Positions 1 to 64,000 of a stretch of DNA of 64,000 bases are shown here, one piece after another (position 1 is the first letter of the stretch; each line of letters starts with the position of its first letter). The stretch spans positions 109,575 through 173,574 of the forward strand of contig JABIJM010000002.1 of NCBI GenBank assembly GCA_018655525.1, read 5' to 3'. The notes beneath the pieces were generated by a model, which saw only the letters and a list, made by a program, of their open reading frames with translations, was not told the origin of the DNA and made no database searches. Source of the stretch: Candidatus Woesearchaeota archaeon (lineage in GTDB: Archaea; Nanobdellota; Nanobdellia; Woesearchaeales; GW2011-AR9). Made by a program: the position numbers and the translations under genes.

Positions 1-67
1 CTAATATCCTTATTCTCATATAACCAAACCTTTATAAACATAAATCACTTTTCTAAGGACATAAAAG

Positions 68-2410
68 ATGGTGAACAAAATAGACGTTTTTAGTCGTACT
101 ACTCGCAAAGCTAATTCTAAGAAAGGTCAGGTTACGGTTTTCATCATAATTGGAATCATTTTAGTCTTTGTTACTGCTGGAATTATATTCATAACTCAGT
201 CTGCTTCTGATGCAGGATTAACTGCTTCTGGTGATCCAATCATTGAAGATGCTCCTCAAGAATTCCGTCCATTACAACAATTTATAGAAGGATGTGTACA
301 AGATACAGCTAAGAAAGGATTAATTACGCTTGGTGAACAAGGAGGGTACATCTCTCCAAAAGGAAAGTTCTCAGCATCAGAACCAACTGAATCAGATGGT
401 TTAAATCTTGAACCTTTGAAAGTTCCTTATTGGCATTACAATAGTAAACCTTCTTCAGCATCCACTGTTGTGTTCACATCTAAACAACCTAAATTATATG
501 CAAAAGATGATCCTGATTTTAGTATTGAAGTACAATTAGCTGATTATGTTGAAGCAAATTTAGATTCTTGTTATTCAACATTTGATTCATTTAAATCCCA
601 GGGTTTTCTTATTGAAACAGATAAAATAGATGACGTAACTGTGAAAGTAGCAACAGATACAGTCAATTTTTGGGTGAAACAAGATATCTCTGCAGAGAAA
701 GGGAGCGCTCGTCATGAAATGAATCAATATTTCATTAAAATCCCGTTACGTTTAAAACATTTTTATGAAGTCGCATCTGATTTAACAGAACAAGAATTAA
801 ATCAACAATATTTAGAAAATATTGGATTAAATAATTTGCAAACATATACATTAGCAGACACTTCCAAATTACCTCCTACAAATACTGTGACTTTTGCGGC
901 AGTTAGTACAAATTCATGGAGTACGCCATTAGTGAAAGAAGATATCAAAAATATGTTAACTTCAAATGTTCCATTAATCAGATATCAGAGTAGTGTAGAT
1001 TTTTACAGATTTGAGTTTCCAGAATCTGATAATCAAAAATTAATTCAGAAATCCTATGATAATATGATTCTTCCAATTACAAAAGCAAAAGGTGTAGAAG
1101 TTTCTTTTGATTATTATGGGTGGGAACCTTATTTAGATATCAATGGGGGCGAAGAAACAATTGAACCAGAAAATAACATTATTAAAAGCCCACTTCCCGT
1201 AATCCCCTTTAATTTTAATTTCCAAAGATATCACAACACTTACGATTTATCATATCCCGTTCTGGTTTCAGTTAGAGACCCTAAAGCATTTAGCGGAGAA
1301 GGATATACATTCAATTTTGCTTTAGAATCAAATATTGTAAATAATAGAGCAGCAGTTGCAGATTATATTCAACCTGCAGTTATTCAAAGTCTAAGCCCCT
1401 CAATGGTTTGTGATAAAAATAAAAGGGATACAGAACTAATTAGGACTGTTGTTGTTGACAGTTTTACAAAAGAACCTTTAGATTTAGTAAAAATTGGTTT
1501 TGATGTCCCAAATCAAGAATATTGTGATATAGGTGAAACAAATACGCAAGGAACATTAGATGCAAAATATCCTGCAGTTTATGGTGGAAATATTGATTTG
1601 GTAAAATCAAATTATTTGTCTGGGATTATGCCTGTAAATACGTATAATTATAAAGATCAAGAAGCTATTGTTGGATATGCTGTTGAAGGATTAAATCAGC
1701 CAGTTATTCAATTACATAAATTACATGACGTCAATTTCCGTGTTCAAAAAAAATCTTTTGAAAAATGTGTGACAGACGAAGATGGTGATGAAACATGCTT
1801 TTCACAAGGATTATTCTCAGAAAAATCTGAGAAACAAATCTCTTATGATCCAGAAATGTTAGAGGAAACCCATGGATGGTCCTTTATAGATTTAGCAAAA
1901 AATCTTGAAGATGATGAAACAGCAGCAGTAATCCTAAAACGTGTATCAGGCTTGAATAATAATATTATTGAAGATGATTTTTCCACAGTTGTAAATGTAC
2001 AAGGGAACAACGTTGCAAGATTAAAAATTGTGCCAGGGATTTATGAAGTTACTGCATACCTTACAGATGAATTAGGAATTTATATCCCAGAAAGTGAACG
2101 ATGTACACCTGGTGTCTTAGAAGCAATTGCCTGTGTAGATCTTGATGGATGTTGTGTAATGTTCCCAGATACTGAATTAAAAGAATTTATTGCGGGACGA
2201 GTTTCGTGGAAAACACCAGAAACTTACATTACCATCACGCCAGAACAATTATATACCTCACAAGAAATAATTATTACATTACCTTCATTAAATCTTCAAG
2301 GCGTTCCATTAAACAATAGGATTACTGAAGATTTACAAATCGTAGAAAATGTTGCAAAAGCTTCCGCTACTCCTGAAATTAGGAAAGCTTTAGACATTAT
2401 ATTTAGATAG
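68..2410 (+). CDS. Large surface protein with archaeal class III (type IV pilin-like) signal peptide
   Basis: N-terminus ...SKKG|QVTVFIIIGIILVFVTAGIIF is a basic leader, then G-Q, then about 20 hydrophobic residues. This is typical of substrates of the archaeal prepilin peptidase (PibD/EppA). It is paralogous to the 14998..16332 ORF over the signal and the following FIEGC...GGY region. It is the first gene of a tightly packed plus-strand operon. Confidence 0.55.
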   Translation: MVNKIDVFSRTTRKANSKKGQVTVFIIIGIILVFVTAGIIFITQSASDAGLTASGDPIIEDAPQEFRPLQQFIEGCVQDTAKKGLITLGEQGGYISPKGKFSASEPTESDGLNLEPLKVPYWHYNSKPSSASTVVFTSKQPKLYAKDDPDFSIEVQLADYVEANLDSCYSTFDSFKSQGFLIETDKIDDVTVKVATDTVNFWVKQDISAEKGSARHEMNQYFIKIPLRLKHFYEVASDLTEQELNQQYLENIGLNNLQTYTLADTSKLPPTNTVTFAAVSTNSWSTPLVKEDIKNMLTSNVPLIRYQSSVDFYRFEFPESDNQKLIQKSYDNMILPITKAKGVEVSFDYYGWEPYLDINGGEETIEPENNIIKSPLPVIPFNFNFQRYHNTYDLSYPVLVSVRDPKAFSGEGYTFNFALESNIVNNRAAVADYIQPAVIQSLSPSMVCDKNKRDTELIRTVVVDSFTKEPLDLVKIGFDVPNQEYCDIGETNTQGTLDAKYPAVYGGNIDLVKSNYLSGIMPVNTYNYKDQEAIVGYAVEGLNQPVIQLHKLHDVNFRVQKKSFEKCVTDEDGDETCFSQGLFSEKSEKQISYDPEMLEETHGWSFIDLAKNLEDDETAAVILKRVSGLNNNIIEDDFSTVVNVQGNNVARLKIVPGIYEVTAYLTDELGIYIPESERCTPGVLEAIACVDLDGCCVMFPDTELKEFIAGRVSWKTPETYITITPEQLYTSQEIIITLPSLNLQGVPLNNRITEDLQIVENVAKASATPEIRKALDIIFR

Positions 2411-2414
2411 AATA

Positions 2415-5400
2415 ATGAGTAAACAAAAAAAAGGTGTGTCTGTACTGATGATTTTCCTCATCTTAGTTTTACCAATCTATTCTGCACAAGTTCTTGCAGT
2501 GAATGTACAAATAAATACAAACACCGGATTAGCTGGTGTTGATGGATTCATTGATGCAACCGGAGATACATGGACTGTGCAAGCATTAGTTACAAGTCCA
2601 CCCACAGATGTGCAACCTGAAGATTTAATCTTACAAATTGGCACAAATTCTGCAAAATTCAATTCATGTGGTGATGATACATTAGGAAAATTATGTAAAT
2701 ATGAAAGCCCATTATCTGGTGGTGTGAAAGAAGGGTCACATCCATTCCAAGTAATCTATCAACCAGCAGGAGGCGCAGAATTAGCTTCAGATTCTAGTAT
2801 TATTACATCAGATGGATCTGGACCAACAATTTCAACAGTTAATGCATTTCAACAAGAAGGTGTTGTATTAATGACATTTACAGTTATTGAAGATGTTGAT
2901 GGGTCTGGAATCAAAAAAATAGAAATTTTAAATGCAAAATCAAGTGAAGTATTATTTACGAAAGAAATTCCTGCGAATACAAAAACCTATACATATAATG
3001 CAGAAGACGGAAAAATAGAACTACAAGGTGAAGGGCAACAGTATGTGAAAGTACGTGCAGAAGATAATCTTGGCCATGTATCTGTTTCTAATGTTGTTTC
3101 TTTCTCAGGAGACTTCGTTCCGCCTGTTATTATAGAAGATTCACTTGAATTAGTAGATTTAGGAAAATTTATCGGTCAATTTGAATCAACAACAGATATT
3201 TCTGTAAGTGTTAAAGAAAAAACAATTCCTCTTGTTACCGCATTATCAGAAGAAGCTAAAATTACAACTTCTGCAGAATGTGAAGATGATTTAACCGTTG
3301 TAGATTTATGGCATTGTACGTTTAAGAACGTGAAAGTATTTTCAGAGAGTAATACAGTGTCATTACAAGTGAAAGCCGTAGATTCAGCAGGTAATCAGGA
3401 TATAAAAACAATTACAAAGACATTAAGTAAAGATGCATCCTCACCAACTGTAAAATTCTTAGGAACAACACAAACATATAATGGGAAAAGTTTTATTAAA
3501 TCCGGTGAAAACAAAATTATTTTAATTGCAAGCGATGTTGGTTCCGGTGTAGATTTTAAATCTATTCGTGCTAATCTAAAAGGCATTGGGGGAGATTTAA
3601 GTATATCCCCAGATGCTTGTTATCAAGATGGAAAAGATACGATTTGTGTTTGGGAACAATCTAAAATATTTAGTTCTGATGAAATTATTCGTATTGGATT
3701 ATCACAGTTTAAAGATATTGCAGGAAATGAAGGAGATTTAAAAGAAGTAGAATTGTTTTCTGACATCTCAGAACCCAAAGTTGGAAAAATAGAAATCTAT
3801 GGTGGAGATAAAACATTCTTTCAAAGTAATGATCAATTAAAAATCAAAGTTAAGATTGCCGAAGAAAATGGATTACAAGTTCTTGTAAACCTAAATGATG
3901 TCGTGATGGATGCAGAAACTCTTTACCCTGCAACTGAGATCTCTGAAAAAGGATGGAAATTATTTACAGAAGAACAATGTACACGTCAAGATGGTGAAAC
4001 CGAATGGAATTGTGAATTTGTAACGGACACCATTAAATCAGGACCAGACATATTTAATTTGCAAGTAGCAGTTCATGATACTGCAGGAAATAATGCAGAA
4101 GAATGGGCGAAAAAACCCCTTAATGTAGAATCTGGTGATAAAGGAAATTATAGAATTAAGTTACTTGGATTAGATAGTGAAGCAAATCCAAATTATTGGG
4201 AAAAGTTATCTGCTGTACCTTTAGTAAAATTTGTAGATTTAGATACAACCAAATTAACACGTACCAGAATTCCATTTAATGTTCAATTTAAAAGTAAAAA
4301 AGCAAAAATGTTATCTTTAGATATTGTAGGATGTAAGCCTAAGGGTGAAAGTCCAGCTATCTCTAAAGGAAGTGTTAAGATTACAGAAAAAGGTTCAGGA
4401 GAAGATGTACCTTTGACAGAAAATCCTTCAGAAGAAGCTTCAAGTCTTCAATTAAGCCGTACATTAATAACTGGAAAGAACTTTCCAGGAGGAGATGTAT
4501 CACCAACATCCACAAAATTAATCATGGAATTCCAACCATTTGATGGTCATGAAATGTTTAATATTGGTGAAGAAGATGAATTTACAAAAGCAGAAGTAGA
4601 ATTTACATGTCAATTTAGATTATTCTCACAAGTTGGAAATTCTGCATTAAAAGCAGCAGAGATTCAAGAAATTGATGTAACTGTGCCATTTGCATTTTCT
4701 AAACTAGGTGCAGTTGATGAAAATATTGACAACAAAATACAAGATATCAAAGATGACATATGGTTTAAAATTCCAGATAGATTAGCAGTTGTTAATGACG
4801 TGTTGAAAATTGTAAGATATATTGGTCCGATTGTAAGTGTCTTGAAAAGTCTCAATGTTTTTTTTAACTTAGCCAATGGAAATATGGATGAAGTTAGAAC
4901 TTCCATTCCTGTTTATGGTCCTGCAGCTGCAATTAGTTCCTGTACAGCAACCGAAAATGTAATCCAAAAAGGATTGTGGGAAGGATTTGCAGTTTTTGAT
5001 GTAACTTTACAAGTATTATCATGTAACCCAGGACCTGCACCAACAACATGGTATGGAAAATATCAAAAAAATGTCTTAAATTTTTTTAATGCCTATAAAA
5101 GTCTTGGTATGAAACAAGATACAAGTTTATATGATAATATTTATTTATCATCGGCAGGATTATGTATTCCAGGCGTAATTCACAATTTAGAAAAATGGAG
5201 ACAAATTCAATGCATCCAGATAGATTGTTTACAAAACGTTGTTCCATCAGGAGCAGCAACAGTATCAAGCTGTGAAAAGATAAATGACATCTTAACATGT
5301 AAATATTTTACCGGAGAATTAGTTGGTATGTTTATCCCAATGACCGGATTAACAAAAGGAGTAAAAGATATGATTAAGGCAGCATTAACAAACCCAGTTG

Positions 5401-5606
5401 GTTTAGTCCGTGCAGGATTAACATTAGGTTGTTCGGCAAGTTGCGTTACATCAGGAACCGGCACAGCCTTCTGTGATTATGTTGGAATTGGAGTATTAGC
5501 AGTTGATACCATTGAAAATGTTATTGGATTAGTACAATCATACCCTACCATCAGTCAAGATTACTGCTCAAGAATAGGAGAAACAGGAACTAGTTTCCTC
5601 AGCTAA
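2415..5606 (+). CDS. Large secreted cysteine-rich surface protein (1063 aa)
   Basis: Starts 5 nt after the upstream stop. The N-terminal basic leader plus hydrophobic segment (MSKQKKGVSVLMIFLILVLPIYSAQVLA) is a Sec-type or class III-like signal. Sequence is Thr/Ser/Val-rich and beta-rich. The C-terminal 250 aa are Cys-rich. No catalytic motif recognised. Confidence 0.5.
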   Translation: MSKQKKGVSVLMIFLILVLPIYSAQVLAVNVQINTNTGLAGVDGFIDATGDTWTVQALVTSPPTDVQPEDLILQIGTNSAKFNSCGDDTLGKLCKYESPLSGGVKEGSHPFQVIYQPAGGAELASDSSIITSDGSGPTISTVNAFQQEGVVLMTFTVIEDVDGSGIKKIEILNAKSSEVLFTKEIPANTKTYTYNAEDGKIELQGEGQQYVKVRAEDNLGHVSVSNVVSFSGDFVPPVIIEDSLELVDLGKFIGQFESTTDISVSVKEKTIPLVTALSEEAKITTSAECEDDLTVVDLWHCTFKNVKVFSESNTVSLQVKAVDSAGNQDIKTITKTLSKDASSPTVKFLGTTQTYNGKSFIKSGENKIILIASDVGSGVDFKSIRANLKGIGGDLSISPDACYQDGKDTICVWEQSKIFSSDEIIRIGLSQFKDIAGNEGDLKEVELFSDISEPKVGKIEIYGGDKTFFQSNDQLKIKVKIAEENGLQVLVNLNDVVMDAETLYPATEISEKGWKLFTEEQCTRQDGETEWNCEFVTDTIKSGPDIFNLQVAVHDTAGNNAEEWAKKPLNVESGDKGNYRIKLLGLDSEANPNYWEKLSAVPLVKFVDLDTTKLTRTRIPFNVQFKSKKAKMLSLDIVGCKPKGESPAISKGSVKITEKGSGEDVPLTENPSEEASSLQLSRTLITGKNFPGGDVSPTSTKLIMEFQPFDGHEMFNIGEEDEFTKAEVEFTCQFRLFSQVGNSALKAAEIQEIDVTVPFAFSKLGAVDENIDNKIQDIKDDIWFKIPDRLAVVNDVLKIVRYIGPIVSVLKSLNVFFNLANGNMDEVRTSIPVYGPAAAISSCTATENVIQKGLWEGFAVFDVTLQVLSCNPGPAPTTWYGKYQKNVLNFFNAYKSLGMKQDTSLYDNIYLSSAGLCIPGVIHNLEKWRQIQCIQIDCLQNVVPSGAATVSSCEKINDILTCKYFTGELVGMFIPMTGLTKGVKDMIKAALTNPVGLVRAGLTLGCSASCVTSGTGTAFCDYVGIGVLAVDTIENVIGLVQSYPTISQDYCSRIGETGTSFLS

Positions 5607-5608
5607 AA

Positions 5609-8600
5609 ATGAAAAAACTAACCTTAATAATTGTACTTTTGCTTATGTTATCTAGTGTAGTCTACGCTGCAGAAGAAGTAGAAACAAATAATTGCGATGG
5701 ATTCTGGGGAAGCTTGAAATGCTTCTTAGTTGGGGATGCAGAGAATCGTGCTGGAATGAGTTGGTTTGATAGAAGCGAGAATTTAGTTGGTTTTGCTGGA
5801 GTTGTTCCAGATGGTTGGCAAAATAAACCTGCTGGAATTTATAAAGGTAAAGATGGAAAGTTATATGTTGTTGGTGTTGCTAAAAATAGAGGAATTGTTG
5901 ATCTTGCAAGAAAAGCAGCAATCGACAATGCAAAACAACAAATGGCAGAAGCAACAGGGGAATCTAATTTTAAATCAATAGCTCCAAATCAAAATTTTAA
6001 GGATGACAAGAATAAGTTATATAAAACCCTTATTGTAATTATTCCTGAAACTCCTGGGCAAAAAACTGATGTTCTAGCTTTAATGAAAAAAGTAGGAGAT
6101 AATGGTTATATGCCTACATTAGAAGATGTTCCAGTTTCACCACCGCAACCAACTCAACCTGATCAACCACAAGGTGCAACGTTGAATAAAGATTCCGTTC
6201 AATTAACTCCTAATGATTACAATACGAAGACTCCATTAACCAAAGACCAATATAAAGCTAAATTTCCAGATAATACTCCCGGTGATTATAATACTTATAG
6301 AAACATTTGGCCTTCTGTAAAATTTGAATCACAAGTAAAAAAGAATTATGATGTGAAGGATGTTAAAGTACAATCCTCAACATTAAATGGTGTGACAACA
6401 GGTCAAATAACAATCACAAAAAAAGATGGAACACAAGTTAAAATTCCTTATACTCGTGATTTAGATGATGATGTTGATAAGGGGAAGGATTTAGATCAAG
6501 TTGTGAATAAATATCTCAGTCAAAATTCAAATACTGCGAGTTTACCACCTAAATCATCTACACCTTCACCAATTGTTGTTCCACCTCTAACAAAAACTCC
6601 AACCTCCCAATCTGTATCCGCTCCAATAATTGTTCCTGCTAAAATTAAATCTGAAGTAAAAAATTCAGGAGCTCTTTCACTTTGTCAACCAACATCTCAA
6701 AAAGGATTATGTAGAGTTTCAGCGGGTGAATCTTTTAATATATTATACAAAGATGCTGAAGGAAACTTTAATCCAGTAACAAGCATCAAAGGAAAAGATA
6801 TTACTTATGATAAATCTAAAGGAACAACAGATCATACTAAAGTTACAGGAGCAGTTAATATCCTTGTTGCAAAGAAGGCTGGAGTGACAGGAGTTCCTGC
6901 AACTTCTGCACCGGTTGTTGTATCACCTACAGCACCAGCTGCACCTACCCCCGTTCCTCAAGTAATAAAGGATCTTGAAACTAAATGTAATAATGATGAT
7001 GCGAACGCTTGTTTTAATTTAGGTGTAAAATATGAATTTGGAGTTTCAGGTGTTGATAAAAATATTCCTAAATCCAAACAATTATTTAGAAAATCTTGTT
7101 TATTTGAATCTGGTGGTATAGCTTGTTCTAGTGCATTAGGTGTTGATTATGAGAACAAACCAAGTATCAAAACATATCAAGACAAATGGATCACTCAAAA
7201 ATGCCCTGATGGAGTATGTCCGACAGGAACAACGTGTATTGGAATAATTTCAAGCGGTAAATGTAAATCAAATGGAGAATTGACTGGTGAAACAGTCGCT
7301 GCAATGAAAGCAGATGTACAAACCGCTAACTTTGCTGAACCTGGAGCAGCAACACCAACTCCTTCACCAGTTCCCCCATCTTCAGCAGTACCTACACCTG
7401 CTCCTCAAACTCCAACTCAAATATCACCTGCACAAGTAGAAGCAGCAACACCACAACTAACTGATTCAGCAAAACAGATCTCAATTAAAAGTAATGGAGC
7501 TGGTGGGGCTGATATTTTGAAAAATAATGCTAAAATTACTGCTACACAAGGTGATATTACTGTAAATGGTGTTCGTCTTGATGGAGATAAAATAGTTGTT
7601 GATGCTACTAAAAAAATGTTATGGGGTGCCTATGATGGAACTGGAGACCTTGGAAGTTTTGAAAAGCAACCTGATGGTTCAGTCAAATTTATTCCTGGAG
7701 ATGATTATAATAAACTCGAAGGAGAACAAAGAACAGATTTTGATGAATTTAAGGACATGATGGTAAAAAGTCCGTCTGCTTTTAAGAAAGTTCAGGATAC
7801 AATTAAAAGTGATAGTATAGATGAAACAGTAACTGCACCAGAATTACGAGATGAAGCTAAGAAAGATGTAAAGGCAACTTTAGAAGCTAAGAAAAAAGCT
7901 GCGACTGGCGGTGATCCAACTAAACCTACTTCAGGAGAAAAAGCGAAAAAAATTTCACAAGCAGGTGGTCAAACTCCAGCTCCTACTCACGATAAAGTTA
8001 ATGAAAAACTTTTGAAGGAAGGAAAAGATCTCTATAAAAGGGGAAAAATTAAAGAAGCTGTTAAAAAGTTTGAAGAAGCTTGTGACAAAGGAAATGGCGC
8101 TTCCTGTGCAAATTTAGGTAATTTATATGGTTCTGGTTCCGCTGAAATTCCGAAAGATCAAGTCAAAGCTAATAGTTTATTCAAGAAAGCATGTGATGAT
8201 GGTACTGCTATTGCATGTAATTATTTAGGTGCAAATTATCAAGCCGGTGAAGGTATCACCAAGAACCAAGCTAAAGCTAATGAACTTTTTAAGAAAGGTT
8301 GTGAAAATGGTAACGCAGTTTCATGTAATAATCTCGCACAAAATTATTATCATGGGGATGGAGTTCCATCTGATTATGATAAAGCTAATAATCTTTTTGA
8401 AATTAGTTGTAATACAGGGAATGCAAATGCTTGTGCTTCTTTAGGATACAATTATCAAAAAGGTCTTGGTTATACTGTGAATAAAAATAAAGCTATGGAA
8501 CATTATGCTACATCTTGTAAATTAGGAGGAGATGATTCTTATTGTGCAGCAGCTGTAGGAATTACAGACGCTGATATTACAGGAGTAAAAAAATATAAAT

Positions 8601-10648
8601 CTAGTTGGATTGCAAATCATTGTACAAATGGAAAAAATTGTGATTCGCCTTGCATTGGTACAACAGCAAATGGAGTTTGCACTTCAAATGATGTATTAGA
8701 TCATAAAACAAATGCTGAGATACGAAAAGATGCTGAAGGAAGAGCACCAGCAACTGTTAAAAAGAATAAAAAGGGAGAAGGAGACTTAGGAAATTTAGGA
8801 AAAACTAGTAAAAATAGTCAACTCCCACCAATTACAAGTATTGCAACTGTTGGCATTACAGCTGCAGAAAAATCTAAGTTATTAAATGGTGGATTTAAAC
8901 TTGTAACATCAAGTGCAGGTAAAGTAACTTCTGAACTCAAAGGAGAAAACGGTGATCTCATCACACGTACGTGGGAAACAAATGGTGTGTTAGGAACCAA
9001 ATTCACAGAAAAAAAAGTAGAAAAAGGAAAACCAATCTCGGAAACAACAGAATTTATTGATAAAAATGGAAAAAAGGTTTATACACAAATTACAACAAAA
9101 GATGCAAAAGGAAATGATATCACAAAAGTAAATCATGAAAGTGGTATTTCCTTTAATCCAGATCCTGCAACATGGGATAAGAAAACGGGTTCATGTACAA
9201 AAGGAACTGCCTGTCTAAGAGCAACTTCTGGAGAATTTGCAGGACGTGCGCATTTACAAGCTTCTGAAAATGATTATGATCCCGTTCCATTTACGGTTGA
9301 AGAATTTGGTAAAGGAGATAACATTGAACGAACATTAAGTTATCAAATCATGATTGATGGTAAACTTGTTGAAATCAATGTAGATCAAGAATGTAATAAA
9401 GATTGTGATGCAGGAATAGAATCAGATGAAAGACAAGTAGGATATAAATTATTTACAGCAGATTATACTTCACATTCAACAGATTACACAACAGGAGAAA
9501 GAACTCACTATGAACGAAGCCAAGGATTATTTGGACAAATTCCAAATGGTGTTGGTGTAGGTTGTAATAAAGCTACAAAACAATGTGGTAAAAACTTTTA
9601 CTTTAGTTCTGATAATGATTATGTTTGTACAACACCTAAATGTACAAGTGAAAATGGTGTGGATTTAGATGAACAAGGTGCAGCTTTGGGTTCAGTGGTT
9701 TTAGAGGATGGAAAATTGGCTTCTGAAAAAGAACCAAAATGGCACCAATCAGTTTGTGGTTATGATAAAGCTTGTATTGAAGGTATTCAAGAAACAAACT
9801 CCGATAGATCAACACAACTATTCTTTGCAGGTAAACAAGAATGGCAACAAGCAGGAGCACAGATTCTTAATGGATTTAATGGATGGAGTGGAATCTCAAA
9901 TGCGTTAGTTGGTGATCTTTACGCAAATGAACTTGCATCAGATATTGACAGATGGTTTGCAGGTTCTATACTCTCAGAAGAATATTGGGAATCATCAGTA
10001 TGTTATGAAACGCCTGTAGACACACAGAATGACGGATTTGCATTCATTGAACGTCCGGGTGGAATTACTGGCACAGACTTCGTACCAGTTGCTGCGATTC
10101 AAGCAGAAATGTTTGAAGAGAAAACACCTTTATTATGTATGCATAATTTAGATGAAGAAGCAGAAGATGAATTTGTCTGTCCAAATAATTTATATTGCAA
10201 CCCAGATGACAGTTTCTGTTATGAAAATGAAGATGACGAAACACCAGTTAAAGCATATTTTTATAAAATCAGCTGGGGAGTTACAGCACCTTCAGATTTA
10301 GCATTCACACCATATGGAGATGAATCATCAGCTGTAGAGTTTGATTTAAAATTAGGTGATAAAAGATTAAATGATAAAACAATCAAACTGAAAAATGGTG
10401 AAACTGATAATAATCTGATTACACATTACAGTAATAATGATTATGAAAATGTTCAAGTATGTATCAAGTGGAAAAAAGCACCTATAACATATAGTCGTGG
10501 ATTTGGAAATAGTGGAACAGAACCCGTTAAAGATATTTGCTACACAATCAAAAAAGCAGAAATTGGAAATGTTATATTCACATCTGACACTGCAGCAGAA
10601 TCAGCTTCTGTAAACAATGGAGAAGTTACAATAAGTTCATCATGGTAA
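5609..10648 (+). CDS. Giant secreted protein (1679 aa) with Sel1-like repeat blocks, Cys-knot modules and Pro/Thr-rich linkers
   Basis: Signal peptide MKKLTLIIVLLLMLSSVVYA. Has P/T/Q-rich low-complexity linkers (PPQPTQPDQPQG; AATPTPSPVPPSSAVPTPAPQTPTQ). Two Sel1-like blocks carry paired Cys (xSCxNLGxxY...A/KxxLFKKxCxxG). Each block is followed by a short Cys-rich module (KCPDGVCPTGTTCIG... / HCTNGKNCDSPCIGT...). Starts 3 nt after the upstream ORF. Confidence 0.55.
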   Translation: MKKLTLIIVLLLMLSSVVYAAEEVETNNCDGFWGSLKCFLVGDAENRAGMSWFDRSENLVGFAGVVPDGWQNKPAGIYKGKDGKLYVVGVAKNRGIVDLARKAAIDNAKQQMAEATGESNFKSIAPNQNFKDDKNKLYKTLIVIIPETPGQKTDVLALMKKVGDNGYMPTLEDVPVSPPQPTQPDQPQGATLNKDSVQLTPNDYNTKTPLTKDQYKAKFPDNTPGDYNTYRNIWPSVKFESQVKKNYDVKDVKVQSSTLNGVTTGQITITKKDGTQVKIPYTRDLDDDVDKGKDLDQVVNKYLSQNSNTASLPPKSSTPSPIVVPPLTKTPTSQSVSAPIIVPAKIKSEVKNSGALSLCQPTSQKGLCRVSAGESFNILYKDAEGNFNPVTSIKGKDITYDKSKGTTDHTKVTGAVNILVAKKAGVTGVPATSAPVVVSPTAPAAPTPVPQVIKDLETKCNNDDANACFNLGVKYEFGVSGVDKNIPKSKQLFRKSCLFESGGIACSSALGVDYENKPSIKTYQDKWITQKCPDGVCPTGTTCIGIISSGKCKSNGELTGETVAAMKADVQTANFAEPGAATPTPSPVPPSSAVPTPAPQTPTQISPAQVEAATPQLTDSAKQISIKSNGAGGADILKNNAKITATQGDITVNGVRLDGDKIVVDATKKMLWGAYDGTGDLGSFEKQPDGSVKFIPGDDYNKLEGEQRTDFDEFKDMMVKSPSAFKKVQDTIKSDSIDETVTAPELRDEAKKDVKATLEAKKKAATGGDPTKPTSGEKAKKISQAGGQTPAPTHDKVNEKLLKEGKDLYKRGKIKEAVKKFEEACDKGNGASCANLGNLYGSGSAEIPKDQVKANSLFKKACDDGTAIACNYLGANYQAGEGITKNQAKANELFKKGCENGNAVSCNNLAQNYYHGDGVPSDYDKANNLFEISCNTGNANACASLGYNYQKGLGYTVNKNKAMEHYATSCKLGGDDSYCAAAVGITDADITGVKKYKSSWIANHCTNGKNCDSPCIGTTANGVCTSNDVLDHKTNAEIRKDAEGRAPATVKKNKKGEGDLGNLGKTSKNSQLPPITSIATVGITAAEKSKLLNGGFKLVTSSAGKVTSELKGENGDLITRTWETNGVLGTKFTEKKVEKGKPISETTEFIDKNGKKVYTQITTKDAKGNDITKVNHESGISFNPDPATWDKKTGSCTKGTACLRATSGEFAGRAHLQASENDYDPVPFTVEEFGKGDNIERTLSYQIMIDGKLVEINVDQECNKDCDAGIESDERQVGYKLFTADYTSHSTDYTTGERTHYERSQGLFGQIPNGVGVGCNKATKQCGKNFYFSSDNDYVCTTPKCTSENGVDLDEQGAALGSVVLEDGKLASEKEPKWHQSVCGYDKACIEGIQETNSDRSTQLFFAGKQEWQQAGAQILNGFNGWSGISNALVGDLYANELASDIDRWFAGSILSEEYWESSVCYETPVDTQNDGFAFIERPGGITGTDFVPVAAIQAEMFEEKTPLLCMHNLDEEAEDEFVCPNNLYCNPDDSFCYENEDDETPVKAYFYKISWGVTAPSDLAFTPYGDESSAVEFDLKLGDKRLNDKTIKLKNGETDNNLITHYSNNDYENVQVCIKWKKAPITYSRGFGNSGTEPVKDICYTIKKAEIGNVIFTSDTAAESASVNNGEVTISSSW
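7990..8540 (+). repeat. Four tandem ~36-aa Sel1-like repeats with paired cysteines (coding repeats inside the 1679-aa protein)
   Basis: The four repeat units are GNGASCANLGNLYGSGSAEIPKDQVKANSLFKKACDD, GTAIACNYLGANYQAGEGITKNQAKANELFKKGCEN, GNAVSCNNLAQNYYHGDGVPSDYDKANNLFEISCNT and GNANACASLGYNYQKGLGYTVNKNKAMEHYATSCKL. The periodicity and Cys pairing match the Helicobacter Hcp-type Sel1-like repeat family. A shorter block lies at about 6985-7150. Confidence 0.5.
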
Positions 10649-11460
10649 ATATAAAATCCTATTTTAAACTGGACAAAACATTTTTCAAAATCTTTGCCAT
10701 AGATTTTGTGACATTCTGGGGATTGATCCTCATCTTCCTTGCATCAAGCACTTTCTGGATCTCTAAAGTCTCTTCAGTATTACAAGGTCAATCAGTAGAA
10801 GGATTACAAAACTTCTTATTAACAGCACCAATTGGGCAAGTACAGGACTTTCAATCAGATTTAGTTACTTTTTTCGCAGGAATCATCATTTTCATGATTC
10901 TCACCTTATTGGCAATCACATTCTCACGTTCATTTGTATGGAAAACATTACACAAAAAATGGGTTCCATTCTACAAATGGTTTTTATTAGCATTAGAATT
11001 GATTATTCCTTCAACAATCTATTTCTTTGCTTTCTTTATTGTTAGAATTATCTTATTAGAGATTGTCAAATTCATAGGGAACACATCTTACAACTCTATA
11101 ATTGGATCTGGTGTATATCCACAATCATTAATTGACATAAGCACATTATATATCAATGTTTTAGGAATGATCTTATACTTAATCTTACTTTTCATAACCT
11201 TTGCATCATTCACATCTGAATTACGTGTTTTAAGGGCTGTAGAGAAATCTTATCATATCATGCGCAAACAGATCAAACAAATATCTAAACTCTTCCTCAT
11301 CGCAACAATTGTGGCTATAATCCTCTCTCTGGTTTTACTTCCATTCAGATTCACATTATCCTATCAACCAGTATTAACAATGTTTTTGAATTCTGTTCTT
11401 ACATTTATGTTTATTAGTTGGTTGAGATTCAATACCTCACGCCTTGTCACTCAAAAGTAA
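10642..11460 (+). CDS. Polytopic membrane protein (about 6 TM helices), unknown function
   Basis: Overlaps the stop of the giant protein by 7 nt, suggesting translational coupling. Has multiple long hydrophobic segments. Confidence 0.45.
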   Translation: MVNIKSYFKLDKTFFKIFAIDFVTFWGLILIFLASSTFWISKVSSVLQGQSVEGLQNFLLTAPIGQVQDFQSDLVTFFAGIIIFMILTLLAITFSRSFVWKTLHKKWVPFYKWFLLALELIIPSTIYFFAFFIVRIILLEIVKFIGNTSYNSIIGSGVYPQSLIDISTLYINVLGMILYLILLFITFASFTSELRVLRAVEKSYHIMRKQIKQISKLFLIATIVAIILSLVLLPFRFTLSYQPVLTMFLNSVLTFMFISWLRFNTSRLVTQK

Positions 11461-11499
11461 CAAAAAATTTATAAAGTATTATTCTAATTTTAGTATAAA

Positions 11500-12288
11500 A
11501 TGACACATAAATATTCTCCTTTGATAGCAACAATCATTGCATTATCAGGTTGTACTACTTTTAATTCATGTACTTCCTCACAAAGTGTCATTGAATATCA
11601 TATTGATGAATCACTTCAACCAAAAAGTTCAACTTCTCATACAGTTGTTGAAAAAGTGGTTAAACCAAGGATGCCCAAAATTGTACCAGAATCAGTAACT
11701 AAACCTAAAGGAACACTTTCATTTGGTCGTCCAGTATTTAATGAAAGATATCACAATCAAAATGAGGATTTAGAAGATTTATTGGAAGGACATACAGGTC
11801 AACGAAAAATTGTAATTGATAAATCTGCAAGAGAATTACAGATATACGTTGGTGATGAACTAATTAAATCTTATGGGATTTCATTAAGTAGACGACATCA
11901 ATCTGGGCCTAAACAAAGAAAAGGAGATCTTAAGACACCTGAAGGACATTTTTATGCTGCTCGTAAGAACCCTAATAGTAGATGGCATAAAGCAATTGTA
12001 ATAAGTTATCCTGGTAAAGAAGATGCAATACGTGGATTAAAAAAGGGAATTATAACAAAAAGACAATATACACAAATTTTGAAAGCTCAAGATGAATGTC
12101 GTGAACCTCCAAGAACAAATTTAGGATCTCTGGTAGAAATTCATGGTGCTGGTGGCGGACGATTTTATCAAGATTGGACACATGGTTGTGCTTCATTAAA
12201 TAATAGAGCTATGGATGAAGTTTATAAATTTACATTCACTGGATGTTATAAAGGAAAACCTAAAACTGAAATAATCATTAAGCGATAA
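11500..12288 (+). CDS. Lipoprotein with L,D-transpeptidase (YkuD/ErfK-like) catalytic domain
   Basis: N-terminal hydrophobic segment ends in a lipobox-like LSGC. The C-terminal region carries IHGAGGG-x13-THGCASLNN, which matches the H...[S/T]HGC catalytic signature of L,D-transpeptidases (PF03734). Confidence 0.55.
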   Translation: MTHKYSPLIATIIALSGCTTFNSCTSSQSVIEYHIDESLQPKSSTSHTVVEKVVKPRMPKIVPESVTKPKGTLSFGRPVFNERYHNQNEDLEDLLEGHTGQRKIVIDKSARELQIYVGDELIKSYGISLSRRHQSGPKQRKGDLKTPEGHFYAARKNPNSRWHKAIVISYPGKEDAIRGLKKGIITKRQYTQILKAQDECREPPRTNLGSLVEIHGAGGGRFYQDWTHGCASLNNRAMDEVYKFTFTGCYKGKPKTEIIIKR

Positions 12289-15001
12289 CTTGTTTCTTAA
12301 CATTTTCACATGCAGTTTCTTTTCCTGATGAAACAGCAACACAATTAATTCCTGTTGTTGTATAATACCATTCATTCCCTACTTTTTTATACCACGACCT
12401 TTGATTTAATGTTCGTTCTCCATGAACTGTTTTTAATTTTGAATAAACATTTTCTGTCATATCATCAAAAGAATTTGTAAGTGCAAATTGTTGTTCATAA
12501 TAAGGGGCTTTTCCATCATATCCTTGAATAGTTTGAAGATTAGGATATTTGTCAAGTAACCGTTTTGCACCTATACTGGAATGTTCTCTTATTTTTTGTT
12601 GTATCTCTTTAGAATCAGAAATCTCATTTTTTGGAGATTCTACATCAACTAATGGAGGTCCTTCATCTACTTCAGGACTCGTTAGTGAATTACAAGCACT
12701 AAAATATACATTTTTCACATTACCCTCAGGCATGTTAACAATATTAAAAGTATCAATAGGATTATAATCAGGGTTATCTAAAACTTCTGCTGGAGCAAGA
12801 CTGGATAATTTTGTTGGAGCTTCTCTAAAAAAATAATCACTATCTTTAAAGAAATGCCCTGTTACAACAATATTTTCACTTTTTGTACTTGGAGGTGAAT
12901 CTCTACTATTTACAACAATACATCCCTCAATACGGCATCTACTCTCAAGTAATTGAGCAGTATCGGGATTTTCTCCTGCCATTATTATTGTTGTTTTTGG
13001 CGTCCATGTTTTTCCCACATCAGCTTGGCTTTTACCAGCAGGAGGAATTACTTTCCCATATGCTTTTGCATATTCATATTCACATTCACTTGGAGCGCAT
13101 GTAACAAAACTATTTCTTTTTTTTCGTGACCAACTTCCAGATGAAGATTGATATGGTTTAGAAAAATAATTTTCAACAGCTTTAGGTTGAGTTGTACTTG
13201 AAGACCAATGTTTAACATAAGGTAATTTATCAACAATAACTTTCTCTGTTTTGACAGTCATTGTTGATTGGCCTCGTGAAGGAATAGGAATATGTTTCCC
13301 CCTTCCATCAACATAATCCCAACCATATTTTTTTGTAAATACTAATTTTCCTTCTACTCCATTAATATCTAATGAATTTGGTAACTGTGGTTTTGTATTA
13401 ACATTTTGATTCTTTTTAGGAGGAAGTATTACTCCTTGTTTTTTTGCTAATTCTTGTGCAGCAGTCCTTGAACCAGGATTTTTTGAAATATAAGTTGAAC
13501 TTGAAATTACTTTGTCAGATTCATAAGCATAATCAATTTTTCCAGCTCTAAATTTATTTAAATCTCCTTTTGTTGTAATTTCACCATTAGGGGAGAAAGT
13601 GACTGTTGAACTTTTTTGTAATTTTCGTAATTCTCTTCTAGCATCATTCAAATTAAGTTTACGTATTCTTCTTTTATCTTTTTCAGTAAGATCCATTGAA
13701 ATACTGTCAATTGAGATCTCACCTTGTGATAATCCCTCAACATTTATTTTATCAAAATAGGCTCTAGATGTGAAATCAATTTTTTTTAATTTATTAAATT
13801 CATAAAAACCTAATTCTTCACGGTATGGAGGGTCTGCATTTGCCCCTATTGAATTTACAATACATGGTTTAAATGCACAATAATCACGCGCTTTACTTCC
13901 GGTATTTGTTTTTTCTTCTGAATAAAATATTTTTTGATCTTCTTCATTTACCAAAGAAAAACTTGAAGTTGTTCCTGCAATAATTCCATTACGTCCCATG
14001 ATAAAACTTGTCATTTTGAACTCTTCTCCTTTCTTAGCTAAAATTGTAAATTTATCTCTTAGTAAACGTGGATCATCTTTATCCGCATTTCCATCAATAA
14101 TTGTTCCTGTAATTGTATAACCTGTCGGATTTATATATCCTTCATCTGTTTCATCTTCAGTTGCAAATCTATTGAATGACGTTCCTGAAACCATTAAATT
14201 ATCATATGTAAATTCACCAACATATTTAATTTTAACACCTTCTTGTTCAATAACCATAGCTCCAAATAAAACTTCGCCATCACCCGCGGGAATATTTAAT
14301 GTTTTTACCTTAAAATCTAAATCTGGTAATTTTCCACTTTCCTCATTAGATTTTACATCAACAATTCCACCTACTGTTGTTAAAACTCCATCAGCTTTAC
14401 CTGCACCAACGGTTCCATACATAGAAACACCTTCCTTTAGAACTAATGAACCATCCTCTAAAACCTTTGAATTAGGGAAGTCAGCAATATTAAACCCAGT
14501 TGGTTTTTCTCCATCTGTTAAAACTTTACCATCTTTAAAATCTTTTATTTTTCCACCATTATCTTCTATACCATATTTCCCAAACCATTTCTTTTTTACT
14601 TCAGGTTTATCATTAATTAATGTTGGAGTTTTTTCTATCCTTATATTCATATTTTTAAAAAGTTCATCATTATCAAGCAAATTAGGATCAGATGAAGTTG
14701 CTCTTAGAAAATTCACATCATCAATTTTAACTGCAATAGAAGGGTTGGATTGCATAGCATTTACAAGATTGACTGTACTTATTTCTCCAAAATTTGTGAC
14801 TTGTCCGGATTCAATTGCGGCAGCCAAATCAGGTCCATTCATTTGGTTATAATCAATTGTTACAGGAGTAACTTGTGTCCCTGAACCAGCAACATCAGCT
14901 GTTTGGCCTTGATTTAAAGGTGGTGGAACATAGGTATTAGCGGCATAACTAATCACTGCTAAAATCATACAAATCATTATTATTGTTATAACTTTTTTCA
15001 T
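12278..15001 (-). CDS. Large secreted surface protein (about 907-916 aa)
   Basis: Sec-type signal (MKKVITIIMICMILAVISYAANTY). An alternative upstream ATG at 15028 would add 9 aa. The protein is Gly/Thr/Val-rich and beta-rich. Its 3' end overlaps the 3' end of the plus-strand lipoprotein gene by 11 nt (convergent). It is the second gene of a minus-strand operon headed by the pilin-like gene. Confidence 0.5.
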   Translation of the reverse strand: MKKVITIIMICMILAVISYAANTYVPPPLNQGQTADVAGSGTQVTPVTIDYNQMNGPDLAAAIESGQVTNFGEISTVNLVNAMQSNPSIAVKIDDVNFLRATSSDPNLLDNDELFKNMNIRIEKTPTLINDKPEVKKKWFGKYGIEDNGGKIKDFKDGKVLTDGEKPTGFNIADFPNSKVLEDGSLVLKEGVSMYGTVGAGKADGVLTTVGGIVDVKSNEESGKLPDLDFKVKTLNIPAGDGEVLFGAMVIEQEGVKIKYVGEFTYDNLMVSGTSFNRFATEDETDEGYINPTGYTITGTIIDGNADKDDPRLLRDKFTILAKKGEEFKMTSFIMGRNGIIAGTTSSFSLVNEEDQKIFYSEEKTNTGSKARDYCAFKPCIVNSIGANADPPYREELGFYEFNKLKKIDFTSRAYFDKINVEGLSQGEISIDSISMDLTEKDKRRIRKLNLNDARRELRKLQKSSTVTFSPNGEITTKGDLNKFRAGKIDYAYESDKVISSSTYISKNPGSRTAAQELAKKQGVILPPKKNQNVNTKPQLPNSLDINGVEGKLVFTKKYGWDYVDGRGKHIPIPSRGQSTMTVKTEKVIVDKLPYVKHWSSSTTQPKAVENYFSKPYQSSSGSWSRKKRNSFVTCAPSECEYEYAKAYGKVIPPAGKSQADVGKTWTPKTTIIMAGENPDTAQLLESRCRIEGCIVVNSRDSPPSTKSENIVVTGHFFKDSDYFFREAPTKLSSLAPAEVLDNPDYNPIDTFNIVNMPEGNVKNVYFSACNSLTSPEVDEGPPLVDVESPKNEISDSKEIQQKIREHSSIGAKRLLDKYPNLQTIQGYDGKAPYYEQQFALTNSFDDMTENVYSKLKTVHGERTLNQRSWYKKVGNEWYYTTTGINCVAVSSGKETACENVKKQVIA

Positions 15002-16332
15002 TTGACTTCTAACTCCCACCGTTGCCATGTTGAACCATAATTATTAATTGCATCTACTCTAATATAATGTATTCCTACATTTTCAGGTGAAGGAGTAAAA
15101 TACATTTCTCCAGTCTTATTATTTATTTCAAAAAGGTATGTTCCTGATGAAAAAGATAAAGCACGTTCTGCATTAACTTTTAAAGAAAAGTTTGTGCCAA
15201 CATGTGCAACTTGTTTTTCAATTTTATTCATTTTTGGAGATAATTCATCTTCGATATTAATTGAAATTCGTAATGGGGCTACTTTTTCATTTCCAAAAGG
15301 ATCAATGACTTTTACATAATGTAAATATTCGTCATTACCTAATTTGACAGGATCTAATGAAATCACACCAGAGCTATCAATAGAAAATGTATCAGTATCT
15401 AATTCAAATTGTAATCCTTCGCCGAATGAAGGAACTTTTAATATTTTAATTCCATGCGTAGAAATTTTCCATGTTGGAATTTCATTTAATCCAAAAAATT
15501 CATAAAATAAAATATCTTTTACTGGTGGGATTTCTATTACTTTTTCTTCATCAAACGTCCAGTCAAATCCAAGAGCAAAATTCCATATAAAAGGATTTTG
15601 TCCGTTATCTTCATTTAAAATAATTTCAAAAAGAATATTTTCTCCATTTATACCATAATTTTGAAATTGAACTTGGATCCCCTCGTAAGACAAAGATTCT
15701 GATAGAGAACTTAATAATAATTCTTCCTTCATAGATTGAGTTTTTATAAATGAATTTACTTTTGCATAAGGTCCAATAAATTTTAGAGGAATTGACGTTT
15801 CAAAGACTCTCCGTTCCGCATTTTTTGATCCTAAGCTTACTTTAAAAGGAAATGTTAAATGTGTCATTAATTTTGTGTTTGTAAATTCTGATCTAATTAA
15901 AGGAACTCCGATATTAAATTTATAACCTTCTTTTTCAAAAGATTTGAAATTATTAATACATTCAAGAAATTTTGTTTCACTTATAGATGAAATACTCTCG
16001 GAAAATGTTGATAGTGAAGGAAACATTTTATTACTTTTATGTAAATAGAATGGTACGATTAATTTATCTGAACCTTCATTATATGTGAATCCTGCTAAAG
16101 AAGAACCAATGGTGGTATATCCTCCATTATTTAATACAATTGATGTTGATTCAGTAAGACTTTTTTCAAGACATGAACTTACAAACAATTCAACAGAATC
16201 TATATTAAATTGAACATCAGTAGGTAATTCTTCTATTGATGAAGATTTAACAAGTAAAATAATCAAAGCAGTAACAAATAACAGAATTATTCCTATAATT
16301 ATAAACACCGTAACCTGTCCTCTTTTATTCAT
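14998..16332 (-). CDS. Surface protein with archaeal class III (type IV pilin-like) signal peptide, paralog of the 68..2410 product
   Basis: N-terminus MNKRG|QVTVFIIIGIILLFVTALIIL has a short basic leader, then G-Q and a hydrophobic helix. The following LFVSSCLEKS...LNNGGY region resembles FIEGCVQDT...GEQGGY in the 780-aa protein. Confidence 0.55.
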   Translation of the reverse strand: MNKRGQVTVFIIIGIILLFVTALIILLVKSSSIEELPTDVQFNIDSVELFVSSCLEKSLTESTSIVLNNGGYTTIGSSLAGFTYNEGSDKLIVPFYLHKSNKMFPSLSTFSESISSISETKFLECINNFKSFEKEGYKFNIGVPLIRSEFTNTKLMTHLTFPFKVSLGSKNAERRVFETSIPLKFIGPYAKVNSFIKTQSMKEELLLSSLSESLSYEGIQVQFQNYGINGENILFEIILNEDNGQNPFIWNFALGFDWTFDEEKVIEIPPVKDILFYEFFGLNEIPTWKISTHGIKILKVPSFGEGLQFELDTDTFSIDSSGVISLDPVKLGNDEYLHYVKVIDPFGNEKVAPLRISINIEDELSPKMNKIEKQVAHVGTNFSLKVNAERALSFSSGTYLFEINNKTGEMYFTPSPENVGIHYIRVDAINNYGSTWQRWELEVK

Positions 16333-16430
16333 ACTACATATTAATTCTTTATCGTTTTTATATGTTTCTTAAAAATGAACTAATATATACCAAAAAATAA
16401 CTAAGAAAAGAATAAACTAAAACAATAAAA

Positions 16431-16628
16431 TTAAGATTTCTTAAAAGCACCAGCAGTATCAATTAAATCTACATGACCCATGAATAATCCTCGGCAACAG
16501 TATCGTTCTAAACCTGCATCATCCATAGCTTTTTTCGCGGAATCACCTTTCTCTAACTGATTGTTATATTGTTCCCATAAATGAGCAACTGGTTTTCCAC
16601 ATGTAAAGCATCTAATTGGTATAATCAT
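16431..16628 (-). CDS. rpoN: DNA-directed RNA polymerase subunit N (Rpb10 homolog)
   Basis: MIIPIRCFTCGKPVAHLWEQY with a CxxC...CC zinc motif. It lies downstream of S9 as in the canonical archaeal operon. Confidence 0.9.
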   Translation of the reverse strand: MIIPIRCFTCGKPVAHLWEQYNNQLEKGDSAKKAMDDAGLERYCCRGLFMGHVDLIDTAGAFKKS

Positions 16629-16683
16629 TTTGTTTTTATCTCCATTTTGGGTATGACTTCTGTCTTATTCCGTTAGGAATGAT

Positions 16684-16707
16684 CAGAAATCATCTATATG
16701 ATTTCTG
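16684..16707. promoter_or_regulatory. Perfect 10-bp inverted repeat (cagaaatcat-ctat-atgatttctg) spanning the S9 stop codon
   Basis: Read directly from the sequence. It is a hairpin-capable element between rps9 and rpoN and could act as an RNA processing, attenuation or termination signal. Confidence 0.3.
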
Positions 16708-17082
16708 TCTTTTTGCACGTGCTTTGGAATCGTTTGGTTTACAAACTTCCTTTCTTCGTACATCTGCAACCAATAATAACCTATCGTAGTCATCAAAGGT
16801 TTTCTTAAACTTATTATCGTAAATTACTAAAGCTCTTGCCATAGCTAACCTTGCTGCATCAGCCTGACCATTTTCTCCGCCACCAATAACTGTAACATCA
16901 ATGTTTACTTTCTTTGCAACATCGCCAACTAATACTAAAGGCTCTTTGATTCGTAATCGTGAAATTTCTGTACTATAATTGTCTAAGTACTGTCCATTGA
17001 TTCTTACGTTTCCCTTACCATCACGTAATGTTGCACGTGCAATTGCTTGTTTTCGTTTTCCTTGAGTGTGAATTACTTTCAT
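16690..17082 (-). CDS. rps9: 30S ribosomal protein S9
   Basis: GKRKQAIARATL...GGGENGQADAARLAMARAL...KSYR matches the conserved uS9 family, including the C-terminal YR. Confidence 0.9.
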   Translation of the reverse strand: MKVIHTQGKRKQAIARATLRDGKGNVRINGQYLDNYSTEISRLRIKEPLVLVGDVAKKVNIDVTVIGGGENGQADAARLAMARALVIYDNKFKKTFDDYDRLLLVADVRRKEVCKPNDSKARAKRQKSYR

Positions 17083-17507
17083 TCTTCATTACCGCCTAAT
17101 AAATGTTTAATTAAATGTCCAACTGTAATATATTTTAAAGTTGGTAATTTTTTAACTGATGCGTCTTCAACAGTGATTAACTCCTTTCCTTCAAGTTCAG
17201 CTGGAATTGAAGTGTAACACATAACTCTTTTGTATGCTTCTCTTCCACGAGTTGTATCCCATGGTAACATTCCTCTGATTACTCTACGAACATATCTATC
17301 AGATAAACGAATACGTTTTGCACTTTTTAAAGGATATCCTTTACGTGCTCTTCGTACTTTTTCATTATTTAAAGTTGCTACTTTCTTACCACTGATAATC
17401 ATTTTATCACAATTTACAACATTAACTTCTTCTCCTAAGAGAGCATCTTTTGCAATACGTGTTGCAAGACGTCCAAGTAACATTCCTTCACCGTTGTAAA
17501 CTTTCAT
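17079..17507 (-). CDS. rpl13: 50S ribosomal protein L13
   Basis: uL13 family similarity (GMLLGRLATRIAK...; RGMLPW). Operon position is between L18e and S9. Confidence 0.9.
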   Translation of the reverse strand: MKVYNGEGMLLGRLATRIAKDALLGEEVNVVNCDKMIISGKKVATLNNEKVRRARKGYPLKSAKRIRLSDRYVRRVIRGMLPWDTTRGREAYKRVMCYTSIPAELEGKELITVEDASVKKLPTLKYITVGHLIKHLLGGNEE

Positions 17508-17508
17508 T

Positions 17509-17859
17509 TTATCCTAAAATCCTCACTTTTTTTCCTTCCGGATTTTGTTCTAATAATTCTTTGATTGTCATAATTTTTCCATTTGCTTGTTCAATTTTTT
17601 TCTTAGCTTCTGCTGAGAAATTGAATGCTGCAACATCAACTTTTTTACTCATTTCACCTAAACTTAATACTTTTCCAGGAACTAAAACCATTTCTCCTTC
17701 TCTCGCATATTTGTCAATTTTGTAAACATTTACGCTTCTTCGTTGACGAGATGATTTTGTTAAATCCTTTACAACACGTCTCCAAAATGGGCTCTCAACT
17801 ATTTTAGGTTCTAGAGCTTTTAAAAGTTCAATTAATTCATAGTTAGTTGTACCTTTCAT
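17509..17859 (-). CDS. rpl18e: 50S ribosomal protein L18e
   Basis: Archaeal/eukaryotic L18e family by sequence similarity and canonical position between rpoD and rpl13. Confidence 0.8.
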   Translation of the reverse strand: MKGTTNYELIELLKALEPKIVESPFWRRVVKDLTKSSRQRRSVNVYKIDKYAREGEMVLVPGKVLSLGEMSKKVDVAAFNFSAEAKKKIEQANGKIMTIKELLEQNPEGKKVRILG

Positions 17860-18629
17860 TAAATTAACTTCTCCATTTCTTCAACTTTATTAAGTAAGAT
17901 TTCTGCTGATTGTGATAAAATTTCTCTACAACTTAATTGGCCCCAACTTTCTAAGTTGAATACAATGTCATCTGAGTATGTTACATCAATTCCTTCTAAT
18001 GCATCATATTGTTCTAATAAATAACTCTGATAAACTTTTTCTTCATTAACGGTAACTTTTCCGCCACTAATTTTGAAAACACCGTCAGCGTTGATTTTTT
18101 CTAATGCTTCTGCATTTACATTTCCAACTTTGATACTACCTGATTTTCTATAAAATGCCCAACCTGGTGCCCATTTCACATGATCTTTACCTTGACCCAT
18201 TACTGCAGTCATTGTAATATCAAGCTTTTGTTTTGCTAATAATCGTACAACAGGAGTGTCTTCATATACAAATGTACATTTTGGATCGCTACTTTCAGCT
18301 TCTCCAGCTAAGACATTTCCTTTTTTAGATGATTTTAATTTGATTTGAAGTGTACATCGTGCACTTTTCTCAGTTACTTCATCTTCATTTTCAGGAAGTC
18401 TGTAACTTTTTAAATCTGTTTTGATAGGTAATAATCCAATTCGTAATGCTAACATTTCATCAAATAATGCTGATCCGTTCTCTTTAATTTCAAGATCTTC
18501 TGCAGCTAATGTAGGAACTTCTTCTAAGACTAGTCTACGTACAGTGTTTGCAAACACTTCGTTTGTACCTTTCATTAAGAAGGTTAACTTTCCGTCCTTT
18601 TTCTTATCTTGAAGTTTTTCTAATTTCAT
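17859..18629 (-). CDS. rpoD: DNA-directed RNA polymerase subunit D (Rpb3 homolog)
   Basis: Rpb3/RpoD-like sequence with canonical position after S11 in the archaeal operon. Confidence 0.85.
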   Translation of the reverse strand: MKLEKLQDKKKDGKLTFLMKGTNEVFANTVRRLVLEEVPTLAAEDLEIKENGSALFDEMLALRIGLLPIKTDLKSYRLPENEDEVTEKSARCTLQIKLKSSKKGNVLAGEAESSDPKCTFVYEDTPVVRLLAKQKLDITMTAVMGQGKDHVKWAPGWAFYRKSGSIKVGNVNAEALEKINADGVFKISGGKVTVNEEKVYQSYLLEQYDALEGIDVTYSDDIVFNLESWGQLSCREILSQSAEILLNKVEEMEKLI

Positions 18630-18632
18630 ATT

Positions 18633-19103
18633 CTAAACTCTACGTCCTCTACGTCCACCTTTAGCTCTACAGCCATTGTGTGGTTCTGGTGTTACTTCTT
18701 CAATTTTTCCAATTCGTAAACCAATACGTGAGAATGTTCTAATTGCTGCTTGAGCTCCAGGACCTGGACTTTTAGGACCATTGTGACCACCTTTAGCTCT
18801 AACTTTGATATATAAACCGTTAATTCCTTTTTCTTTACAAATTTCTGCAACTTTTCTAGCCGCACCCATTGCAGCAGAAGGTGAACTTTCTAATCTGTCA
18901 GCTTTTACAACTTGTCCACCAGATGATCGTGCAATAGTTTCTGTTCCTGTGATATCTGTAACTGTAATAATTGTATTGTTGTATGAAGAATAAATGTGTG
19001 CAACGCCCCATCTCATGTTTTTATGGAAGGTTCTTGGAGCTCTATTTTGATCTGGTCTCCTTCGTGGAGGTCCTCTACTATTATTTTGTGGTGGTGGGCT
19101 CAT
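18633..19103 (-). CDS. rps11: 30S ribosomal protein S11
   Basis: [22 protein letters not shown]...[18 protein letters not shown] matches the conserved uS11 core. It has a basic N-terminal extension; an alternative start is the internal Met of MRWGVAH. Confidence 0.85.
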
Positions 19104-19768
19104 TCTTCTTTAACCTCTTTTGGTGTGTCTTCTTTAACTTCAGAGACTTCCTTTTCTTCTTTAGGGGTTTCAGAAACCTCTTCTACTGGAGCTTCTTCAG
19201 ATTTTTCTTCCTTAATAGGTTTAACAGCTTCAGCTTCTTTATGAATCTCTTTAGCTTCATTTTTCCTTTCAGGGTGATCTTCGTTAAATAATGCTGATTT
19301 TCCTCTAAAATTTAATTTTGATTCTTCTTCTAATGAAATTAAGCATGAAGGGAATGTGATCTCTTTGTCACCAATTGCAATATGTCTGTGTACAATAAAT
19401 TGACGTGCTTGATTCATTGATCGTGCTAAACCTTTTCTAAATACAACACTTTGTATTCTTCGTTCTAAAACACTCTCAACATTTAATGCAAGAATTTGAT
19501 CTAACTCTGCACCTGCGTTTAATAATCCTAACCCTTGTAATTTTCCAAGAACTTGACTTTCTTCTTTTTCTGATTGTTCTGTTTGTGATGCAATTAATCT
19601 TTTTGCAATATTTTTATATTTCTTTAAGAAAGAGTTCGCAATCATAATTTCCTGCTTTTTTCGTAATCCAAATTCTTTTGTGATCACTTTTTCTTCATCA
19701 ATAGCAGATTTAATCCACGGATGTCGCGGAGTTGCGTACTTTTTTCGTAATTTTTTTGGATCTCCCAT
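19100..19768 (-). CDS. rps4: 30S ribosomal protein S4 with Lys/Glu-rich C-terminal tail
   Basis: uS4 N-terminal and S4 domains (PRHPW...; [15 protein letters not shown]). The C-terminal ~45 aa is a KE-rich low-complexity extension ([22 protein letters not shown]...). Confidence 0.85.
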
Positions 19769-19776
19769 TTTTATTA

Positions 19777-20241
19777 TTATTTACCTTTCCTTTTAACTCC
19801 AACAACCTTTCCTTTGGTTTTTCTGAAGTTTGATCGTGTTCGTTGACCACGTACTGGTAATTTCTTCCCATGACGTACTCCACGTAATGATTTGATTTTT
19901 TTCAATCGTTTTAAATCGTTATCTTGAGTAAAAACTAAATCTCCTGTTAAAATATGTTTGTTTTCTCCAGTTTCGTAATCCTTACGTCTATTAAGCATCC
20001 ATACCGGCATACCTGCTGATTGTGGATTTTTAACAATCTCATTTAATTTTTGGATTTCTGTATCAGAAAGGTTACCTACTTTTTGGTTTTTTTCAACATT
20101 TGCTAAAGTACATACAATACCTGCAAACTGCATACCAACACCTTTAATTTTAGTTAACGCAATTTTTACTGCCTTTTCCCCAGGTACATCTACGTTTGCA
20201 ACACGTACAATATGTTTGAAATTATTTTGATTTTCTACCAT
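19777..20241 (-). CDS. rps13: 30S ribosomal protein S13
   Basis: uS13 family (FKHIVRVANVDVPGEK...; C-terminal RGQRTRSN...KGK). It is the first gene of the operon. Confidence 0.9.
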   Translation of the reverse strand: MVENQNNFKHIVRVANVDVPGEKAVKIALTKIKGVGMQFAGIVCTLANVEKNQKVGNLSDTEIQKLNEIVKNPQSAGMPVWMLNRRKDYETGENKHILTGDLVFTQDNDLKRLKKIKSLRGVRHGKKLPVRGQRTRSNFRKTKGKVVGVKRKGK

Positions 20242-20402
20242 TTTATAATTTTCAGAGAATTCACATTTACCTACCCTATACGCGTGAACTCGGGCTGAAT
20301 ATACGAAAGAGAAGCAGGTTGTTTATAAAGCTTTGCTTTTAGAAAGCTCAAAACATTAGTTTTGTTGCTATCGGAAAAACCTTGTTTTTTGTTAGCTTTC
20401 CT

Positions 20403-21854
20403 TTAGGATGGCTTAATCTGTGGATTTTGTTGGTTTTCTTCCTTATCCCCTTCTTTCTTTGGTTCAATTGAAACCTCAGAGCCATGTTCCTTATCTACAA
20501 TGACTTTCTTCTTTTTCCGACCATCTTCTTGCATCTTTAAATCACGTAAATGTCGCTTCCAACGATTCATAGTATAATTAACAGGGTTCTTGATATGGCT
20601 ACACAACATATCTTTCTCACATATGCCCATATCTACGTAATACGCTGCATTATCGCAATTTGGAGGTAACTTTTCACCTGCTTTATAATGATGCATCTGA
20701 CCGCGAATATAGCCTTCTCGTAATGGCTCTGGATTCTTAGAGTTCCACACCATCAAATACTTCTCAACTTCAGGTTTACTCCATCCAACTTTACCAAGAT
20801 AATTCATCATTGCAAATAATGTCCTTTTCTTACCGTCTTCAATACCAAGTAATGCTTTCTTAATGCAAGGAGGAAAAAAGATCTCTTGAATTGGATTTTC
20901 CAGTTTTACTTCTTGAAATTGTTTTTCTGTTTCAATCTGTCTTTTTTCATCTATTTTTGCAGCATAATCTAATGCATTTTTAAGAATCCTAGTCCCACTT
21001 TCATCAGAAACCTCACGACCTAGAAATGTAAACTCAGAAGGGATTATTTTATCTGGGTGAGCCATAGGCTTTTCAAATTCCATCACTTTAGAAGGATCAA
21101 TTGGGAGACTTGCTAATCCAGATTTCTCATGTAATGAATAAGGCATACGATAGAGGTGTCTTGATGAAATTAATACAGTGTCAATCTCCAAAAATTTGTC
21201 GACGTTAAGTTTTGATATTTTGTCGCCCATGGGGTTGGTAGAATAACGAATAATTTCTTCTTCTTTTAGCCCCACTTTTTCTTTAATTTTTCCAAAACTA
21301 CCCTCTAATTCCATAATTCTTCTTCCTAGTTCCTCGTCAATATGATCTCGGATATATAATGCAATCTTTTTAGGAAATTCAGGAAACTGTTCGCTTGTTA
21401 TAATCTCACCTACCCTTTCTGGAAACGCTTCAAAAGGCACACCAATATGGAACCCCTTATTTCCTGAAAACTTACAGCTAATGGCGTCTTCTTTCACGTG
21501 GTTAAATCTAAGAAATTTAATAATTAAATCAGCACAAATCTTACTATAATCCATAAATGGGCAATCGATATCTAACACTAAATCCCATCCGATTCTCTCT
21601 TCATTCATCTCCTTCCGCCTCATATCGGAGTGAATGTTCAAAGGATTTTGCCATCGTTCCTCGGAGGCATGTAGCGACGTTAAACCTCTTTTAGCAAAAT
21701 CAAATACATCACGAGGATAATTTAATACATCTGGTCTTTTTCCAAAAAATGTATCAAACCTTGTGCCAACCTCTTTATCGCGGGCATGTTTGATAATCTC
21801 GTTTTGAATATCTTCACGTTTATAGTACTTTAGAAGCGTGCTTTTGGTGAGCAT
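20403..21854 (-). CDS. priS: DNA primase small catalytic subunit PriS with Cys-rich C-terminal extension
   Basis: Archaeo-eukaryotic primase motifs are present (LVLDIDCPF; SGNKGFHIGVP; RHLYRMPYSLHEKSG). The 483-aa length and the C-terminal ~150 aa with four Cys (PPCIKK...; PPNCDN...GICEKDMLCSH) suggest a fused accessory or Fe-S domain. Confidence 0.8.
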   Translation of the reverse strand: MLTKSTLLKYYKREDIQNEIIKHARDKEVGTRFDTFFGKRPDVLNYPRDVFDFAKRGLTSLHASEERWQNPLNIHSDMRRKEMNEERIGWDLVLDIDCPFMDYSKICADLIIKFLRFNHVKEDAISCKFSGNKGFHIGVPFEAFPERVGEIITSEQFPEFPKKIALYIRDHIDEELGRRIMELEGSFGKIKEKVGLKEEEIIRYSTNPMGDKISKLNVDKFLEIDTVLISSRHLYRMPYSLHEKSGLASLPIDPSKVMEFEKPMAHPDKIIPSEFTFLGREVSDESGTRILKNALDYAAKIDEKRQIETEKQFQEVKLENPIQEIFFPPCIKKALLGIEDGKKRTLFAMMNYLGKVGWSKPEVEKYLMVWNSKNPEPLREGYIRGQMHHYKAGEKLPPNCDNAAYYVDMGICEKDMLCSHIKNPVNYTMNRWKRHLRDLKMQEDGRKKKKVIVDKEHGSEVSIEPKKEGDKEENQQNPQIKPS

Positions 21855-21885
21855 GTAATTTAGAAGGTTATCTGGTTAATATAGT

Positions 21886-22437
21886 TTATGGATTGATTAG
21901 TATCATAGCTTCAGGTGCCGTAAATCTAGGGTCTCCATAATTCAAACGAAGGCGTTCATTAACATCTGTGATGATGTCCGACTCCCCAATATTGTAAATT
22001 CTTGCTTCTAATGGCCCTTTTGTTGCTTTAAAAATAGGAGTGTGTTTTTGGTTCAATGTAAGATCTGGGATTAAAAGGGCGACCCTCTCCTCATTTAAAC
22101 CTCTTTTGAAGTTAATGCCAATGCAAAAGTCAAGAGTGGTGTATCCTCTGTTACATAACAAATCTATGCATCTTGAAAATGCCTCTATGTATGCTCTCTG
22201 GGGCTCACCAAGGGTAGAATTCCATTCTTGGATAGCAAAATATTTTCCTAGGCCAATTTCGCCTACTAAACAAAGTGAAATGTCAGCCTTACTGGCTACG
22301 AAATGGAATGGATTTTCTATATCTTTTCTTTGATTTTTTTTAGATAATAAAAAATATTCTCTCAACCTCTCCATTAATTCAGTAGATTTTTCTACCTCGT
22401 ACTTAATTCTTTGAGAATGATTAAATAAAAGCGACAT
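21886..22437 (-). CDS. Hypothetical protein, possibly a GINS subunit (Gins51-like), proposed from synteny with priS
   Basis: A 183-aa ORF immediately downstream of priS, an arrangement typical for archaeal GINS. Sequence similarity is not confidently recognised. Confidence 0.3.
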   Translation of the reverse strand: MSLLFNHSQRIKYEVEKSTELMERLREYFLLSKKNQRKDIENPFHFVASKADISLCLVGEIGLGKYFAIQEWNSTLGEPQRAYIEAFSRCIDLLCNRGYTTLDFCIGINFKRGLNEERVALLIPDLTLNQKHTPIFKATKGPLEARIYNIGESDIITDVNERLRLNYGDPRFTAPEAMILINP

Positions 22438-22438
22438 T

Positions 22439-22708
22439 TTACAAACTTTTAACTTCTTTTGCGAAATCTTTAGCTTGACTTTTCATGGATTTTAAAGCTT
22501 CTTTCAAAGCTTTTCTAGGGTCAGTTCCTTTTGTTTCAAGAATAAAGGTAGGGACTCCAATTAAAGGATGATCAATTTTATAACTTACCGTTTCGACACC
22601 CTTTACTTCTTGTAAAGATCTCTTTAAAAGATTACAGAATGTGTGTGTTTCGTCTTTAAGTTCAAAAACAAGTTTTGTTTTACTTTCTTCTTTAACGTTA
22701 AATTCCAT
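22439..22708 (-). CDS. rpoL: DNA-directed RNA polymerase subunit L (Rpb11 homolog)
   Basis: EDHTFCNLLKRSLQEVKGVETVSYKIDHPLIGVPTFILETKG is characteristic of RpoL/Rpb11. The start is taken at the internal Met (MEFNVKEE); the six-frame ORF extends to 22762. Confidence 0.75.
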   Translation of the reverse strand: MEFNVKEESKTKLVFELKDETHTFCNLLKRSLQEVKGVETVSYKIDHPLIGVPTFILETKGTDPRKALKEALKSMKSQAKDFAKEVKSL

Positions 22709-22884
22709 TATAATCCCTAAATTGATGATTTGTTTATAAAGTTTTCCATGAGAGAAGTTCAAAACTGAAGAATCTTATGCACTAAAATTTCATTTGAAAT
22801 TTTTGGCATCCTAAAAATTCGTAATCCAGAAAAACGTTCCTTCGTGTCTGCCTTTAATGTGGGGCGGACCGTTTTTACAAATTT

Positions 22885-23244
22885 TTATGATTCTTTAATG
22901 ATTGTCTGGATCTCCTTCTTACTTTTTCTATCCTTAAAAAACTCCTTTAATTTCAGAAATTGATTCACTTCTTTATTGATTTTATCCAAGATTTCTAAAC
23001 CAATGGGTGTAAACGTAATCATGCTTCCACCATAACTAATCAATTCCTTGTTTTCTAATGTTTCAAGATTCTTATACAACGCTCTTTGTTGTTTAATCAC
23101 AATGGAAGAATGGGACAGGAATGTTATGAATGCAATCTTAGATGTTCTCACTTTAATTGGCTTCGCAATAAGGGGTTGATTCAGCTGATGGTAGAACTGA
23201 CCTAATGCAAATAATATGAAACGTTGAGTCTTTGTGAGTTTCAT
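22885..23244 (-). CDS. Hypothetical protein (possible winged-helix DNA-binding)
   Basis: ORF only; no recognised motif. Confidence 0.35.
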   Translation of the reverse strand: MKLTKTQRFILFALGQFYHQLNQPLIAKPIKVRTSKIAFITFLSHSSIVIKQQRALYKNLETLENKELISYGGSMITFTPIGLEILDKINKEVNQFLKLKEFFKDRKSKKEIQTIIKES

Positions 23245-23295
23245 TAATTTAGAAGAGGGATGCCTCTATAAAAATATTTAGCTTGGGGAGGTTGT

Positions 23296-23715
23296 TTATT
23301 TTCTATATCTATCGACAACTTCGAAAATGTCAGCAAGAAATCTTGTTTTATTTGTGTCCCTTAAACTCTCATAAACTGTTCTCAATTCTGAAATTTGGGC
23401 AGAGTATAGGAGATCTTGTGCTTCACGCACAGTAACGGAAGGAGGGAATATCATATGGGATGAACCCTTTTTTTTTGAATTTAAAAAATCTAATCTAGGG
23501 TCATAATTGCAAGCTTCCAATAATCTCCCTACTAACTCTTCCCTGATCTTTCTTTCTCCAGAATATATTTTTTGAATAGTTGGTCTTCCTATACAAATAG
23601 CCTGGGCAAGTCTATGCTGTGTTTCATATCCATAATTATGTACTGTGACTTTAAGTAAATCAAGCTCTTCTTCAGTTATATGTTCTAAGTATAATAATCC
23701 TTTTGGTCTTCCCAT
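23296..23715 (-). CDS. Hypothetical HTH-domain protein
   Basis: ORF. A helix-turn-helix-like segment (HRLAQAICIGRPTIQKIYSGERK) is present. Confidence 0.35.
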   Translation of the reverse strand: MGRPKGLLYLEHITEEELDLLKVTVHNYGYETQHRLAQAICIGRPTIQKIYSGERKIREELVGRLLEACNYDPRLDFLNSKKKGSSHMIFPPSVTVREAQDLLYSAQISELRTVYESLRDTNKTRFLADIFEVVDRYRK

Positions 23716-23923
23716 TTATTTAATTTATCTCATTATTTTACAAAACACCTAAGAAACCACACTTAATCACTGATCGCGTAGTTCTTTTTTAAACCTTTCT
23801 CCGTTTTTCAAACATATAAATAATCCATTTTACCCTCATTAAAAAACACACCCTAACAGGTGGGGCAGATCATTATCAAAACACTTATATACCAAAAACA
23901 ATTCTTAAACTAAAAAAAGAAAG

Positions 23924-24637
23924 GTGATAATAATGAAATTAATTCTCACAAAAAAACCAAAAAATGTAACAATCATTGAAGGATTCCCCGGATTTGGTTT
24001 AATCGGTACAATTGCAACAGAATTTTTATTGGAACATTTAGATACAGAAAAAATTGGAATTGTCGAGATAGACGACATTCCTGCAATGGTAGCAATTCAT
24101 CAGAATAAGGTCATTGAACCAATTTCTATTCATTACAATAAAGCTAATAATATTGTATTAGTTCATGCAATTAACATTGGTAAAAAAATGGGCTGGAAAG
24201 TAGCAGAAGTGATTGCAAATTTAGCAAAAGAATTGTCTGCTAAAGAAATAATCTCTTTAGAAGGTGTTGGTTCGCCAACTGCAGAAGCTGGAAGAGTATT
24301 TTATTATTCTTCAAAAAATAATATCTCTAAGCGAATGGAAGGTGTCGCAAATCCTTTGATGGAAGGGATTATTGTAGGGGTTACTGGAGCATTATTGGCT
24401 AAATCTACTAAAGTTCCTTTGACTGCATTATTTGCAGAAGCAAGAAGCGGATTGCCAGATAGTAAAGCAGCTGCACATATTATTCAAGCATTAGATTCTT
24501 ACACTGGATTAAAAATAGATCCTAAGCCTTTATTGAAACAAGCACAGATGTTTGAACAAAAATTAAAAGGCATTATGAAACAACAACAAAAAGCAGAAGA
24601 AGTACAAGATGATAAACACTTAAGCTATGTTGGTTAG
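23924..24637 (+). CDS. Proteasome assembly chaperone family protein (PAC2-like)
   Basis: IIEGFPGFGLIGTIATEFL and overall similarity to the archaeal PAC2/ATP-grasp-like proteasome assembly chaperone family. Confidence 0.7.
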   Translation: MIIMKLILTKKPKNVTIIEGFPGFGLIGTIATEFLLEHLDTEKIGIVEIDDIPAMVAIHQNKVIEPISIHYNKANNIVLVHAINIGKKMGWKVAEVIANLAKELSAKEIISLEGVGSPTAEAGRVFYYSSKNNISKRMEGVANPLMEGIIVGVTGALLAKSTKVPLTALFAEARSGLPDSKAAAHIIQALDSYTGLKIDPKPLLKQAQMFEQKLKGIMKQQQKAEEVQDDKHLSYVG

Positions 24638-25067
24638 TTTTTTATTTTTTTCATGTAATTAATTCTTTTTTTAATTTTTTTCATCAATTTAATTATCTAA
24701 TTATTATTTCTAAACTATTTAATCATTTATTTGAGGTTTTAGTTTGAGGTTCCCTTTCTTGTCAAACATTTGGTAGTTAAACTATTTAATCAAACCTTGT
24801 AAAGTCTAGTTCTTTTTGAAACAAAACCTTTTGCGTTCGCTTAAATATTTTATTCTTTATTTCTTTTATCAATTCACCGAAAATTAGGAACTTAAAATGG
24901 GCTATTTTATCAAAAAGACCTGCCTTTTCAAACAAGATCTTGCCTTCTAACTCATTCCCTTCACAAATCTTTAAAATAAACGGCGCATAATGTATATTAT
25001 GCGAAGTCTAAGAATTTTTGAGGCGTTTTTTAACAAATTTTATAAAAAAACAACACTGACTAATTAA

Positions 25068-25382
25068 ATGCCTGAAGAAAATTGGAATAAATTGCCTCTT
25101 GAAAGAAAATTAAAGGTTTATTTGGATGTTTGTTCTCCTTTTCCAAATCCTGCAGTTTATAATTCGAGTGGGATTATCTTGCATTCTTTTATTGATACTC
25201 CTTGGTTCGATGGCGTTGCCGACGCATTAAGGGGAAACGCATGCATTGCGGATCATTTATTGGATGAAGGGGATTCTTTTCAGAATAAAGGGGGCTACTT
25301 GTCTGGGCGAAATTTTTTGAGAAGAGCGGGATTGGAGCGATCTATTTTTCCTTATGAATTTATTGAGTATTATAGAAAATAA
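25068..25382 (+). CDS. Hypothetical protein
   Basis: ORF in an otherwise long AT-rich non-coding stretch (24638-25576). Coding status is uncertain. Confidence 0.3.
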   Translation: MPEENWNKLPLERKLKVYLDVCSPFPNPAVYNSSGIILHSFIDTPWFDGVADALRGNACIADHLLDEGDSFQNKGGYLSGRNFLRRAGLERSIFPYEFIEYYRK

Positions 25383-25576
25383 AACTTAAACTCTTTGATT
25401 AATATTTTCTGCGTTAAATGTTTTAAGCGATTCTTTGGTTTTTGGCTCCTTTCTTTTTCAATTCTTTTTTAACACCTCCGCTAAAACTATCTGGTTCCGA
25501 TTAAAACTTTCAGAATTCAAACAACTACTCTTTCAAAGTACCAAATACTTAAAAACCACAATAATAATATTCTTTC

Positions 25577-27304
25577 ATGGAATATAAAACAGCTCCTTGG
25601 GATCTTTCAGAGATCACACCTAAGGATATTAATAAAACATTTAAGACCATAGAACGACATACAAATAATATTGTTAAGAAAAAAAAATTATTAACAAATT
25701 CTATCTCTACAAAAACGTTCTTAGATATTGTTAAACAACTAGAAAATCTACGTATTATCTCCGCTAAATTAGGGATATCAGCACACCTTGCATGGTCTGC
25801 AAATGCTGAAGATCAAAAAGCCGCTGCACTTGCTAGTAAAGTTGAAAATTTTTTGACAAAACAAGGAAATAAACTGATATTCTTTAGTTTATGGTTCAAA
25901 AAATTATCCGATAAAAAGGCTAAACAATTAATTGCTGCTTCTGGAAAGTATCATTATCATTTTGAGATGTTAAGAAAAAGAAAAAAACATACTTTAGAAG
26001 AAAATGAAGAAAAAATTATTAACATTAAAGATACAACAGGTGCATCTGCATTAACCAATATCTATAACATATTAACAAGCAAATTTGAATATGATTTTCA
26101 AGGAGAAAAACGCACGCAAGAAGAGATGGTTACATTTGTAAGATCTTCATCTTCTAAGACGAGAAAAGAAGCATATCTGACATTATTTAAGCCGTATCAA
26201 GAACACAAGGATTTGATTGGTGAAATCTATAAGAATCTTATTAATGATTGGCGTGAAGAATCCGTAAATTTACGTGGTTACAAAGATCCAATTAATGTTA
26301 GAAATTCTGTAAATGATATTCCAGATAAGGCGATTCAAGCTTTGTTGAATGTTTGTGCAAAAAATGAAAAAATGTTTCATAAATTCTTTGAAATTAAACG
26401 TAAGAAATTAAAATTGCAGAAGCTGAGAAGGTTTGATATCTATGCTCCATTAAAAGAAGAAAAAGAAACAATTTCTTACAACAAAGCTGTAAATATGGTA
26501 CTTGAAACGTTTGAAGGATTTGCACCTGAGTTCCATGCAGCTGCGTCAAACATTATTAATCAGAATCACATACATTCTAATGTACAGAAAGGAAAGCGTT
26601 CAGGCGCGTTTTGTTGTCCAACCACAACCCAACACTCTCCATACGTTTTATTGTCTTATACAGGAAAATATAGAGATGTATCAACGCTTGCACATGAGTT
26701 AGGTCACGGGATCCATATGTCGCTTGCAAATATGAAACAAACTGAATTTACAGCTGATGCGTGTTTACCATTAGCAGAAACTGCTTCAATCTTTTCAGAG
26801 ATGTTATTATCAGAGAAAGTGATGAAAGATAATCCTAAGGCTGCAAAAAATATGTTGTTTACAAAGTTAGATGATTTGTATGCTTCAATCATCCGTCAAG
26901 CTGGATTTGTACGGTTTGAAATTCAAGCACATGAAATGATGAAAGAAGGTAAAACAATTGATGAGATGTCTGATGTGTATCTTAAGATGTTAAAGAAACA
27001 ATTAGGTCCTAAAGTTGAAGTAGATGATATTTACAAATATGAATGGGCATACATCCCACATATTTTTCACACACCGTTTTATTGTTACGCTTACGCATTT
27101 GGAAATTTGTTGACACTTGCAATTTATGAGATGTATAAAGAAAAAGGTCCTTCATTCGCACGTAAAGTTATTCATATGTTAGAAGCAGGTGGAAGTTGTG
27201 AGCCTGTGAAGATTGCAAAGATTGTGGGTGCTGATATTACTTCTGAAGCTTTTTGGCAGAAAGGGTTTGACGTGATTAAGGATATGATTAAGCAAGTTGA
27301 ATAA
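25577..27304 (+). CDS. pepF: Oligoendopeptidase F (M3B family zinc metallopeptidase)
   Basis: HEXXH zinc motif (AHELGHGIH) and overall M3B PepF-like architecture and length (575 aa). Confidence 0.85.
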   Translation: MEYKTAPWDLSEITPKDINKTFKTIERHTNNIVKKKKLLTNSISTKTFLDIVKQLENLRIISAKLGISAHLAWSANAEDQKAAALASKVENFLTKQGNKLIFFSLWFKKLSDKKAKQLIAASGKYHYHFEMLRKRKKHTLEENEEKIINIKDTTGASALTNIYNILTSKFEYDFQGEKRTQEEMVTFVRSSSSKTRKEAYLTLFKPYQEHKDLIGEIYKNLINDWREESVNLRGYKDPINVRNSVNDIPDKAIQALLNVCAKNEKMFHKFFEIKRKKLKLQKLRRFDIYAPLKEEKETISYNKAVNMVLETFEGFAPEFHAAASNIINQNHIHSNVQKGKRSGAFCCPTTTQHSPYVLLSYTGKYRDVSTLAHELGHGIHMSLANMKQTEFTADACLPLAETASIFSEMLLSEKVMKDNPKAAKNMLFTKLDDLYASIIRQAGFVRFEIQAHEMMKEGKTIDEMSDVYLKMLKKQLGPKVEVDDIYKYEWAYIPHIFHTPFYCYAYAFGNLLTLAIYEMYKEKGPSFARKVIHMLEAGGSCEPVKIAKIVGADITSEAFWQKGFDVIKDMIKQVE

Positions 27305-27799
27305 TCATGCTGTTAAAATTCTTACTCTAATCTTCTGAGTTGTAGCTTGTGAAGAAACTGGTTTTGACTGAAAATGTTCTTGCAAAGCTAACTCTAATTC
27401 AGAAGGTTTTTCTGATGGCAGAATGCTATCGTGGGGAACTACATAACTCATTGTTTGTTTAAATTTCTTTTTTCCTTTTGGGCCTGATGCTATCAATTCA
27501 CAATCATATAGTGCTCTCTGTTTATTTTCTCCTTTACCAGAAACAATCAAAGCTGCATATTTGTCTCCTTGACTCATATGGTAAACCGCTCCAGCAAAGG
27601 TAGGGGTTGAACCATCAGGGGCAAGTAACTCGACTTGAGAATCTCTTGCAATAACTGAATCGTAACCTAAACTTGCTGCCATACCATGTAATACTTGTGT
27701 GGAAAATCCTTTCTCAATTAATATCCCTGTTAATCTAATTTCTACCATTTTGTGTTTGAATAAGGTGTTTTTTATAAAGATTTTCTCAAGAATGTTCAC
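27305..27799 (-). CDS. Conserved hypothetical protein
   Basis: A 164-aa ORF with a globular alpha/beta-like composition. Family not confidently recognised. Confidence 0.4.
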   Translation of the reverse strand: MNILEKIFIKNTLFKHKMVEIRLTGILIEKGFSTQVLHGMAASLGYDSVIARDSQVELLAPDGSTPTFAGAVYHMSQGDKYAALIVSGKGENKQRALYDCELIASGPKGKKKFKQTMSYVVPHDSILPSEKPSELELALQEHFQSKPVSSQATTQKIRVRILTA

Positions 27800-27835
27800 A
27801 AAACTTTTTTAAATAACTCTCTACAAAATGATCAA

Positions 27836-28267
27836 ATGGAAAGATATTCCCTCAGAGGAGGAATAAATAATGCTGCTAAGATCTTTGGCAGAATAGAAGA
27901 TCGTTTTAATGGAGAGCTCGTAATAAGTCCGCAAGGGTCAATAATTGGTCTTTTACATGAAAGAAGTTGTCTTTCTAGATCTATTAATTTTATAGGAACA
28001 TTAGGTTCTGGAAATTATAAGGGGATTGCAATTTCTTTTGTTGTACCACCACGAAATAAAGATGCTGTTCCCATAACATATAGCCTTACAACTAAAGATT
28101 TAAATGATTTATATGCAGGAAGATATGAGTTAAGAAGAACACCTCATGTAGAAATTTTAAATGCATCTGTAGATTTTGAATTAGAAGGAAATTCTGAAGT
28201 GATTGAACTCAATCCTGATTTTGAATTAGGTGATGTTTGTGAAGTAATTTTAACCAGATTAGAATAA
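27836..28267 (+). CDS. Hypothetical protein
   Basis: ORF only. Confidence 0.35.
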   Translation: MERYSLRGGINNAAKIFGRIEDRFNGELVISPQGSIIGLLHERSCLSRSINFIGTLGSGNYKGIAISFVVPPRNKDAVPITYSLTTKDLNDLYAGRYELRRTPHVEILNASVDFELEGNSEVIELNPDFELGDVCEVILTRLE

Positions 28268-28496
28268 ATTAAAAAAATAAAAAATTATTCCATTTTCTTC
28301 TTGCAACAAGAATACCTTTCAGAAACTTTGTCCCAATTGACTAGCCACTCGACAAAAATCTTTGATCAGTTGTCTAGTGTGAAAACGCTTGAAATATCAA
28401 AAATCATTAGTTTCAATCATTTTAATTCTATTACTTCCCCACTAGACAACCACAGAGAGAACTTATAACTGACAAATATCTAAAATTTAAGGAAAG

Positions 28497-29327
28497 ATGG
28501 ATATAAGAAAAAATCATGATTTACGGTTAAGAACATATGATCATTTAATCAAACTTAAAAAACAAGGCATTTCAAGAAAAAAAATTATTGATTTAACTTA
28601 TGATAATTATAAAATTTCAATTGGAACATTATATTCATGGTATTCGGGGAATAAACCTTATGGAAGGAAAGATAATGTTGTTTATGTACCAGAATTGTTT
28701 TATGTTTTAGGAGCACTTTTAGGGGATGGTTGTCCATACCAATGGAAAATTACAAATAATTATGTTATTCTTGTAGGTGATAATAATTTTACAACAAAAT
28801 ATTCAAATAAACTTGCTTCTTGTATTAAAAAAATTGATAAACCATATATTGACAGAAGTAAAAATGTTTGGTTTGTAAGATCTAATAATTATGAATTGTT
28901 TACTCTTTTTAAAAAATCGCGTGAAAATAATGATTTTCTTAAAAAAATGATTAATAAAGAAAAACATTTATCATCTATTTTTTTTGTTGAAGGTTTCTTT
29001 GATGCTGAAGGCTGTGTCAAAATAATTAAAGAAAAAACAAGAAAAATACCAAAAATTTGTCTTGATTTTACAAATACAGACTTTAAGATTCTTGAAGTAA
29101 TTAAACTAATTCTTAAAGAAAATCTTGGAATTGATGCAAGGTATTCTGAACAAAAATCTTATGTTGGGAGAGATGGATCTTATAGAAAAAAGTGTTATCA
29201 TCTTAGAATTTACAAAAAGAATTATGTTAAAATATTCTTAGAAAATATTCACACAACAAAATTAACAAATAAAAAAGCAACTTTGGTCAAAAAATGGATT
29301 AAAAAAATAAAAATTAAGCAGTTTTAA
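28497..29327 (+). CDS. Free-standing LAGLIDADG homing-endonuclease-like protein with N-terminal HTH-like region
   Basis: Two LAGLIDADG-type motifs are present, LFYVLGALLGDGC and FFVEGFFDAEGCV. It is not embedded in an intein or intron host gene. The sequence is Lys/Asn-rich. Confidence 0.6.
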   Translation: MDIRKNHDLRLRTYDHLIKLKKQGISRKKIIDLTYDNYKISIGTLYSWYSGNKPYGRKDNVVYVPELFYVLGALLGDGCPYQWKITNNYVILVGDNNFTTKYSNKLASCIKKIDKPYIDRSKNVWFVRSNNYELFTLFKKSRENNDFLKKMINKEKHLSSIFFVEGFFDAEGCVKIIKEKTRKIPKICLDFTNTDFKILEVIKLILKENLGIDARYSEQKSYVGRDGSYRKKCYHLRIYKKNYVKIFLENIHTTKLTNKKATLVKKWIKKIKIKQF

Positions 29328-29913
29328 CTTTCTCATAACGTTTAGCTACTTTATCCCAGTTTATGATTTTCCAAAAACTTTCAATCCAGCTAACGCGATC
29401 AGGTCCCCATTTTTTGTAGTATGCATGTTCCCACACATCACAAAGTAAGATTGGTCGTAATCCTGGTGGAAAAGATTTCTGATGGTTCTCAACAGCAAAG
29501 ATGTGTAAACTTCCTTGTGGACATTTTGCGAGAACTCCCCATCCACTTCCTTCTACTGCTGCGGTTGCTGCTTTGAATTGTGCAACAAATTTATCCCAAG
29601 ATCCAAACCATTTTTCAATCGCTTCTAATAGGTCTCCTGAAGCTTTGTTGTCTTCTTTTCCTGGTTGCATGCTCTCCCAGAACATTTCATGAAAAAAATG
29701 GCCTGCGCCATGAAATGCAGATTCTCGTTCCCAATGTTTAATTAATGAGAAGTCTCCTGTTTCTCTTGCTTCTGCTAACTTCTTTGTTGCATTATTCAAT
29801 CCTTTCACATATCCTGCATGATGTTTACCATGGTGGATTTCTAATGTTTCTTTATCATAATATGGTTCTAATGCATCGTATGCATAGGGTAATTTTTTTA
29901 ATTCAAATTCCAT
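29314..29913 (-). CDS. sod: Superoxide dismutase (Fe/Mn family)
   Basis: LPYAYDALEPYYDKETLEIHHGKHH at the N-terminus and the DVWEHAYY metal-binding signature. Confidence 0.9.
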   Translation of the reverse strand: MEFELKKLPYAYDALEPYYDKETLEIHHGKHHAGYVKGLNNATKKLAEARETGDFSLIKHWERESAFHGAGHFFHEMFWESMQPGKEDNKASGDLLEAIEKWFGSWDKFVAQFKAATAAVEGSGWGVLAKCPQGSLHIFAVENHQKSFPPGLRPILLCDVWEHAYYKKWGPDRVSWIESFWKIINWDKVAKRYEKVKTA

Positions 29914-29914
29914 C

Positions 29915-30490
29915 TTATATTTTCCCCACTAAATCTAATCCTGGTTTTAAGGTTTTTTCACCAGGTTGCCAATTAGCTGGACATACTTCTCCGCCATTCT
30001 CACGAACGAATTGTGCAGCTTTTACTTTTCTAATCAATTCAGCTGAACTTCTCCCGATAGAATTATCATTTAATTCAAATGATTTTAAAACTCCGTCAGG
30101 ATCAATTATGAACGTTCCACGTAATGATAATCCTTCCATTGGAATCATTGTTCCATATGCATTACAAATTTGCCCTGCAGGGTCTGCAACCATTGGGAAT
30201 GTAATTTTTTTAATTGTTTCAGAAGCGTCATGCCATGCTTTATGAACAAACGCTGTGTCTGTACTTACAGAAAGAACTTCGCAATTTAATTCTTGCAATT
30301 CTGCATATTTATCTGCTAAATCTCCAAGTTCTGTTGGACAGATGAATGTAAAGTCTGCTGGATAAAAGAATAATACAACCCATTTCCCTTTATAATCGGA
30401 TAATTTCACTGTTTTTATTTGTTCTTCATGAAACGCCTGCGCTTCAAATGCTGGTGCTTCACCATTTATTTCTAATTTATTTGTTTCCAT
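29915..30490 (-). CDS. Typical 2-Cys peroxiredoxin (AhpC/Prx1 family)
   Basis: Peroxidatic Cys in FTFICPTE and resolving Cys in GEVCPANW. The start is taken at the internal Met (METNKLEING); the six-frame ORF extends to 30529 and would overlap fur. Confidence 0.85.
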   Translation of the reverse strand: METNKLEINGEAPAFEAQAFHEEQIKTVKLSDYKGKWVVLFFYPADFTFICPTELGDLADKYAELQELNCEVLSVSTDTAFVHKAWHDASETIKKITFPMVADPAGQICNAYGTMIPMEGLSLRGTFIIDPDGVLKSFELNDNSIGRSSAELIRKVKAAQFVRENGGEVCPANWQPGEKTLKPGLDLVGKI

Positions 30491-30500
30491 TTTTTCCTCC

Positions 30501-30881
30501 TTATGTGCAAGTTTTACAAATACCTTCACATTGAATGTTATATTTTGTGATTGCTAAGTTTGATTTTGCTAATTTTTTTTCTAAATATTTGTTTAAATCA
30601 TCTAAAAATAAATCTTTAATTATTTTACAATTCTCGCAAATAAAATGAAGATGTGGCATCAGATCTCCATCAAAATGATATTTTCCATTGATTTCTAGCT
30701 TCTTAGCTTTTTTTTCTTCTGTAAGAATATGTAAATTACGATACACGGTTGCTAATGTGATGTTGGGAAATTTGTGTTTTACCACATTAAAAACTTGTTC
30801 GGCGGTTGGATGTGTTTTAACCGATTGCAGGTGTTCGAGTATAATCTGTCGTTGAGGTGTGAATCTCCTATTAATAACCAT
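30501..30881 (-). CDS. Fur-family transcriptional regulator (PerR/Fur-like)
   Basis: A 126-aa protein with an N-terminal winged-helix region (LATVYRNLHILTEEK) and C-terminal CxxC...CxxC pairs (CENCK; CEGICKTC). It heads the prx-sod operon. Confidence 0.75.
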   Translation of the reverse strand: MVINRRFTPQRQIILEHLQSVKTHPTAEQVFNVVKHKFPNITLATVYRNLHILTEEKKAKKLEINGKYHFDGDLMPHLHFICENCKIIKDLFLDDLNKYLEKKLAKSNLAITKYNIQCEGICKTCT

Positions 30882-30951
30882 TATTGATAGTAAGCTTATT
30901 TAGTATATAAATCTTTTTATTTTAGTTAATAATGCTAACTTTTAGCATAAG

Positions 30952-30968
30952 TTTATAAAGGGCATCTT
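30952..30968. promoter_or_regulatory. AT-rich palindrome atgcta-N5-tagcat upstream of the fur-like gene; candidate Fur/PerR operator
   Basis: Read from the sequence in the fur/csp divergent intergenic region. The assignment is speculative. Confidence 0.25.
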
Positions 30969-31075
30969 TTTTCTACCCGTTAACAGATTTAGTTTACTAA
31001 GTTTGTTACAAAAATAGTAAAATGTGAGTAAGAAAATGAAAATTTTCAAACAAACATTTTTTAGGAGAACATAAA

Positions 31076-31270
31076 ATGAATGGAACAGTAAAATTTTTTA
31101 ACGAGAGTAAAGGATTCGGCTTCATTCAATCAGAAGATGGCAAAGAGTTTTTTGTGCATCAAACTGGATTGAAAGAAGGAGTAAGAATCAGAGATAACGA
31201 CGCAGTAACCTTTGATGTAGAAGAAGGAGACCGTGGTCCAAAAGCAGTTAACGTTGAATTAGCAAATTAA
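31076..31270 (+). CDS. Cold-shock domain protein (CspA family)
   Basis: MNGTVKFFNESKGFGFIQSEDGKEFFVHQTGL carries the RNP1-like KGFGFI motif. The 64-aa length is typical of bacterial-type Csp. Confidence 0.85.
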   Translation: MNGTVKFFNESKGFGFIQSEDGKEFFVHQTGLKEGVRIRDNDAVTFDVEEGDRGPKAVNVELAN

Positions 31271-31365
31271 TAATAAGAATCATACTTAATTTATAATAAT
31301 TTCAGCTTAATTTTTTTCTTTTTTTTTTAATTTTTTAAATTCTGAAAAAATAATAATAAAAATAT

Positions 31366-31701
31366 TTAATCTTCAGAAGTTTCTTCATCTAGATAATGTT
31401 CATCAATCTCTTTATCTTCTTCATCATCGACTGTTTCTACTTTAATAGTCACAGTTCCAGATTTAATTGTTGCTTGACACGCTAATCGATGTGTTTCATC
31501 ACGATCTTCCATTTCTTCTTCTTTTGCTGTTAATGGACCTAAATTATCTTCTCCTTCTTCAATAATAATTTTACAAGCTCCGCAAACTCCTTTTTTACAT
31601 CCAAAAGGAACACCTAATTCTTCACAGGCTGCTCTAATGTTGTCGCCATCTTTAACTTCTTCTCGTTTTTCACCTAGAATGATATTTGCCATCATAATCA
31701 C
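31366..31701 (-). CDS. 2Fe-2S ferredoxin (plant-type) with acidic termini
   Basis: C-x4-C-x2-C ... C pattern (GCKKGVCGACKI ... RLACQ). Confidence 0.7.
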   Translation of the reverse strand: MIMMANIILGEKREEVKDGDNIRAACEELGVPFGCKKGVCGACKIIIEEGEDNLGPLTAKEEEMEDRDETHRLACQATIKSGTVTIKVETVDDEEDKEIDEHYLDEETSED

Positions 31702-31762
31702 CTCATCTATAGAATTAAGAGGTGTTAAAAGATATATAAACGTTGTGGAAAATTGGCAATAC

Positions 31763-32140
31763 TTAACTTTTAACCTTTAAACTTACAACTGTTTTGTCTT
31801 TAAAATTTAGTGGTGCTTCCTGCACATACTTCTTTCCATATCTAAGAGCAAGTTCTGCTTTATAGAATTCTTTTCCAAGATAAGCTGCATGTTCCATCCT
31901 AGAAACAAGTTTCTCACGGATTACGGTATGATAAAGATCCATAGCATTTTTTCCTGTAACCATTTTAGAGATAACATGTTTACCTGTAACGTAACCTGCT
32001 TCAATCAGTTTTTTCTTATGATTTACTTTGATTAAAAAATATCCTTTAGGATCTTGATGCCATTCTTTGATAGGGTTATGGTGTGCTTCAATGGTTTCTT
32101 TGATGTTTGTAACTTGTTTCACCCATGTATACTTTGCCAT
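31763..32140 (-). CDS. Hypothetical protein
   Basis: ORF only. Confidence 0.35.
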   Translation of the reverse strand: MAKYTWVKQVTNIKETIEAHHNPIKEWHQDPKGYFLIKVNHKKKLIEAGYVTGKHVISKMVTGKNAMDLYHTVIREKLVSRMEHAAYLGKEFYKAELALRYGKKYVQEAPLNFKDKTVVSLKVKS

Positions 32141-32238
32141 CTTGATTAAAAAACTATTTTCCTTTATAACTGTTTTGTAACATCTATTTTAAAAAATGTA
32201 CAAAAAGATTAATAAGTTCAAGGGCATTTCTAACTCAT

Positions 32239-33384
32239 ATGAAAAAAGAGATTATTGTTTTAAGTGATATTGAACTAGGCGCAGGAAATCTTACGGATGA
32301 TTTTATTAGCGATAAAACACTTGCAAAATTTATAAAATCATTAAAAGGACGTAATCATCCAGTTGATTTAATTTTAAATGGAGACATCATAGATTTTTTG
32401 AAATGTCCTTATATTCAAAACGAGAAATATTCTTATCCGCGGCATGTTTCTGAAGAAATTTCTTTGGTAAAATTACAAACAGTTTATGATGCTCATTCAT
32501 TAGTTTTTGATGCATTGAAAGAATTTGGAAGACCTGATAAAAACAAAATTTATTTTGTGATTGGAAATCACGATCATGATTTGTATTTTAAAGGCGTTCA
32601 AAAAGCAATCAAGCGATTGATTAACAAAAAGAAAGGTGTATATTTCCCATTACGTTATAAACAACATAGCGTATGGGTAGAACATGGTCATCAACATGAT
32701 TTCTTAAATAAAACAAATCATAAAAAACCGTTTGATTGGTATCTTGGAAAAAAAATATTGAATTACCCGTGGGTTTCTTTTGGTGTTATTAGTAGGGCTT
32801 TAATCATGAAGGAAGAACATCCTTTTATGGAACGGATAAAACCATACCCTTTATTATTCAAACATCACAAAGTTGTAATTAGAAAAATATCACGAGGTGC
32901 ATTAGAATATGCATTGAAAAGTTTTCTTTATTATCCTTTACGATTTTTTAGGGATCCAACATACCGTATGCCACGAGATTTCGTGATGGAATTTTATACG
33001 AGATTTAGAAATGGAAATTGGGATATTGAAGACATTACAGATAATTTTAAACGAAAGAAAAAAAATAAGATGAGGGACTATAGGCTATATGTTTTTGGTC
33101 ACACTCATGAAAAATTGATTGAAGAGAAAGATGGATGGGCAATCGCAATTCCCGATACATGGCGAGATGAATATACTATGGATCCAATGACAAAAGAGTT
33201 AATTCCTAAAACAAAGAAGTATGTCCAGGTATTTGTGAGTAATGATGATCAAATTGCATGGGAAATGCAAGAGATTAAAGTTAAACGAAAACCTCTTTTC
33301 TTTAATGATGTTATAAAGGAAGAGATTAAATACATTAAACTTGTTGCAAAGGATGAAGGATTTGTTTCTAGAGTTTTAAAGTAA
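32239..33384 (+). CDS. Calcineurin-like metallophosphoesterase
   Basis: Phosphoesterase motifs are present: LSDIELGAGN (D-x-H/G-like), LNGDIIDF, GNHDHD and a later GHTHE. Confidence 0.7.
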   Translation: MKKEIIVLSDIELGAGNLTDDFISDKTLAKFIKSLKGRNHPVDLILNGDIIDFLKCPYIQNEKYSYPRHVSEEISLVKLQTVYDAHSLVFDALKEFGRPDKNKIYFVIGNHDHDLYFKGVQKAIKRLINKKKGVYFPLRYKQHSVWVEHGHQHDFLNKTNHKKPFDWYLGKKILNYPWVSFGVISRALIMKEEHPFMERIKPYPLLFKHHKVVIRKISRGALEYALKSFLYYPLRFFRDPTYRMPRDFVMEFYTRFRNGNWDIEDITDNFKRKKKNKMRDYRLYVFGHTHEKLIEEKDGWAIAIPDTWRDEYTMDPMTKELIPKTKKYVQVFVSNDDQIAWEMQEIKVKRKPLFFNDVIKEEIKYIKLVAKDEGFVSRVLK

Positions 33385-33422
33385 TGTCAACTCTGTCTAG
33401 AAGGTTACAAAAATGTATACTA

Positions 33423-33445
33423 CGTGCCGGCACGATTATTTTTTC
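33423..33445 (+). terminator. Perfect 12-bp palindrome cgtgccggcacg followed by a T-run; candidate transcript-end signal for the phosphoesterase gene
   Basis: Read from the sequence. A GC-rich palindrome in an AT-rich genome, 39 nt after the stop, followed by ttatttttt. Confidence 0.35.
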
Positions 33446-33552
33446 TAGAAAAAGAAAAAATGTGCCTATTGCAGGTAGTATACAAAATAGAAATTTTCTG
33501 GACAGCACAGTAATGTCATAAACTTTATATATCATCAAGATAAAATTATGCT

Positions 33553-34161
33553 GTGAAAGAAAATTTAGAACAGAAAATTGATGAAAATCAAAATCATATT
33601 CTTATGGGGAAAGCATTAGCAGATTCTCTTAGAAATTCTATTGAACAAGTTCAGAAAGAGATTAAAAAATCTAAAAAACCGATTGATCAAAAATTAAAAA
33701 AGATTCTTAAAAAAGTTAAAATCAAAAAGAAAGAAGAAAAAGAAGTTAAAGTTGAAAGTGACGATGACATTTTAGAGATATCTAAGGATGATATTAAAGT
33801 AACATACGGAAACAAAGAAAATTTTGAAGGTATCTCTTATGCTGATTCTTCACCTGTAAGTTATTCAGATGTGATGTACGGTAATGATAAATCTCATTTC
33901 GGTTCTGAAGAGGATGGGTTCTATGAAGCACAAACAAAACAAGAGATGGAACTTGCTGAAACCATGAATGATGATGAAGCAGAAATTACAGTTAAAGATG
34001 TGCAATATGCAACTGTTATGGGTCAACAGGTGGATGTTGATATTAATGCACGAAAACGTTTTTCGACATGGTTAACTGCTGGTCAGAATAATCATATGTT
34101 GGCATACTTTGAAATTGTCCATGGAATTACACGAGATGTTGATTATAATGTTAAGAATTAA
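33553..34161 (+). CDS. Hypothetical protein (GTG start), Lys/Glu-rich N-terminal half
   Basis: ORF only. Confidence 0.35.
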   Translation: MKENLEQKIDENQNHILMGKALADSLRNSIEQVQKEIKKSKKPIDQKLKKILKKVKIKKKEEKEVKVESDDDILEISKDDIKVTYGNKENFEGISYADSSPVSYSDVMYGNDKSHFGSEEDGFYEAQTKQEMELAETMNDDEAEITVKDVQYATVMGQQVDVDINARKRFSTWLTAGQNNHMLAYFEIVHGITRDVDYNVKN

Positions 34162-34163
34162 TT

Positions 34164-34922
34164 CTATTTCCACATATCAACAATTTCTTCTTCAGAGAAA
34201 TGCATTTTACCAGGAATAATCAAACTATGTAGTGGTTTACCAAAATCTACTTCTTTCAATTGCTTCAAGGTTCCTGAAATAATTTTGAAATCACTGCATC
34301 CTAATCTTGCACAACCAATGGCAAATGTATCATCTGAAATCACATTCTCAGAAACTCGTGATTCAATATCTTCCATAACTTCAATTGCTTGTTTAACAGT
34401 CATAAATCGTTCCTGTTCAACTTTTATGTCTAATAACAACAAAGTGTGTGCACCGATCTTTTGATTCTGTTGTAGGATTCTATAAGGTGTTTCTAGTTGT
34501 GGGAAATCATCTAGGAAAGGAATGGATGTTGTTTTTCCGAATTTGTATAATTGTAATCCTGTTTGACCAATTGCAGTGAGAATTGAGGCATTGTGAATCA
34601 CATCTACTTTAACGCCTTCATCTTTTGCAATTTTAAATAATGCTGTATGTGTGGTTGCTGAGAATGGATCTCCAATTACAAGGAATGCAACATTTTCTGT
34701 TTTTGCTTGCGCAACAATTTTTTCCATACCTTGTTCAGATGTGTTTCTATCAGCTAATGTGATTTCTCTATCATAGAATTTTGCTAAATCATGGAATGAA
34801 CATTGTAGTAATGATGTATATCGTTCTAGGTAAACTTCATCACATGATTTGACTAGTTCTAATCCTTTGACTGTAATGTCTTCTGGTCCGTTCAATCCTA
34901 ATCCTATGATGTATAATGTCAT
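34164..34922 (-). CDS. dph5: Diphthine synthase (EF-2 diphthamide biosynthesis methyltransferase)
   Basis: MTLYIIGLGLNGPEDITVKGLELVKSCDEVYLERYTS is the tetrapyrrole-methylase-fold N-terminus typical of diphthine synthase. The length is 252 aa. Confidence 0.85.
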   Translation of the reverse strand: MTLYIIGLGLNGPEDITVKGLELVKSCDEVYLERYTSLLQCSFHDLAKFYDREITLADRNTSEQGMEKIVAQAKTENVAFLVIGDPFSATTHTALFKIAKDEGVKVDVIHNASILTAIGQTGLQLYKFGKTTSIPFLDDFPQLETPYRILQQNQKIGAHTLLLLDIKVEQERFMTVKQAIEVMEDIESRVSENVISDDTFAIGCARLGCSDFKIISGTLKQLKEVDFGKPLHSLIIPGKMHFSEEEIVDMWK

Positions 34923-35437
34923 TATTTAATCCCATACACAACGATTCGTGCATCCTTCATATCGTCAAACCCTACTTGAACAGATGAATCCCAGATAAAA
35001 ATGTTTCCTTCAGTAAGTTCTACAGGTACATGCATGCCATTATTCTTATATTCAAGAGTTGGTGTTCCTTGTAAAACTACGCATGCGGTTAACCCTTCTT
35101 TTGAATTTTGAATTTTTTCTAAAAAGATATTTGTTGAATCATATAATCTTATCTCTCCAATTCTTCCAGTTGATGCTCCATGCTCTTGATATAATCTTCG
35201 CATTGGTACGCTTGCAATTTCTTCTATAAGATCATAACAATCATTAATTCTTTCATACGTTCTTAGGTTACATATTCCATGATCATAAGAAACTTTTTTT
35301 GCAATAATTTCTCTCATCCAATCAATTCTATCTTCAAGATGAGACGTATTAATTCGTTGTGCTAATTGTGTTTCTTCTTCAGGTTCTACTAACCTTAAAT
35401 GTTGTTGTGGGTGTGGTAATATTCTTGCTAATGTCAT
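34922..35437 (-). CDS. Hypothetical cupin-like protein encoded between elp3 and dph5
   Basis: Its start and stop codons overlap both neighbours. The C-terminal beta-barrel-like segment has cupin-like composition. Family not recognised. Confidence 0.4.
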   Translation of the reverse strand: MTLARILPHPQQHLRLVEPEEETQLAQRINTSHLEDRIDWMREIIAKKVSYDHGICNLRTYERINDCYDLIEEIASVPMRRLYQEHGASTGRIGEIRLYDSTNIFLEKIQNSKEGLTACVVLQGTPTLEYKNNGMHVPVELTEGNIFIWDSSVQVGFDDMKDARIVVYGIK

Positions 35438-37110
35438 AGTTTTTTGACCATATATGGTCCCTCCTTGGTATATCTTAATTTTTGTTCGTAATATTTACGA
35501 ACACCTACACCACTGATCACCACAATCTTTTTCTTTCCATGTTCTTTTGAAATTTCTTCTGCTTTCTGCATTAATTTTTGTCCCCATCCTTTATGTTGGA
35601 CTTGCCCTTTATTACCAAGAGCTGTAGCGGTTCCATACACATGTAATTCACGGATTAACGCTGAATCTTTTGTAATTTCTTCACGTAATAATTCTTTAGG
35701 AAATCGTAATCTACAAAATCCTATAATAATATCTTGGCTAACATCTTCTGCTGCAATGAAAAATTCTTTACTTCCAGATGCGTTAAATTCTATGATTTTT
35801 AATTCTACTTTATCCCAATTGATTATTCTTCCTTTTGGTTCTCTTGCTCTAATATCTCTGCTCTTAACGCCATATGTTTGATCCATATATTGTCTAAGGT
35901 TGGTTCTATCCACACCTGCTTCCCAATATTTTGTTGGAACATCTCGTTGTACACGTTGAATCCTACAATATTCTGGAATGTCTGGGATAATTTCTGCGAT
36001 TCTTTTCGCAGCTTCATCTGTCGTGATTGGTTGAAATTCTCCTTTTTTGAATTTGTGATATAAAGGAGTTCCTTCTGCAACCATACATGGATAAAATTTA
36101 ATCATATCTGGTTTGTAATCTGGATTGAAAAATAATTCGCGCATTCCTTTTACATCTCGTTCTTCATCTGTTAATGGAAGTCCTGGCATGTAATGGAAAT
36201 TAATTTTGAATCCTAAGTCACGTAGAACTTGAATTGATTTGATTGAAATAGCTGAATCATGTCCTCTATGGACTTCTTTTAAAACATCATTATACACAGA
36301 TTGGATTCCTAATTCTACTCTTGTGCATCCTTGACGTAACATTTCATTTCCTTCTTTGAGTAATCCCCAATCAGGTTTTGTTTCAATACATAATGCAACA
36401 CATCGAACATGGGATGATTCGTTACGTAATTGTTCTTCTTCTAATGAAATAATATTTTTTGGTTTCATTTCTAATAATTTTGATTTTATGTTTGAAGCTC
36501 TTTCTTTGCTATACATTTCTCCTGGCAATTCAAAGAACCTTTTGAATTTCGGAAAATCAAATTTTCCATTTTCAAAGAATGTATCTGAGAAATCGTTCAT
36601 TGCTTTGAACGTTCCAAGAATAAATTCTTCTTGATATTCTTGAGCTGCTGCTGTAAACGTTCCACCCATAACAATGATTTCAATTTTATCAAATGTGTGA
36701 CCGAGTAAAACATATTGTTCTAATCTGTTGAATACTTGAAGATACGCATCATAATCGTTTCTCATCCCACGCATTGTAGCTGGTTCATGTCCTGTATATG
36801 ATTGTGGCACATCTCCCCATGGGCTGTTAATACCACCTGGACAGTATGTACACTTTCCATGAGGACATCTGCTTGGTGCAGTCATAATTGCGACTGGAGA
36901 AACTCCTGAAATAGTTCTTGTAGGTTTCGTAAGTAACTTTGCCTTTACTAAAGAAACTTGATCATCTGGGATGTGAAGAAGGATATCGATGTTTGATGGA
37001 ATTGTTTTGAGACTATGTGTATTTGCAATTTCCATCTTTTTAGTCGTCCATTTTTTCATATCAAATGAATCGTCTTTGAGTACAGGGATGATATCTTCGT
37101 AAAATGTCAT
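35434..37110 (-). CDS. elp3: Elp3-family radical SAM/GNAT tRNA wobble-uridine modification enzyme
   Basis: Radical SAM cluster motif (SRCPHGKCTYCPGG), then SYTGHEPATMRGMRNDYDAY as in eukaryotic and archaeal Elp3, and a C-terminal GNAT-like region (QHKGWGQKLM). Confidence 0.85.
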   Translation of the reverse strand: MTFYEDIIPVLKDDSFDMKKWTTKKMEIANTHSLKTIPSNIDILLHIPDDQVSLVKAKLLTKPTRTISGVSPVAIMTAPSRCPHGKCTYCPGGINSPWGDVPQSYTGHEPATMRGMRNDYDAYLQVFNRLEQYVLLGHTFDKIEIIVMGGTFTAAAQEYQEEFILGTFKAMNDFSDTFFENGKFDFPKFKRFFELPGEMYSKERASNIKSKLLEMKPKNIISLEEEQLRNESSHVRCVALCIETKPDWGLLKEGNEMLRQGCTRVELGIQSVYNDVLKEVHRGHDSAISIKSIQVLRDLGFKINFHYMPGLPLTDEERDVKGMRELFFNPDYKPDMIKFYPCMVAEGTPLYHKFKKGEFQPITTDEAAKRIAEIIPDIPEYCRIQRVQRDVPTKYWEAGVDRTNLRQYMDQTYGVKSRDIRAREPKGRIINWDKVELKIIEFNASGSKEFFIAAEDVSQDIIIGFCRLRFPKELLREEITKDSALIRELHVYGTATALGNKGQVQHKGWGQKLMQKAEEISKEHGKKKIVVISGVGVRKYYEQKLRYTKEGPYMVKKL

Positions 37111-37451
37111 TGTATTAATTTTGTTAAATTATAACTAGCTGCAAATAATACTGTGCCTTTCATTGCTCCAGTAAGAACCCCACCAACAAAAGCATCAAAA
37201 TATAATATTTTGGTCGCAAATCTATTTTCATCTTGCGTAGAATCTGAGGTAAATGCCGTATATCCATATGTTTGAAAATGAGATGTAATTTTATAGGCCG
37301 TTCTTTCTATGGTTGGAACCATAACTCCAATGGTACCTAATGATGCTAATGATTCTGCATCAACTTGTGTAGCTAATAAACCACAAGCTACTGGAACTAT
37401 ATATCCTGCAGTACCTTCAATTAATTTAGATATTAAACTCATCCTATTCAT
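37107..37451 (-). CDS. Hypothetical Gly/Ala-rich small protein
   Basis: ORF overlapping the elp3 start by 4 nt. Confidence 0.35.
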   Translation of the reverse strand: MNRMSLISKLIEGTAGYIVPVACGLLATQVDAESLASLGTIGVMVPTIERTAYKITSHFQTYGYTAFTSDSTQDENRFATKILYFDAFVGGVLTGAMKGTVLFAASYNLTKLIQ

Positions 37452-37532
37452 AACTAGAAAGTGACGTATTTATAAAGCTTCTTCTTAAAACACACAAAAT
37501 ACTTTTATAAGACTATACAAAATTCATTAAAT

Positions 37533-38504
37533 ATGTCAGAATTAAAGCAAGAAGTCTATAAACATTTGATGTTTAAAGTCTATTTCCTTAACTCAGGAAT
37601 AGAGCCAACGGAAGAATGGGAGAAGAATCATTTTCCATTTACATATGTTACGCGTCAAAATTCAGGTCTTGATGTACTTACTGTGGGTACAGAATTATTT
37701 TCAGATGTTAGAGTAAATAATTATGAAGCTAATGTTCCCTTAGGTCAATTTTCATGGGATAATGTTCTTTGTTATGAAGCTTTTGAGGATGTAGAAATTG
37801 ATGGAGAGATATTACCTTCTGGTGCAAAGGTGCCACTTTTTGATGAACAAACAATTAGATTAGCATTAGCTCCAGATAGAAGATTAATTGATGTTACAAC
37901 TTTAAAATTTGAGGATAGGGGTACTTCTTTGTTGAAGGTATTTCTACGTAATCCTGGATATAATTCAAATGAAGATTTAATTTATTTACCGCGATCAGAA
38001 TCAAAAGAGGCTCTTGTCGTTCCTATAAATGAAAGACGTGAACGGTTATATACTCTTGTTCCCCCCTCTTATAATTCTGATTCTTTAGCTTCTTTAGGAA
38101 CAGAAATCAAACAATTTGAGTTAGATTCACTCGTTTCAAAATATGCTGGTGAAGATGATAAAGCATTGAAACTTCTTGAATATGCCCATAGTAGAAATAA
38201 ATTAGGTTTAGTCATGAGTCTTCTTAAAAAAGGAACAGAAGAAAAAAGTGATCCAACAAGTTCAAAGTTAGTTGCACTTTCAAGTTGTTATAAAGCACTT
38301 GAATTAGAAGAACCAGATAAAACAACAGCACATCCAGTTGTAACATCTTTGCGGGTAACAGGATCAGGCCCTAGAAGGTCAGAAAGAGCAGTTCATAGTG
38401 ATACAGATCTTTCCATAGATGACTTAGAAGCAAAGTTACGAATACAATTTAATGAACCAGCGCCAGAAGTAACAGTTCAAGTTGGTGTTGTTGAGGAAGA
38501 TTGA
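37533..38504 (+). CDS. Hypothetical protein
   Basis: A 323-aa ORF with no recognised motif. Confidence 0.4.
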   Translation: MSELKQEVYKHLMFKVYFLNSGIEPTEEWEKNHFPFTYVTRQNSGLDVLTVGTELFSDVRVNNYEANVPLGQFSWDNVLCYEAFEDVEIDGEILPSGAKVPLFDEQTIRLALAPDRRLIDVTTLKFEDRGTSLLKVFLRNPGYNSNEDLIYLPRSESKEALVVPINERRERLYTLVPPSYNSDSLASLGTEIKQFELDSLVSKYAGEDDKALKLLEYAHSRNKLGLVMSLLKKGTEEKSDPTSSKLVALSSCYKALELEEPDKTTAHPVVTSLRVTGSGPRRSERAVHSDTDLSIDDLEAKLRIQFNEPAPEVTVQVGVVEED

Positions 38505-38596
38505 AATTTTCTCATTGAAACCTATCAAAATTTACATTTTGGACTTTCCTAACTTTGTACGGAAAGTTTATAAATGAACCCTTTCTCTACCCTCCT

Positions 38597-38887
38597 ATGG
38601 TTACTAGAATAGGTACAAAACAACGGAAAACACGGCATAAATTAAGCCAACCTTATAGAAAAAAAGGTAAAATTTCAATACGTCAGTATTTCCAAGAATT
38701 TGCAGTAGGAGATAAAGCAAACTTAAAAATACATCCTTCAGTACAAAAAGGACGATTTTTCCCACGATTTCATGGTTTAACAGGAAATATCACAGGAAAA
38801 ATGAAAGGTCAATGTTACGAAGTAATTATCAAAGATGGTGGAAAAACAAAAGCATTATTTATTCACCCAATTCACTTAAAAAAATAA
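38597..38887 (+). CDS. rpl21e: 50S ribosomal protein L21e
   Basis: RIGTKQRKTRHKLSQ...FAVGDKANLKIHPSVQKGRFFPRFHGLTGNITG matches the eL21 family. The start is taken at the internal Met; the six-frame ORF begins at 38555. Confidence 0.8.
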   Translation: MVTRIGTKQRKTRHKLSQPYRKKGKISIRQYFQEFAVGDKANLKIHPSVQKGRFFPRFHGLTGNITGKMKGQCYEVIIKDGGKTKALFIHPIHLKK

Positions 38888-38891
38888 AAAA

Positions 38892-39239
38892 ATGGCAAAC
38901 CCAATATTTGTGGAAGAGAACACATTATCTTTACAAGAGGTAAAGTCAATCCTAAACAAAGTAGCTAAAAGAGATACAGAATTAAATTATCGTTCAAACA
39001 AAGCAAAGGAATTCGTTGAAAACTTTGCTAATTCTTTAAATGAAAAACAAAAAGATGAGTTGCTTGAAAAACTCAAAGGTCTTGGTCTCACAAGGTTACG
39101 AGAAGAACATATGAAAAAAATCATTGACTTCCTTCCAACCACGGTTGATGACTTGAGATCTGTTCTTCAAGCATATCCATTAAGTATGCCGAAAAAAGAT
39201 CAAGAAGCGATCGTTGGCGCTGTGAAGGGATTCGCATAA
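38892..39239 (+). CDS. rpoF: DNA-directed RNA polymerase subunit F (Rpb4 homolog)
   Basis: A 115-aa helical protein immediately downstream of rpl21e, as in the conserved archaeal L21e-RpoF-DUF655 operon. Sequence similarity is weak, so the call rests mainly on synteny. Confidence 0.6.
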   Translation: MANPIFVEENTLSLQEVKSILNKVAKRDTELNYRSNKAKEFVENFANSLNEKQKDELLEKLKGLGLTRLREEHMKKIIDFLPTTVDDLRSVLQAYPLSMPKKDQEAIVGAVKGFA

Positions 39240-39305
39240 TTTTTCTTAAATTGCCTTCAAAAAGAGCAACTTTTATTAAGATAAAAAAAATACTACTAAT
39301 ATAAC

Positions 39306-39869
39306 ATGAATCAACCAACCGAAAAAATCATCAGAGAAGAGAACGCAATTGTCCTAGATTATCTGCCACATGGCTATTCTACAGATCAAGGAACGATGAA
39401 ACAGCCTATAGCACAAGGTCTTGGAGTTGGTCATTTAACATTATTAGAATTAATTCCTAAAAAAGAAGTTCATTTACAACCACATCAAGAGGTATACATT
39501 GGTGAAGGTAAAAGGGATGAAATTCATCACATTAAAGGTAAAATTGAACATGATAAACTTACAAGTACAGCTGAAAAAGAATTGAAACATGCAGTTGAAG
39601 CAGCTGTTGGTAAAGATGAATCACGATTTGTTGAATTCTTTAACAAAGCTGCACCGTTAAGTATGAGAATGCACCAGCTTGAATTACTTCCAGGATTAGG
39701 AAAGAAACACATGTGGGAAGTTATTAACGAACGTAAAGGTAAACCTTTCATAAGTTTTGAAGATTTGAAAGCACGTGTGAAATTATTACCAGATCCTAAA
39801 CAGATTGTTGTAAAAAGAATTATGTCTGAGATTCAAGGTAAAGAAAAGTATAACATTTTTGTTAAATAG
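39306..39869 (+). CDS. Conserved archaeal DUF655-family putative nucleic-acid-binding protein
   Basis: It takes the third position of the L21e-RpoF operon. It has an N-terminal OB/S1-like region and an HhH-like LLPGLGKKHMWEVI segment. Confidence 0.6.
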   Translation: MNQPTEKIIREENAIVLDYLPHGYSTDQGTMKQPIAQGLGVGHLTLLELIPKKEVHLQPHQEVYIGEGKRDEIHHIKGKIEHDKLTSTAEKELKHAVEAAVGKDESRFVEFFNKAAPLSMRMHQLELLPGLGKKHMWEVINERKGKPFISFEDLKARVKLLPDPKQIVVKRIMSEIQGKEKYNIFVK

Positions 39870-39870
39870 A

Positions 39871-40269
39871 TTACCACTGAAACTTCCATCGTGGATCTTT
39901 CTTTTTCTCTTTTACAATGGACTTCATTTTTTCATGTGATGCATGTTTCAAGAATTCTCCTGCAATTTGTTTCACACGTAATCCGTTGATATCAACATCA
40001 TTCTGGAAGAATTCATATCGTTGTATGATAGAATCTAAAATTTCTTCTTGTGCTTCTAGATTCACAGGAACAAGTTTCTTTGATGCAACTTTACGTTCCT
40101 TTTCAAGTTCTTCAAGTTTGTGTAAATCTTCTAATAATGCTTTTGGATCGTCTTGTGCATGTTCTAAGAATTCAATAATTGCTTGGATATCTTTAAGAGA
40201 ATCTACTTTTTTCTTTGGTGGTTTAGCACCAAATACTTTTTTCCATAGACTTCTTTCATACACCTTCAT
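39871..40269 (-). CDS. Hypothetical helical protein
   Basis: ORF. The start is taken at the internal Met (MKVYERSLW) to avoid an 87-nt overlap with the downstream plus-strand gene. Confidence 0.35.
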   Translation of the reverse strand: MKVYERSLWKKVFGAKPPKKKVDSLKDIQAIIEFLEHAQDDPKALLEDLHKLEELEKERKVASKKLVPVNLEAQEEILDSIIQRYEFFQNDVDINGLRVKQIAGEFLKHASHEKMKSIVKEKKKDPRWKFQW

Positions 40270-40344
40270 ATATGAAAAGAATAATTTGAGGTATTTAAAA
40301 CTTTTTAAGAAAGCTATATAAAACCCTAATTTTTTATTTGAAGC

Positions 40345-40737
40345 ATGAAAGGAAATTCCTGGAAGAAAAAGAAAACGTATGGTGAATACAAAGTTGCAAC
40401 TTGCCCTTTTTGTGAGCGTCAAGCAACGCAAAAGAATGAACAGGGTTTAGATGTCTGTCATCAACATACTGCTTCCAAGATGGAAGAAATCAAGTGTACA
40501 TGCGGGAAATGGTTAGAACAACTAGTAGGAAAGTTTGGTGCGTACTTCAACTGTATTGATTGTGGGAACATGAATTACAATAAAGCAATGGAAATGAAAG
40601 ATGTTACCATGAAAGATCAACCAAAACCATCATCTTCTCAGTTTCAGCCGGCTCCTGTTAAGAAACAGAGACAGATGGAGAAACGTGAACCTAAAGTTAC
40701 GTATATCACTTCTAATGATGTAGAATATTTTGATTGA
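40345..40737 (+). CDS. Zinc-ribbon protein
   Basis: Two CxxC pairs (CPFC...C..H and CTCGKW...CIDCGN), consistent with a treble-clef or zinc-ribbon fold. Confidence 0.4.
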   Translation: MKGNSWKKKKTYGEYKVATCPFCERQATQKNEQGLDVCHQHTASKMEEIKCTCGKWLEQLVGKFGAYFNCIDCGNMNYNKAMEMKDVTMKDQPKPSSSQFQPAPVKKQRQMEKREPKVTYITSNDVEYFD

Positions 40738-40839
40738 ATAACTTTTTTATTATTTTTTAGAGAAAATCTTATAAATCAGCAATATTTTTTAGTTAAAAGA
40801 GTTGATTCTGATGTGTTATGATTAGTGAGGGAATTATAA

Positions 40840-41178
40840 ATGAGTATTGATTCAATTACATTTGATGTATATAAATCCAAAAATGGAGAATTAAACAGAA
40901 GCGAATTTAAAGCTGTTCAGAGATATAATTGTACAGAAGATCAAATAGATGAAGCAATAGATTATATTATGGATGCTTATTTAGGCATTAATCTAAATAT
41001 TGTTGTCCCAGATGGTGATTATGAATTTGCTGCAAAGTTGCTTGGTGTATTGGGAGATAAAATACCCAAAGAAGTAGATGAAACAGGTCCACATAAAATG
41101 TGGCTATTAACTGAAGCATATTTACTTCAAGGAAAAGATACAACAACAATTCATAAAGCTATTTTAAAAAATATGTGA
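40840..41178 (+). CDS. Hypothetical protein
   Basis: ORF only. Confidence 0.35.
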   Translation: MSIDSITFDVYKSKNGELNRSEFKAVQRYNCTEDQIDEAIDYIMDAYLGINLNIVVPDGDYEFAAKLLGVLGDKIPKEVDETGPHKMWLLTEAYLLQGKDTTTIHKAILKNM

Positions 41179-41299
41179 GGTTATTGTTGTTTTAATTCAC
41201 TATTTCTTCAAAACTTAAGACCTTCATTTTTATATTTAACAAATTTCACTCTATTCTTTCGCAAGATTTAAAAACAAAACCTTCACAAATGAAAGTTCA

Positions 41300-41581
41300 A
41301 TGTTTAAAAATAAAAAAGGTAATATTGCGCTTATTGCAATCATTTTGGCATTAGTCATTTTAGGATATATGTTAACAACATTTGCATTAAGAGATTGTAA
41401 TAATAATACGGATTGTGCAGAAAATGCATATTGTGGTTCTGATTATGAATGTCATGCATATCCAGATGAAATTGTGTATAAACAAAATAACTTTGTACCT
41501 GCATCATTGATTCTTGGAATTTCGTTAATACTTGCAGCGTATTTATTTAGAACAAGTAAAATTCCTTTTAAAAAATATTAG
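41300..41581 (+). CDS. Small two-TM protein with Cys-rich extracytoplasmic loop
   Basis: An N-terminal TM helix, then the loop DCNNNTDCAENAYCGSDYECHAYPDE, then a C-terminal TM helix. Confidence 0.35.
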   Translation: MFKNKKGNIALIAIILALVILGYMLTTFALRDCNNNTDCAENAYCGSDYECHAYPDEIVYKQNNFVPASLILGISLILAAYLFRTSKIPFKKY

Positions 41582-41866
41582 AAAGAGAAGATTAATTAGG
41601 TACATTTATACCCAATTTCTTACAAATCTTCTTTTGGTTATCTGTTAATTTTTTGTAATGTTTCATAACAAATTCCTCAAATTCTCCGTCGACATCTCTT
41701 ATCATTATACACCACCTCCCACGCGCGAATCACTGTGATTCACAACAATTTATGGATTCATTAATCCTTTATAAAAGTTGTTGATTCACTTCCAGAAGTA
41801 AAAGAAAGTTGTCACCGAAACGGAAAACATAATTTGTTAAAAACATCTAAGCAGAAATCGTTTTTA

Positions 41867-43060
41867 TTAAAAATTGGTTAATTTTAATTGCGTTTTATTT
41901 TCTTTCAGAAGTTTACTTTCATCTAATAAAACATTTAGGTTAAATCCAAATTTATTTTTTACAAATTCTTTTGCGTAATCTAACATTAATTTCTCAGAAG
42001 CAAATCTAAGTGGCTTTGTGTTTGCAGATTTTCGCGCTGATTCCCTACATACCCATACACCTAATGGGACTTTATATTCATCTGTGATAAATCTAAGAGC
42101 AATACATCTATATTGTCGTTTATCTTTCTTCATTTTTTCTAGCACGGGTAATTGTGCTGCAAAATAGCCGCCTGCAGTTTCTTCAGGATATGTTTTTCGT
42201 CCACCATAGGATTCATGATCTGTAGAATAGGCATAGCCTTGCTTACTCCAAGGATTTACAGGATTTTTAAGATATGTTTCAAATAATTCATATCCCCAGA
42301 CTTCTGGATAATATAAAAGAAGATAATAATTCCCCCAATTTCCTCCAAAATGTAGTTGGAAATCTCCAACAGGATAATCTTTGACTTCTTTTGTAAGTTG
42401 TTTACAAATCGTAGAATCTGCAGCTGTGATACTCCATCGTGTTGGTACAAGTTTACGATTTTTTTTTATTCCTAAATTTCCTACAGAAATAAGTTTGCTT
42501 AAGACACCTTCCTCAAATCCTTTTTTGTAAAGTTTTAACATACCACCAGCTGCTTTAAGATCTGTATCAAACACAACTTTTTCAACTTTATGATCTACTT
42601 TTGTATTTGATGTTATACGAGCTCTCTGAACACCTGAAGCTGGACCCCAGGGTGTAACTTCAGATTCTCCTTTTAAGTTTAAAGAAGGTGCTTTTTTGAG
42701 CGTGACATCTAATTCTGCTGGACGTTTTGCCATTCCAACTTCTTGAATGATATTCAACATATTTCCACCAGAATGTAAATCCTTAACTTTCCATTTCTGT
42801 CTGCTATTTACAAGCCCATATCTCATATTTGCAATCTGATTCATTTTGAAGTTTCCTGAACTCCAAAGTTTCGGAGAATCATAGTAAGAAGTATCTCCAG
42901 AGAATTGTGGGGATAAGAATCCGATGTTTACGTGCGGATATCCAAACCTTCCTATGAATGGAGCTGGTGCAGATCCTTGGAATTGTTGTTTGAAATTCTT
43001 TTTAACTTTAAGTTTAGGAGTCTGTTCAATATCTTTGTATTTGATACGATGGATATTCAT
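41867..43060 (-). CDS. Conserved hypothetical protein (possibly archaeal Nre-like DUF650/DUF651 family)
   Basis: A 397-aa ORF. The family assignment is tentative and based on size and composition only. Confidence 0.35.
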   Translation of the reverse strand: MNIHRIKYKDIEQTPKLKVKKNFKQQFQGSAPAPFIGRFGYPHVNIGFLSPQFSGDTSYYDSPKLWSSGNFKMNQIANMRYGLVNSRQKWKVKDLHSGGNMLNIIQEVGMAKRPAELDVTLKKAPSLNLKGESEVTPWGPASGVQRARITSNTKVDHKVEKVVFDTDLKAAGGMLKLYKKGFEEGVLSKLISVGNLGIKKNRKLVPTRWSITAADSTICKQLTKEVKDYPVGDFQLHFGGNWGNYYLLLYYPEVWGYELFETYLKNPVNPWSKQGYAYSTDHESYGGRKTYPEETAGGYFAAQLPVLEKMKKDKRQYRCIALRFITDEYKVPLGVWVCRESARKSANTKPLRFASEKLMLDYAKEFVKNKFGFNLNVLLDESKLLKENKTQLKLTNF

Positions 43061-43143
43061 AGAATAAATTTGGTGTTAGAAGTTTATATAGATTGCGTGG
43101 ACTTGTCTAGTGTGGGGTGTGGGATATAATGATCAGAAATACT

Positions 43144-43896
43144 TTAATATTGAATAAGACTATCTTGATATGCTCTCGCTTCTTTAACAGCTGACATAAA
43201 CTCTCTTACTCTTCCTCTATCAACAGGATTAGATGTATTGTTTCCAACTTTCAAACAAGTTCCAACAATAGCACCATCAGTAATACATAATTGGTCATAT
43301 GCGTTTTCTGGAGTTAAACCTGCCCCAATAACAAGAGGATGCTCACCCGTTATTTCACGAAATCTTCTAATTTTATCAAATGGAGTTTCTTTTCCGGTTC
43401 CTGGGCCTGTTACTACAATTGCTTCTGCTCTTTCCGTTCCAAGCCTAACATCTGCTTCTAAATTAGATCCGTCAAGTGGACGATAATATTTTGGCCATAC
43501 GCCACCAAGAACCATTACATTTGGAAATCTTTCTTTTTGTGAAGCATATGCAGAAAAATTTATTTCACCAGAACGATATTTTCCAGAAACATGGTCTAAT
43601 TGAATAAAATCAGCGCCATATTGTGCAGCTAATTGAAATGCTTGATTAAATTCATTAGGTAAAACATTGATTCCAATAACAACATTTGTATCAAGTCTTG
43701 ATGTTGCTTGCAATGTTTGAATGACATCATCAACAGAACCATGATAATTTTCAACAATGGCACCGTCAATACCTTCTTCTTCAAATAAAGTTAATTCGTC
43801 TAATGCTCTCTTTACAGGTTCATTTCCTGCCAAATGAATCATTCCTAAAATTGGAATTTTTCCGAAAACATTTTTATATCTATTATTTAATTGCAT
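43144..43896 (-). CDS. BtpA/SgcQ-family TIM-barrel protein
   Basis: ILGMIHLAGN...GIDGAIVENYHG is characteristic of the BtpA family. The length is 250 aa. Confidence 0.7.
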   Translation of the reverse strand: MQLNNRYKNVFGKIPILGMIHLAGNEPVKRALDELTLFEEEGIDGAIVENYHGSVDDVIQTLQATSRLDTNVVIGINVLPNEFNQAFQLAAQYGADFIQLDHVSGKYRSGEINFSAYASQKERFPNVMVLGGVWPKYYRPLDGSNLEADVRLGTERAEAIVVTGPGTGKETPFDKIRRFREITGEHPLVIGAGLTPENAYDQLCITDGAIVGTCLKVGNNTSNPVDRGRVREFMSAVKEARAYQDSLIQY

Positions 43897-44017
43897 AATA
43901 TCTTTGAAGAGTAATGATTAATAAACTTAATGAAATTTAGGATATCAATCTAAAAATAAATAACTTTATACTTATTTCACACACACCTTTATAACTAACC
44001 TGTATATTTGAACCTAT

Positions 44018-45340
44018 ATGACAGATTTCAAAGATTTAAATTTAAAACCAGAACTAGAAAAAGCATTATCTAAATTACATTATGTAACTCCTACTCCAAT
44101 CCAATTACAAGCAATTCCAGGATTAATGAAAGGAAATGATTTAATTGGTATTGCGCAAACAGGTACTGGTAAGACAGCAGCATTCACACTTCCAATTCTT
44201 CATCAAATGAAAGAAGAATATCCAAGGAAAATTAAAACATTAGTAATTGCACCAACAAGAGAACTCGCAGCGCAAATCGGCGAAAGTTTTGCGAAGTATG
44301 GAGAATTTCTTAAGTTTAAACATACCACTATTTTTGGTGGTGTGAAACAAGGAAGACAAGTTGAAGCGTTAAAAAAAGGTGTTGACATTCTTGTTGCAAC
44401 ACCAGGTAGATTAATGGATTTATTAAATCAAGGTAAATTATCTTTGAAAGAAGTTGAGTTCTTTGTACTTGATGAAGCTGATAGAATGCTTGACATGGGC
44501 TTTATTCATGATATCAGAAAAGTCATTGCGAAATTACCACATAGAAGACAATCATTATTTTTTTCAGCAACAATGTCACCTCAGGTTAATACACTTGCAC
44601 GGAGCCTTCTAAGAGATCCTATTCACGTAGAGGTTACGCCACAAGCAACAACTGTTGAACGTATCACTCAAGAAGTTTATTTTGTTGATCAGAAGTCTAA
44701 AGATAAATTATTACTTGAACTTTTAGAAGAAGATCATCTTACAAGTATTTTAGTATTTACGAGAACGAAACATAAAGCCAATAAGGTTGCTGTTTTTCTA
44801 AATAAAAATAAAATTCCAGCAGAAGCAATCCATGGAAATAAATCACAAGGTGCAAGAACGAGAGCAATTAAAAATTTTAAAAGTGGAGAAGTTAAAGTTT
44901 TAGTAGCTACAGATATTGCAGCTAGAGGAATTGACATCGATAATATTTCACATGTAATTAATTATGAACTTCCTAATGAAGCAGAAAGTTATGTTCACAG
45001 AATTGGAAGAACCGCGCGAGCTGGAACTGATGGCGCTGCATTTTCATTTTGCTCAGCTGAGGAACGAGATTATCTTCGTAGCATTGTAAAGTTAATTAAG
45101 CAAGAGCTTGAAGTAATCAAACATAAATATCATTCTGAGAAGGCTGAATATGCTGTTGGTGAAGCAGCAAGACCTCCAAAGAAACAAAGGAGAGGACAGC
45201 GTAATAGAAGTTCTAAACCACGAAATAATAATGAGAATAAAGGTGGCAGTGGAAATGGAAGTAAAAGACCATTCACAAAAACCTATAAGGGCAAAAAGAA
45301 AAGAGGCGGGAATCAACGTCGTCAATCTACACGTAGGTAG
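44018..45340 (+). CDS. DEAD-box ATP-dependent RNA helicase with basic C-terminal tail
   Basis: Q-motif, AQTGTGKT (motif I), PTRELA, DEAD, SAT and HRIGRTAR motifs. The tail is Arg/Lys/Gly-rich. Confidence 0.85.
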   Translation: MTDFKDLNLKPELEKALSKLHYVTPTPIQLQAIPGLMKGNDLIGIAQTGTGKTAAFTLPILHQMKEEYPRKIKTLVIAPTRELAAQIGESFAKYGEFLKFKHTTIFGGVKQGRQVEALKKGVDILVATPGRLMDLLNQGKLSLKEVEFFVLDEADRMLDMGFIHDIRKVIAKLPHRRQSLFFSATMSPQVNTLARSLLRDPIHVEVTPQATTVERITQEVYFVDQKSKDKLLLELLEEDHLTSILVFTRTKHKANKVAVFLNKNKIPAEAIHGNKSQGARTRAIKNFKSGEVKVLVATDIAARGIDIDNISHVINYELPNEAESYVHRIGRTARAGTDGAAFSFCSAEERDYLRSIVKLIKQELEVIKHKYHSEKAEYAVGEAARPPKKQRRGQRNRSSKPRNNNENKGGSGNGSKRPFTKTYKGKKKRGGNQRRQSTRR

Positions 45341-45414
45341 AATTTAGTTTATTATTCTTGCATCCTATCCATAACTTAAAATTTATTAATTGTAAATATA
45401 AATGTAATGGAAAA

Positions 45415-46998
45415 TTACCTTCTTTTTACAGGTTTCCGTTTTCCGTAAGCACCGGGGCTTCGTTTAGAAAAACTTCCTTTATTAGAATCGCCTCTATGAG
45501 ATGGTTTTTTTGAGCGGTCACGGCTTGATCCTTCTTTACTTCCTGAATCTCTACGTCCAAAAGATCTTCCTGTATCTCGGGATCTTCCTCTGCCACGTGT
45601 GTCTCTGTCACTTAAACCACGATCATTAGATTTTCTACGGTTACCACGAAAACCTCCTCTACGATCGCCTCTATCGGAACCACCTGAAACTTTTTTCAGA
45701 GGTTGATATTTCTTTTCATCTAATACTCCTCTAAATGCTTCTTTTAATAATGCGCTTACGATTGCTTTTGGATCATGGTTTGCGATTAAATCTTCTGCAA
45801 AGCCTTCATATTTTTTAGATTTTCCAGCTTCAATTAATGAATGAACTTTTGTAATCATTTTTGCTTTACGTGCTTCAACAATTAATTCAGCTGAAGGAAT
45901 TTCTCTTTTTTCTATTACACGGTTTGTGATTCTTTCAACAAACTTCAATTTTCGTTTATCTGAAGGTGTTAATAATGTGATTGCAATACCTTTCTTACCA
46001 GCTCGTGCTGTTCTTCCGATTCTATGTGTATAAGATTCAGGACTTTGAGGCAATGAAAAGTTTACAACATGAGTTAAATCATTAACATCAATTCCTCGTG
46101 CTGCTACATCAGTTGCAACTAAAATTGTAATTTGTTTATTTCTTAATTGTAATAAGATTTTTTCACGTTGTGGTTGTGAAATGTCTCCATGAAGTGCTGC
46201 TGCTCTGTAATCTGAATGTACTAGTTGATGTGTAACAGAATCTACATCTGCTTTTGTATTACAAAAGATGATTCCATAGAAATCTTCATTCATATCAATA
46301 ACACGTCTTACTACTTGATATCTATCGCGTGCCATTACACTATAATAAAATTCTTCAATTTGAAGAGTTTCTTGTTTTCGTTCTAATTTTATATGAACAG
46401 GATCACGCATGAATTTCTTTGCAATACCAATAATAGCACGAGGCATGGTTGCAGAGAATAAGATCATTTTTTTTCCTTTAGGTGTATTGCTAAGAATGGT
46501 TTCAATATCTTCAATGAAACCCATATTCAACATTTCATCTGCTTCATCTAATACTGCAAATTTTACGTTACTAAGGTCTAATGCTCTTCGTTTGATTAAG
46601 TCAAGTGTTCTTCCTGGTGTTCCTACAATAACTTGAACACCTCGTTTGATTGCACTTAATTGTTCTCTGATTGAAGATCCACCATATACTGCAAGTGAAA
46701 ATACTTTTTTATCTCCTCGTAAGGATTCAAATTCCTTTGCAACTTGCATTGCTAATTCACGTGTAGGAGCTAAGATTATTGCTTGAACTTTTTTAGAAGT
46801 TGTGTCAACTTGTTCAATAATTGGAAGTGCAAATGATGCTGTTTTTCCTGAACCTGTTTGAGATTCACCAATCACATCTTTACCTTTTAATAATAAAGGA
46901 ATTGTTTTTTCTTGAATCTCTGTAGCAGTAGTATAACCTTTCTTTTCTAGTGCTTTTAGTATGGTACTTGATAAACCTAAATCTTTAAAATCTGTCAT
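45415..46998 (-). CDS. DEAD-box ATP-dependent RNA helicase (CshA/DeaD-like) with RG/RS-rich C-terminal tail
   Basis: ESQTGSGKT, PTRELA, DEAD, SAT and HRIGRTARAG motifs. The C-terminal ~90 aa is RGG/RD/RS-rich low complexity. Confidence 0.85.
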   Translation of the reverse strand: MTDFKDLGLSSTILKALEKKGYTTATEIQEKTIPLLLKGKDVIGESQTGSGKTASFALPIIEQVDTTSKKVQAIILAPTRELAMQVAKEFESLRGDKKVFSLAVYGGSSIREQLSAIKRGVQVIVGTPGRTLDLIKRRALDLSNVKFAVLDEADEMLNMGFIEDIETILSNTPKGKKMILFSATMPRAIIGIAKKFMRDPVHIKLERKQETLQIEEFYYSVMARDRYQVVRRVIDMNEDFYGIIFCNTKADVDSVTHQLVHSDYRAAALHGDISQPQREKILLQLRNKQITILVATDVAARGIDVNDLTHVVNFSLPQSPESYTHRIGRTARAGKKGIAITLLTPSDKRKLKFVERITNRVIEKREIPSAELIVEARKAKMITKVHSLIEAGKSKKYEGFAEDLIANHDPKAIVSALLKEAFRGVLDEKKYQPLKKVSGGSDRGDRRGGFRGNRRKSNDRGLSDRDTRGRGRSRDTGRSFGRRDSGSKEGSSRDRSKKPSHRGDSNKGSFSKRSPGAYGKRKPVKRR

Positions 46999-47102
46999 AA
47001 TATAGAATTTAGGAGGGGAGTTTATAAACCTTCTGATTATTTATGACTATTTGGTGGGAAAAGATAGAATGTTTTTTAAAGAAACAGTTTAAATAGCGTA
47101 TT

Positions 47103-47432
47103 ATGACAATTAACGCATATTTTACAATCCCTGGACAAGATGATTTTACAGTAAATCAACCATATATTAAATTATTTAAATCTCTTAATCTTGGAGATCA
47201 AATCAATGTTTTTGGAGAACCATATGTAGTAATAGGTTCTTCAGGAGGATTCTCAAAGAAATTTGGAAATTTTCTTGCACAATCTCTTTCTCCAAAAGAT
47301 GAATTTGTACTTACAAGAGAAAGTGATTGCTTGGTAAATTTCTATACAGCAAATGCTGAACAATCAAAATTAGGATCTGAAAGGTTAACCGGAAATAAAT
47401 ATGATTTAAGCGATTTTTGTTCCATTAACTAA
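47103..47432 (+). CDS. Hypothetical protein
   Basis: ORF only. Confidence 0.3.
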   Translation: MTINAYFTIPGQDDFTVNQPYIKLFKSLNLGDQINVFGEPYVVIGSSGGFSKKFGNFLAQSLSPKDEFVLTRESDCLVNFYTANAEQSKLGSERLTGNKYDLSDFCSIN

Positions 47433-47781
47433 AAACAGTTTTAAAATGATGCTGATACGTTCTTTGAGCTTTAACAATATTTGGTAAAAGATTAGAAAAT
47501 TCAGGATTGTCATTTGCTAATTTCTTTGCAACACTTAACGTAACAAGAGGTTCAGCTAAAACTACAGGCACTTTTCTTTCTGCATAATCCATTAATACTT
47601 CCATTAACCCATCATTTTGAGAGAGATTATTTTTAGACAAATATTTTGGGTCTCCGAGTAAATCAGCAGTGATCGCAGTAGTAAGTAAATTATCGGCATG
47701 AGTTGGTGTATCTCTAGGAATTTGAATAGTCCCAAGATCTGGATGTCCTCTTACATGATAATCTAATGTATTTTTGATCAT
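47425..47781 (-). CDS. Hypothetical protein
   Basis: ORF only. Confidence 0.3.
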   Translation of the reverse strand: MIKNTLDYHVRGHPDLGTIQIPRDTPTHADNLLTTAITADLLGDPKYLSKNNLSQNDGLMEVLMDYAERKVPVVLAEPLVTLSVAKKLANDNPEFSNLLPNIVKAQRTYQHHFKTVFS

Positions 47782-47823
47782 TATTTTAAATGAAAAAAAG
47801 AAGTTTCTTTATAAAGATGAGGT

Positions 47824-49161
47824 TCATTTTTTCATAAAGAACATATGTTCTCTGAAGAAATTCATTGTCTTTGGATATGAATTAATTTCATCTATTGTAG
47901 ACAGGTATTTTTTACGTAATTTCTTTGCGTCTTCGTTAGATAAACCTTCTTTTACAGAATATGATATTTTGGGTTCTAAAACAGTTCTTTTACTTTCTTC
48001 AATTGAAGTGATTCCAAATTTCTGAGAATTTTGATAAACATTTGTTCCTGGTTGTAAGCCAAAGATACTTGTTGAAATTAGATCTATATTTTTATTATTA
48101 GATTTTAAAAATTCAATTGTTTCAATGAAATCTTCTTCTGTTTCTCCAGGGAAGCCAAACATAATATAACAGACATTCTTTACACCAGCAGTAAAACTAT
48201 TCTTTAAAACAGATTCAACATCTTCAACGTTCGTTCCTTTCTTAATTGCATCCAATGTTTTCTGACATCCTGATTCTACACCCCACAATACGAATGTTAA
48301 TCCACAATCATACAACGTTTTCATTACTTCTTCAGTAAATTCTTTTGTTGGACGTAACTGACATCCCCATTTTGCGCCATTCTTTGAAAACATTTCTCCT
48401 AATGCAAGCAAACGTTTCACAGGAATCATGTCATCAATAAGAAAGAAATGTTTCATCTTAGATTTAACAACTGTATTTTGAATGTTTTCTAAAGGATATT
48501 CTTTATACGGAACATTTGCATAATGTGCACAGAACGTACATTGTTGATAATAACATGTTGTAGATGTTTTTAATGGTATTACAGTTTCTGGTGTGAAATA
48601 TTCTTCAAGGTTATAGATTGAAAAATCTAAGGGGAAGTCAAATACTAAATCCTTATGTTCCTTCTTTTCAATAAAATTCAGAAATTCCAATTCATTTTTG
48701 AAGTGATGATCTGCTAATGTCATTAATTTCTCACTAACAGCAGGACCACCTATAACTGTTGTAATATTTTTCAATGATTTCAATAATGCATGTGCATAGA
48801 ATGCTTGTGAAGAATAAACTACACTAAATGCTACAACATCTGGTTTTTCATCTTTAATTTGTTGTAATAATTCATCAAAGTATTCTGGGGATTCATTATG
48901 AACAACTTTCCAATTGTTTTTTGAATACACTTTCTTTGTTTCTTGATGATACTTGTTTGCAAAATCTTCATAATTATTCCAATTAGATGATTGAAAATAT
49001 TTTTTTCCGTGTGAAAACTTTAATGAATGAAATTTCACATTCAAATCTAGGACTTTAATCTCTTCTGTTGAATTATGTGTTAAGAAAGCATGTAGATTAG
49101 TCAATGAATATGGTGGGCTCACTGGAGTACAAAATGGAAGGTATACTAACAAGATTTTCAT
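47824..49161 (-). CDS. B12-binding domain radical SAM protein
   Basis: N-terminal Rossmann-like B12-binding-type segment (KILLVYLPFCTPVSPPYSL). The radical-SAM Cys triad is in TCYYQQCTFCAH, which is Cx4Cx2C spacing. The length is 445 aa. Confidence 0.6.
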   Translation of the reverse strand: MKILLVYLPFCTPVSPPYSLTNLHAFLTHNSTEEIKVLDLNVKFHSLKFSHGKKYFQSSNWNNYEDFANKYHQETKKVYSKNNWKVVHNESPEYFDELLQQIKDEKPDVVAFSVVYSSQAFYAHALLKSLKNITTVIGGPAVSEKLMTLADHHFKNELEFLNFIEKKEHKDLVFDFPLDFSIYNLEEYFTPETVIPLKTSTTCYYQQCTFCAHYANVPYKEYPLENIQNTVVKSKMKHFFLIDDMIPVKRLLALGEMFSKNGAKWGCQLRPTKEFTEEVMKTLYDCGLTFVLWGVESGCQKTLDAIKKGTNVEDVESVLKNSFTAGVKNVCYIMFGFPGETEEDFIETIEFLKSNNKNIDLISTSIFGLQPGTNVYQNSQKFGITSIEESKRTVLEPKISYSVKEGLSNEDAKKLRKKYLSTIDEINSYPKTMNFFREHMFFMKK

Positions 49162-49237
49162 AGAAGGTTATTTTGGATGTTTCTATTAAAATGTATAGGT
49201 TGAATTTGTAAAAGTAAGAAACGTTAGTTTTGATATT

Positions 49238-50089
49238 TTATTCGCTATTAACTAATTGATCTAAAAGATGAGATCTTCTTTTACTTTCTTCTAAAGCTTT
49301 TTTAGCTTCTTTTAATTCTTTTTGTTTCTTTAATTTTTCTGAAGAAGCTTTATCTTGATCTTTTTTATCTTCATGGTCAATAAGATAATCTCTCAACTTA
49401 TTCTGATAAACAAATACCATCTTTTGGTCTTCAAGATTTAATGGAGAATCAAGTTTGATTACACGATCAACAAGGACTTTATCAAATTCACGAAGTTTAA
49501 AATGAAGTGTATTATTTTGAAAATCACGTTCTAAAAATACATGCCCATATGGTTTTTGACTTTTATAGGAAATTCTAATTACACCATCTTTTGTATATGA
49601 TGCTCCTTCAATATTTCTATTTATAGGCATTGCAAGAGCATACTGCGCATGTGGAATTCTCCCAAAAAATGTCTTAGGAGTATAATTTATTAAACATGGC
49701 TCTGCTTCACCTAATCTTCCTTTAATTGATAGATGTGGAACTGAATCATCAACAGTTTCACAATGTTCAATTCCGAATTCTTCCCAACAACTTTCATGGG
49801 ATCCATATGTAAGTAGTTCGTCAACTGGAACACCATTTTCTTTTAATAAATTTCTACAAAGGTTTATTGAATTAAATTTAGATGCATCCATATTGTTTCC
49901 TTGAGAATCCTTCATAAATTGTTCTAAATAATCACATTCTAACTTTGTTGAAGCTCGTTCACGATCTTCACAATGAGAGGGGATATTTCGTGTAGGCTGT
50001 TTTGATGTAGTACCATAACTACATCCCATAGCTCCAACTGTAAGACCTGCCGCAAGAATTGTGTGTGCTAATAATTTTTTTAATCCCAT
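49238..50089 (-). CDS. Secreted/lipoprotein-like protein with KE-rich coiled-coil C-terminus
   Basis: Signal peptide with a Cys after the hydrophobic core (AAGLTVGAMGCS). The C-terminal tail is KDQDKASSEKLKKQKELKEAKKALEESKRR. Confidence 0.4.
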   Translation of the reverse strand: MGLKKLLAHTILAAGLTVGAMGCSYGTTSKQPTRNIPSHCEDRERASTKLECDYLEQFMKDSQGNNMDASKFNSINLCRNLLKENGVPVDELLTYGSHESCWEEFGIEHCETVDDSVPHLSIKGRLGEAEPCLINYTPKTFFGRIPHAQYALAMPINRNIEGASYTKDGVIRISYKSQKPYGHVFLERDFQNNTLHFKLREFDKVLVDRVIKLDSPLNLEDQKMVFVYQNKLRDYLIDHEDKKDQDKASSEKLKKQKELKEAKKALEESKRRSHLLDQLVNSE

Positions 50090-50149
50090 TAAACCTATAA
50101 ATAGACACCTATTTATAAAGTTTTTCCTGAGGAGTGGTGATTCCTCATT

Positions 50150-51280
50150 TTGACAAAAAACTTAATAAGAGGTTATTCTTCACACAAAAACATGATTTAC
50201 AAAAATATCTTGAAACCGATCTTTTTCAAACAAGATCCTGAAAAGATTCATGAATCTATGACAAAGATTGGTTCTATTTTAGGAAAATTTATAGTTACAA
50301 GATTATTAGTTTCATCTATTCTTAATTATAAACATTCTTCTCTTACGCAAACAGTTGATGGAATCACATACCAAAATCCAATTGGATTAGCTGCTGGATT
50401 TGATAAGGATGCACATTTGACACAAATACTTCCATCTATTGGATTTGGATTTGAAGAGATAGGATCTGTGACAGCACTTCCTTGTAAAGGGAATCCTAAA
50501 CCACGATTATGGCGATTACCAAAATATAAATCATTAGTTGTATATTATGGATTGAAAAATAAAGGATGTGAAGCAATTGCACAAAAACTTCAAAATAAAA
50601 AGTTTGATTTTCCATTAGGTATTAGTATTGCAAAAACGAATTGTAAAGAAACGGTTGATATAGATACTGCGATTGAAGATTATTATACTTCTCTTGTAAG
50701 ATTAGAACCCTTTGCAGATTATATTACAATAAACATCAGTTGTCCAAATGCGTTTGGAGGTCAGCCGTTTACATCTGCTGAACTTTTAGATGCATTATTA
50801 GAGAAACTTGATACATTTGAAAGTAACAAGCCTCGTTACATAAAAGTATCACCAGATCTATCAATAGATCAAGTTGATGATTTGATTTCGGTTTCAGAGA
50901 ATCATAACATTCAAGGTTTTATTATTAGTAATCTTTTGAAGAAACGTGAAAACTCAGGTATTCCTTTAGAAGAATTTTCTAAAGTTGGACATGGAGGATT
51001 GAGTGGGAAACCAGTTCAAAAACATGCAAACAAAATGATCTCTTATGTCCATAAAAAAACAAAAGGTAGGTTTACAATCATTGGCGTTGGTGGTGTTTTC
51101 ACAGGTAAAGATGCATATGCAAAAATAAAAGCTGGTGCTTCTCTGATTCAACTGGTGACAGGATTAGTGTATGGTGGTCCTACAACGATTAAAAGAATTA
51201 ATCAAGAATTAGTTGTTCTTTTGGAGAAAGATGGTTTTTCTAATATTTCTGAAGCTGTTGGCTCTAATCATAAAAAATAA
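50150..51280 (+). CDS. pyrD: Dihydroorotate dehydrogenase, class-2-like (quinone-type architecture)
   Basis: N-terminal extension, then NPIGLAAGFDKD, GFGFEEIGSVT, NISCPN, GGLSGKP and IIGVGGV motifs. These are co-linear with E. coli PyrD. Unusually, the active-site position reads SCPN (Cys) rather than the SSPN of class 2. Confidence 0.85.
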   Translation: MTKNLIRGYSSHKNMIYKNILKPIFFKQDPEKIHESMTKIGSILGKFIVTRLLVSSILNYKHSSLTQTVDGITYQNPIGLAAGFDKDAHLTQILPSIGFGFEEIGSVTALPCKGNPKPRLWRLPKYKSLVVYYGLKNKGCEAIAQKLQNKKFDFPLGISIAKTNCKETVDIDTAIEDYYTSLVRLEPFADYITINISCPNAFGGQPFTSAELLDALLEKLDTFESNKPRYIKVSPDLSIDQVDDLISVSENHNIQGFIISNLLKKRENSGIPLEEFSKVGHGGLSGKPVQKHANKMISYVHKKTKGRFTIIGVGGVFTGKDAYAKIKAGASLIQLVTGLVYGGPTTIKRINQELVVLLEKDGFSNISEAVGSNHKK

Positions 51281-51298
51281 AAAAATAAAAATAAAAAA

Positions 51299-52021
51299 TT
51301 AGTTTTCTGCTTGACCAACATCAGCTGGTTTCCCTTTATCTTCAGGAACAACATCTTCTGGTTTCTCTTGAGCTCCTGCATCCTCAGGTTTTTTCTCATC
51401 TGCTTTTGCCATTTTATCCTTGGTTTCTTCCTCAGAAAGAATTTTAATGGTTGGTTTTAATTTATACTCGCCATTACCTGTTGCAATCACAGATTGTTGT
51501 GCATCAAAATCTAATGTCAAAGTTGTTGTTTCACCTGCAAGAATATCAAATCCTTTTACTAACTTTATTTTTCCAGACGGAACTTCTAAGTTATGCTCTT
51601 CACCATCAATTGTAACTTTAGCTTCCTTAAGAGTTAATCGTACTTGTGTATATTTTCCTGTATCTAACTCTGCTTGTCCTAATACATCAACAACATTAAC
51701 TAATTCCATTAAATCAAAAGTTTGTTCTTCTGCAACAACTGTAAACCATCCTGCTTTAGTTTCTTCTTCTACTTCTTCCGTAGTTTCTGTTTCTTCAGAC
51801 GTTTCAGGCACCTCAGGTTCTACAGCATCTTCTACTTCTTCATTATCTTCGCCAGCTACATGAACTTGAACTTCAGAAATTGTTACTAAAGCTTTCTCAA
51901 TGTTTAAATCCGCAGGAGCATCGGTGATTTGCATCACTAAAGTTCCTTTCTCTTCAACTGGTGTACAACCTATAATAAGAAATAAAACCAAGATTGCCGC
52001 CAAAATACTTACTATTCTCAT
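51299..52021 (-). CDS. Acidic secreted lipoprotein (DUF4382-like)
   Basis: Signal plus lipobox-like IIGCT. MQITDAP resembles the DUF4382 N-terminus. The central region is Glu/Thr/Val-rich and acidic. Confidence 0.4.
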   Translation of the reverse strand: MRIVSILAAILVLFLIIGCTPVEEKGTLVMQITDAPADLNIEKALVTISEVQVHVAGEDNEEVEDAVEPEVPETSEETETTEEVEEETKAGWFTVVAEEQTFDLMELVNVVDVLGQAELDTGKYTQVRLTLKEAKVTIDGEEHNLEVPSGKIKLVKGFDILAGETTTLTLDFDAQQSVIATGNGEYKLKPTIKILSEEETKDKMAKADEKKPEDAGAQEKPEDVVPEDKGKPADVGQAEN

Positions 52022-52129
52022 ACTAACACCTCATTTATTTTTAATTGAAGATTATTTTATACTTAATAAAGGTTACTTTAAAAGATAGATTATGGAACTA
52101 TTTAAATACTTTAATATTAAAATATTTTT

Positions 52130-52825
52130 ATGTTTACAAAAATCAAAGAAGACCTTCTAAAACAACAACGTCCTTCAAAGGCTGAGTTTCATTTACGTTT
52201 TTTTAAATGTGGAAAAGGGGAGTATGGTGAAGGGGATCAATTCCTTGGCGTTTCGGTTCCAGATCAAAGAAAAATCGCAAAGAAATATTTCAAAGAAGTT
52301 TCTTATGAAGATGTTCAAAGATTATTAGATTCAAAAATTCATGAACATCGGTTGACTGGTCTTTTCTTATTAAATTATAAGTTTGAAAAGTTTCCAGAAG
52401 AAAGAAAAAAGATTTATGAGTTATGGATTAAAAATACAAAAAATATTAACAACTGGGACTTGATAGATTGTTCTGCACCAAATGTTGTTGGTGAATATCT
52501 ATTAGATAAAGATAAATCCTTATTATATGAATTTGCAAAATCCAGTAATTTATGGAAGAAAAGAATTTCAATATTATCTACATTTAGATTCATTAAAAAT
52601 AATCGATTTAATGATACGATCAAAATTGCAGAAATTCTTGTAAATGATAAACATGATTTGATTCATAAAGCGGTAGGATGGATGTTACGAGAAGTTGGTA
52701 AGAAGGATCAAGCTGTTGAAGAAGCATTTCTTAAGAGATATCACAAAACAATGCCACGTACGATGTTGCGATATGCGATTGAGAGATTTAGTCAAGAGAA
52801 GCGAGAATACTACATGAAGAAATGA
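52130..52825 (+). CDS. DNA alkylation repair protein (AlkD/AlkC-like HEAT-repeat glycosylase family)
   Basis: The HEAT-like repeat architecture and 231-aa length are typical of the AlkD family (FHLRFFKCGKGEYGEGDQFLGVSVP...WDLID...HKAVGWMLREVGK). Confidence 0.65.
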   Translation: MFTKIKEDLLKQQRPSKAEFHLRFFKCGKGEYGEGDQFLGVSVPDQRKIAKKYFKEVSYEDVQRLLDSKIHEHRLTGLFLLNYKFEKFPEERKKIYELWIKNTKNINNWDLIDCSAPNVVGEYLLDKDKSLLYEFAKSSNLWKKRISILSTFRFIKNNRFNDTIKIAEILVNDKHDLIHKAVGWMLREVGKKDQAVEEAFLKRYHKTMPRTMLRYAIERFSQEKREYYMKK

Positions 52826-52830
52826 AATAT

Positions 52831-53184
52831 TTATATCCTATACCCTTCAAAAAATCTATCACTATTTTGCCCATAAGTTGCTCTAACTTTAAATATTCCA
52901 GATGGACTTTCAAAAACCTTTCCTTCTTTTTCAAATTCAATTAATGCCTTTTCAGCTACAAATCCTAAGTCATAATTTGTACCATCATTCACTAGCCAAT
53001 CCGGATTCTCTTCTTTTGGGTGTCCGTTTTGTAATAAACAAGTTGTTACAGAATCATCTAAATATGCTTCCACATTAGTTGAACACAAAGGAACCCGATT
53101 ATTTTGGAAATATCCTTCTAAAATGCCTTTACAACTCTTTATTTGTTCTCGTAATTTTTCTCCTGTTAGTTCTGTAGTTACCAT
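52831..53184 (-). CDS. Hypothetical protein
   Basis: ORF only. Confidence 0.3.
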   Translation of the reverse strand: MVTTELTGEKLREQIKSCKGILEGYFQNNRVPLCSTNVEAYLDDSVTTCLLQNGHPKEENPDWLVNDGTNYDLGFVAEKALIEFEKEGKVFESPSGIFKVRATYGQNSDRFFEGYRI

Positions 53185-53396
53185 AAACCATAAATGAATA
53201 TTATTAATATTTAAGGATTTAGATTATTAAAAAGACAATAGAAATTATTGAAAGATTATCTCCGATACCTTTATAAACACCCCCTCTAAATATATGATAT
53301 TAATTGGATCGGCAGAAACAGAGAGCCACCATACTTATTCTGTTTCACTTTACAAAATTTAGAAGTAATTAAGCGAACTCCAATGGAGAAAATAAT

Positions 53397-54680
53397 ATGA
53401 AACGATTTACAGATTTAGGTGTAAAACCTGAGATAGTACGAGGATTAGAAGATGATAAGATTTACAATCCTACCAACATTCAAGAACAATCAATTCCTGC
53501 AGCACATGAAGGAAAAGACGTCATTGGAATGAGCCGAACTGGTTCAGGAAAAACAGCAGCATTCGGAGTCCCTGTATTAGAAAAAGTACAGAAGTCACAA
53601 GGATTACAAGCAGTTATCCTTACACCAACACGAGAATTAGCAGTTCAAATTTCACGTCAGATGCAAAAATGGGCAAAGTATACAGAATTAAAAATTTGTA
53701 CAGTCTATGGTGGAGTAGCATATGAACCACAAATTGAAAATTTAAAAATTTCTGAGATTATGGTTGGAACACCAGGAAGAGTTTTAGATATCATGGAAAA
53801 GGGATTCTTAAAACTTCATCAGATTAATACCTTTGTATTAGATGAAGCTGATAAGATGGTTGAGATGGGTTTCATTGAAGATATTGAAAGAATTATACAA
53901 CCAATGCCTAAAGATAGACAAATCATTTTATTCGGTGCAACTCTTTCAAGTGAAATTGATCATATTAAAAACACACACATGAATGATCCAATCACCGCAG
54001 AATCTTCATTACATGTTGAGAAGGATTTATTGAAACAATATTACTATGAAATTTCACATAGGGAAAAGTTTTCTTTATTAGTTCATTTACTTAAGAAAGA
54101 AGAAACAGATAGAGTTATGATTTTCTGTAGTTCACGTTCAACTGTTGAATTAGTCTACAAAAATTTACGACATCAAAATATCAAAGCAGAAATGATCCAT
54201 GGAAAATTATCTCAAAATAAACGTCAAAGAGTAATTGATGGATTTAACAAAGGGAGACCTAAAATTTTAATCGCATCAGCAGTTGCTGCAAGAGGATTAG
54301 ATATCCAAGATGTGACACATGTATTCAATTATGACCTTTCACAAGATCCTCAAGAATACATCCACAGAGTTGGACGAACTGCAAGAGCAGGTGCAGAAGG
54401 AGTAGCATTCACATTATTAAGTGAACGTGATCACGAAACATTTGATCAGATTATGCGAAGGTACAACATTCCAGCTGTATTGCTTCCAAAAGAGAGTTTT
54501 CCACCTTTAAGATTTGACACTGGTGTTAAGAAACGATTTGGTGACAGACAGAACCATCAGCATCGTGGAAGTAGTAGCGGAAGTTACAGAGGAAACAACA
54601 GTTCAAGTGGACGAAGCAGCTTTGGGCGATCACAAGCACCTGCAAAGAATAAGCTAGCTTCTTCTGGTTGGAATGCGTAA
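53397..54680 (+). CDS. DEAD-box ATP-dependent RNA helicase with Ser/Gly/Arg-rich tail
   Basis: MSRTGSGKT, PTRELA, DEAD, GAT (SAT variant) and HRVGRTARAG motifs. Confidence 0.85.
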   Translation: MKRFTDLGVKPEIVRGLEDDKIYNPTNIQEQSIPAAHEGKDVIGMSRTGSGKTAAFGVPVLEKVQKSQGLQAVILTPTRELAVQISRQMQKWAKYTELKICTVYGGVAYEPQIENLKISEIMVGTPGRVLDIMEKGFLKLHQINTFVLDEADKMVEMGFIEDIERIIQPMPKDRQIILFGATLSSEIDHIKNTHMNDPITAESSLHVEKDLLKQYYYEISHREKFSLLVHLLKKEETDRVMIFCSSRSTVELVYKNLRHQNIKAEMIHGKLSQNKRQRVIDGFNKGRPKILIASAVAARGLDIQDVTHVFNYDLSQDPQEYIHRVGRTARAGAEGVAFTLLSERDHETFDQIMRRYNIPAVLLPKESFPPLRFDTGVKKRFGDRQNHQHRGSSSGSYRGNNSSSGRSSFGRSQAPAKNKLASSGWNA

Positions 54681-54751
54681 TTTTTTTATTTTATTTTTTA
54701 TCTAGTTTAAATCCTAGAAAACTTTTTAAGCCAATAATCTACAAACAATAG

Positions 54752-55462
54752 ATGCAACTAGATTCCTTTATCACATTCCTTAAAACATTAGAAAAAGACA
54801 ACGATCTTTTTCGCGTAAAGACAGTAGAAATGGATCTTAAAGGCATGTTGAATCCGACGAATGTATTAGATGATTTATTCTTTAAACAACAAAAATGGTT
54901 AGGATTTGATGAATTCTATTTGTATTATGTGCAGAAATTTTCTGAGCAATTAATTCGGAAATTTAATCCTACAAATATTGAGAATTTCAGATTGGGTTTG
55001 AAAGCAAGATTATATAGAACACAATTTGGATTTCTTACAGAATATCAAGCATTCTTGTTAGCTAAAGAAATCTTTGGTGATGTTGTACGAGATATTGCAT
55101 TAGATAAGAGAGGTGTTGATTTTCAAATTACATATAATGGAAAGAAATATAACATCCACATATTCGTTGATACTTCTAGAAGCTGGTTTTATAGAAATTT
55201 TAAATCACAACATAAACATGTTGAATCAGTTGAAGGGATACATGTGAATCTTCCATATGCGCTTGAAACAAACAAATTTAATTCGTTGATGTATTTACCA
55301 AATGGATTTGGGATCTATACAAAGGAGTATTTTGAACATTTCAAGAAAGAAATTGATTCTGGGAACTTGAAGAAGATTATTGGAACGAAGGATGACGGAT
55401 TTATTTATGAAGAATCCCTCGCCCTAACTTCACATACTCTTTATTCAACTCAAACGCGATAA
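54752..55462 (+). CDS. Hypothetical protein; candidate type II restriction endonuclease partner of the adjacent methyltransferase
   Basis: It is convergent with the MTase gene and their 3' ends overlap. A possible PD-(D/E)xK-like segment is (LDKRGVDFQITYNGKKYNIHIFVD). The assignment is by context only. Confidence 0.3.
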   Translation: MQLDSFITFLKTLEKDNDLFRVKTVEMDLKGMLNPTNVLDDLFFKQQKWLGFDEFYLYYVQKFSEQLIRKFNPTNIENFRLGLKARLYRTQFGFLTEYQAFLLAKEIFGDVVRDIALDKRGVDFQITYNGKKYNIHIFVDTSRSWFYRNFKSQHKHVESVEGIHVNLPYALETNKFNSLMYLPNGFGIYTKEYFEHFKKEIDSGNLKKIIGTKDDGFIYEESLALTSHTLYSTQTR

Positions 55463-56240
55463 AATCTATTCCTAATTTCTTTGCAACAACACATTCACTT
55501 CCGCTTCCTGCAAATGGAATTAATACAACACTATTATCTGCTTTAGAAGACATCAACAATCTCTTCGTAAGTTCCATTGGCTTCTGAGTCGGATGTTTCA
55601 AGACATCATGTTCTTTGTGATTTTTTAATTCTTTAGAAGCATAGACTTTTTTACAAGATCTACAAAGGAACCATCTCTCGGATGCACCTGCACCTCCTGC
55701 TAATGCGGATACTTTCAACACATCTCTTGGTAAGGCTCCTCTTTTATGTGCTTTGTAGATTGTTTCTTTGCCATTCTTACTGAATCTTCCAACAGTTCCT
55801 TTCCGTACTTTTCCTGCTGCATTATTCAAAAAGGAAGCTGTATAAGGTTCGCGAACAGCATCTCTGTTAAAGGTGGGAGCATCTTTCCAACAACAGATAA
55901 TGGATTCATGAGATCTCTGCCAGAAGTTTAAGGAAGGAATATTTTTATTTGTATAATGCCAAATTAACCATCTCTTTTGTAATGGTATCCTTACAGAAAG
56001 ATGTGCAAGAATTTCAGAAAAACCGTAAATGTACATTGTTCCTGTTGGTTTTAAAACACGTGTTGCTTCTGCAATCCATTTTTCTGACCATGTTAAATAT
56101 TCTTTGAGATCTTTCCTAATCGTAACACCGAAGTCCTTACCGATGTTGTATGGAGGATCTGCGATAATGATGTCTACAGAATGGTCTTTCAATTTCTTGA
56201 AGCCTTTGAGAACATCTATGTGGTGGATTTTGTTGAGCAT
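55401..56240 (-). CDS. DNA methyltransferase (N6-adenine/N4-cytosine, beta class)
   Basis: DPPY catalytic motif (IIIADPPYNIG) near the N-terminus and the AdoMet-binding FAGSGS near the C-terminus. This is the beta-class motif order (IV before I). Confidence 0.8.
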   Translation of the reverse strand: MLNKIHHIDVLKGFKKLKDHSVDIIIADPPYNIGKDFGVTIRKDLKEYLTWSEKWIAEATRVLKPTGTMYIYGFSEILAHLSVRIPLQKRWLIWHYTNKNIPSLNFWQRSHESIICCWKDAPTFNRDAVREPYTASFLNNAAGKVRKGTVGRFSKNGKETIYKAHKRGALPRDVLKVSALAGGAGASERWFLCRSCKKVYASKELKNHKEHDVLKHPTQKPMELTKRLLMSSKADNSVVLIPFAGSGSECVVAKKLGIDFIAFELNKEYVKLGRGILHK

Positions 56241-56351
56241 GGTTATTTTAGAGATAGGAGGTATAAATAGTTTGTTGTAATCTAATAGATTCTAAAAACT
56301 AATGATTCAAATAAATATATGTTTAAATATTGAATCAGATAAATCAAATAT

Positions 56352-56642
56352 ATGACTGATGAACCATTATATGAAGATAAAAATATTAAAATTGATTATC
56401 ATCCTACATCTGGAGAAGATCATTTTATAGAATTTGGTAGTTTTAGATACACTTTAGCAAGAGGTGTATTAGAAGATTTTGCAAGAGTTCCAAGAGAACA
56501 TTTAGTAGGAAGAATTGAAACATACAATTCTATGATTTTAGGTGGATTAGGAAGAAGTGATGTTGGTATTGACGGTTTGTATGATGCTTTATGTCAAGCT
56601 TATGCAGAAGAAGGACGTAGAATTAGAGCATATGTTCCTTGA
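56352..56642 (+). CDS. Hypothetical small protein
   Basis: ORF with slightly higher GC than its surroundings. Confidence 0.25.
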   Translation: MTDEPLYEDKNIKIDYHPTSGEDHFIEFGSFRYTLARGVLEDFARVPREHLVGRIETYNSMILGGLGRSDVGIDGLYDALCQAYAEEGRRIRAYVP

Positions 56643-56951
56643 TTAATGTATTCTGTAAGAATTAACAGAAAAATGAGAACCAGCAATATCTGCTTCCTGT
56701 GTTGAATCATAAACTATTCCTGCACCTCTTAGTAAACGAGGCATAGCTTCACTGAATGCAGCATCTCTGTCATGAGGAGGAAAATCTTTTTTTCTTTGTG
56801 TATACCAACTTAAATGTGCATCAACAATTTTAATTGCAGAATCAATTGCATCTGGAATCGTTTCTCCTTGACCACAAAGAGCATAACCTGTATGAGCAAT
56901 ATAAAGAGTTCTATCCCAACTTCTTTGTACTACAACATCAAGGTGTGGCAT
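56643..56951 (-). CDS. HicB/UPF0150-like small protein (possible antitoxin)
   Basis: YIAHTGYALCGQGETIPDAIDSAIKIVDAHL resembles the HicB N-terminal domain. The start is taken at the internal Met; the six-frame ORF extends to 57023. Confidence 0.3.
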   Translation of the reverse strand: MPHLDVVVQRSWDRTLYIAHTGYALCGQGETIPDAIDSAIKIVDAHLSWYTQRKKDFPPHDRDAAFSEAMPRLLRGAGIVYDSTQEADIAGSHFSVNSYRIH

Positions 56952-57030
56952 ATATAATAAGGAAGAGATTATATTTATAAATATTTCCAAACCCAAAACA
57001 ATTAAATAGTTCAAAGTTCGCATAACTTCT

Positions 57031-57831
57031 ATGAATCAATTGATTACCGAACTTAAGCTACGTGGATTTTCTAAGCAAACGGTAAAAACATATCTGTTAC
57101 AAAATAAATTATTTCTCAAACATATAAACAAAGAAGAAGCAGATATTACAGAAGCTGATGTTAAATCGTATCTTGGATATTTAATTTCAGATAAACAAAT
57201 GGAAATGTCTTCTGTTGCTCTTGCTAAAGCTGCATTGAAATTTTATTATGATGAAATTCTTGGAAAAAATATTGTTACATTGAAAACACCAAAGATTGCA
57301 CGAAAGTTACCAGAAGTATTAACGAAAGACGAAGTTAAGTTATTATTAAAGGCTGTGACACATACAAAAAGCAGGATTATTATCAAACTTTTGTATTCTT
57401 CCGGCATCCGTTTATCTGAATGTTTAAACATCAAAATTAAGGATTTAAATTTGAAGGAGAAGTATGGATGGGTCCGTGGTGGTAAAGGTGGGAAAGATCG
57501 GATGTTTATTTTGTCGGAAGATGTGTGTGATGAATTATGGAAATACACCCTTCAAAGACAGGGATTTGTCTTCCAAGGAAAGAATGGCGCATTATCACCA
57601 AGAAATGTACAGAAGATTGTACGAAAAGCTGCAGAGAAAGCTGGAATCAATAAAATCATCACACCACATAAATTACGTCATTCCTTTGCAACACATTTAT
57701 TGGAAGCTGGAACCGACATAAGAATCATTCAAGAATTGTTAGGACATTCTAATTTACAAACGACTCAAATTTATACGAAAGTTTCTCAGGAACAAATGAA
57801 GAAAGTGAGAAGTCCTTTGGATATGTTGTAG
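57031..57831 (+). CDS. Tyrosine recombinase (XerA/XerC/XerD-like integrase)
   Basis: The C-terminal catalytic region HKLRHSFATHLLEAGTDIRIIQELLGHSNLQTTQIYTKV carries the R..H..R..Y signature elements. It has an N-terminal SAM-like domain and is 266 aa long. Confidence 0.8.
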   Translation: MNQLITELKLRGFSKQTVKTYLLQNKLFLKHINKEEADITEADVKSYLGYLISDKQMEMSSVALAKAALKFYYDEILGKNIVTLKTPKIARKLPEVLTKDEVKLLLKAVTHTKSRIIIKLLYSSGIRLSECLNIKIKDLNLKEKYGWVRGGKGGKDRMFILSEDVCDELWKYTLQRQGFVFQGKNGALSPRNVQKIVRKAAEKAGINKIITPHKLRHSFATHLLEAGTDIRIIQELLGHSNLQTTQIYTKVSQEQMKKVRSPLDML

Positions 57832-57871
57832 TTTTCGCAAGTGTTTTAAAGTATTATAAATTTCTCCTAAC

Positions 57872-59614
57872 ATGTCAAATCCTATAATTTCACTTTCAAA
57901 ATTAATGTGGAAGTTTTCGGAGAAGAAAAGTGTCATTTCATTCTATGTATTATTTCTATTTTCAAACACTGTTGATTTCTTCCATCCATTAATTGTAGGG
58001 AAGATTTTGAATATTATTCAAGAACAAGGAATTAATGCAGAGAATATTGGATTTATCACATTATTATTGTCAGGATTTATTATTCTTAATGTTGCATTCT
58101 GGGCGTTCCACGGACCAGGTAGAGTAATTGAGCTAGGTAATGCGTTTAATGTAAGGTCAAAATATAAAAAATATTTAATTGATGGAACAATGGAGCTTCC
58201 AGCACAATGGCATACAGACCACCATTCAGGTGATACGATTGATAAAATCAATAAATCTACAGATGCATTGTATAAATTTTCTTCAGAAAATTTTATTATC
58301 ATTGAAAGTGTTTTACGTTTAATTAGTTCTTATATTGCACTTGCATATTTTAATTTACATGCTGGGTATATTGTCTTATTTATGATTGTAACAACAATCT
58401 GGTTAATCTTAAAATTTGATAAGAAACTTGTTCCACAATGGAATAAATTGTTGAAAGCAGAGAATACGGTTTCTGCAAAGATTTTTGATACTATTAGTAA
58501 TATTACCACAGTAATTATTCTTCGTGTAGGAAAACTAGTATCTAAATCTATTATGAGTAAAATCATGAAACCATTTTCATTGTATAAAGAAAATATTAAT
58601 ATCAATGAGACAAAATGGTTTTTTGTTTCATTAAGTTCTGCAATTATGACTTTCTTAGTATTGTTTACATACATATTTACAAATTACAAATCAGGAGTAC
58701 TTATTGGAACAATTTTTGTTCTCTACGAATATGTTGGAAGAATTAATTCTTTATTTTTTAGGTTTGCATATAAATATTCTGACATTGTACAACAACAAAC
58801 AACGATCACGAATGTTGAAGAAATAAGTGATGAATTTAAGAAAATCAAGAAGGTTAAACAACATCCATTACAACGATGGAATGAAATGAAAGTTGAAGCG
58901 TTAGAATTTACCTACCATACAGAAAAAGGTGCACATCCTCACATTGATAACGTTTCATTAACAATCAAACGAAATCAAAAGATTGCATTGATTGGAGATT
59001 CAGGATCTGGAAAAACAACGTTTTTGAAAGTCATGAGAGATATTTATTCTCCAAGGTACGTGAATCTATATATTGATGGAAAAATTGTAAAGGATGGCTT
59101 TAAATCAATCAGTTCATACATTTCATTAATCCCTCAAGACCCTGAAATCTTTTCATCCACAATTAAAGAAAATATTACGCTAGGATTAAAACATACAGAT
59201 TTGGAGATTAAATTATTTACAGATATGGCAAGATTTTCAGATGTTGTGAAGAAATTACCAAATGGATTAAAATCTTCTATTGTAGAAAAAGGTGTGAATT
59301 TATCAGGTGGAGAAAAACAAAGGTTAGCATTATCTAGAGGATTATTAGCTTCAGAAGATAAAGAGATCATTCTCTTGGATGAACCTACAAGTAGTGTTGA
59401 TAGTAAGAATGAATTATTAATCTATCAGAACATCTTTAATAGATTTAAGAATAAAACTATTATTAGTTCTATTCACAGATTACATTTATTGCCGTTGTTT
59501 GATCAGATCTATTTCTTTAAGAATGGAAAGATCATCGCTTCTGGAGATTATAGGCAACTTAAAAGAAGATCTTCTGAGTTCCAGATGATGCTGAGAAAGT
59601 ATCGTAATAGATAG
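57872..59614 (+). CDS. ABC transporter, fused permease/ATPase exporter (MsbA-like)
   Basis: N-terminal 6-TM domain. The C-terminal nucleotide-binding domain has Walker A (GDSGSGKTT), the ABC signature (LSGGEKQRLALSRG) and Walker B (ILLDEPTS). Confidence 0.8.
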   Translation: MSNPIISLSKLMWKFSEKKSVISFYVLFLFSNTVDFFHPLIVGKILNIIQEQGINAENIGFITLLLSGFIILNVAFWAFHGPGRVIELGNAFNVRSKYKKYLIDGTMELPAQWHTDHHSGDTIDKINKSTDALYKFSSENFIIIESVLRLISSYIALAYFNLHAGYIVLFMIVTTIWLILKFDKKLVPQWNKLLKAENTVSAKIFDTISNITTVIILRVGKLVSKSIMSKIMKPFSLYKENININETKWFFVSLSSAIMTFLVLFTYIFTNYKSGVLIGTIFVLYEYVGRINSLFFRFAYKYSDIVQQQTTITNVEEISDEFKKIKKVKQHPLQRWNEMKVEALEFTYHTEKGAHPHIDNVSLTIKRNQKIALIGDSGSGKTTFLKVMRDIYSPRYVNLYIDGKIVKDGFKSISSYISLIPQDPEIFSSTIKENITLGLKHTDLEIKLFTDMARFSDVVKKLPNGLKSSIVEKGVNLSGGEKQRLALSRGLLASEDKEIILLDEPTSSVDSKNELLIYQNIFNRFKNKTIISSIHRLHLLPLFDQIYFFKNGKIIASGDYRQLKRRSSEFQMMLRKYRNR

Positions 59615-59741
59615 TGTCAATTCAAAAGCATTCTTTGGGTTTGTTAAAAATAGTCCCCTTTGTTTTTAGTGGGGTATATTTTTTACATTTATTTAGAGGT
59701 AGTTTTTCTATTGATTGAAAAAGGGAGGAATGTTTACTTCT

Positions 59742-60545
59742 TTAAGAGTTTCCTTTCTCACAATGTTTCCACATAAACTCAAAATACTTTCTATATCCTT
59801 CTGCTATTTTATTACTAATTATCACAACAACCATTGGTTCCTCACCCCAATACATTGAGGCCACCCTATTTCCATAAATTTCTATGGAGCAGGTTGAGGT
59901 AAAGTCTTTTGGAAGGAATCTATATTTATTGTTCTTTAATATTTTTGTAATTGCGTGATTCGGATGTTTAGAATTTTTCAATTCATTATAAAAGATATGA
60001 CGATATTTAATCCCTTTCTTTAGTCTATCTCTATCAAATTTAGGTAAGAAAAATTTCCATCTTGGATCAAGCCAATTACCTCTACCGCCTAAAACCCAAA
60101 GATCTTCCCCTTGTTTTATCATATCCCAATAAACATTTTTTACTGATTCAATCCCTTTGTAAACAATAGTTTGTTCTACAGGGGCAATTGCTTCAAACCG
60201 ATTAACCATTCCAGGAAGGGTTTGTTGTAGTATAGACTCTTTTTCTTTAATTAGATCCATTAATCTTTGAGGATGGATTGCTTTGAATTGACGAATCCCC
60301 TCCTCCACTACCTCAGAACATAAACTCTTTTCCTTGAGCTGTTTAACAGTATCATAAACATTTCTTCTTTGAATTTTTGCTTCTAATGCTATTTTATTTG
60401 CAGTTGTGATCCCTAAAGTTAAAAGAGCTTCATACACTTTTGATTCATTAACACTCAACCCCATCTTTTGAAGTATTTCTTGGTACATATGGATTAATAA
60501 CAGCATTGTATATATAAATTTGTTGGTTGTGGTGTTAATTAACAC
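59742..60545 (-). CDS. TrmB-family transcriptional regulator
   Basis: N-terminal HTH (GLSVNESKVYEALLTLGITTANKIA) plus a C-terminal TrmB-like domain. Confidence 0.5.
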   Translation of the reverse strand: MLINTTTNKFIYTMLLLIHMYQEILQKMGLSVNESKVYEALLTLGITTANKIALEAKIQRRNVYDTVKQLKEKSLCSEVVEEGIRQFKAIHPQRLMDLIKEKESILQQTLPGMVNRFEAIAPVEQTIVYKGIESVKNVYWDMIKQGEDLWVLGGRGNWLDPRWKFFLPKFDRDRLKKGIKYRHIFYNELKNSKHPNHAITKILKNNKYRFLPKDFTSTCSIEIYGNRVASMYWGEEPMVVVIISNKIAEGYRKYFEFMWKHCEKGNS

Positions 60546-60589
60546 CGCACAGGTTTAAATAGGGGACCCAACTACTAACAAGTAACAAA

Positions 60590-61246
60590 ATGAAATATGC
60601 TCCCTATGATGGATTAGAACAGGATAAAATCACAGTAGTTAAGACATTAGACAAATTACGTCACATTGAGCAATCTGAGAAAATTTACAATAATAGTACA
60701 AACTTAAGTGAATTAATTGGAAATGAAACCACATTATGGGAACAATTTACCGAATCCGAAGAAGAAGCATCCGAGCGTCTCGGAAGAACTGAGGAGATTT
60801 ATTTTAGTTTGCAAACGGTTATCTCAAGATTGAGAGAACATTACTCTCCAAAAAGAGGGAAATTAGAAAATCTTGCTAAACCAAAAATAACGGGAGATCA
60901 ACTAAAAGATAGAATAAATAGAGATATGTACCAAGAAAATTTATATTCACTTAGAACCATTGAAAATTCACGGGTAAATCTCTATGAAACCGGATGTCAA
61001 GATAGGTATAACCAATATGGAAAACCACCTTTAGCAGATGAACTTCACGAATCAGAAGAATTATTTGAATCAATTAAACAGAATCAAATAACACGGGCAC
61101 AAAAAATTTACACTGGATTTTTTGGAGCTTGTTTTGCCCAATATGAGAATAATGGTGAAGCATTATCATTAAAGGAAAGGAATCACCTTACACAACAGAA
61201 AATTATGAAGGGAACTTCTCTTTTATCAAAAAAGTTACTATCATAA
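60590..61246 (+). CDS. Hypothetical protein
   Basis: ORF only. Confidence 0.35.
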   Translation: MKYAPYDGLEQDKITVVKTLDKLRHIEQSEKIYNNSTNLSELIGNETTLWEQFTESEEEASERLGRTEEIYFSLQTVISRLREHYSPKRGKLENLAKPKITGDQLKDRINRDMYQENLYSLRTIENSRVNLYETGCQDRYNQYGKPPLADELHESEELFESIKQNQITRAQKIYTGFFGACFAQYENNGEALSLKERNHLTQQKIMKGTSLLSKKLLS

Positions 61247-61328
61247 ACAAACCTCCGATTTTCTAAAGGATCAGAAATATAAACAATCCTCTCCCAGTAA
61301 CTTATTCTAAATTAATTCAATCAAAAAT

Positions 61329-61775
61329 TCACATAAAACTATTCAAACTTAAATTAATCAGATTCTCTTTTGCTTGACGTTCTTTAAATTCTGGTTTTAA
61401 TTTCAGAAATAATTTACTATTCAAATATGTTCGTTGGAATGGGATACCTTTATTGATTAATGCTGAAATACAATCCTGTACAATTGCTACAGGCATATCG
61501 GTTTTTACAGCTAACTCTTCATATGCTAAAGGTGTTTCTTCAGTATATAATGCTAAGAAAACTTTACGTTCTAAATGATTTAAAGGCGCAATTTTTACGT
61601 CTTCTTCACGGTTATGATGTAATTGTAATTCTTCTATTCTAGAATTTAATTTTTCAACTTTTTGCTCCATTTCTTGAAGATAATCGAACAAAGATTGTAT
61701 CTCAGAAGTGTTTTCATTTATAGACGACAAATGTTCTTCAAGAGCATGTCGTATGGTTGCAAATTCGTATTCCAT
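61329..61775 (-). CDS. Coiled-coil plus winged-helix protein (putative regulator)
   Basis: N-terminal coiled-coil (QKVEKLNSRIEELQ) and a C-terminal wHTH-like segment (LERKVFLALYTEETPLAYEELAVKTDMPVAIVQDCISALINKG). Confidence 0.35.
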   Translation of the reverse strand: MEYEFATIRHALEEHLSSINENTSEIQSLFDYLQEMEQKVEKLNSRIEELQLHHNREEDVKIAPLNHLERKVFLALYTEETPLAYEELAVKTDMPVAIVQDCISALINKGIPFQRTYLNSKLFLKLKPEFKERQAKENLINLSLNSFM

Positions 61776-62023
61776 TTTTAATATAGCTGAAGCTGAATAG
61801 TTTCATTTGAAGAAGTGTTCAACACCTCTTTTCTACCACGCCCCTTGATAAAAAAAAGATATTCTTGTGCTTTAAATACCTTTCGTTTTTTGATCATAGT
61901 TTCACTTTGGAATGGTCAGGAAAGTATTATAAAGATAAACTAAACTCTTTGATAATGCGTTTTCTGGAAGATTAAAAAATGATTGTGGGAAGTTTATTAA
62001 AGTAGAATCTATTTTTCTCATAA

Positions 62024-62644
62024 ATGGTAAAATCACAACGTGACTTGAGTAGAGAACTATCTAAATTAAAACTATTTGAAGATCCACAGTTTAAATTAGA
62101 ACAATATGAAACGCCACCACATATCGCTGCGGATTGGATCTGGGAGATGGCGCAACGAAGCGAAGTTGCTGGTAAAACAATCTTAGATGCTGGATGTGGT
62201 ACAGGGATTTTAGGTTTAGGATTATTATTAATGGGTGCACGTAAAATATATTTTGTAGAAAAAGATGAATCTGCAATGAAAATTTGCATGGAGAATTATA
62301 ATACATTAAAAAAAGAATATGAGATTGGTGAAGCTGAATTTATTTTACATGATATTTCAATTTTTGATGAACAGGTGGATGTTGTTGTACAAAATCCACC
62401 ATTTGGAACAAAAGAAGTTCATGCAGATAAAGTATTTTTAGAGGTAGCATTTAAATCTACAAACATTATTTACTCCATGCACAAATATTCAACTGCAAAA
62501 TTTGTAGAAGCAATTAGTAAGGATTTTGGATTTACAATCACAAAAACATGGAGATATGATTTTCCGATTAAAGCTAAATATGAATTTCATCAAAAACCTG
62601 TAAAGGATATTGATGTTGGATTATGGAGAATGGAGAAAATTTAA
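62024..62644 (+). CDS. METTL5-like RNA (putative rRNA m6A) methyltransferase
   Basis: AdoMet motif I (ILDAGCGTGILG) and the NPPFG catalytic motif. The ~200-aa size matches archaeal METTL5/MJ0882-like methylases. Confidence 0.65.
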   Translation: MVKSQRDLSRELSKLKLFEDPQFKLEQYETPPHIAADWIWEMAQRSEVAGKTILDAGCGTGILGLGLLLMGARKIYFVEKDESAMKICMENYNTLKKEYEIGEAEFILHDISIFDEQVDVVVQNPPFGTKEVHADKVFLEVAFKSTNIIYSMHKYSTAKFVEAISKDFGFTITKTWRYDFPIKAKYEFHQKPVKDIDVGLWRMEKI

Positions 62645-63792
62645 AGATTTTTTGACTTTTTCCAAAGTTTTTCAAAATGTTTTTTGTATGTATTTATTGT
62701 TTCTTGATCTTTATTGATAATAACTTTAAACTCTTTTTCAGTATAAATAAATGTAACAACCACATAATCTGAAAAAGTCACACAAACAGGACCTTGCAAT
62801 TCTTCTGGAAGAAAACGTACTTCAAATAATTTAACTTTTGAAGCTCTTGGTTTAAAATAATCAATGGAAGCATTATCATCAAAAGAAATGATCTTGTTAT
62901 CAATACCTTTCTTAATACGTTTCTTATGCCAACTATCACTAAATTTCTTGGAGTATACATCAGCAAGTATTTTTGAGTAACCATAACCACGAAATTCTTT
63001 CACATCTCCTGAAATAAGTTCCCAATATGCTTGGCGGATTCCATTAATTCCTGAATAAATCTTTACATCCCTATCCCAGAGTCCATTGAAAAAGTGAATA
63101 TTACTTTTTGCAACTTCTTTACTTTCTGTTAATATAGCAACTGGAACAGCACTCCACAGAATAACTACCGTTTTATTACCAAAGGTAAAAGTTGTCGTAT
63201 TTGTTTTATGTTCTTTAGAAAGATAATCTATTTCTGTATTATCTATTTCAACATTATCGGGTGTAAGAATTTTTGTTTTAATCTTATTTTTTATTCTTTG
63301 TTTATTCCAGATTTCATAATAATGAGTCATAATTTCTTGAAATTTTTCTAATGAACCATAAATATAAAGTTCTTTTTTATCTTTAAGAATAAGATTCAAC
63401 ACAGATTTTATCCCTCTTTTTGTAGAATAAAGTTCAACATGAGGCATTTCATCTTTTGGTTTTCTAAGTTTTAATAAACTCGGGACAAGATTTTCAATAT
63501 CTATTCTTTTGCTTTCCAATTCAGAAATAATTTTTTCTTGATTTTCTTTTAAAATTGCGACAAGATTATGGGGATCTGCTGCTTTAAAGTATTTCTTATC
63601 ATCTTTAATAAAAAAACTTACTAATCCTTTTTTGACTAATTTATCAATCCGATCATAAGTAAAAGTCCTATTTAAGCTATTACGATGTGCAATCTCAGAT
63701 GCCGTGGATTCACTCATTTCTAATAAAGATAAGAATATATTTACTTCAGTTTCTGTGAGCCCAAAGTTCTCAATTAGGAGTGATTTATTCAT
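62641..63792 (-). CDS. TrmB-like HTH transcriptional regulator with extended C-terminal domain
   Basis: N-terminal LTETEVNIFLSLLEMSESTASEIAHRNSLNRTFTYDRIDKLVKKGLV is a TrmB-type wHTH. Confidence 0.45.
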   Translation of the reverse strand: MNKSLLIENFGLTETEVNIFLSLLEMSESTASEIAHRNSLNRTFTYDRIDKLVKKGLVSFFIKDDKKYFKAADPHNLVAILKENQEKIISELESKRIDIENLVPSLLKLRKPKDEMPHVELYSTKRGIKSVLNLILKDKKELYIYGSLEKFQEIMTHYYEIWNKQRIKNKIKTKILTPDNVEIDNTEIDYLSKEHKTNTTTFTFGNKTVVILWSAVPVAILTESKEVAKSNIHFFNGLWDRDVKIYSGINGIRQAYWELISGDVKEFRGYGYSKILADVYSKKFSDSWHKKRIKKGIDNKIISFDDNASIDYFKPRASKVKLFEVRFLPEELQGPVCVTFSDYVVVTFIYTEKEFKVIINKDQETINTYKKHFEKLWKKSKNL

Positions 63793-63908
63793 TTTAAGGA
63801 TGATTAGTTTAAGACTATTTAAACATGTCGTTTTACTTCTAAGACAACAACACTTGATATACCTTGCATGTTACTACTTAGATATAACAAACAAGAGGTA
63901 AAATAAAA

Positions 63909-64000
63909 TGGAAAAATTCAAAAAAGTAGTGGCGTTGGATACAATTATTTTTTATCCAGAACATGAGGAAGTATTAAAACAACTTGTTGAAAAACCAAAA
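63909..64000 (+). CDS. Partial ORF (5' end) running off the window
   Basis: ATG at 63909 followed by an open frame to the window end (MEKFKKVVALDTIIFYPEHEEVLKQLVEKPK). Confidence 0.3.

Follow-up and report, generated by a model that had tools for sequence, protein, structure and literature searches.

A single-chain PriS-PriL primase of the DPANN Cluster 2 type and the rare gene beside it in a Woesearchaeota-type genome

Introduction

A 64-kb stretch of archaeal DNA (the window, by which we mean the whole stretch that was analysed) carries the gene of a primase of 483 aa and, next to it, an open reading frame of 183 aa, referred to here as orf183. This locus raises the question of whether the long C-terminal extension of the primase is a domain of the PriL type, so that both parts of the enzyme are joined in one chain, and whether the adjacent gene encodes another component of the replication machinery. 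A sequence-only reading had suggested a further case of the fused PriS-PriL primases of nanosized archaea, accompanied by a Gins51-like subunit. The analysis reported here makes it highly probable that the locus combines a single-chain fused primase of DPANN Cluster 2 with a neighbouring gene which is rare, fast-evolving and not a GINS gene.

Locus and gene order

The ORF list of the window contains both frames, of 483 aa and 183 aa, and the gene order on the minus strand is rpoL, orf183, primase, rps13, rps4, rps11 and rpoD. Since both genes are read from the minus strand, orf183 lies upstream (5') of the primase gene, and its placement downstream in the sequence-only reading had to be reversed. 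The genes at the centre of this study are the following.

22439..22708, minus strand: rpoL, RNA polymerase subunit L, 89 aa counted from the ATG (PF13656, E 1.6e-18; NCBIfam RpoL; orthologues of 89 aa)
21886..22437, minus strand: orf183, lineage-specific orphan protein gene, 183 aa (database searches, homologue survey)
21855..21885, minus strand: spacer of 31 nt between the two genes, in which an A/T-rich TATA-like box, ACTATATTAAC (21875..21885), lies 5' of the primase ATG
20403..21854, minus strand: gene for a monomeric fused PriS-PriL(CTD) DNA primase, 483 aa (Pfam, NCBIfam, homologues, AF2 model)

The locus is not an assembly artefact, since the region is 100% identical in two independent public assemblies. 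One of them (L009) spans window positions 22558..19984, including both junctions of orf183, and the other (L003, a Logan contig) spans positions 21915..14403, breaking off 27 nt within the 3' end of orf183. The stop codon of rpoL is separated by 1 nt from the ATG of orf183. The box motif, in the form A[CT]TATATTAAC, recurs approximately 18-26 nt 5' of the primase ATG in four relatives (L001, L004, L005 and L006), and from this sequence pattern we infer that the box may be the promoter of the primase gene. In each close relative examined, the primase gene was held within the rpoL-primase-S13-S4-S11-rpoD cluster, and among 80 GTDB species loci (the best 80 of at least 353), 57 have rpoL upstream of it and on its strand.

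Architecture of the fused primase

The primase can be divided into four parts.

21060..21854, minus strand: PriS-type AEP catalytic domain, aa 1 to approximately 265 (invariant residues in 52 homologues; Foldseek)
20895..21059, minus strand: inter-domain linker, aa approximately 266-320, in which a long predicted helix (aa 288-313) leads into a flexible loop (AF2 model)
20520..20894, minus strand: PriL C-terminal (4Fe-4S) domain, aa approximately 321-445 (cysteine alignment, conservation)
20403..20519, minus strand: Lys/Glu-rich C-terminal tail, predicted to be disordered, aa 446-483 plus the stop codon (pLDDT, alignment)

The PriS family of Pfam (PF01896) was matched at aa 119-253 with 28.4 bits (cut-off 26.8), while the PriL family (PF04104) was matched at aa 292-407 with an E value of 2e-4 and 21.2 bits, slightly under its gathering score of 22.4. 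The PriL model NF002588 of NCBIfam was matched at aa 290-452 (E 4.5e-11), over model positions 193-352 of 360. Altogether five NCBIfam PriL models match the primase, in every case through their C-terminal halves. These alignments start at approximately model position 193-220, and the N-terminal, PriS-binding domain of PriL is absent, the linker helix being found instead. Together with the alignment to Pyrococcus abyssi PriL described below, the Pfam and NCBIfam matches bear out the proposal that the C-terminal extension is a four-Cys domain of the PriL-CTD type. Judged from its sequence, the protein is a fusion of the PriS catalytic domain with the C-terminal Fe-S domain of PriL, from which the PriL N-terminal domain is missing.

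In the AF2 model of the primase (mean pLDDT 86), an AEP fold is followed by the linker helix (aa 288-313) and by a C-terminal domain which is helical; pLDDT values fall below 50 at aa 312-316 and aa 451-483. The C-terminal tail is also variable and poorly conserved in the alignment of homologues. When the whole model was used in Foldseek searches, PriS, human Pri1 and other AEP structures were retrieved with a probability of 1.00. All of these matches concern the catalytic domain, and the top ones include bacterial Prim-PolC and LigD polymerase domains. Because the catalytic domain dominates the Foldseek result, the C-terminal domain is not separately confirmed by structure.

The latter matches, and the frequent occurrence of monomeric AEP fusions on the plasmids and viruses of archaea (PMC3973330, PMC10250227), would fit a primase-polymerase of a mobile element or virus, similar to the PriS-helix-bundle fusions of pRN1 and pTN2, which had become integrated in the chromosome and was not the cellular primase. 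We regard such an origin as extremely unlikely. The gene lies in a conserved cluster of rpoL, ribosomal protein genes and rpoD across relatives whose primases are 42-87% identical, its composition resembles that of its neighbours, no helicase or integrase genes adjoin it, and its C-terminal domain matches models of cellular PriL.

The fused primase belongs to a large family. More than 3454 homologues, of 436-531 aa, were found in Woesearchaeota/Nanoarchaeota MAGs, and relatives are present in 353 species representatives of GTDB. The closest database homologues, with 54-88% identity, are annotated as Candidatus Woesearchaeota, Nanoarchaeota or Nanoarchaeia, and the best full-length match reaches 86%. 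Neither tblastn, nor a CTD profile, nor Pfam searches of 30 other ORFs revealed a second PriS or PriL-CTD in the 64-kb window. According to the literature, the fused form occurs in every Cluster 2 DPANN genome surveyed, and N. equitans has no other AEP domain.

Catalytic motifs and the four cysteines

All three AEP motifs (DxD, sGxxGxH and hxxRxPxSxH) are present in the primase. The first comprises D95 and D97 (nt 21564..21572), the second reads SGNKGFH and contains H136 (nt 21447..21449), and the third, RHLYRMPYSLH, lies within RHLYRMPYSLHEKSG (aa 232-246). D95, D97, H136, R232, H233, R236 and S240 are invariant in 52 of 52 primase homologues. Between the catalytic motifs lies a helical stretch (aa 159-201).

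The primase contains seven cysteines, three of which (C98, C107 and C127) are located within the catalytic domain, where a canonical four-ligand zinc knuckle could not be seen by eye in the PriS part. The other four occur in the motifs that had been quoted for them, which were found verbatim: C330 in FFPPCIKK, and C400, C412 and C418 in PPNCDNAAYYVDMGICEKDMLCSH. Their codons, on the minus strand, are 20865..20867, 20655..20657, 20619..20621 and 20601..20603, respectively. C330, C400 and C418 are conserved in 52/52 homologues, and C412 in 47/52.

An alignment of the C-terminal part to PriL-CTD, which had been proposed as a check, placed these four residues opposite C230, C339, C350 and C356 of P. 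abyssi PriL (9f26_B; numbers counted from the HMMER alignment). The two proteins align at FPPC[IV]K and at PPNCD..C..D..C...NP. P. abyssi PriL was matched by the profile of the primase family with an E value of 3.5e-5; individually, the PDB sequence matches are weak (E 3e-3 to 3.5e-5). Three further residues, K342, R344 and F347, are found at positions +12, +14 and +17 from C330. R344 and F347 are invariant in the 52 homologues, and position 342 is occupied by K in 49 of them and by R in the remaining 3.

Comparison with known primases and a proposed mechanism

In the canonical PriS/PriL heterodimer, represented by P. abyssi (PDB 9f26), the catalytic fold and motifs are the same as in the window primase, and the cysteine motifs of its PriL-CTD (FPPCVK and PPNCD..C..D..C...NP) align with those described above. 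However, the P. abyssi enzyme consists of two polypeptides, whereas the window primase is a single polypeptide devoid of the PriL N-terminal domain.

A closer counterpart is NEQ395 of Nanoarchaeum equitans, a biochemically characterised enzyme in which PriS and PriL are fused (Iyer et al. 2005; Schneider, Bergsch and Lipps 2023, PMC10250227). In this enzyme D87, D89 and H125 are essential for activity, C289, C364, C376 and C384 bind a 4Fe-4S cluster, efficient priming needs R301, R303 and F306, the primers are about 9 nt long, and the linker consists of a helix and a flexible loop (PMC10250227). Both proteins unite a PriS catalytic domain, a helical linker and the Fe-S C-terminal domain of PriL in one chain, both have the DxD and H catalytic residues, and both lack the N-terminal domain of PriL. 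The spacing of the cysteines is 70-12-6 in the window primase and 75-12-8 in NEQ395. K342, R344 and F347 have the same offsets from C330 as R301, R303 and F306 of NEQ395 have from its first cysteine, C289, a correspondence made by offset. The whole comparison is based on the residue numbers given in the NEQ395 paper. The window primase is about 90 aa longer (483 aa versus 393 aa). It has a Lys/Glu-rich tail of 38 aa, predicted to be disordered, and the helical stretch at aa 159-201. A further difference is that the window primase comes from a mesophile-like, Woesearchaeota-type genome with 32% GC.

The fusion has been described in N. equitans and in further nanosized archaea (Raymann et al. 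2014, PMC3914693). Fused priS-priL has been reported to be universal in Undinarchaeota and in DPANN Cluster 2, to which Woesearchaeota belong, and to be a derived trait that both groups share (Dombrowski et al. 2020, PMC7414124). The fused primases of these lineages form the same family as the window primase, with no difference of substance. The kind of protein had thus been recognised correctly by the sequence-only reading, but the locus is not an independent further case, as the trait is reported to be clade-wide (PMC7414124). The fused architecture is already published, is a hallmark of the lineage and is ordinary for DPANN Cluster 2.

The 483-aa gene product is most probably the chromosomal replicative primase of a DPANN Cluster 2 (Woesearchaeota/Nanoarchaeota-type) archaeon, in the single-chain form that typifies the clade. 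By analogy with NEQ395, D95, D97 and H136 would support metal-dependent polymerisation of NTPs, while the PriL-CTD, probably required for dinucleotide initiation, would grip the initiating nucleotide and the primer's 5' end via K342, R344 and F347. If the window primase behaves like its counterpart, the PriS and PriL-CTD domains would be functional in cis only, and the length of the linker may influence that of the primer. C330, C400, C412 and C418 are the predicted ligands of a [4Fe-4S] cluster, whose role would be structural or regulatory rather than catalytic. Both Fe-S binding and primase activity may therefore be expected of the 483-aa protein as a monomer, as far as conserved residues and the NEQ395 precedent can predict.

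The neighbouring gene orf183

Another feature of this locus is orf183, which is a real, very rare and fast-evolving protein gene. Its product has no match in Pfam, NCBIfam, PDB (searched with the single sequence and with a profile), PHROG or PADLOC, and no evidence of a known fold or motif was found; its secondary structure, predicted with low confidence, is helix-strand-helix-strand. Among 5.8 billion clustered and 1.84 billion representative proteins it has two homologues, P0122 and the ORF at 4700-5236 of L088. P0122 is 33-35% identical to orf183 over its full length. The L088 ORF was matched in hhalign with a P value of 6.8e-5 and 20.2 bits, the maximum in 2000 shuffles being 7.1 bits. A further database entry, P0121, is a fragment of orf183 from the same organism as the window, and when viral contigs, phage records, GTDB genomes and JGI metagenomes were scanned with orf183, the 100% identical L009 was the sole match.

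Several other candidates were tried and rejected. Kinase-like, GNAT-like and PD-(D/E)xK-like motifs noticed in orf183 by eye (LLIPDLTLN, IITDVNE) do not fit in their spacing or conserved residues and lack profile support. Two other occupants of the slot, the 138-aa ORF of L007 and L014 and a small kinase-like family (L016, L032 and L058), are unrelated to orf183, with hhalign probabilities of 0.13 and 0.12, respectively.

At the corresponding locus of relatives whose primases are 83-87% identical to that of the window, orf183 is absent, and in the closest ones rpoL abuts the primase gene. The public protein collections yielded no further homologue from these relatives or from other genomes. 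Remnants of the gene were not detected in relatives by tblastn, a weak negative, since the same method also missed the true relationship with P0122.

These data bear directly on the suggestion that orf183 is a highly divergent Gins51 (Gins15), placed beside the primase as in PCNA-PriS-Gins15 clusters. The genes of Gins15 and PriS lie next to each other in Crenarchaeota, Methanosarcinales and haloarchaea, and GINS proteins are so divergent that some were found through their gene neighbourhood (PMC2643942). Moreover, a length of 183 aa would suit Gins51, and all three members of the orf183 family either have a fused primase gene beside them or occupy the same slot. On the other hand, orf183, P0122 and the L088 homologue gave no GINS/Sld5 match (PF05916) in Pfam or NCBIfam at E values up to 0.1 or 10, and orf183 has no sequence match in PDB; the PHROGs and PADLOC searches were likewise empty. 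The alternating helices and strands, predicted with low confidence, would not be those of an all-helical A domain, which GINS proteins combine with a small beta-rich B domain. GINS51 is a core component that occurs nearly universally and in single copy (PMC3914693), whereas orf183 is missing from relatives with very similar primases and has two homologues; its distribution is therefore a misfit with a near-universal core replication protein. The resemblance to archaeal Gins51 thus comes down to a similar length and to the GINS-primase neighbourhood of other archaea, while sequence, profiles and distribution lend it no support, the gene being dispensable in close relatives and near-unique among public sequences. 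We therefore did not retain the Gins51 assignment, which is very unlikely to be correct.

The position of orf183 directly after rpoL, with a gap of 1 nt, brings to mind Csl4, the cap protein of the exosome, of which it might be a remnant or a divergent form. The csl4 gene neighbours rpoL in many archaea, the length of orf183, about 180 aa, is similar to that of archaeal Csl4, and DPANN Cluster 2 has been reported to be without Csl4. However, orf183 gave no match to the S1, ECR1_N or EXOSC1 families of Pfam at E values up to 10, and it contains neither the zinc-ribbon pattern of cysteines nor any CxxC pairs, so that both expected signals (S1 and Zn-ribbon) are missing. Moreover, its L088 homologue does not adjoin rpoL, and the gene is absent in almost all relatives. 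The chance that orf183 is Csl4 is negligible.

Gene insertion beside the primase and a possible partner

The surroundings of the primase gene vary considerably between species. Among the 57 of 80 GTDB loci with rpoL upstream, the gap between rpoL and the primase gene was shorter than 225 nt in 23 and measured 353-2564 nt in 34 (again for the best 80 of at least 353). The larger gaps hold genes for HPPK, toxin-antitoxin pairs and small kinase-like or orphan ORFs, none of them related to orf183. In other species both slots next to the primase gene are hypervariable, and a HAD hydrolase is also among their cargo. A modest point is that, within the rpoL-primase-S13 cluster, lineage-specific genes have their insertion hot spots in the gaps on either side of the primase gene.

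Against this background, two explanations of the adjacency can be weighed. Two of the three members of the orf183 family are located between rpoL and the next gene, and one lies just downstream of a primase. All three (orf183, P0122 and the L088 ORF) are 1-65 nt from a neighbouring gene and share the strand of the primase. As every member adjoins a fused primase or occupies the same slot, there may be a functional link: orf183 could represent a small, fast-evolving accessory family which works with the monomeric primase, for example as an adaptor replacing the lost contacts of the PriL N-terminal domain. The full-length, collinear similarity within the family is real, two different arrangements are represented, and the GC content of orf183 (35.7%) matches that of the primase (36.2%). 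Nevertheless, the three members amount to no more than two independent arrangements, close relatives dispense with the gene, no fold or motif speaks for such a role, and both flanking slots accept unrelated cargo elsewhere (HPPK, toxin-antitoxin pairs, kinase-like ORFs and the HAD hydrolase), so the adjacency could be coincidental. We assign a small probability to the accessory function. The broader proposal, that orf183, P0122 and the L088 ORF make up an unnoticed, extremely fast-evolving family of small proteins which is genetically tied to the monomeric DPANN primase and could, as an optional adaptor or regulator, connect that primase with the replisome in some lineages, has a slim chance of being right. 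Most likely, orf183 is dispensable lineage-specific cargo and not a core replication factor.

Conclusions

To conclude, the fused primase adds nothing new in itself; it confirms that the genome behind the window is one of DPANN Cluster 2 (Woesearchaeota-type), and the enzyme may offer a further, mesophilic model of the minimal archaeo-eukaryotic primase. What goes beyond the literature consulted are the insertion hot spots beside the primase gene, and the finding that orf183 is near-unique and occurs solely beside fused primases or in the same slot. Should orf183 and the primase prove to be functionally linked, this would suggest that the monomeric primase has a hitherto unrecognised partner.

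The fused primase

Two adjoining genes of the window were analyzed:

20403..21854, minus strand: 483-aa ORF, fused PriS-PriL DNA primase (ORF listing)
21886..22437, minus strand: 183-aa ORF, orf183 (ORF listing)

The two ORFs and the Cys-containing peptides of the primase extension are present as described in the sequence-only reading (ORF listing, exact peptide match). As both genes lie on the minus strand, orf183 is placed 5' (upstream) of the primase gene, and not downstream of it as had been claimed. Genes occur here in the order rpoL, orf183, primase, rps13, rps4, rps11, rpoD.

The proposal that this primase combines PriS and PriL in one polypeptide was upheld by Pfam, NCBIfam and PDB matches. 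PF01896 (PriS) matches aa 119-253, and PF04104 (PriL) aa 292-407 (E 2e-4, slightly below the gathering score). NCBIfam PriS models match the N-terminal part of the protein, and five PriL models match residues ~290-452 through their C-terminal halves only (top match E 4.5e-11, model positions 193-352 of 360). The extension contains C330 (in FFPPCIKK) and C400, C412 and C418 (in PPNCDNAAYYVDMGICEKDMLCSH). The top PDB-sequence match is Pyrococcus abyssi PriL (9f26_B), with the aligned motifs FPPC[IV]K and PPNCD..C..D..C...NP; all four Cys residues are therefore opposite PriL Cys residues.

Across 52 aligned family members, D95, D97, H136, C330, R344, F347, C400 and C418 show no variation, and C412 is kept in 47. 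According to the AlphaFold2 model built on this alignment (mean pLDDT 86), residues 1-~265 form an alpha/beta catalytic domain and residues 288-313 a long helix, after which come a flexible loop, a C-terminal domain that is helical (aa ~329-443) and a Lys/Glu-rich, disordered tail (aa 451-483). When the PDB was searched with Foldseek, structures of PriS, of human Pri1 and of other AEPs came back at a probability of 1.00, but the catalytic domain dominates this search, which thus adds nothing on the C-terminal one.

The best studied counterpart is NEQ395 of Nanoarchaeum equitans, a monomer which binds a [4Fe-4S] cluster via C289, C364, C376 and C384, requires D87, D89 and H125, and depends for initiation on its PriL domain together with R301, R303 and F306 (Schneider et al. 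2023, PMC10250227). Its domains do not complement each other in trans, primers terminate preferentially at ~9 nucleotides, a shorter linker results in more prematurely aborted primers, and activity in vitro does not require the cluster (PMC10250227). The features of NEQ395 are matched in the window protein at corresponding offsets: the Cys spacing is 70-12-6 (75-12-8 in NEQ395), and K342, R344 and F347 lie at +12, +14 and +17 from the first Cys, exactly as R301, R303 and F306 do. The most divergent fused primase fetched (L088, 2866..4635; 42% identity) carries a PriS-domain insertion with the Cys pairs CSEC, CPKC, CEKC and CSC, which looks like a zinc-ribbon module and is absent from the window protein.

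Family and genomic setting of the primase

The suggestion that this may be "another case" of fusion is correct, but the trait is published and clade-wide. The short primase of N. equitans was recognized as a PriS catalytic domain fused to the PriL Fe-S domain (Iyer et al. 2005, recounted by Raymann et al. 2014, PMC3914693), the same type was found in Parvarchaeota and Nanohaloarchaea (Raymann et al. 2014, PMC3914693), and the fusion has been treated as a synapomorphy of Undinarchaeota and DPANN Cluster 2, the latter explicitly taking in Woesearchaeota (Dombrowski et al., PMC7414124). We found more than 3454 homologues in a large protein collection, all of 436-531 aa (those named by source being called Woesearchaeota, Nanoarchaeota or Nanoarchaeia), and relatives encoded by 353 GTDB species representatives; the closest full-length match is 86% identical. 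The window primase is therefore one more addition to a very large family that is already known and whose architecture is well described.

The gene is chromosomal, not mobile. Every close relative examined shares the cluster rpoL, primase, S13, S4, S11, rpoD, L18e, L13, S9, rpoN; of the 80 GTDB loci surveyed (L012-L091, the best 80 of at least 353), 57 have rpoL 5' of the primase gene and on its strand. The GC content of the primase gene agrees with that of its neighbours, and no second PriS or PriL-CTD was detectable within the 64-kb window. Many GTDB records with a DPANN-type fused primase (e.g. L014, L015, L017) are titled "uncultured Methanosarcinales archaeon", which looks like a submitter taxonomy label at odds with gene content.

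Other features of the window

Several further features were recorded:

68..10648, plus strand: three very large ORFs in a row (780, 1063 and 1679 aa), the sole Pfam match being Sel1 repeats in the third
12278..15028, minus strand: 916-aa ORF, no Pfam match
28497..29327, plus strand: free-standing 276-aa ORF with a LAGLIDADG_3 domain (E 2.8e-11), which may be a homing-endonuclease-like gene
44018..45340 (plus), 45415..46998 (minus) and 53397..54680 (plus): three DEAD-box helicase paralogues in 11 kb

The rpoL ORF called mechanically (22439..22762, minus strand) has a TTG start and 107 aa. Its orthologues have 89 aa, a length that fits an internal ATG at 22708, which suggests that the true gene is probably 22439..22708.

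orf183, a rare and fast-evolving gene

The region is matched at 100% identity by two independent public assemblies, L009 (JGI Ga0233429), which covers both orf183 junctions, and L003 (Logan run SRR3725726). Pfam, NCBIfam, PDB sequences, PHROGs and PADLOC yielded no match to orf183, and none emerged from 5.8 billion proteins in a word-indexed search. Only two matches resulted when 1.84 billion representatives were scanned exhaustively with HMMER: P0121, a fragment 99% identical to orf183, and P0122 (184 aa), with 33-35% full-length identity (BLASTP pairwise E 2e-25). tblastn missed the latter relationship despite this E-value, and tools that confirm hits by tblastn may therefore overlook distant members of the family. 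P0122 is encoded on a 980-nt contig directly 3' of an 89-aa rpoL, with the same 1-nt gap as in orf183, and the next gene begins past a 31-nt gap, equal to that 3' of orf183. A third member (L088:4700-5236, 178 aa), directly downstream of the divergent fused primase, came to light when a profile search was restricted by synteny to the ORFs surrounding 80 fused-primase loci; it is collinear with orf183 over 168 columns (hhalign P 6.8e-5) and scored 20.2 bits, against a maximum of 7.1 bits in 2000 shuffles. On these grounds, orf183 is a real protein gene, and one that evolves fast.

orf183 is missing from the rpoL-primase gap of the closest relatives (L001/L012, L004/L013 and L005; primase 83-87% identical), in which 37 nt separate the rpoL stop codon from the primase ATG; alignment with them reveals a clean presence/absence difference of ~555 nt. 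The 30.6-kb contig L003 starts at window position 21915, so that its end falls 27 nt within the 3' end of orf183, near the right-hand boundary of this difference; a population that is heterogeneous for orf183 may account for this break.

A Gins51-like identity had been proposed for orf183. Gins51 is a near-universal core replication factor (PMC3914693), and we rejected this reading because of the patchy distribution of orf183 and the absence of any GINS signal in these searches.

Variable cargo around the primase gene

Of the 57 GTDB loci in which rpoL lies 5' of the primase gene, 23 have the two genes directly adjacent (37-221 nt), and in 34 they are 353-2564 nt apart. ORFs were extracted from 22 of these larger gaps (those up to ~1.1 kb), and their contents are unrelated to one another and to orf183:

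L040, L063: HPPK (E 9e-42 for L040; L063 assigned by similarity to L040)
L026: candidate toxin-antitoxin pair (judged by eye)
L016 (159 aa), L058 (164 aa), L032 (165 aa): small, conserved ORF family with weak kinase-like Pfam matches (APH E 0.003, RIO1 E 0.08)
other extracted gaps: several orphan ORFs

The ~160-aa family resembles a minimal atypical-kinase-like protein and is unrelated to orf183 (hhalign probability 0.12). Variability extends to the gap 3' of the primase gene, where L007 has a HAD hydrolase and L010 a PIN/RHH pair.

The rpoL-primase gap (window 21855..22438; L012-L091) is a hot spot of lineage-specific gene content. The variable cargo on both flanks of the primase gene weakens the case for a functional tie between the orf183 family and the primase, which is conceivable but improbable.

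Follow-up and report, generated by a model that had tools for sequence, protein, structure and literature searches.

A LAGLIDADG endonuclease gene in the 3′ coding region of an archaeal superoxide dismutase gene is probably the cargo of a mobile homing element that brings a replacement gene end

The stretch of DNA analysed here (the window) comprises 64,000 nucleotides of a Candidatus Woesearchaeota archaeon (GenBank assembly GCA_018655525.1, contig JABIJM010000002.1, positions 109,575 to 173,574 of the forward strand) and encodes, at 28497–29327 on the + strand, a genuine double-motif LAGLIDADG homing endonuclease of 276 aa. As an earlier, sequence-only reading had it, both motif strings are present in the ORF, that is, LGALLGDG (aa 71–78, with D77; 28707–28730) and EGFFDAEG (aa 165–172, with E171; 28989–29012), and Pfam returned a match to LAGLIDADG_3 (PF14528, E=2.8e-11); PI-PfuI and I-DmoI were PDB matches, albeit weak ones, of the family profile. 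The AF2 model (pLDDT 91.2, pTM 0.84) has a secondary-structure order that fits two alpha-beta-beta-alpha-beta-beta-alpha domains of the DNA-binding saddle type, and Foldseek placed I-Tsp061I and I-DmoI on top of the PDB matches (E~1e-8, prob 1.00). The catalytic acidic residues are likewise kept in the intact family copies (D77 in 69/69, E171 in 67/69), and the acidic residue closing each LAGLIDADG helix was found in 28/29 and 29/29 sequences of alignment A1. Judged by its fold and its retained catalytic residues, the enzyme looks active. The N-terminus, previously described as HTH-like, indeed forms a three-helix domain (aa 7–50) that AF2 modelled confidently. Such a domain would suit a domesticated LAGLIDADG protein, i.e., a formerly mobile enzyme now kept by the host either as a site-specific regulator of sod, oxidative-stress, or repair genes (with the N-terminal HTH binding the motif CACTRGACA, including its copies at nreA) or as a repair nuclease; however, the catalytic Asp/Glu pair is kept nearly everywhere, unlike in WhiA-type proteins, and for this and further reasons given below we regard domestication as unlikely. 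Features of an intron- or intein-encoded endonuclease were not found either: the ORF runs antisense to the neighboring superoxide dismutase gene (sod), a tRNA scan of the window gave no tRNA, an Rfam scan of the window and six relatives gave zero families, and the Pfam result contained LAGLIDADG domains alone, without Hint/intein domains.

The adjacent sod gene encodes an Fe/Mn SOD on the − strand and is a hybrid. Its body (29425–29913, residues 1–163; Pfam Sod_Fe_N and Sod_Fe_C) ends in the metal-ligand motif DVWEH and is of host type, sharing 74–80% identity with SODs from Woesearchaeota that lack the endonuclease. After YY (29415 downward), the sequence departs from the native type and continues into a replacement 3′ end of 36 codons plus stop (AYYKKWGPDRVSWIESFWKIINWDKVAKRYEKVKTA*; 29314–29424, − strand), which is ~50% identical to native tails as compared to ~80% for the whole SOD, and the final 14 nt of which overlap the end of the endonuclease ORF on the opposite strand. 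This tail is of a ‘KKWGPxR’ type that the window SOD has in common with the endonuclease-linked SODs of the relatives L012 and L023. Beyond the endonuclease ORF, at 28285–28365 (− strand), lies what is left of the native SOD 3′ end, a relic that the insertion has displaced and that was recognized by blastn, translation, and a SOD-HMM. Its reading frame is SKIFVEWLVNWDKVSERYSCCKKKME*, with the stop codon at 28285–28287 and clear homology over 28285–28341. In blastn, the relic aligns with the SOD 3′ ends of L048/L049, which lack the endonuclease, at 78% identity across 83 nt, its translation NWDKVSERYSCCKKKME and the native tail NWDKVAEKYSCCKKKME are alike at 14/17 positions (82%), and the SOD-HMM matches it at HMM positions 188–202. 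An ungapped DNA match of the relic to the functional tail was not obtained because the two copies are recoded, and the junctions were mapped through codon inspection. The description of the gene as free-standing and not inserted in any host gene consequently has to be given up: it sits in the 3′ coding region of sod, whose native 3′ end is displaced and whose functional tail is foreign. Likewise, the tgactag at about 28339, formerly viewed as a related half-site, corresponds to the codons L-V-N of the relic. Taken literally, the first picture was that of an intergenic gene unrelated to its neighbors, with the upstream repeat as its own recognition/cleavage site or as a stem-loop. The promoter-like elements of the ORF and its orientation opposite to sod are in keeping with that picture, but the relic and the hybrid sod contradict it, and we hold it to be extremely improbable.

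The exact 11-nt inverted repeat reported upstream of the ORF exists, and its right arm lies at 28440–28450 as had been stated; the left arm, however, is located at 28369–28379 rather than 28370–28380, so that the spacer measures 60 instead of 59 nt. The distal arm (GTTGTCTAGTG, the motif CACTAGACA in inverted orientation) directly adjoins the relic and therefore marks the left end of the inserted element or a position close to it. The proximal arm (CACTAGACAAC, + strand) carries the promoter motif CACTRGACA 14 nt 5′ of a TATA-like box (TTATAA, 28463–28468, + strand; read from the sequence), which itself is found ~30 nt 5′ of the ATG. By positional analogy with ATATATAAA / TTTATAAA of relatives, TTATAA would be the putative endonuclease promoter and give rise to a near-leaderless mRNA. 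In Markov simulations, 1.1 inverted repeats of 11 nt (at least 4 G/C, spacer of at most 100 nt) are expected per 64 kb, and one was observed. The single repeat hence occurs at chance frequency, which further weakens the literal picture; its significance derives from the comparison with relatives and not from this one occurrence. In the 400 nt preceding family members, CACTRGACA is present 18 times with the same and five times with the inverse orientation (~0.25 expected per orientation), as compared to four occurrences elsewhere in 495 kb, amounting to a ~70-fold enrichment. The motif stands 12–16 nt upstream of a TATA box in L008, L015, L023, L026, L030, L053, L056, L059, L066, L075, and L111, distal copies ~60–80 nt 5′ of the proximal one occur in L023 and L075, and in the alignment of an archaeal subclade conservation begins exactly at the proximal arm. 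In CPR bacteria, where the ATG lies 23–36 nt from the relic, a recognizable promoter was not found.

While the repeat arms can pair as the closing helix when the spacer is folded to minimum free energy, as a stem-loop would require, the motif also appears singly or as direct repeats in relatives, where a hairpin is impossible, and its copies repeat at helical-phase spacings typical of operators. The promoters of the DNA-repair gene nreA (in the window at 43090–43125, and in L137 and L138) likewise carry CACTRGACA at equal spacing, also in loci where nothing ties them to the endonuclease. Both the operator-type spacings and the presence at a repair-gene promoter could be quoted in favor of a domesticated regulator. 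However, this reading is at odds with the occurrence of the motif at nreA promoters unconnected to the endonuclease, and also with its distribution in sod-containing loci, in which every copy detected lies upstream of the endonuclease gene and none, therefore, near the sod start. The presence at nreA promoters is equally unexpected if the repeat were the cleavage site of this enzyme, and it points to a host factor. In our view, the repeat looks like an operator and not like a cleavage target, although the binder is not necessarily this protein; most likely, the motif would bind a transcription factor that controls nreA too. Of the two roles formerly offered for it, target or operator, the latter therefore fits the direct repeats and the nreA promoters, whereas the inferred target is sod itself (WEH-AYYLKYQN). 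The idea that the motif mimics the sod target was considered and set aside, as its reverse complement GATGTCCAGTG agrees with GATGTYTGGGAA at an unconvincing 7/12 positions in a hand alignment, a likeness too weak for the repeat to be the recognition site of the literal picture. One subclade of the family possesses a structured 5′ leader with a hairpin that sequesters the SD sequence, which would imply tight control and could again be read as a sign of domestication. The repeat is not helix P1 of this leader RNA of the relatives, since the arm aligns with the CACTGGACA promoter motif 5′ of TATA, and the leader covariance model reached a best E=0.72 in the window, at unrelated positions. Two other candidates were dismissed as well: an intron or known RNA as content of the spacer finds no support in the empty tRNA and Rfam scans, and a copy of the repeat with one mismatch at 5647 lies within a large ORF and was taken as chance.

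Across the family, the endonuclease gene is closely tied to sod. Among 92 non-redundant loci, 85 have the SOD gene convergent and tail-to-tail with the endonuclease gene and two have it upstream on the same strand, the remaining five being either too short to tell (four) or without SOD (one). SOD accordingly adjoins the endonuclease gene in 87/88 informative loci, in convergent orientation in 85/87, and no further neighbor of the endonuclease gene is conserved across the loci of relatives. The hosts comprise DPANN archaea, Bathyarchaeia, Thaumarchaeota, and CPR bacteria, the gene being carried on archaeal and CPR-bacterial chromosomes. This linkage speaks decidedly against a gene unrelated to its neighbors, and an obligate pair retained across phyla is also compatible with domestication. 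In 24 loci, the region preceding the endonuclease gene contains, on the strand of sod, fragments of the SOD C-terminus, all sharing the insertion point (by strand, 25 relic matches on the sod strand vs. one weak match on the other). The longest relics start with (A)YYLKYQNRR or AYYLQYKNDR, and all starts fall within the same stretch of ~10 codons just past the active-site motif (AYY to NRR). In ~70% of the loci, a relic is undetectable. Current annotation names these proteins “hypothetical” or, generically, “LAGLIDADG family homing endonuclease” and overlooks the relics.

The absence of a relic from most loci would be expected if sod and the endonuclease gene moved or were inherited as one cassette, in which the endonuclease would be a hitchhiker or an immobile fossil and the relics would stem from replacement of a resident sod by ordinary recombination. 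The identities of endonuclease and SOD body are moreover correlated (r~0.55–0.6, Mantel 0/2000) and equal in magnitude (mean pairwise identity 0.50 for either), and the endonuclease-linked SODs of CPR and DPANN are mutually ~60% identical. However, relic starts sharing a ~10-codon stretch past the active-site motif are unexpected from ordinary recombination, and the SOD body in the window is of host type (80% identity to endonuclease-free relatives), the foreign part being the last 36 codons. In view of these points and of the mosaics discussed below, a joint cassette appears very unlikely. It was also considered whether the tail globally tracks the endonuclease better than the body does; this is not the case (over all loci, the correlation with endonuclease divergence is r~0.50 for the tail vs. 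r~0.55 for the SOD body), and the individual mosaics alone are informative in this respect. For a selfish gene, the endonuclease is unusually conserved, and its divergence follows the SOD body no less than the tail; prolonged joint inheritance, perhaps with some advantage to the host, is therefore in play as well.

That the endonucleases match SOD in mean identity and that 69 of 88 copies are full length may be read as a hint at a protein maintained by its hosts. The remaining copies are N-terminally truncated (11) or degenerate (eight), though, and the locus L026 contains an older decayed copy having its own relics, while L020 has two relics. Such serial invasions, along with relics and mosaic SODs, speak for ongoing mobility rather than domestication. 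Among the nearest endonucleases to that of the window is one of a CPR bacterium (L011), the P0008 contig bears a sigma-70 gene, and the GC content of the endonuclease ORF is low (0.22–0.25 vs. 0.30–0.41 in the flanks), all of which argues for horizontal spread. A viral vector was not found, the LAGLIDADG proteins on viral contigs being just 24–26% identical.

The gene is also polymorphic for presence and absence at a fixed site, a possibility that had been raised before. The loci with the nearest SODs (L046, L048, and L050; 74–80% identical) are without the endonuclease gene, and L046 is syntenic with the window (Fur-Prx-SOD…peptidase M3-PAC2); that the gene is missing from the closest relatives, whose sod operon is the same, is a further point against domestication. 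These closest SOD relatives retain the canonical coding sequence for EHAYYLKYQN, the L046/L048-type sod carrying …TGGGAACATGCGTACTATCTTAAGTACCAAAAC… / …GATGTTTGGGAACATGCGTACTATCTTAAGTACCAAAACAAACGC…, and endonuclease homologues more than 60% identical to that of the window were not found. A degenerate DNA pattern for EHAYYLKYQN matched 6/6 endonuclease-free loci, all of one SOD subfamily, and 0/132 others. At the protein level, the canonical motif was present in 113/119 SODs nearest to that of the window (gene context was checked for three of these) vs. 16/50 endonuclease-linked SODs (p=1.7e-17), so that one third of the latter retain a loosely canonical motif. Canonical site and endonuclease gene being mutually exclusive is difficult to reconcile with a passively inherited cassette. 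The same applies to the loci L036, L121, and L123, in which tail and endonuclease have been exchanged independently of the body: the SOD body of L123 is that of L036 (99%), its tail that of L121 (97%), and its endonuclease is nearer to L121 (82%) than to L036 (76%), with the breakpoint at WEH|AYY. Mosaics of this kind are consistent with short co-conversion tracts.

Considering the relics, empty sites, and hybrid genes together, we think it likely that a mobile homing-endonuclease element of ~1.05 kb resides in sod, with the LAGLIDADG gene as its cargo and a replacement 3′ end brought along. The element would extend from ~28369 to ~29424, between the codons D-V-W-E-H and A-Y-Y-L-K-Y-Q-N of sod. 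On the sod strand, it would contribute the recoded 3′ end (36 codons plus stop) that keeps SOD at full length, and on the opposite strand the LAGLIDADG gene with a promoter of its own, while the native sod 3′ end would be shifted by ~1 kb and persist as the relic. The inverted repeat represents two copies of the 9-bp promoter motif, one just 5′ of TATA and the other ~70 bp further away. Where an occupied sod allele meets an empty one in the same cell, the enzyme would presumably cut the highly conserved empty site (~TGGGARCAY GCN TAY TAY YTN AAR TAY CAR AAY), and the break would be repaired off the occupied allele with the SOD body and the relic tail as homology arms, whereby tail and endonuclease gene are copied into the empty allele. 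The cut site, read from the relic boundaries alone, would lie within a span of ~10 codons (AYY to NRR). The occupied allele would be immune because its site is split and the right half is recoded; the sole partial target remaining in the window is TGGGAACATGCATACTAC at 29416–29433. Since 9 nt of the target (AYY) are preserved unchanged at the left junction, positions further 3′ must be responsible for immunity. Of the two options that the sequence-only reading had left side by side, that of a mobile endonuclease plus its target or operator is therefore the better one, whereas the retained catalytic residues, the decay of some copies, the relics, and the mosaic SODs all weigh against the domesticated regulator.

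The closest parallel to the sod element comes from the mORFs of fungal mitochondria, which replace gene C-termini in Allomyces macrogynus (atp6) and Glomus sp. (atp6, atp9, cox2, and nad3); the mORF endonuclease, mostly of the LAGLIDADG type in Glomus, was proposed to cut ORF-less alleles (PMC3630166). In both cases, a conserved gene harbors an endonuclease ORF towards its 3′ end, a foreign C-terminus is joined in frame to the host body to give a hybrid gene, and the native C*-terminus is displaced past the endonuclease ORF, ~1 kb downstream, where it is closer to relatives than the inserted copy (PMC3630166). The sod element differs in its target (sod), in its occurrence in archaeal and CPR-bacterial chromosomes, and thus in two domains of life, rather than in mitochondria, and in having a putative promoter of its own plus, in one subclade, a structured leader. 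In addition, its endonuclease gene is on the opposite strand and tail-to-tail with the target gene, whereas that of mORFs is on the same strand and fused or co-transcribed. The sod element hence works like an mORF but is not a member of the mORF group.

A second parallel is offered by the ‘intronless homing’ of free-standing endonucleases in T-even phages and cyanophages (SegF/SegG, MobE, and F-CphI beside psbA), which are of the GIY-YIG, HNH, or EndoVII type and are located between genes. The sod element likewise lacks an intron or intein and has promoter-like signals of its own, and it would presumably resemble these systems in cutting a conserved neighboring gene of endonuclease-free genomes, in protective differences of the host allele, and in co-conversion of flanking gene sequence. 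It differs in being based on a LAGLIDADG enzyme inside a gene, with a duplicated, recoded 3′ end and a relic, and is found in cellular hosts. The archaeal, intron-encoded, monomeric enzymes I-DmoI and I-Tsp061I, the best structural matches, also have two motifs per chain with the Asp/Glu pair, but are 16–20% identical, stem from rRNA introns, and target rDNA; the window protein has no intron and possesses an extra N-terminal three-helix domain of ~60 aa. WhiA of Gram-positive bacteria is a domesticated LAGLIDADG transcription factor with an HTH domain, in which the catalytic residues are lost, the HTH is C-terminal, and inheritance is vertical and near-universal within the clade. The combination of a LAGLIDADG scaffold with an HTH-like DNA-binding domain is shared, but the sod-linked family displays neither catalytic loss nor vertical, near-universal inheritance: it keeps D77/E171, carries its additional domain at the N-terminus, and is patchily distributed, with empty sites in the nearest relatives. 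Finally, I-TevI represses itself via an operator at its own promoter that mimics the homing site. A protein-binding site at the endonuclease promoter would be a shared trait if the N-terminal domain binds CACTRGACA, but this motif is devoid of convincing similarity to the sod target and is also found at nreA promoters.

To our knowledge, homing endonucleases of cellular prokaryotes are known almost solely from introns and inteins, where the insertion is hidden by splicing. Full-text literature searching revealed no paper connecting LAGLIDADG enzymes with sod, and a prokaryotic description of an element with a replacement gene end of this type was not found in the literature searched. We lean, with some reservation, towards regarding the elements as a previously undescribed LAGLIDADG family that, in two domains of life, colonizes the SOD active-site coding sequence without an intron or intein, by means of an antisense endonuclease gene and a recoded 3′ end. 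It would constitute a prokaryotic counterpart of mORFs, with its expression wired to an nreA-type motif and, in one subclade, to an SD-sequestering leader. This would amount to a third route into essential genes, in which the damage is mended at the DNA level via a spare recoded gene end, a route that is documented, as far as we found, in fungal mitochondria only. The family also represents a new set of natural meganucleases and candidate tool enzymes, whose target of ~20–30 bp lies in an enzyme motif that ranks among the most conserved known and can be predicted from relics and empty sites. For the organisms themselves, the element would explain the obligate pairing of sod with a LAGLIDADG gene in many reduced genomes, it implies that a selfish element has turned the sod genes of these lineages into mosaics, and it points to genes having passed between CPR bacteria and DPANN archaea.

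The open reading frame at 28497..29327 (plus strand) encodes, as the sequence-only reading had it, a protein with two LAGLIDADG motifs (276 aa), and HOD05_03150 from a Candidatus Woesearchaeota MAG matches the window with 100 % identity. The C-terminal half of the protein belongs to LAGLIDADG_3 (Pfam, E=2.8e-11), and in the PDB the family profile (29 members) matched PI-PfuI and I-DmoI (E about 0.003-0.005). A confident AlphaFold2 model (pLDDT 91.2, pTM 0.84) places three helices at the N-terminus (aa 7-50), ahead of two alpha-beta-beta-alpha-beta-beta-alpha domains, with the archaeal intron enzymes I-Tsp061I and I-DmoI as top Foldseek ranks (E~1e-8). Neither an unrelated fold nor non-conserved acidic residues, the two objections foreseen earlier, applies: the predicted fold is I-DmoI-like, and of the catalytic residues D77 is kept in 69/69 and E171 in 67/69 intact family members. 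The GC content of the ORF is 22-25 % as compared to 30-41 % in its flanks; tRNA genes (ARAGORN) and Rfam RNA families were not found within the 64-kb window.

Contrary to the view that the gene is not inserted in any host gene, it sits inside sod, the adjoining Fe/Mn superoxide dismutase gene on the minus strand, flanked by a relic of the displaced native 3' end and by a foreign SOD tail. The SOD 3' end was detected a second time at 28260-28345 (blastn and tblastx); the relic spans 28285-28365 on the sod strand (minus) and translates as SKIFVEWLVNWDKVSERYSCCKKKME up to a stop codon. The tgactag at about 28339, formerly taken as related to the inverted repeat, lies within this relic as the codons L-V-N. 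Native tails of endonuclease-free relatives read …HAYYLKYQNKRGEWIDNFMKLINWDKVAEKYSCCKKKME…, and the working window SOD continues after WEH-AYY with KKWGPDRVSWIESFWKIINWDKVAKRYEKVKTA and a stop codon; this tail is only about 50 % identical to native tails as compared to ~80 % for the whole SOD, and its type recurs in the endonuclease-linked SODs of two other loci (L012, L023). Within its Woesearchaeota subfamily, the window SOD has many relatives at 60-80 % identity, and no endonuclease homologue more than 60 % identical to that of the window was found. Presence/absence polymorphism, put forward earlier as a check, was encountered: none of the three nearest SOD loci examined has the endonuclease gene. 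One of them, L046, shares its gene order with the window (Fur-Prx-SOD … peptidase M3-PAC2). Adjoining the element, window positions 27305-28267 hold two ORFs without Pfam match (164 aa, minus; 143 aa, plus), a place taken in L046 by a split YgiQ-like radical-SAM gene flanked by peptidase M3 and sod; the two loci thus differ by a second rearrangement.

The association with sod extends far beyond the window. Each of three homologues at 57-58 % identity meets an Fe/Mn SOD gene tail-to-tail; the contig of one is bacterial, since it carries a sigma-70 gene. A one-genome-per-species scan, a metagenome scan and an exact-protein look-up together gave 92 non-redundant loci, and SOD is convergent and immediately downstream of the endonuclease gene in 85 of these; it is upstream on the same strand in 2 (both Thaumarchaeota), 4 loci end too early to judge, and 1 is without SOD. 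The two stop codons exactly abut, overlap or lie at most 27 nt apart, and no conserved neighbour besides SOD was found in the loci compared. Hosts encompass archaea (Woese-, Nano-, Micr-, Aenigmarchaeota, Bathyarchaeia, and Thaumarchaeota) as well as CPR bacteria (Wildermuth-, Doudna-, and Paceibacteria).

Relics are likewise not confined to the window. Searching six-frame translations of the regions upstream of the endonuclease gene with a SOD HMM revealed C-terminal SOD fragments in 24 further loci (25 matches on the sod strand versus 1 weak match on the other), with two relics in L020. All fragments start between positions 168 and 187 of the 203-position HMM, the longest at YYLKYQNRRPEY in CPR and (S/A)AYYLQY(K/R)NDR in Bathyarchaeia, which puts the insertion point at the His codon of the D-x-W-E-H metal-ligand motif or directly behind it. 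The canonical EH-AYY-LKYQN-x-R is present in 113 of the 119 SODs nearest that of the window (contexts were checked for three; for want of an endonuclease homologue of similar closeness, the rest are presumed to be free of the gene), whereas even a loose version fits only 16 of 50 endonuclease-linked SODs (Fisher p=1.7e-17), the usual substitutes being LKHMWNRAAY, ILYKWQRAEY, VKYFWNRPKY, and KKWGPDRVSW. At the DNA level, a degenerate pattern for EHAYYLKYQN occurs in 6/6 endonuclease-free loci versus 0/132 others, and the window retains only the left part of the pattern (TGGGAACATGCATACTAC, 29416-29433). This contrast is a putative immunity signature.

Tail and endonuclease gene also travel together. 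The SOD body of L123 is that of L036 (2 differences in about 165 aa), and its SOD tail is that of L121 (1 difference in 35). The L123 endonuclease, too, is nearer to L121 (82 %) than to L036 (76 %), while the SOD bodies of L121 and L123 share only 65 % identity; tail and endonuclease thus become joined by recombination to different SOD bodies, and the breakpoint falls at WEH|AYY. Endonuclease and SOD identities are correlated across loci (r~0.55-0.6, Mantel 0/2000), and there is long co-inheritance as well. Of the 88 copies that do not run into a contig end, 69 are intact, 8 fragmented, and 11 have a missing or diverged N-terminal domain (L027, L028, L039, L040, L042, L043, L092, L093, L106, L119, L127). 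In all eleven the match to the query begins at residue 41 or later (~60 in nine, 180 in L043), so that the three-helix domain is missing or strongly diverged, with the LAGLIDADG core intact in most; they may represent a short isoform or a decay stage. In two otherwise intact copies the equivalent of E171 is Gly (FDAGGC). The one inspected, L123, is also the mosaic locus that recently gained a new tail and endonuclease, and the exchange may be an early inactivation step after invasion. In L026, an older decayed copy (3460-3960) lies ~1 kb upstream of the intact one. It opens with a SOD tail relic (…VNWKKVEELFKKAKR, stop), continues with two copies of a promoter motif and a TATA box, then with what is left of an endonuclease C-terminus (…KIPYVEKWLNNGK), and closes with another SOD tail relic; an inserted 261-aa gene separates the old copy from the new one. 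These remains indicate serial invasion of one sod locus.

Such an architecture matches that of the mORFs of fungal mitochondria (Allomyces atp6; Glomus atp6, atp9, cox2, nad3), in which a foreign C-terminus has been inserted together with an endonuclease ORF and the native C*-terminus is displaced (PMC3630166). The sod element departs from them in the kind of genome, in its target, in having its endonuclease gene on the opposite strand under a predicted promoter of its own, and in spanning two domains of life. A further resemblance is to phage free-standing endonucleases and their intronless homing. In the two Thaumarchaeota contigs (L041:3588-5042 and L044:2759-4083), sod is followed by the endonuclease gene on its own strand, an orientation like that of mORFs. 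The SOD tail is unusual in L041 (WEHAWVHDYLTDRPKY) and canonical in L044, whose endonuclease gene is frameshifted, and no sod relic was found in either. Tested for membership, the sod-linked endonuclease proved to be neither an intron- or intein-encoded enzyme nor a WhiA-like domesticated protein. The observation holds yet was read incompletely; the idea of a free-standing, possibly domesticated regulator is upheld only in part. In our assessment, the locus is quite probably a sod-targeting homing-endonuclease element with a replacement gene end. A full-text literature search of incomplete coverage returned no report of a LAGLIDADG-sod association, and "undescribed" is accordingly provisional.

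The 11-bp inverted repeat upstream of the gene is exact, although its left arm (GTTGTCTAGTG) lies one base from where it had been placed, at 28369-28379 instead of 28370-28380; the complement of GTTGTCTAGTG follows at 28440-28450 after a spacer of 60 nt. Taken alone it proves nothing, since 1.1 such repeats are expected by chance in 64 kb and 1 was observed. Both arms are, however, copies of the 9-mer CACTRGACA. In an archaeal subclade, upstream conservation starts exactly at CACTGGACA, with the TATA box (ATATATAAA) 12-16 nt further, and the proximal arm in the window (CACTAGACAAC) is equally placed, 14 nt before TTATAA. Within 400 nt upstream of the gene, the 92 loci hold 18 forward and 5 inverted copies (about 0.25 expected per orientation); elsewhere there are 4 in 495 kb, at least 3 of them in decayed elements (two in L026, one just upstream of the L043 endonuclease fragment). 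Copies are often paired or tripled, direct or inverted, and spaced 11, 15, 20-21 or about 70 nt apart; since a hairpin cannot arise from direct repeats, it is the motif that is conserved and not a stem-loop. The repeat is best seen as a putative pair of operator-type promoter sites.

One subclade additionally carries, between TATA box and endonuclease ATG, a 5' leader that is structured, conserved and about 140 nt long (L023:4848-4991; also L008, L009, L010, L015, L026, L027, L042, L053, L056, L059, L066, L068, L005). A long, three-part hairpin (GAAAAAGAGAAC…GTTCTCTTTTTC around ACGCAAAACTGC…GCAGTTTCGC and a variable tip) is followed by a second one, which shares part of its 3' arm with the Shine-Dalgarno GGAGG. 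RNAalifold predicted 42 pairs, 15 with compensatory changes, and the covariance model recovered L005, which was outside the training set, at 47.7 bits; it found no leader in the window, and Rfam gave no match. The leader could be a translational control element, in the manner of the hairpins that sequester the RBS of phage endonuclease genes.

The sole other exact motif copy in the window (43104-43112, minus) lies 13 nt upstream of TATATAAA of nreA, which encodes an archaeal Nre_N/Nre_C DNA-repair protein, and CACTGG(A/T)CA recurs at the same spacing to the TATA box in 2 of 4 nreA promoters of relatives (L137:~500-560; L138:~510-560). The nreA sites thus read CACT(A/G)G(A/T)CA with the TATA box 13 nt further on, and in motif and spacing they agree with the endonuclease promoter. 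Most simply, the motif would be the site of a transcription factor common to nreA and the element promoter; binding by the endonuclease's own N-terminal domain is another possibility. Its presence at both promoters suggests an uncharacterised DPANN regulon, which is possibly damage-responsive.

Follow-up and report, generated by a model that had tools for sequence, protein, structure and literature searches.

The 64,000-nucleotide stretch of archaeal DNA analysed here, hereafter the window, raises the question of how a cold-shock protein (Csp) and three DEAD-box helicases came to lie close together: as a bacterial import, as an adaptation to the cold, or as part of the lineage's own RNA metabolism. 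The four genes are found where an earlier note on this DNA had placed them. The csp ORF (31076–31270, + strand) encodes 64 residues, and the helicase genes, hereafter hel1 (44018–45340, +), hel2 (45415–46998, −) and hel3 (53397–54680, +), encode 440, 527 and 427 residues, respectively. hel2 is convergent with hel1, from which it is separated by a 74-bp spacer. From csp to hel3 the span measures 23.6 kb, within the 25 kb previously given, and the three helicases lie inside 10.7 kb. The chance of such clustering, calculated as n(L/G)^(n−1), is about 3e-4, a value that supposes a genome of ~1 Mb in which these three are the sole DEAD-box genes and that concerns a window picked for this feature. 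Overall, the best explanation is that the gene set represents the standard RNA-remodelling kit of the lineage, with no recent import (probability about 0.78).

The window is archaeal throughout and belongs to a genuine DPANN (Woesearchaeota; Nanoarchaeota in GTDB) genome from a marine or aquatic source. In the window annotation, archaeal genes flank csp and the helicases on both sides and stand between them. These include the S13-S4-S11-RpoD-L18e-L13-S9 cluster (16690–20241), the L21e-RpoF-DUF655 cluster (38555–39869), Nre (41867–43060) and XerA (57031), as well as fused PriS/PriL, RpoL and Elp3. GC content is uniform (0.29–0.36). In addition, at least six separate ENA assemblies have an identical gene order, among them a 253.6-kb contig on which csp is present too. 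They were produced by different assemblers, as seen from SPAdes-style NODE names, MEGAHIT-style k141 names and scaffolds. At NCBI, all four proteins are named Candidatus Woesearchaeota and are found on four MAGs with consecutive accessions. An assembly chimera of bacterial and archaeal DNA, the counter-explanation offered in the earlier note, would account for the fact that a few genes (Csp, the RhlE-type helicase, YkuD) look bacterial, and for nothing else. It is excluded because the same order was assembled independently and NCBI names the proteins Candidatus Woesearchaeota; the uniform GC content and the archaeal markers around and between the four genes also speak against it, and we regard its probability as negligible.

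Csp matches the Pfam CSD family (PF00313; 70.4 bits for a cutoff of 27). It is made of one cold-shock domain, of the OB-fold RNA/ssDNA chaperone class, with RNP1 (KGFGFI) at residues 12–17 and RNP2 (FFVH) at residues 25–28. This single domain with both motifs is common to the bacterial CspA/CspE/CspB family, as in Listeria CspLA (2LXJ) and B. subtilis CspB (1CSP). The best PDB match is indeed CspLA (62 bits; ~56% identity, counted by hand from the alignment), and bacterial Csps on fetched loci are 51–55% identical. The best NCBIfam model is CspE (62 bits, under its cutoff of 120), and Csp stays under every NCBIfam equivalog cutoff for CspA, CspE, CspC and CspD (115–152 bits). By its sequence, Csp is of the bacterial CspA/CspE type. 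However, it shows KFFN where bacterial proteins have KWFN, and thus misses the Trp, and two of its loops are 1–2 residues shorter than in bacterial Csps. Unlike these, it belongs to a tight Woesearchaeota/Nanoarchaeota clade with at least 75% identity: its best 120 homolog clusters are 75–94% identical, and the named ones are all Woesearchaeota, Nanoarchaeota or "archaeon".

All three helicases contain the Pfam DEAD (PF00270; 169–175 bits) and Helicase_C (PF00271; 109–120 bits) domains, with scores above threshold and E-values from 1e-32 to 1e-52. The catalytic motifs are intact. Each protein has the full motif series Q, I, Ia, Ib, II (DEAD), III, V and VI, as read against the consensus sequences A/SxTGxGKT (I), PTRELA (Ia), TPGR (Ib), DEAD (II), SAT (III), ARGxD (V) and HRxGRTxR (VI); in hel3, motif III is GAT. 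The basic or RG-rich C-terminal tails that had been noticed before are present in all three, with pI values of 12.0, 11.7 and 11.6 for hel1, hel2 and hel3, R+K contents of 34%, 34% and 18%, and 2, 11 and 4 RG/GR dipeptides. Pairwise identity between the proteins is only 38%. Their phylogenetic placement, a check suggested in the earlier note, was carried out with a neighbour-joining (NJ) tree of 92 sequences and 200 bootstraps, whose bacterial members were pre-selected by 8-mers shared with the query. In this tree, a split with 100% bootstrap places hel1 among the RhlE-like sequences, in a clade with L089–L093 (97%) and with bacteria next to it, while hel2 and hel3 each form a family of their own (100% each). 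The three helicases represent three separate old paralog lineages rather than one cassette.

The best NCBIfam models of hel1 are RhlE2 (NF053710; 495 bits) and RhlE (NF007882; 485 bits), both under the equivalog cutoffs (925 and 743, respectively). Its 65-residue K/R/N/G-rich tail resembles the short basic C-terminal extension of E. coli and Pseudomonas RhlE. From these scores, hel1 can be classified as an RhlE-like helicase but not as an equivalog. In contrast to the E. coli and Pseudomonas proteins, it sits in its own clade with Nanoarchaeota contigs; its nearest relatives outside DPANN, bacterial RhlE proteins including Bacteroidota ones (Flavitalea, Saprospiraceae), are 55–62% identical. 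Orthologs with 68–77% identity are carried by other low-GC contigs, and the cluster of the L093 ortholog includes a Nanoarchaeota-named protein.

hel2, a helicase of the CshA/DeaD/MjDEAD type, consists of a core, a CshA-like dimerisation-domain region (residues ~365–419) and an RG/RS-rich tail of 102 residues. This order is that of Bacillus/Geobacillus CshA, a degradosome DEAD-box helicase that likewise carries a disordered basic tail after its dimerisation-domain region, and it bears out the likeness to CshA proposed earlier from the RG-rich tail of the 527-residue protein. Bacterial CshA works with RNase Y. CshA (NF053631) is the best NCBIfam model for hel2, with 515 bits as compared to 424 for hel1 and 402 for hel3, none of which reaches the cutoff of 646. 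Residues 1–419 align with residues 1–420 of CshA (5IVL; 395 bits), residues 365–419 corresponding to 366–420. The Pfam DeaD_dimer match is weak (19.7 bits for a cutoff of 23), a DbpA-type C-terminal domain is absent among the Pfam matches, and the score against E. coli DeaD/CsdA (NF008642) is 379 bits for a cutoff of 989. On the other hand, hel2 differs from CshA in its archaeal host, in its long RG/RS-rich tail and in a core about equally similar to MjDEAD (MJ0669 of Methanocaldococcus jannaschii), its second-best PDB match (1HV8; 369 bits over 362 residues). MjDEAD is a bare 367-residue core, without the dimerisation domain or the tail of hel2. Identity in aligned columns reaches at most 53% with Methanosarcinales and 55% with bacteria, hence hel2 is equidistant from both; its family shows no specific grouping with a Methanosarcinales DeaD-like pair (6% bootstrap). 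Among the best 120 homolog clusters, the named ones are all Woesearchaeota, Nanoarchaeota or "archaeon".

The same holds for the named clusters among the best 120 of hel3, which are 54–66% identical except for two nearer ones (100% and 90%). Motif III is GAT in 119 of 120 family members, and the 67-residue tail is S/G/R-rich. MjDEAD is the second-best PDB match (281 bits). hel3 is a DEAD-box helicase of a Woesearchaeota/Nanoarchaeota clade. A restriction-modification pair and the XerA gene lie shortly 3′ of hel3. The label "bacterial-style", previously given to the whole set, therefore suits Csp (CspA/CspE type) and hel1 (RhlE type) but neither hel2, equally near Methanosarcinales, nor hel3, with its Woesearchaeota/Nanoarchaeota clade.

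All four families occur across many Woesearchaeota/Nanoarchaeota, a distribution established family by family rather than by complete-genome census. For Csp, hel2 and hel3 alike, the homolog clusters number more than 100, and every named member in them is Woesearchaeota, Nanoarchaeota or "archaeon"; names cover only ~10–20% of the matches, such that other lineages may be present among those without a name. Because relatives carry the same families, the set is a feature of the lineage and not special to this genome, the very outcome that the earlier note had named as refuting an acquisition. GC, GC3 and codon usage of csp, hel1, hel2 and hel3 are native, and no mobile element was noticed next to the four genes. 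The idea that an island of bacterial RNA-metabolism genes entered this particular genome recently, by horizontal transfer, could draw on the bacterial type of Csp and hel1, on the bacterial RhlE proteins nearest to hel1 outside DPANN, and on the restriction-modification pair and XerA just 3′ of hel3. However, no bacterial match exceeds 62% identity, whereas DPANN orthologs reach 68–94%; archaeal core genes stand in between the four genes, whose composition and codon usage are native; and the helicases are three different old paralogs that make up no cassette. XerA scores 262.8 against an archaeal equivalog cutoff of 220, which fits a chromosomal dimer-resolution recombinase. Such a transfer is thus highly improbable. 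Csp and the RhlE-type helicase would rather have an ancient bacterial origin, as old as the root of the lineage or older, although the 92-sequence NJ tree does not separate a bacterial from an archaeal source for any of the families.

TATA-like elements separately precede each of the four genes, which would therefore form separate transcription units. Upstream of csp, a TATA-box-like TTTATAAA (30952–30959, +), read from the sequence ~125 nt 5′ of the ATG, would give a leader of ~95 nt. An AGGAG Shine-Dalgarno-like site (31063–31067, +) is located 8 nt ahead of the start, and related csp loci have GGAGG-like sites at the matching position. Similarly, a TATA-like TTTATAAA (53270–53277, +) ~127 nt 5′ of the hel3 ATG and a GGAG (53385–53388, +) upstream of its start point to a leader of ~95–100 nt. 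By contrast with these long putative leaders, the elements TTTATAA (43988–43994, +) and TTTATAAA (47021–47028, −) are positioned 30 nt 5′ of the hel1 and hel2 ATG, respectively, a spacing which suggests leaderless mRNAs.

E. coli CspA and CsdA are cold-induced, and so is DeaD of Methanococcoides burtonii; both protein classes, Csp and DEAD-box helicase, are present here. The source water is possibly cold (its sample tag, HAWL17, may conceivably point to the Saanich Inlet data set), so a cold-related role may be possible, as proposed in the earlier note. With these precedents, the set could have been kept or expanded for cold water, with cold-induced genes. The putative structured leaders of csp and hel3 (predicted fold z = −3.0 and −2.25), reminiscent of the cspA and deaD leaders, and the marine or Tara origin of several homologs would agree with this idea. 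However, the csp leader is not conserved across seven related csp loci, and an Rfam search of the window returned no cspA thermoregulator and no other family. Furthermore, the same families are found in Woesearchaeota of many habitats. In Lake Dziani Dzaha (Mayotte), csp ranks among the top-10 expressed Woesearchaeota genes (PMC11606122). Because of this high expression, housekeeping RNA chaperoning is favoured over a cold-specific use of Csp, and an adaptation of the set to the cold appears unlikely.

By analogy with their families, the four proteins would act as follows. The RNP1/RNP2 face of Csp, on the OB-fold, would bind single-stranded RNA and passively prevent or melt secondary structure. 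Each helicase would clamp onto short RNA duplexes and open them locally through ATP binding and hydrolysis, without translocating, and hel2 probably dimerises through its CshA-like C-terminal domain. The disordered basic or RG-rich tails may anchor the helicases in a non-specific manner to large RNAs, for example rRNA precursors and structured mRNAs. The set would probably serve, constitutively, to assemble ribosomes, to turn over mRNA and to help translate structured messages.

The gene neighbourhoods of relatives bear on whether the proximity of csp to the helicases has a meaning. In four relatives, csp directly adjoins a hel3-type helicase: L181, L182 and L183, found via csp, and L093, found via hel1, where csp is followed by a GAT-type hel3 ortholog. 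In L087, a hel1-like helicase is two genes away from csp. The order in L181 is DEAD, csp, BtpA, and its BtpA is 61.9% identical (tblastn) to the product of the BtpA-family gene (Pfam BtpA) located beside hel1 in the window (43144–43896, −, divergent from hel1). The latter gene looks like a vestige of a DEAD-csp-BtpA neighbourhood that has been rearranged. On six other Woesearchaeota contigs, the neighbours of csp are archaeal (Rpr2, ATP-dependent DNA ligase, deoxyhypusine synthase, diphthine synthase, TrmB).

B. subtilis CspB has been proposed to cooperate with CshA/CshB, Csp keeping helicase-opened RNA single-stranded. At the level of genes, the same two protein classes co-occur here and are adjacent in some Woesearchaeota. 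Csp and the hel3-type helicase may then constitute a conserved functional module, ancestrally adjacent and rearranged in the window, yet kept within ~22 kb. In line with this are the four adjacencies, the L087 locus, the BtpA shared by the surroundings of L181 csp and window hel1, and a chance of ~2% per genome for a DEAD-box gene within 3 kb of csp (our own estimate, for ~4 DEAD-box genes in ~1 Mb). However, L181 and L182 are syntenic with each other and hence not independent, and no DEAD-box gene lies within 10 kb of csp in three of the six csp-centred loci (L184 B3_Woes, a 697-kb JGI contig and L185). Moreover, csp is 13–22 kb from the helicases in the window, with its own promoter-like element, and neither the hel1-hel2 adjacency nor the helicase gene order is conserved in relatives. 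A conserved module is thus a tentative proposal, with the odds against it, and the proximity seen in the window is at best what is left, in loosened form, of the csp/hel3-type neighbourhood of some relatives.

The novelty here is modest: csp stands next to a hel3-type helicase in four relatives, an arrangement that is not universal and that hints at a Csp-helicase partnership. A more specific and slightly more doubtful idea, drawn from sequence and gene order, is that the hel3-type subfamily, which is Woesearchaeota/Nanoarchaeota-own and contains a large subclade with an invariant GAT as motif III, could be the dedicated partner of the bacterial-type Csp, itself highly expressed. In the ancestor, the two genes would have been neighbours, in some cases with a small zinc-ribbon ORF, uncalled, lying between them or to one side. 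If true, a lineage-specific Csp-hel3 RNA-chaperone module would offset the shrunken set of RNA-processing functions in these tiny genomes.

The four ORFs reported in the earlier note are all present in the window, the only correction being that hel2 lies on the minus strand. The cold-shock gene csp (31076..31270, +) encodes a 64-residue protein made of a single cold-shock domain. Its Pfam CSD score is 70.4 bits, where the cutoff is 27, and it contains RNP1 (KGFGFI) and RNP2 (FFVH), in agreement with its description as a canonical cold-shock protein. The three DEAD-box helicases are hel1 (440 aa; 44018..45340, +), hel2 (527 aa; 45415..46998, -) and hel3 (427 aa; 53397..54680, +). hel1 and hel2 are convergent, with a 74-bp spacer. 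As claimed, all three are DEAD-box proteins with basic or RG-rich tails: each matches Pfam DEAD and Helicase_C (E-values 1e-32 to 1e-52), carries the complete motif series Q, I, Ia, Ib, II (DEAD), III, V and VI, and ends in a strongly basic C-terminal tail (pI 11.6-12.0). The 102-residue tail of hel2 contains 11 RG/GR dipeptides.

The possibility of a bacterial/archaeal assembly chimera, raised in the earlier note, was ruled out by independent assemblies and interleaved archaeal markers. Archaeal information-processing genes flank the four genes on the left and on the right and are also interspersed among them. They include the S13-S4-S11-RpoD-L18e-L13-S9 operon (16690..20241), a fused PriS/PriL primase (20403..21854, -), L21e-RpoF-DUF655 (38555..39869), Nre (41867..43060) and the XerA recombinase (57031..57831), which scores above its archaeal equivalog cutoff. 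RpoL, Elp3 and a TP_methylase-family gene, read as diphthine synthase, complete the markers. The fused primase is a single 483-aa ORF with a PriS-like region (119-253) and a PriL-like region (292-452). The GC content of the window is uniform (0.29-0.36). The exact hel2 protein is carried by 13 contigs, and at least six ENA assemblies contain, independently of one another, the order hel3, hel2, hel1, BtpA, Nre, L21e, Elp3; among them is a 253.6-kb contig that carries csp too. At NCBI, the four proteins occur with consecutive accessions in four MAGs named Candidatus Woesearchaeota archaeon, a phylum placed by NCBI taxonomy within Nanobdellati, the DPANN group. The window contains no bacterial contamination or chimera.

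The distribution of homologs bears on whether the genes were acquired from bacteria, one of the two readings offered in the earlier note, or belong to the lineage. For Csp, the best 120 homolog clusters are 75-94% identical, and all named ones, a 1.0-Mb B3_Woes contig among them, are Woesearchaeota or Nanoarchaeota. The best 120 clusters of hel2 (49-84% identical) and of hel3 (54-66%, leaving aside the cluster of the query itself and another at 90%) are, where named, all Nanoarchaeota, Woesearchaeota, Nanoarchaeia or "archaeon". Orthologs of hel1 (68-77%) are found on low-GC metagenome contigs, L089-L093, and the cluster of the L093 ortholog includes a protein named Nanoarchaeota archaeon. Scans of GTDB and of metagenomes return only sequences with exact 8-mers in common with the query. 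The next relatives of hel1, at 55-62%, are bacterial RhlE proteins (Flavitalea, Saprospiraceae, a Bacteroidota MAG and high-GC contigs) together with one further DPANN-like "archaeon". In GC, GC3 and codon usage, the four genes fall within the window's range. Given this distribution and the native composition, all four families are established in the lineage, and recent horizontal transfer is rejected. Carriage of the four families by relatives, which the earlier note itself had set against acquisition, is therefore what is found. Its term "bacterial-style" stands insofar as Csp and hel1 are of bacterial type, but not in the sense of a recent acquisition. Because these two are of bacterial type, the most economical reading of the 8-mer-based scans and the NJ-only tree is that they may have entered by an ancient transfer close to the lineage's base. 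DPANN archaea are known for extensive gene influx from bacteria in the distant past, a picture that the bacterial-type part of the kit fits. The four genes are a normal, already annotated feature of Woesearchaeota, with no sign of recent acquisition.

The three helicases share only 38% identity with one another and are hence old paralogs rather than recent duplicates. The best models for hel1 are RhlE2 (495 bits) and RhlE (485 bits), and CshA is best for both hel2 (515 bits) and hel3 (402 bits), all scores being under the curated equivalog cutoffs. Residues 1-419 of hel2, whose tail the earlier note had likened to CshA/DeaD, align end to end with Geobacillus CshA (PDB 5IVL; 395 bits), including the region of the dimerisation domain. 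The match of hel2 to the archaeal MjDEAD core (PDB 1HV8) is nearly as good (369 bits). For hel1, CshA, DDX17 and Hera are all much closer than MjDEAD (236 bits). In a neighbor-joining tree (NJ only; 92 sequences, 373 columns, 200 bootstraps), the RhlE-like group containing hel1, the hel2 family and the hel3 family are each recovered with 100% bootstrap. The hel2 family is placed within a CshA/DeaD-like group (97.5%) and is as far from the best bacterial sequences (at most 55% identity) as from Methanosarcinales (at most 53%). The hel3 family forms a long separate branch with 37-39% identity to all else in the tree. Its motif III, at residue 180 in hel3, reads GAT in 119 of 120 family members; SAT is found in 118/120 hel2-family and 146/150 RhlE-like sequences. 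The earlier note's view that most archaea encode few or no DEAD-box helicases reflects general knowledge; a literature search gave no statement on their counts in archaea.

The closest GTDB homolog of hel2 (71%) lies on contig CAYOOY010000005.1, labelled "uncultured Methanosarcinales archaeon". This contig also encodes a long-form RelA/SpoT, an OmpA-family protein, RsmB/F and Sua5, and shows no synteny with the window. Since RelA/SpoT and OmpA are present and its helicase clusters with Woesearchaeota (100% bootstrap), its taxonomic label or binning looks doubtful.

The helicase and Csp motifs are observed to be intact, and it is the mechanism beyond them that we infer. From family knowledge, the RNP1/RNP2 face of Csp would bind single-stranded RNA and hold it unfolded. 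The DEAD-box proteins would clamp RNA upon ATP binding, locally separating short duplexes, and release it upon hydrolysis, their basic tails tethering the enzymes to large RNAs. By analogy with CshA, hel2 probably dimerises. Motif III reportedly couples ATP binding to high-affinity RNA binding (Banroques et al. 2010, as cited in PMC8301817), so the conserved S-to-G change in hel3 may tune this coupling.

The sole unexpected result is an adjacency of csp with a helicase gene in relatives. Six csp-centred loci from other Woesearchaeota were compared (L181, L182, L183, L184 from B3_Woes, a 697-kb JGI contig and L185), a small sample whose members are not all independent, L181 and L182 being syntenic. 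In three of the six, a DEAD-box gene directly adjoins csp (L181 8372..10198; L182 6439..10198; L183 8666..10195); in L184, the JGI contig and L185, none was found within 10 kb. These adjacent helicases are 51-63% identical among themselves, have hel3 as their nearest match in the window (42-45%) and keep SAT as motif III. In L093, found via hel1, a GAT-type hel3 ortholog (60%) begins 194 nt after csp (1679..3233 for the two genes), and a hel1 ortholog lies 7 kb beyond it. On L087, a hel1-like gene is two genes away from csp. In L181, csp is followed by BtpA, a 62%-identical homolog of which adjoins hel1 in the window. We read the csp/hel3-type linkage as recurrent but non-universal, and as apparently loosened in the window. 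The convergent hel1-hel2 pair is not kept in L169 and L170 (hel2 70-74% identical) and was rejected as a conserved unit.

Other features were noted in these loci. A further short DEAD-box-like family (377-389 aa) lies 7 kb from csp in L181 (17358..18527, -) and L182 (16831..17964, -). It is 30-33% identical to hel1-3, gives no regex match to a canonical DE[AVC]D and has no counterpart in the window. In L182, a gene for a 153-aa protein follows the csp-adjacent helicase; the protein has a CSD at its N terminus and an acidic tail of E/A/P-rich repeats. Three divergent Woesearchaeota have a small uncalled zinc-ribbon ORF of 40-44 aa directly upstream of csp (L182 9804..9965, L183 9861..9986, L184 9829..9996, all +), with a CxxC...CxxC pattern (consensus YRIVKYCRLCxxRYLVNKGESKxxYCxxC) and without NCBIfam match. 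Upstream of csp in L093, an ORF (1394..1666, +) has both an RGG-rich stretch and a CxxC-x17-CxxC domain, TIGR04272 (67.7 bits, cutoff 36). In L170 (5708..15033), the hel2 ortholog (74%) sits between a 937-aa Lhr-type helicase (DEAD_assoc/WHD_Lhr) and a 639-aa Ski2-like helicase that carries a DSHCT domain, so that three RNA/DNA helicases cluster locally.

In the window, the four genes look like four separate transcription units. In both hel1 and hel2 a TTTATAA(A) element stands 30 nt ahead of the ATG, pointing to leaderless mRNAs. For csp and hel3 the element is about 125 nt upstream and GGAG-type sites precede the start by 8-9 nt, suggesting leaders of about 95 nt. These leaders fold slightly better than shuffles (z = -3.0 for csp, -2.25 for hel3). 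An alignment of the csp leader over eight loci, the window and seven related ones, retains only the SD-like site and the start region (mean column identity 44%), and this leader is given no weight because it is unconserved in the related loci. An apparent conserved block upstream of csp in L182-L184 corresponds to the zinc-ribbon ORF, which is absent from the window. A search for a regulatory motif shared upstream of the four genes gave a single common 8-mer, the generic TATA-like TTTATAAA, which precedes three of them.

The proposal of cold or low-temperature RNA chaperoning finds no support. In the Lake Dziani Dzaha (Mayotte) metatranscriptome, cold-shock proteins are listed among the ten Woesearchaeota genes with the highest expression (PMC11606122), and no Rfam family, including the cspA thermoregulator, reaches its gathering score across the whole window. 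According to a survey preprint (bioRxiv 10.1101/2025.06.02.657341), CspA-like proteins occur in 114/234 archaeal genomes, all of them from mesophiles and most from Halobacteriales; hence, the rarity of Csp in archaea stated in the earlier note holds only outside some mesophilic lineages. Nothing links the four-gene set to low temperature, and a cold-adaptation island is unlikely.

Among the other genes of the window, a compact cluster divergent from csp (29314..30881, -) encodes a Fur-family regulator, a 1-Cys/2-Cys peroxiredoxin and an Fe/Mn superoxide dismutase, which suggests that the organism is exposed to oxygen. A free-standing LAGLIDADG-domain ORF (28497..29327, +; 276 aa) shares 14 bp with the 3' end of the dismutase gene. 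csp is followed by a 2Fe-2S ferredoxin and a PterinBD-DUF4346 gene. Directly downstream of hel3 (54752..56240) lies a convergent pair of genes that overlap by 62 bp, one for a TaqI-like restriction endonuclease (+) and one for an N4/N6 DNA methyltransferase (-); XerA comes next. A YkuD-type L,D-transpeptidase domain protein (11500..12288, +; 54 bits), a bacterial peptidoglycan-type enzyme, is surrounded (68..16332) by very large ORFs of 780, 1063, 916 and 444 aa without Pfam match; a 1679-aa ORF also lies there.

Overall, the observation made in the earlier note is confirmed and its interpretation partly supported. The main value of the analysis is to prevent a false lead, be it contamination or chimera, or a cold-adaptation island. 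Genome-reduced DPANN archaea retain a fairly rich RNA-remodelling kit, with Csp and at least three old DEAD-box paralogs, to which some relatives add a fourth DEAD-box family. Its bacterial-type part (Csp, RhlE-like) would have been fixed early in the lineage. Only two points deserve follow-up, the hel3 clade with GAT in motif III and the recurrent adjacency of csp to hel3-type genes; both could offer experimental handles on the RNA metabolism of uncultured DPANN.

Follow-up and report, generated by a model that had tools for sequence, protein, structure and literature searches.

A candidate TaqI-family restriction-modification system, probably directed at TCGA, next to xerA in a woesearchaeotal chromosome

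Described relatives and the composition of the locus

The TaqI restriction-modification (R-M) system of Thermus aquaticus (R.TaqI, T^CGA; M.TaqI, TCG(m6)A) combines an endonuclease of 263 aa (PMC5587805), whose family is listed among the PD-(D/E)XK restriction endonucleases on mutagenesis evidence (PMC2441816), with a methyltransferase of the gamma class (PMC4081073). That beta-class enzymes do serve TCGA specificity as well is known from H. pylori, where M.HpyAX / M.Hpy99VII (hp0260 / jhp0244), a Type IIP beta-class methyltransferase, makes TCG(m6)A (PMC3936762). Further pairs of a TaqI-family endonuclease and an adjacent PF01555 methyltransferase occur in Bacteroidota and Saccharibacteria (e.g., Porifericola rhodea CP119421.1). 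Regarding archaeal tyrosine recombinases, XerA is represented by the solved structures of Pyrococcus abyssi PAB0255 (PDB 4a8e) and Thermoplasma acidophilum (5hxy), and in Thermococcales the dif site is absent next to the xerA gene (PMC2958812).

We analyzed a stretch of 64 kb, the part of the genome covered here and referred to as the window, from the chromosome of a member of the Woesearchaeota, i.e., a DPANN archaeon. Its segment at 54.7-57.9 kb holds a restriction endonuclease gene (R), a methyltransferase gene (M), two small open reading frames (ORFs) and xerA; all five ORFs named in a preliminary description of this DNA are present where they had been placed. We consider it likely that the core of the locus is a chromosomally resident TaqI-family R-M system, probably cutting TCGA, accompanied by a functionally untied housekeeping XerA and an orphan indel. 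Of the preliminary description, the reading as an R-M system was supported, whereas a mobile cassette, a HicB-like ORF and an elevated GC content of the small ORFs were not.

In comparison with the TaqI system, R falls into the same family (PF09573), and both endonucleases are separate, small Type IIP enzymes of a similar size class. TCGA is the probable target here too, backed by TCGA avoidance, and N6-adenine the probable modification. The pairing is not that of the prototype, because M.TaqI is a gamma-class enzyme with NPPY whereas M is of the beta class (PF01555, DPPY before FxGxG), a class that also includes M.HpyAX. In addition, R belongs to a shorter subfamily (~228 aa), the genes are convergent and overlapping, and the system resides in a mesophilic DPANN archaeon with AT-rich DNA. 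The bacterial pairs contain endonucleases 50-57% identical to R, differing in order and orientation from the locus described here (tandem R then M in Porifericola, M-x-R in Saccharibacteria). Their methyltransferases share only 28% identity with the 279-aa M, in an alignment limited to the catalytic motifs, which says nothing on a shared specificity; this distant relationship suggests that the methyltransferase partner was exchanged or strongly diverged.

The system would thereby be a DPANN-archaeal addition to the TaqI restriction family, with a beta-class instead of a gamma-class methyltransferase, and a clean case of a resident R-M system whose clade-specific footprint, the avoidance of TCGA, is seen in a tiny genome of the symbiont type. 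R could provide an enzyme that cuts TCGA at mesophilic temperatures. In practical terms, the finding is of modest value, and no new kind of system is revealed.

The restriction-modification pair and its probable target

R (54752..55462, + strand, 236 aa) had been put forward as a candidate cognate endonuclease, which is supported by a match to PF09573 above threshold (38 bits, gathering score 26.1, residues 4-145) and by the pairing with a methyltransferase. Of the 229 positions in the model, the match takes in only the initial ~158. Homologues of R (n = 141) measure ~228 aa and share a core that is strongly conserved, and PF09573 is present in all of those listed except two; bacterial homologues adjoin or lie close to PF01555 methyltransferases. 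The C-terminal ~14 residues of R form a tail without conservation. Judged by these matches, R is a genuine member of the TaqI endonuclease family, and its predicted structure is that of a PD-(D/E)XK-like nuclease fold. In this subfamily, the place on the model's second core strand at which a canonical (D/E)xK would be expected is taken by H-x-F (NIHIF, residues 134-138), so that the active-site geometry may differ from that of TaqI. A sequence search of R against solved structures gave no match, leaving no TaqI-family structure on which its catalytic residues could be mapped. The PHROG search returned no phage signal for R, and relatives were found in only two of 2.9 million viral contigs, on which basis a viral origin was rejected.

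M (55401..56240, - strand, 279 aa) had been described as a beta-class DPPY methyltransferase, and this assignment was confirmed by its matches to PF01555 (132.8 bits) and to PADLOC MTase_II (1.8e-48) as well as by its motifs (DPPY 28-31, HPTQKP 216, FAGSGS 243-248). Motif IV, (D/S)PP(Y/F), precedes motif I, FxGxG, in the sequence, which is the circularly permuted order of the beta class. The best solved relatives of M are beta-class methyltransferases, including the adenine enzymes M.MboIIA, M.RsrI, and CcrM, while N4-cytosine enzymes gave much weaker matches among the solved structures. On account of DPPY and of these three enzymes among the closest solved relatives, we favor adenine N6 over cytosine N4 as the position that M, the putative cognate N6-adenine-type enzyme of R, would modify.

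The convergent arrangement of the two genes, as claimed before, goes along with a 62-bp overlap of their 3' ends (55401..55462). It recurs in the related loci L001-L005 and L031, with an overlap of 86 bp in L001 and of 32 bp where R has 228 aa (L002-L005, L031), while in L006 the pair is split by an insert. As a separate endonuclease and an adjacent cognate methyltransferase kept as a unit in related lineages, the pair corresponds to a Type II R-M system; a C-protein regulator was not found at the locus. In operation, R would cleave viral or other foreign DNA entering the cell at its unmethylated TCGA sites, and M would methylate the adenine of TCGA on both strands to give TCG(m6)A. Each gene would have its own promoter, with transcription converging on the overlap, where transcriptional interference or antisense effects might balance R against M.

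The nucleotide composition of the window points to the target. TCGA has the lowest observed/expected ratio (O/E) of all 256 tetramers (23 observed vs 65 expected, O/E 0.35), the second-lowest ratio being 0.64. These counts, and the R-M genes considered, are those of the 64-kb window. The depletion is unaffected by the flanking bases, and the observed numbers of the four palindromic NTCGAN hexamers agree with those predicted from the TCGA count, which identifies the tetramer itself as the avoided word. TCGA ranks lowest only in the close clade (O/E 0.20-0.37); in 13 more distant woesearchaeotal loci its ratio lies between 0.53 and 1.32, and GATC is usually the lowest. Read from these word counts, the target of R is probably TCGA.

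It is unlikely, in our estimation, that the R-M system is real but recognizes something other than plain TCGA, i.e., a related or longer site, the depletion having another cause. What speaks for such a site is the modest and partial match to the TaqI model, a methyltransferase class unlike that of M.TaqI, and the TCGA depletion of L007/L030 and L016, whose short contigs do not show a TaqI-type system, so that the history of the clade or another enzyme could be behind the depletion. Yet TCGA is by far the strongest outlier among the tetramers, the hexamer counts single out the tetramer, the depletion is strongest and first-ranked only in the clade with the TaqI-type system, and M.HpyAX provides a precedent for a beta-class TCGA methyltransferase.

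Small open reading frames and xerA

Between M and xerA lie orf96 (56352..56642, + strand, 96 aa) and an ORF first called with 126 aa (orf126, 56643..57023, - strand). The latter is better read as 102 aa (orf102, 56643..56951, - strand, start 56951), since the NCBI annotation HOD05_02965 and its only homologue begin there. Both ORFs are contained in a 714-bp segment (56250..56969) with AGAGAT at its bounds (56250-56255 and 56964-56969), a mere 6-bp repeat. Pairwise alignment of the window with the closest relative, L031, revealed the segment to be missing there as one clean gap, leaving only 87 bp from M to xerA. A somewhat higher GC content, as previously ascribed to the two ORFs, could not be reproduced: orf96 has 0.316 and the 126-aa ORF 0.333, compared with 0.322 for the window and a mean of 0.327 (sd 0.028) for its 67 called ORFs, corresponding to z-scores of -0.4 and +0.2. 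Their GC3 is low (0.062 for orf96 and 0.134). The near-orphan orf96 has no family in Pfam, NCBIfam, or PHROGs and only a non-significant PADLOC match (E 0.013); its three known homologues are 78% (two) and about 63-66% (L002) identical, with a dN/dS of 0.36 vs L002. For orf102 a single true homologue was found among 1.84 billion representatives (P0125, 51% identity), which comes from another archaeon and is flanked there by an ExoIII-like gene on one side and a DNA ligase gene on the other. Two further candidates, P0126 (1460 aa) and P0127 (1040 aa), were rejected as repeat-inflated, with one-to-one phmmer E values of ~0.3-0.6. A PDB profile match of orf102 to uL13 (E 0.051) is tempting, as xerA often neighbors L13/S9; it was set aside as chance, for orf102 matched no ORF, L13 included, in the fetched loci. 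The 714-bp indel carries, in orf96 and orf102, two orphan genes specific to this lineage.

One of the small ORFs had been called HicB/UPF0150-like, and together they might form a toxin-antitoxin, addiction, or defense module with orf102 as HicB-like antitoxin, making the locus a composite defense islet. This seems improbable to us. Residues ~20-50 of orf102 (HTGYALCGQGETIPDAIDSAIKIVDAHLSW) resemble, by eye, what we take to be the HicB/UPF0150 N-terminal motif, the orf96/orf102 pair is a presence/absence indel, and ParDE occupies the same slot in the related contig L002. However, orf102 and its homologue gave no Pfam match even at E<=10, searches of orf102 in NCBIfam, PADLOC, and PHROGs were equally negative, its PDB profile search did not list HicB, and its AlphaFold model is of low confidence (pLDDT 54) with a mostly helical N-terminus. 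Moreover, the two genes are convergent and form no operon, a HicA-like partner is absent both here and beside P0125, and homologues occur apart, that of orf96 in L002 without orf102 and that of orf102 alone between DNA-repair genes.

The recombinase claim for the 266-aa protein encoded next to them (xerA, 57031..57831, + strand) was borne out by PF00589 (149.9 bits), and the housekeeping XerA offered as an alternative proved to be the better description. The protein scores 262.8 bits against the NCBIfam model recomb_XerA_Arch (NF040815, cut-off 220), among solved structures it matches P. abyssi XerA best (2.5e-51, full length, residues 3-259), it is also similar over the full length to T. acidophilum XerA (7.3e-42), and it shares with archaeal XerA the SAM-like N-domain, the catalytic domain, and the residues R127, H213 and R216 of HxxR (213-216), H239, and Y248. 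This is the R...HxxR...H...Y set of the archaeal, chromosome-dimer-resolving enzyme. No other tyrosine recombinase is encoded in the window, and xerA evolves under a dN/dS of 0.07. Its neighbors in the window are an ABC transporter, a DEAD helicase, and AlkD, and the genes most commonly found upstream of XerA homologues (40-57% identical) encode ribosomal S9 (11/108 ORFs) and L13 (5/108), a chromosomal housekeeping rather than a mobile-element context. From sequence and context, the recombinase is a housekeeping XerA, functionally untied to the R-M genes; it differs from described archaeal XerA in that the gene is present or absent at this locus among close relatives.

An archaeal dif site, an imperfect inverted repeat of 28 bp (11-6-11), is not expected beside xerA (PMC2958812). 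Searching the 64-kb window with 11-bp arms, spacers of 6-8 bp, and <=1 mismatch yielded no 11-6-11 repeat and no site adjoining the gene, as in Thermococcales. Two candidates with 7-bp spacers, one an A/T run and the other inside the ABC gene, are not credible. Directly upstream of the xerA start codon lies a conserved non-coding element of 35 bp (56992..57026, + strand), with one variable position across the window, L031, L007, L030, and L002 at a dS of ~1 in the adjacent genes. The element is single-copy in the window (0 expected by chance), and within the fetched loci its occurrence is confined to the region ahead of xerA in the close clade. It is presumed to serve promoter-proximal or 5'-UTR control.

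Residence of the pair and turnover of its neighbors

Five related lineages of Woesearchaeota keep R and M together as a unit, and four of them have flanking genes in common with the window. The order of DEAD helicase then R-M is common to L031, L002, and L006, and the downstream o148/methyltransferase-fold genes to L001 and L006. An identical arrangement is found in over 20 contigs belonging to the same population. With a dS of about 0.7-3.6 and a dN/dS of 0.04-0.11 (0.04-0.08 for M), both R and M are under purifying selection and resemble the adjoining housekeeping genes. The R-M system is ordinary and long-resident, not a recently integrated mobile defense cassette; vertical inheritance within the clade would have lasted long enough for the genome to be purged of TCGA.

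Opposed to this is the earlier reading of the whole 54.7-57.9 kb segment as a recently integrated mobile defense islet with the adjoining tyrosine recombinase as its integrase, which is already largely refuted and to which we give hardly any credence. It can appeal to the recombinase, the R-M system, and small orphan ORFs lying side by side, to an interval content that varies among relatives, and to L006, where xerA is cleanly missing between M and the ABC gene. Nevertheless, none of the marks of a genomic island (att repeats, tRNA, composition, absence from relatives) applies to the R-M-xerA segment. Direct repeats around it are only short, AT-rich, and at chance level, the window contains no tRNA, an Rfam search of 52-61 kb gave no match, PHROGs revealed no phage signal for the small ORFs either, and gene GC and GC3 in the segment lie within about 2 sd of the genes of the window. 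The recombinase scores above the XerA equivalog cut-off, and synteny and conservation in relatives, which the preliminary description had named as refuting its reading, largely hold for the R-M pair: the backbone genes around R-M recur in four related lineages, R-M having the divergence and constraint of its neighbors. Moreover, the closest relative keeps R-M and xerA, lacking only the small ORFs. In L007/L030, xerA is still linked to the ABC gene, although a different R-M system, a HinP1I-type enzyme with an m5C methyltransferase, fills the slot upstream. This last arrangement, like ParDE in that slot in L002 and an MvaI/BcnI-type enzyme with an N6_N4 methyltransferase adjoining a distant XerA, would also fit a preferred landing site upstream of xerA, with XerA or the 35-bp element taking part in the exchange of R-M and toxin-antitoxin genes. 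An archaeal Xer recombinase would then have an integron-like role, an idea that we rate as very improbable. An integron proper was rejected, as the protein stays below the cut-offs of the integron integrase models (TIGR02249, 223 bits vs 265, matched in two pieces; NF011946, 155 bits vs 435) and attC-like repeated inverted repeats were not found next to xerA.

Around the long-resident R-M pair, the interval from the DEAD helicase to the ABC transporter is a small-scale indel hotspot, holding ParDE, a nucleotidyltransferase insert, or the HinP1I-type R-M system in relatives. Small defense and toxin-antitoxin genes would be gained and lost there by ordinary illegitimate recombination, illustrating how the gain and loss of a few genes at a time, next to a stable R-M pair and to xerA, may shape DPANN chromosomes.

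A TaqI-family endonuclease and its beta-class partner

The locus holds a TaqI-family Type IIP restriction-modification (R-M) system of an ordinary kind, inherited vertically in a Woesearchaeota chromosome; it adjoins a housekeeping xerA gene, and beside them two orphan genes are carried on a local indel. The ORF list reproduced exactly the coordinates of all five ORFs named in the preliminary description: the 236-aa R (54752-55462, + strand), the 279-aa methyltransferase M (55401-56240, - strand), orf96 (56352-56642, + strand), orf126 (56643-57023, - strand) and the 266-aa recombinase gene xerA (57031-57831, + strand). R and M are convergent and have 62 bp in common at their 3' ends. The window, with a GC content of 32%, is identical to sequence on contig JABHGL010000059.1 (locus tags HOD05_02965, HOD05_02970) of the Candidatus Woesearchaeota MAG GCA_018672075.1, and the same gene order is found in >20 contigs from several samples. 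In a population variant of the same strain (L023:3046-4329), two ORFs of 94 and 306 aa take the place of an intact DEAD-box helicase gene 5' of R, owing to a frameshift or to misassembly. Three consecutive very large ORFs (780, 1063, and 1679 aa) occupy the window start (68-10648), the first being without a Pfam match at 1e-8.

The proposal that the 236-aa ORF encodes a restriction endonuclease was borne out by a Pfam RE_TaqI match of 38 bits (gathering score 26.1), a match to the PADLOC Type II REase model, and 141 homologues retrieved from 5.8 billion proteins, nearly all of them 224-240 aa long and nearly all carrying PF09573. The nearest homologues (81-99% identity) stem from Woesearchaeota metagenomes; a large group at 46-57% identity belongs to Bacteroidota, Saccharibacteria, and others, several bearing the name “TaqI family restriction endonuclease.” Alignment of 19 diverse family members revealed 48 invariant positions, and the window copy has all of the conserved blocks GLxARLYRTQ, LTEY, GVDF, NIHIFVD, YRxxK, and HVNLPY. 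The AlphaFold model built on this alignment is confident (pLDDT 89.1, pTM 0.84), with disorder confined to the last 14 residues, a non-conserved tail overlapping M.

Likewise, the assignment of 55401-56240 to the beta-class DPPY methyltransferases held: M is a PF01555 enzyme (132.8 bits) with DPPY (residues 28-31) ahead of FAGSGS (243-248), which is the beta-class permutation. Among its nearest solved structures are M.MboIIA, M.RsrI, and CcrM, all of them beta-class adenine methyltransferases; N4-cytosine enzymes match far more weakly. This differs from the TaqI system, since M.TaqI is gamma-class (PMC4081073); the pairing of R with a beta-class enzyme nevertheless has precedent, because M.HpyAX of H. 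pylori, also beta-class, produces TCG(m6)A (PMC3936762). PF01555 methyltransferases also adjoin or lie near the bacterial R homologues, with alignment to M limited to the catalytic motifs. In a Saccharibacteria locus (L115:1124-4426), a pair of TaqI-family ORFs, of 227 and 244 aa, stand tail to tail; their neighbours are a PF01555 methyltransferase of 401 aa and an unknown ORF of 215 aa, an arrangement which may represent a duplicated or two-subunit variant of a TaqI-type system.

Selection and TCGA avoidance

In comparisons of the window with four relatives, dN/dS is 0.06-0.11 (R) and 0.04-0.08 (M) at dS values of 0.7-3.6; the neighbouring genes for the DEAD helicase, the ABC transporter, and XerA fall at 0.04-0.12. 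Such low ratios, on a par with those of the neighbours, indicate that R and M have both been kept functional through long divergence at the pace of the flanking genes.

TCGA is the most under-represented of the 256 tetramers in the window, with 23 occurrences observed versus 65 expected under a second-order Markov model (O/E 0.35; next-lowest tetramer 0.64). Once the TCGA count is taken into account, the four palindromic NTCGAN hexamers show no shortage or excess, and the avoided word is therefore the tetramer itself. As a control, the same statistic was computed on the fetched loci. In the window and its close relatives, TCGA (O/E 0.20-0.37) ranks lowest of the 16 palindromic tetramers; in 13 more distant Woesearchaeota loci, it ranks 2nd to 16th (O/E 0.53-1.32), GATC usually being lowest. 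This clade-specific depletion is the footprint that a long-resident TCGA-specific enzyme would be expected to leave, and we infer that the system is probably TCGA-specific, with an m6A methyltransferase. GATC, for its part, is strongly avoided in most of the distant contigs (O/E 0.06-0.5; L033, L038, L048, L072, L079, L090, L094, and others) and only mildly in the window (0.76), pointing to resident R-M systems whose specificities differ from clade to clade.

Chromosomal backbone or mobile cassette

The preliminary description proposed that the segment looks like a small integrated defence or mobile cassette. Neither att-like repeats, nor a tRNA, nor a compositional step was found at the segment; comparison with PHROGs gave no family for R or the small ORFs, and relatives of R are almost absent from viral contigs. 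The window order is DEAD, R, M, orf96, orf102, xerA, ABC, TrmB, orf218, a 148-aa ORF (o148), and a small methyltransferase-fold gene (MTS). The convergent overlapping R-M pair is intact in the related loci L001, L002-L005, and L031. L031, with a 97% identical xerA, reads DEAD, R, M, xerA; L002 reads DHOdh, DEAD, a pair of small ORFs, R, M, ParE with a small upstream ORF, an orf96 homologue, xerA; and L001 reads R, M, a 143-aa ORF, o148, a 560-aa ORF, MTS. In L006 (DEAD, R, M, ABC, o148, MTS), a three-gene insert (L006:1437-3347) encoding a 177-aa ORF, an HTH plus Pol-beta nucleotidyltransferase, and GrpB splits R from M. From this gene order it follows that the pair is part of the syntenic chromosomal backbone, within an interval prone to many small indels, and the cassette reading is not supported.

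The real presence/absence piece is a 714-bp stretch with AGAGAT at each end, which fills the slot between M and xerA with orf96 and orf102. L031 lacks this stretch: the slot there is empty, and M lies only 87 bp from xerA. In L002, a ParE toxin gene and its small upstream ORF, probably ParD, lie between M and the orf96 homologue (L002:6943-7394), and in L006 the junction of M with ABC (L006:4277-4411) cleanly lacks xerA and its leader. Two related Woesearchaeota loci with an 89% identical xerA (L007:367-2209 and L030:3-899) carry a different R-M system directly 5' of it, followed by xerA, a P-loop kinase, ABC, o148, and MTS. That system combines an m5C methyltransferase (PF00145) with an R.HinP1I-family endonuclease in two ORFs (91 and 146 aa), probably frameshifted; GCGC O/E is 0.41 in these contigs versus 0.99 in the window. 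The R-M locus adds a further example to an established system type and no new kind of system, being only mildly unusual in its clade-specific TCGA purge and in the variety of R-M and toxin-antitoxin genes in the xerA-adjacent slot of relatives.

Nothing among family models, solved structures, or usable predictions backed the HicB-like call for one small ORF, and no HicA was found at the locus. The true length of orf126 is 102 aa (orf102), as NCBI annotates it and as the point where its homologue begins indicates. That homologue (51% identity) is the only true one among 1.84 billion representatives scanned exhaustively with HMMER; it comes from another archaeon, where an ExoIII-like gene and one for DNA ligase flank it. 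For the product of orf96 there are three homologues but no family match; a dN/dS of 0.36 points to a genuine gene under weak constraint. The higher GC ascribed to both small ORFs was not reproduced, overall GC being average and GC3 unusually low. Third-position GC of orf96 is the lowest of 67 window ORFs (0.062, z = -2.1), with high first- and second-position GC.

The recombinase and its upstream element

The alternative that the recombinase is the housekeeping XerA proved correct. The 266-aa protein, encoded by the only tyrosine recombinase gene in the window, passes the NCBIfam archaeal XerA equivalog (262.8 bits, cut-off 220), matches P. abyssi XerA (4a8e, 2.5e-51) best among solved structures and over its full length, and has the catalytic R, HxxR, H, and Y. 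Integron integrase, XerC, and XerD identities fell below their NCBIfam cut-offs. Among 80 metagenomic loci with xerA relatives, scanned for the two nearest upstream ORFs where sequence extended upstream (108 ORFs), ribosomal S9 (11/108) and L13 (5/108) were the commonest families, which is a housekeeping setting. Homologues at 40-57% identity (L032-L109) often adjoin the L13/S9 gene pair; in its place, one such locus encodes an MvaI/BcnI-family REase together with an N6_N4 methyltransferase, and a second locus pairs HepT with a nucleotidyltransferase. No dif-like 11-6-11 repeat was found within the 64-kb window, which is uninformative, since dif does not adjoin xerA in Thermococcales either (PMC2958812).

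Homology 5' of xerA begins ~60 bp ahead of the ATG. Just 5' of this start codon lies a single-copy, non-coding 35-bp element, CCCAAAACAATTAAATAGTTCAAAGTTCGCATAAC (56992-57026), without inverted-repeat symmetry and nearly invariant across five lineages in which synonymous sites are close to saturation; it may be a regulatory or binding site.
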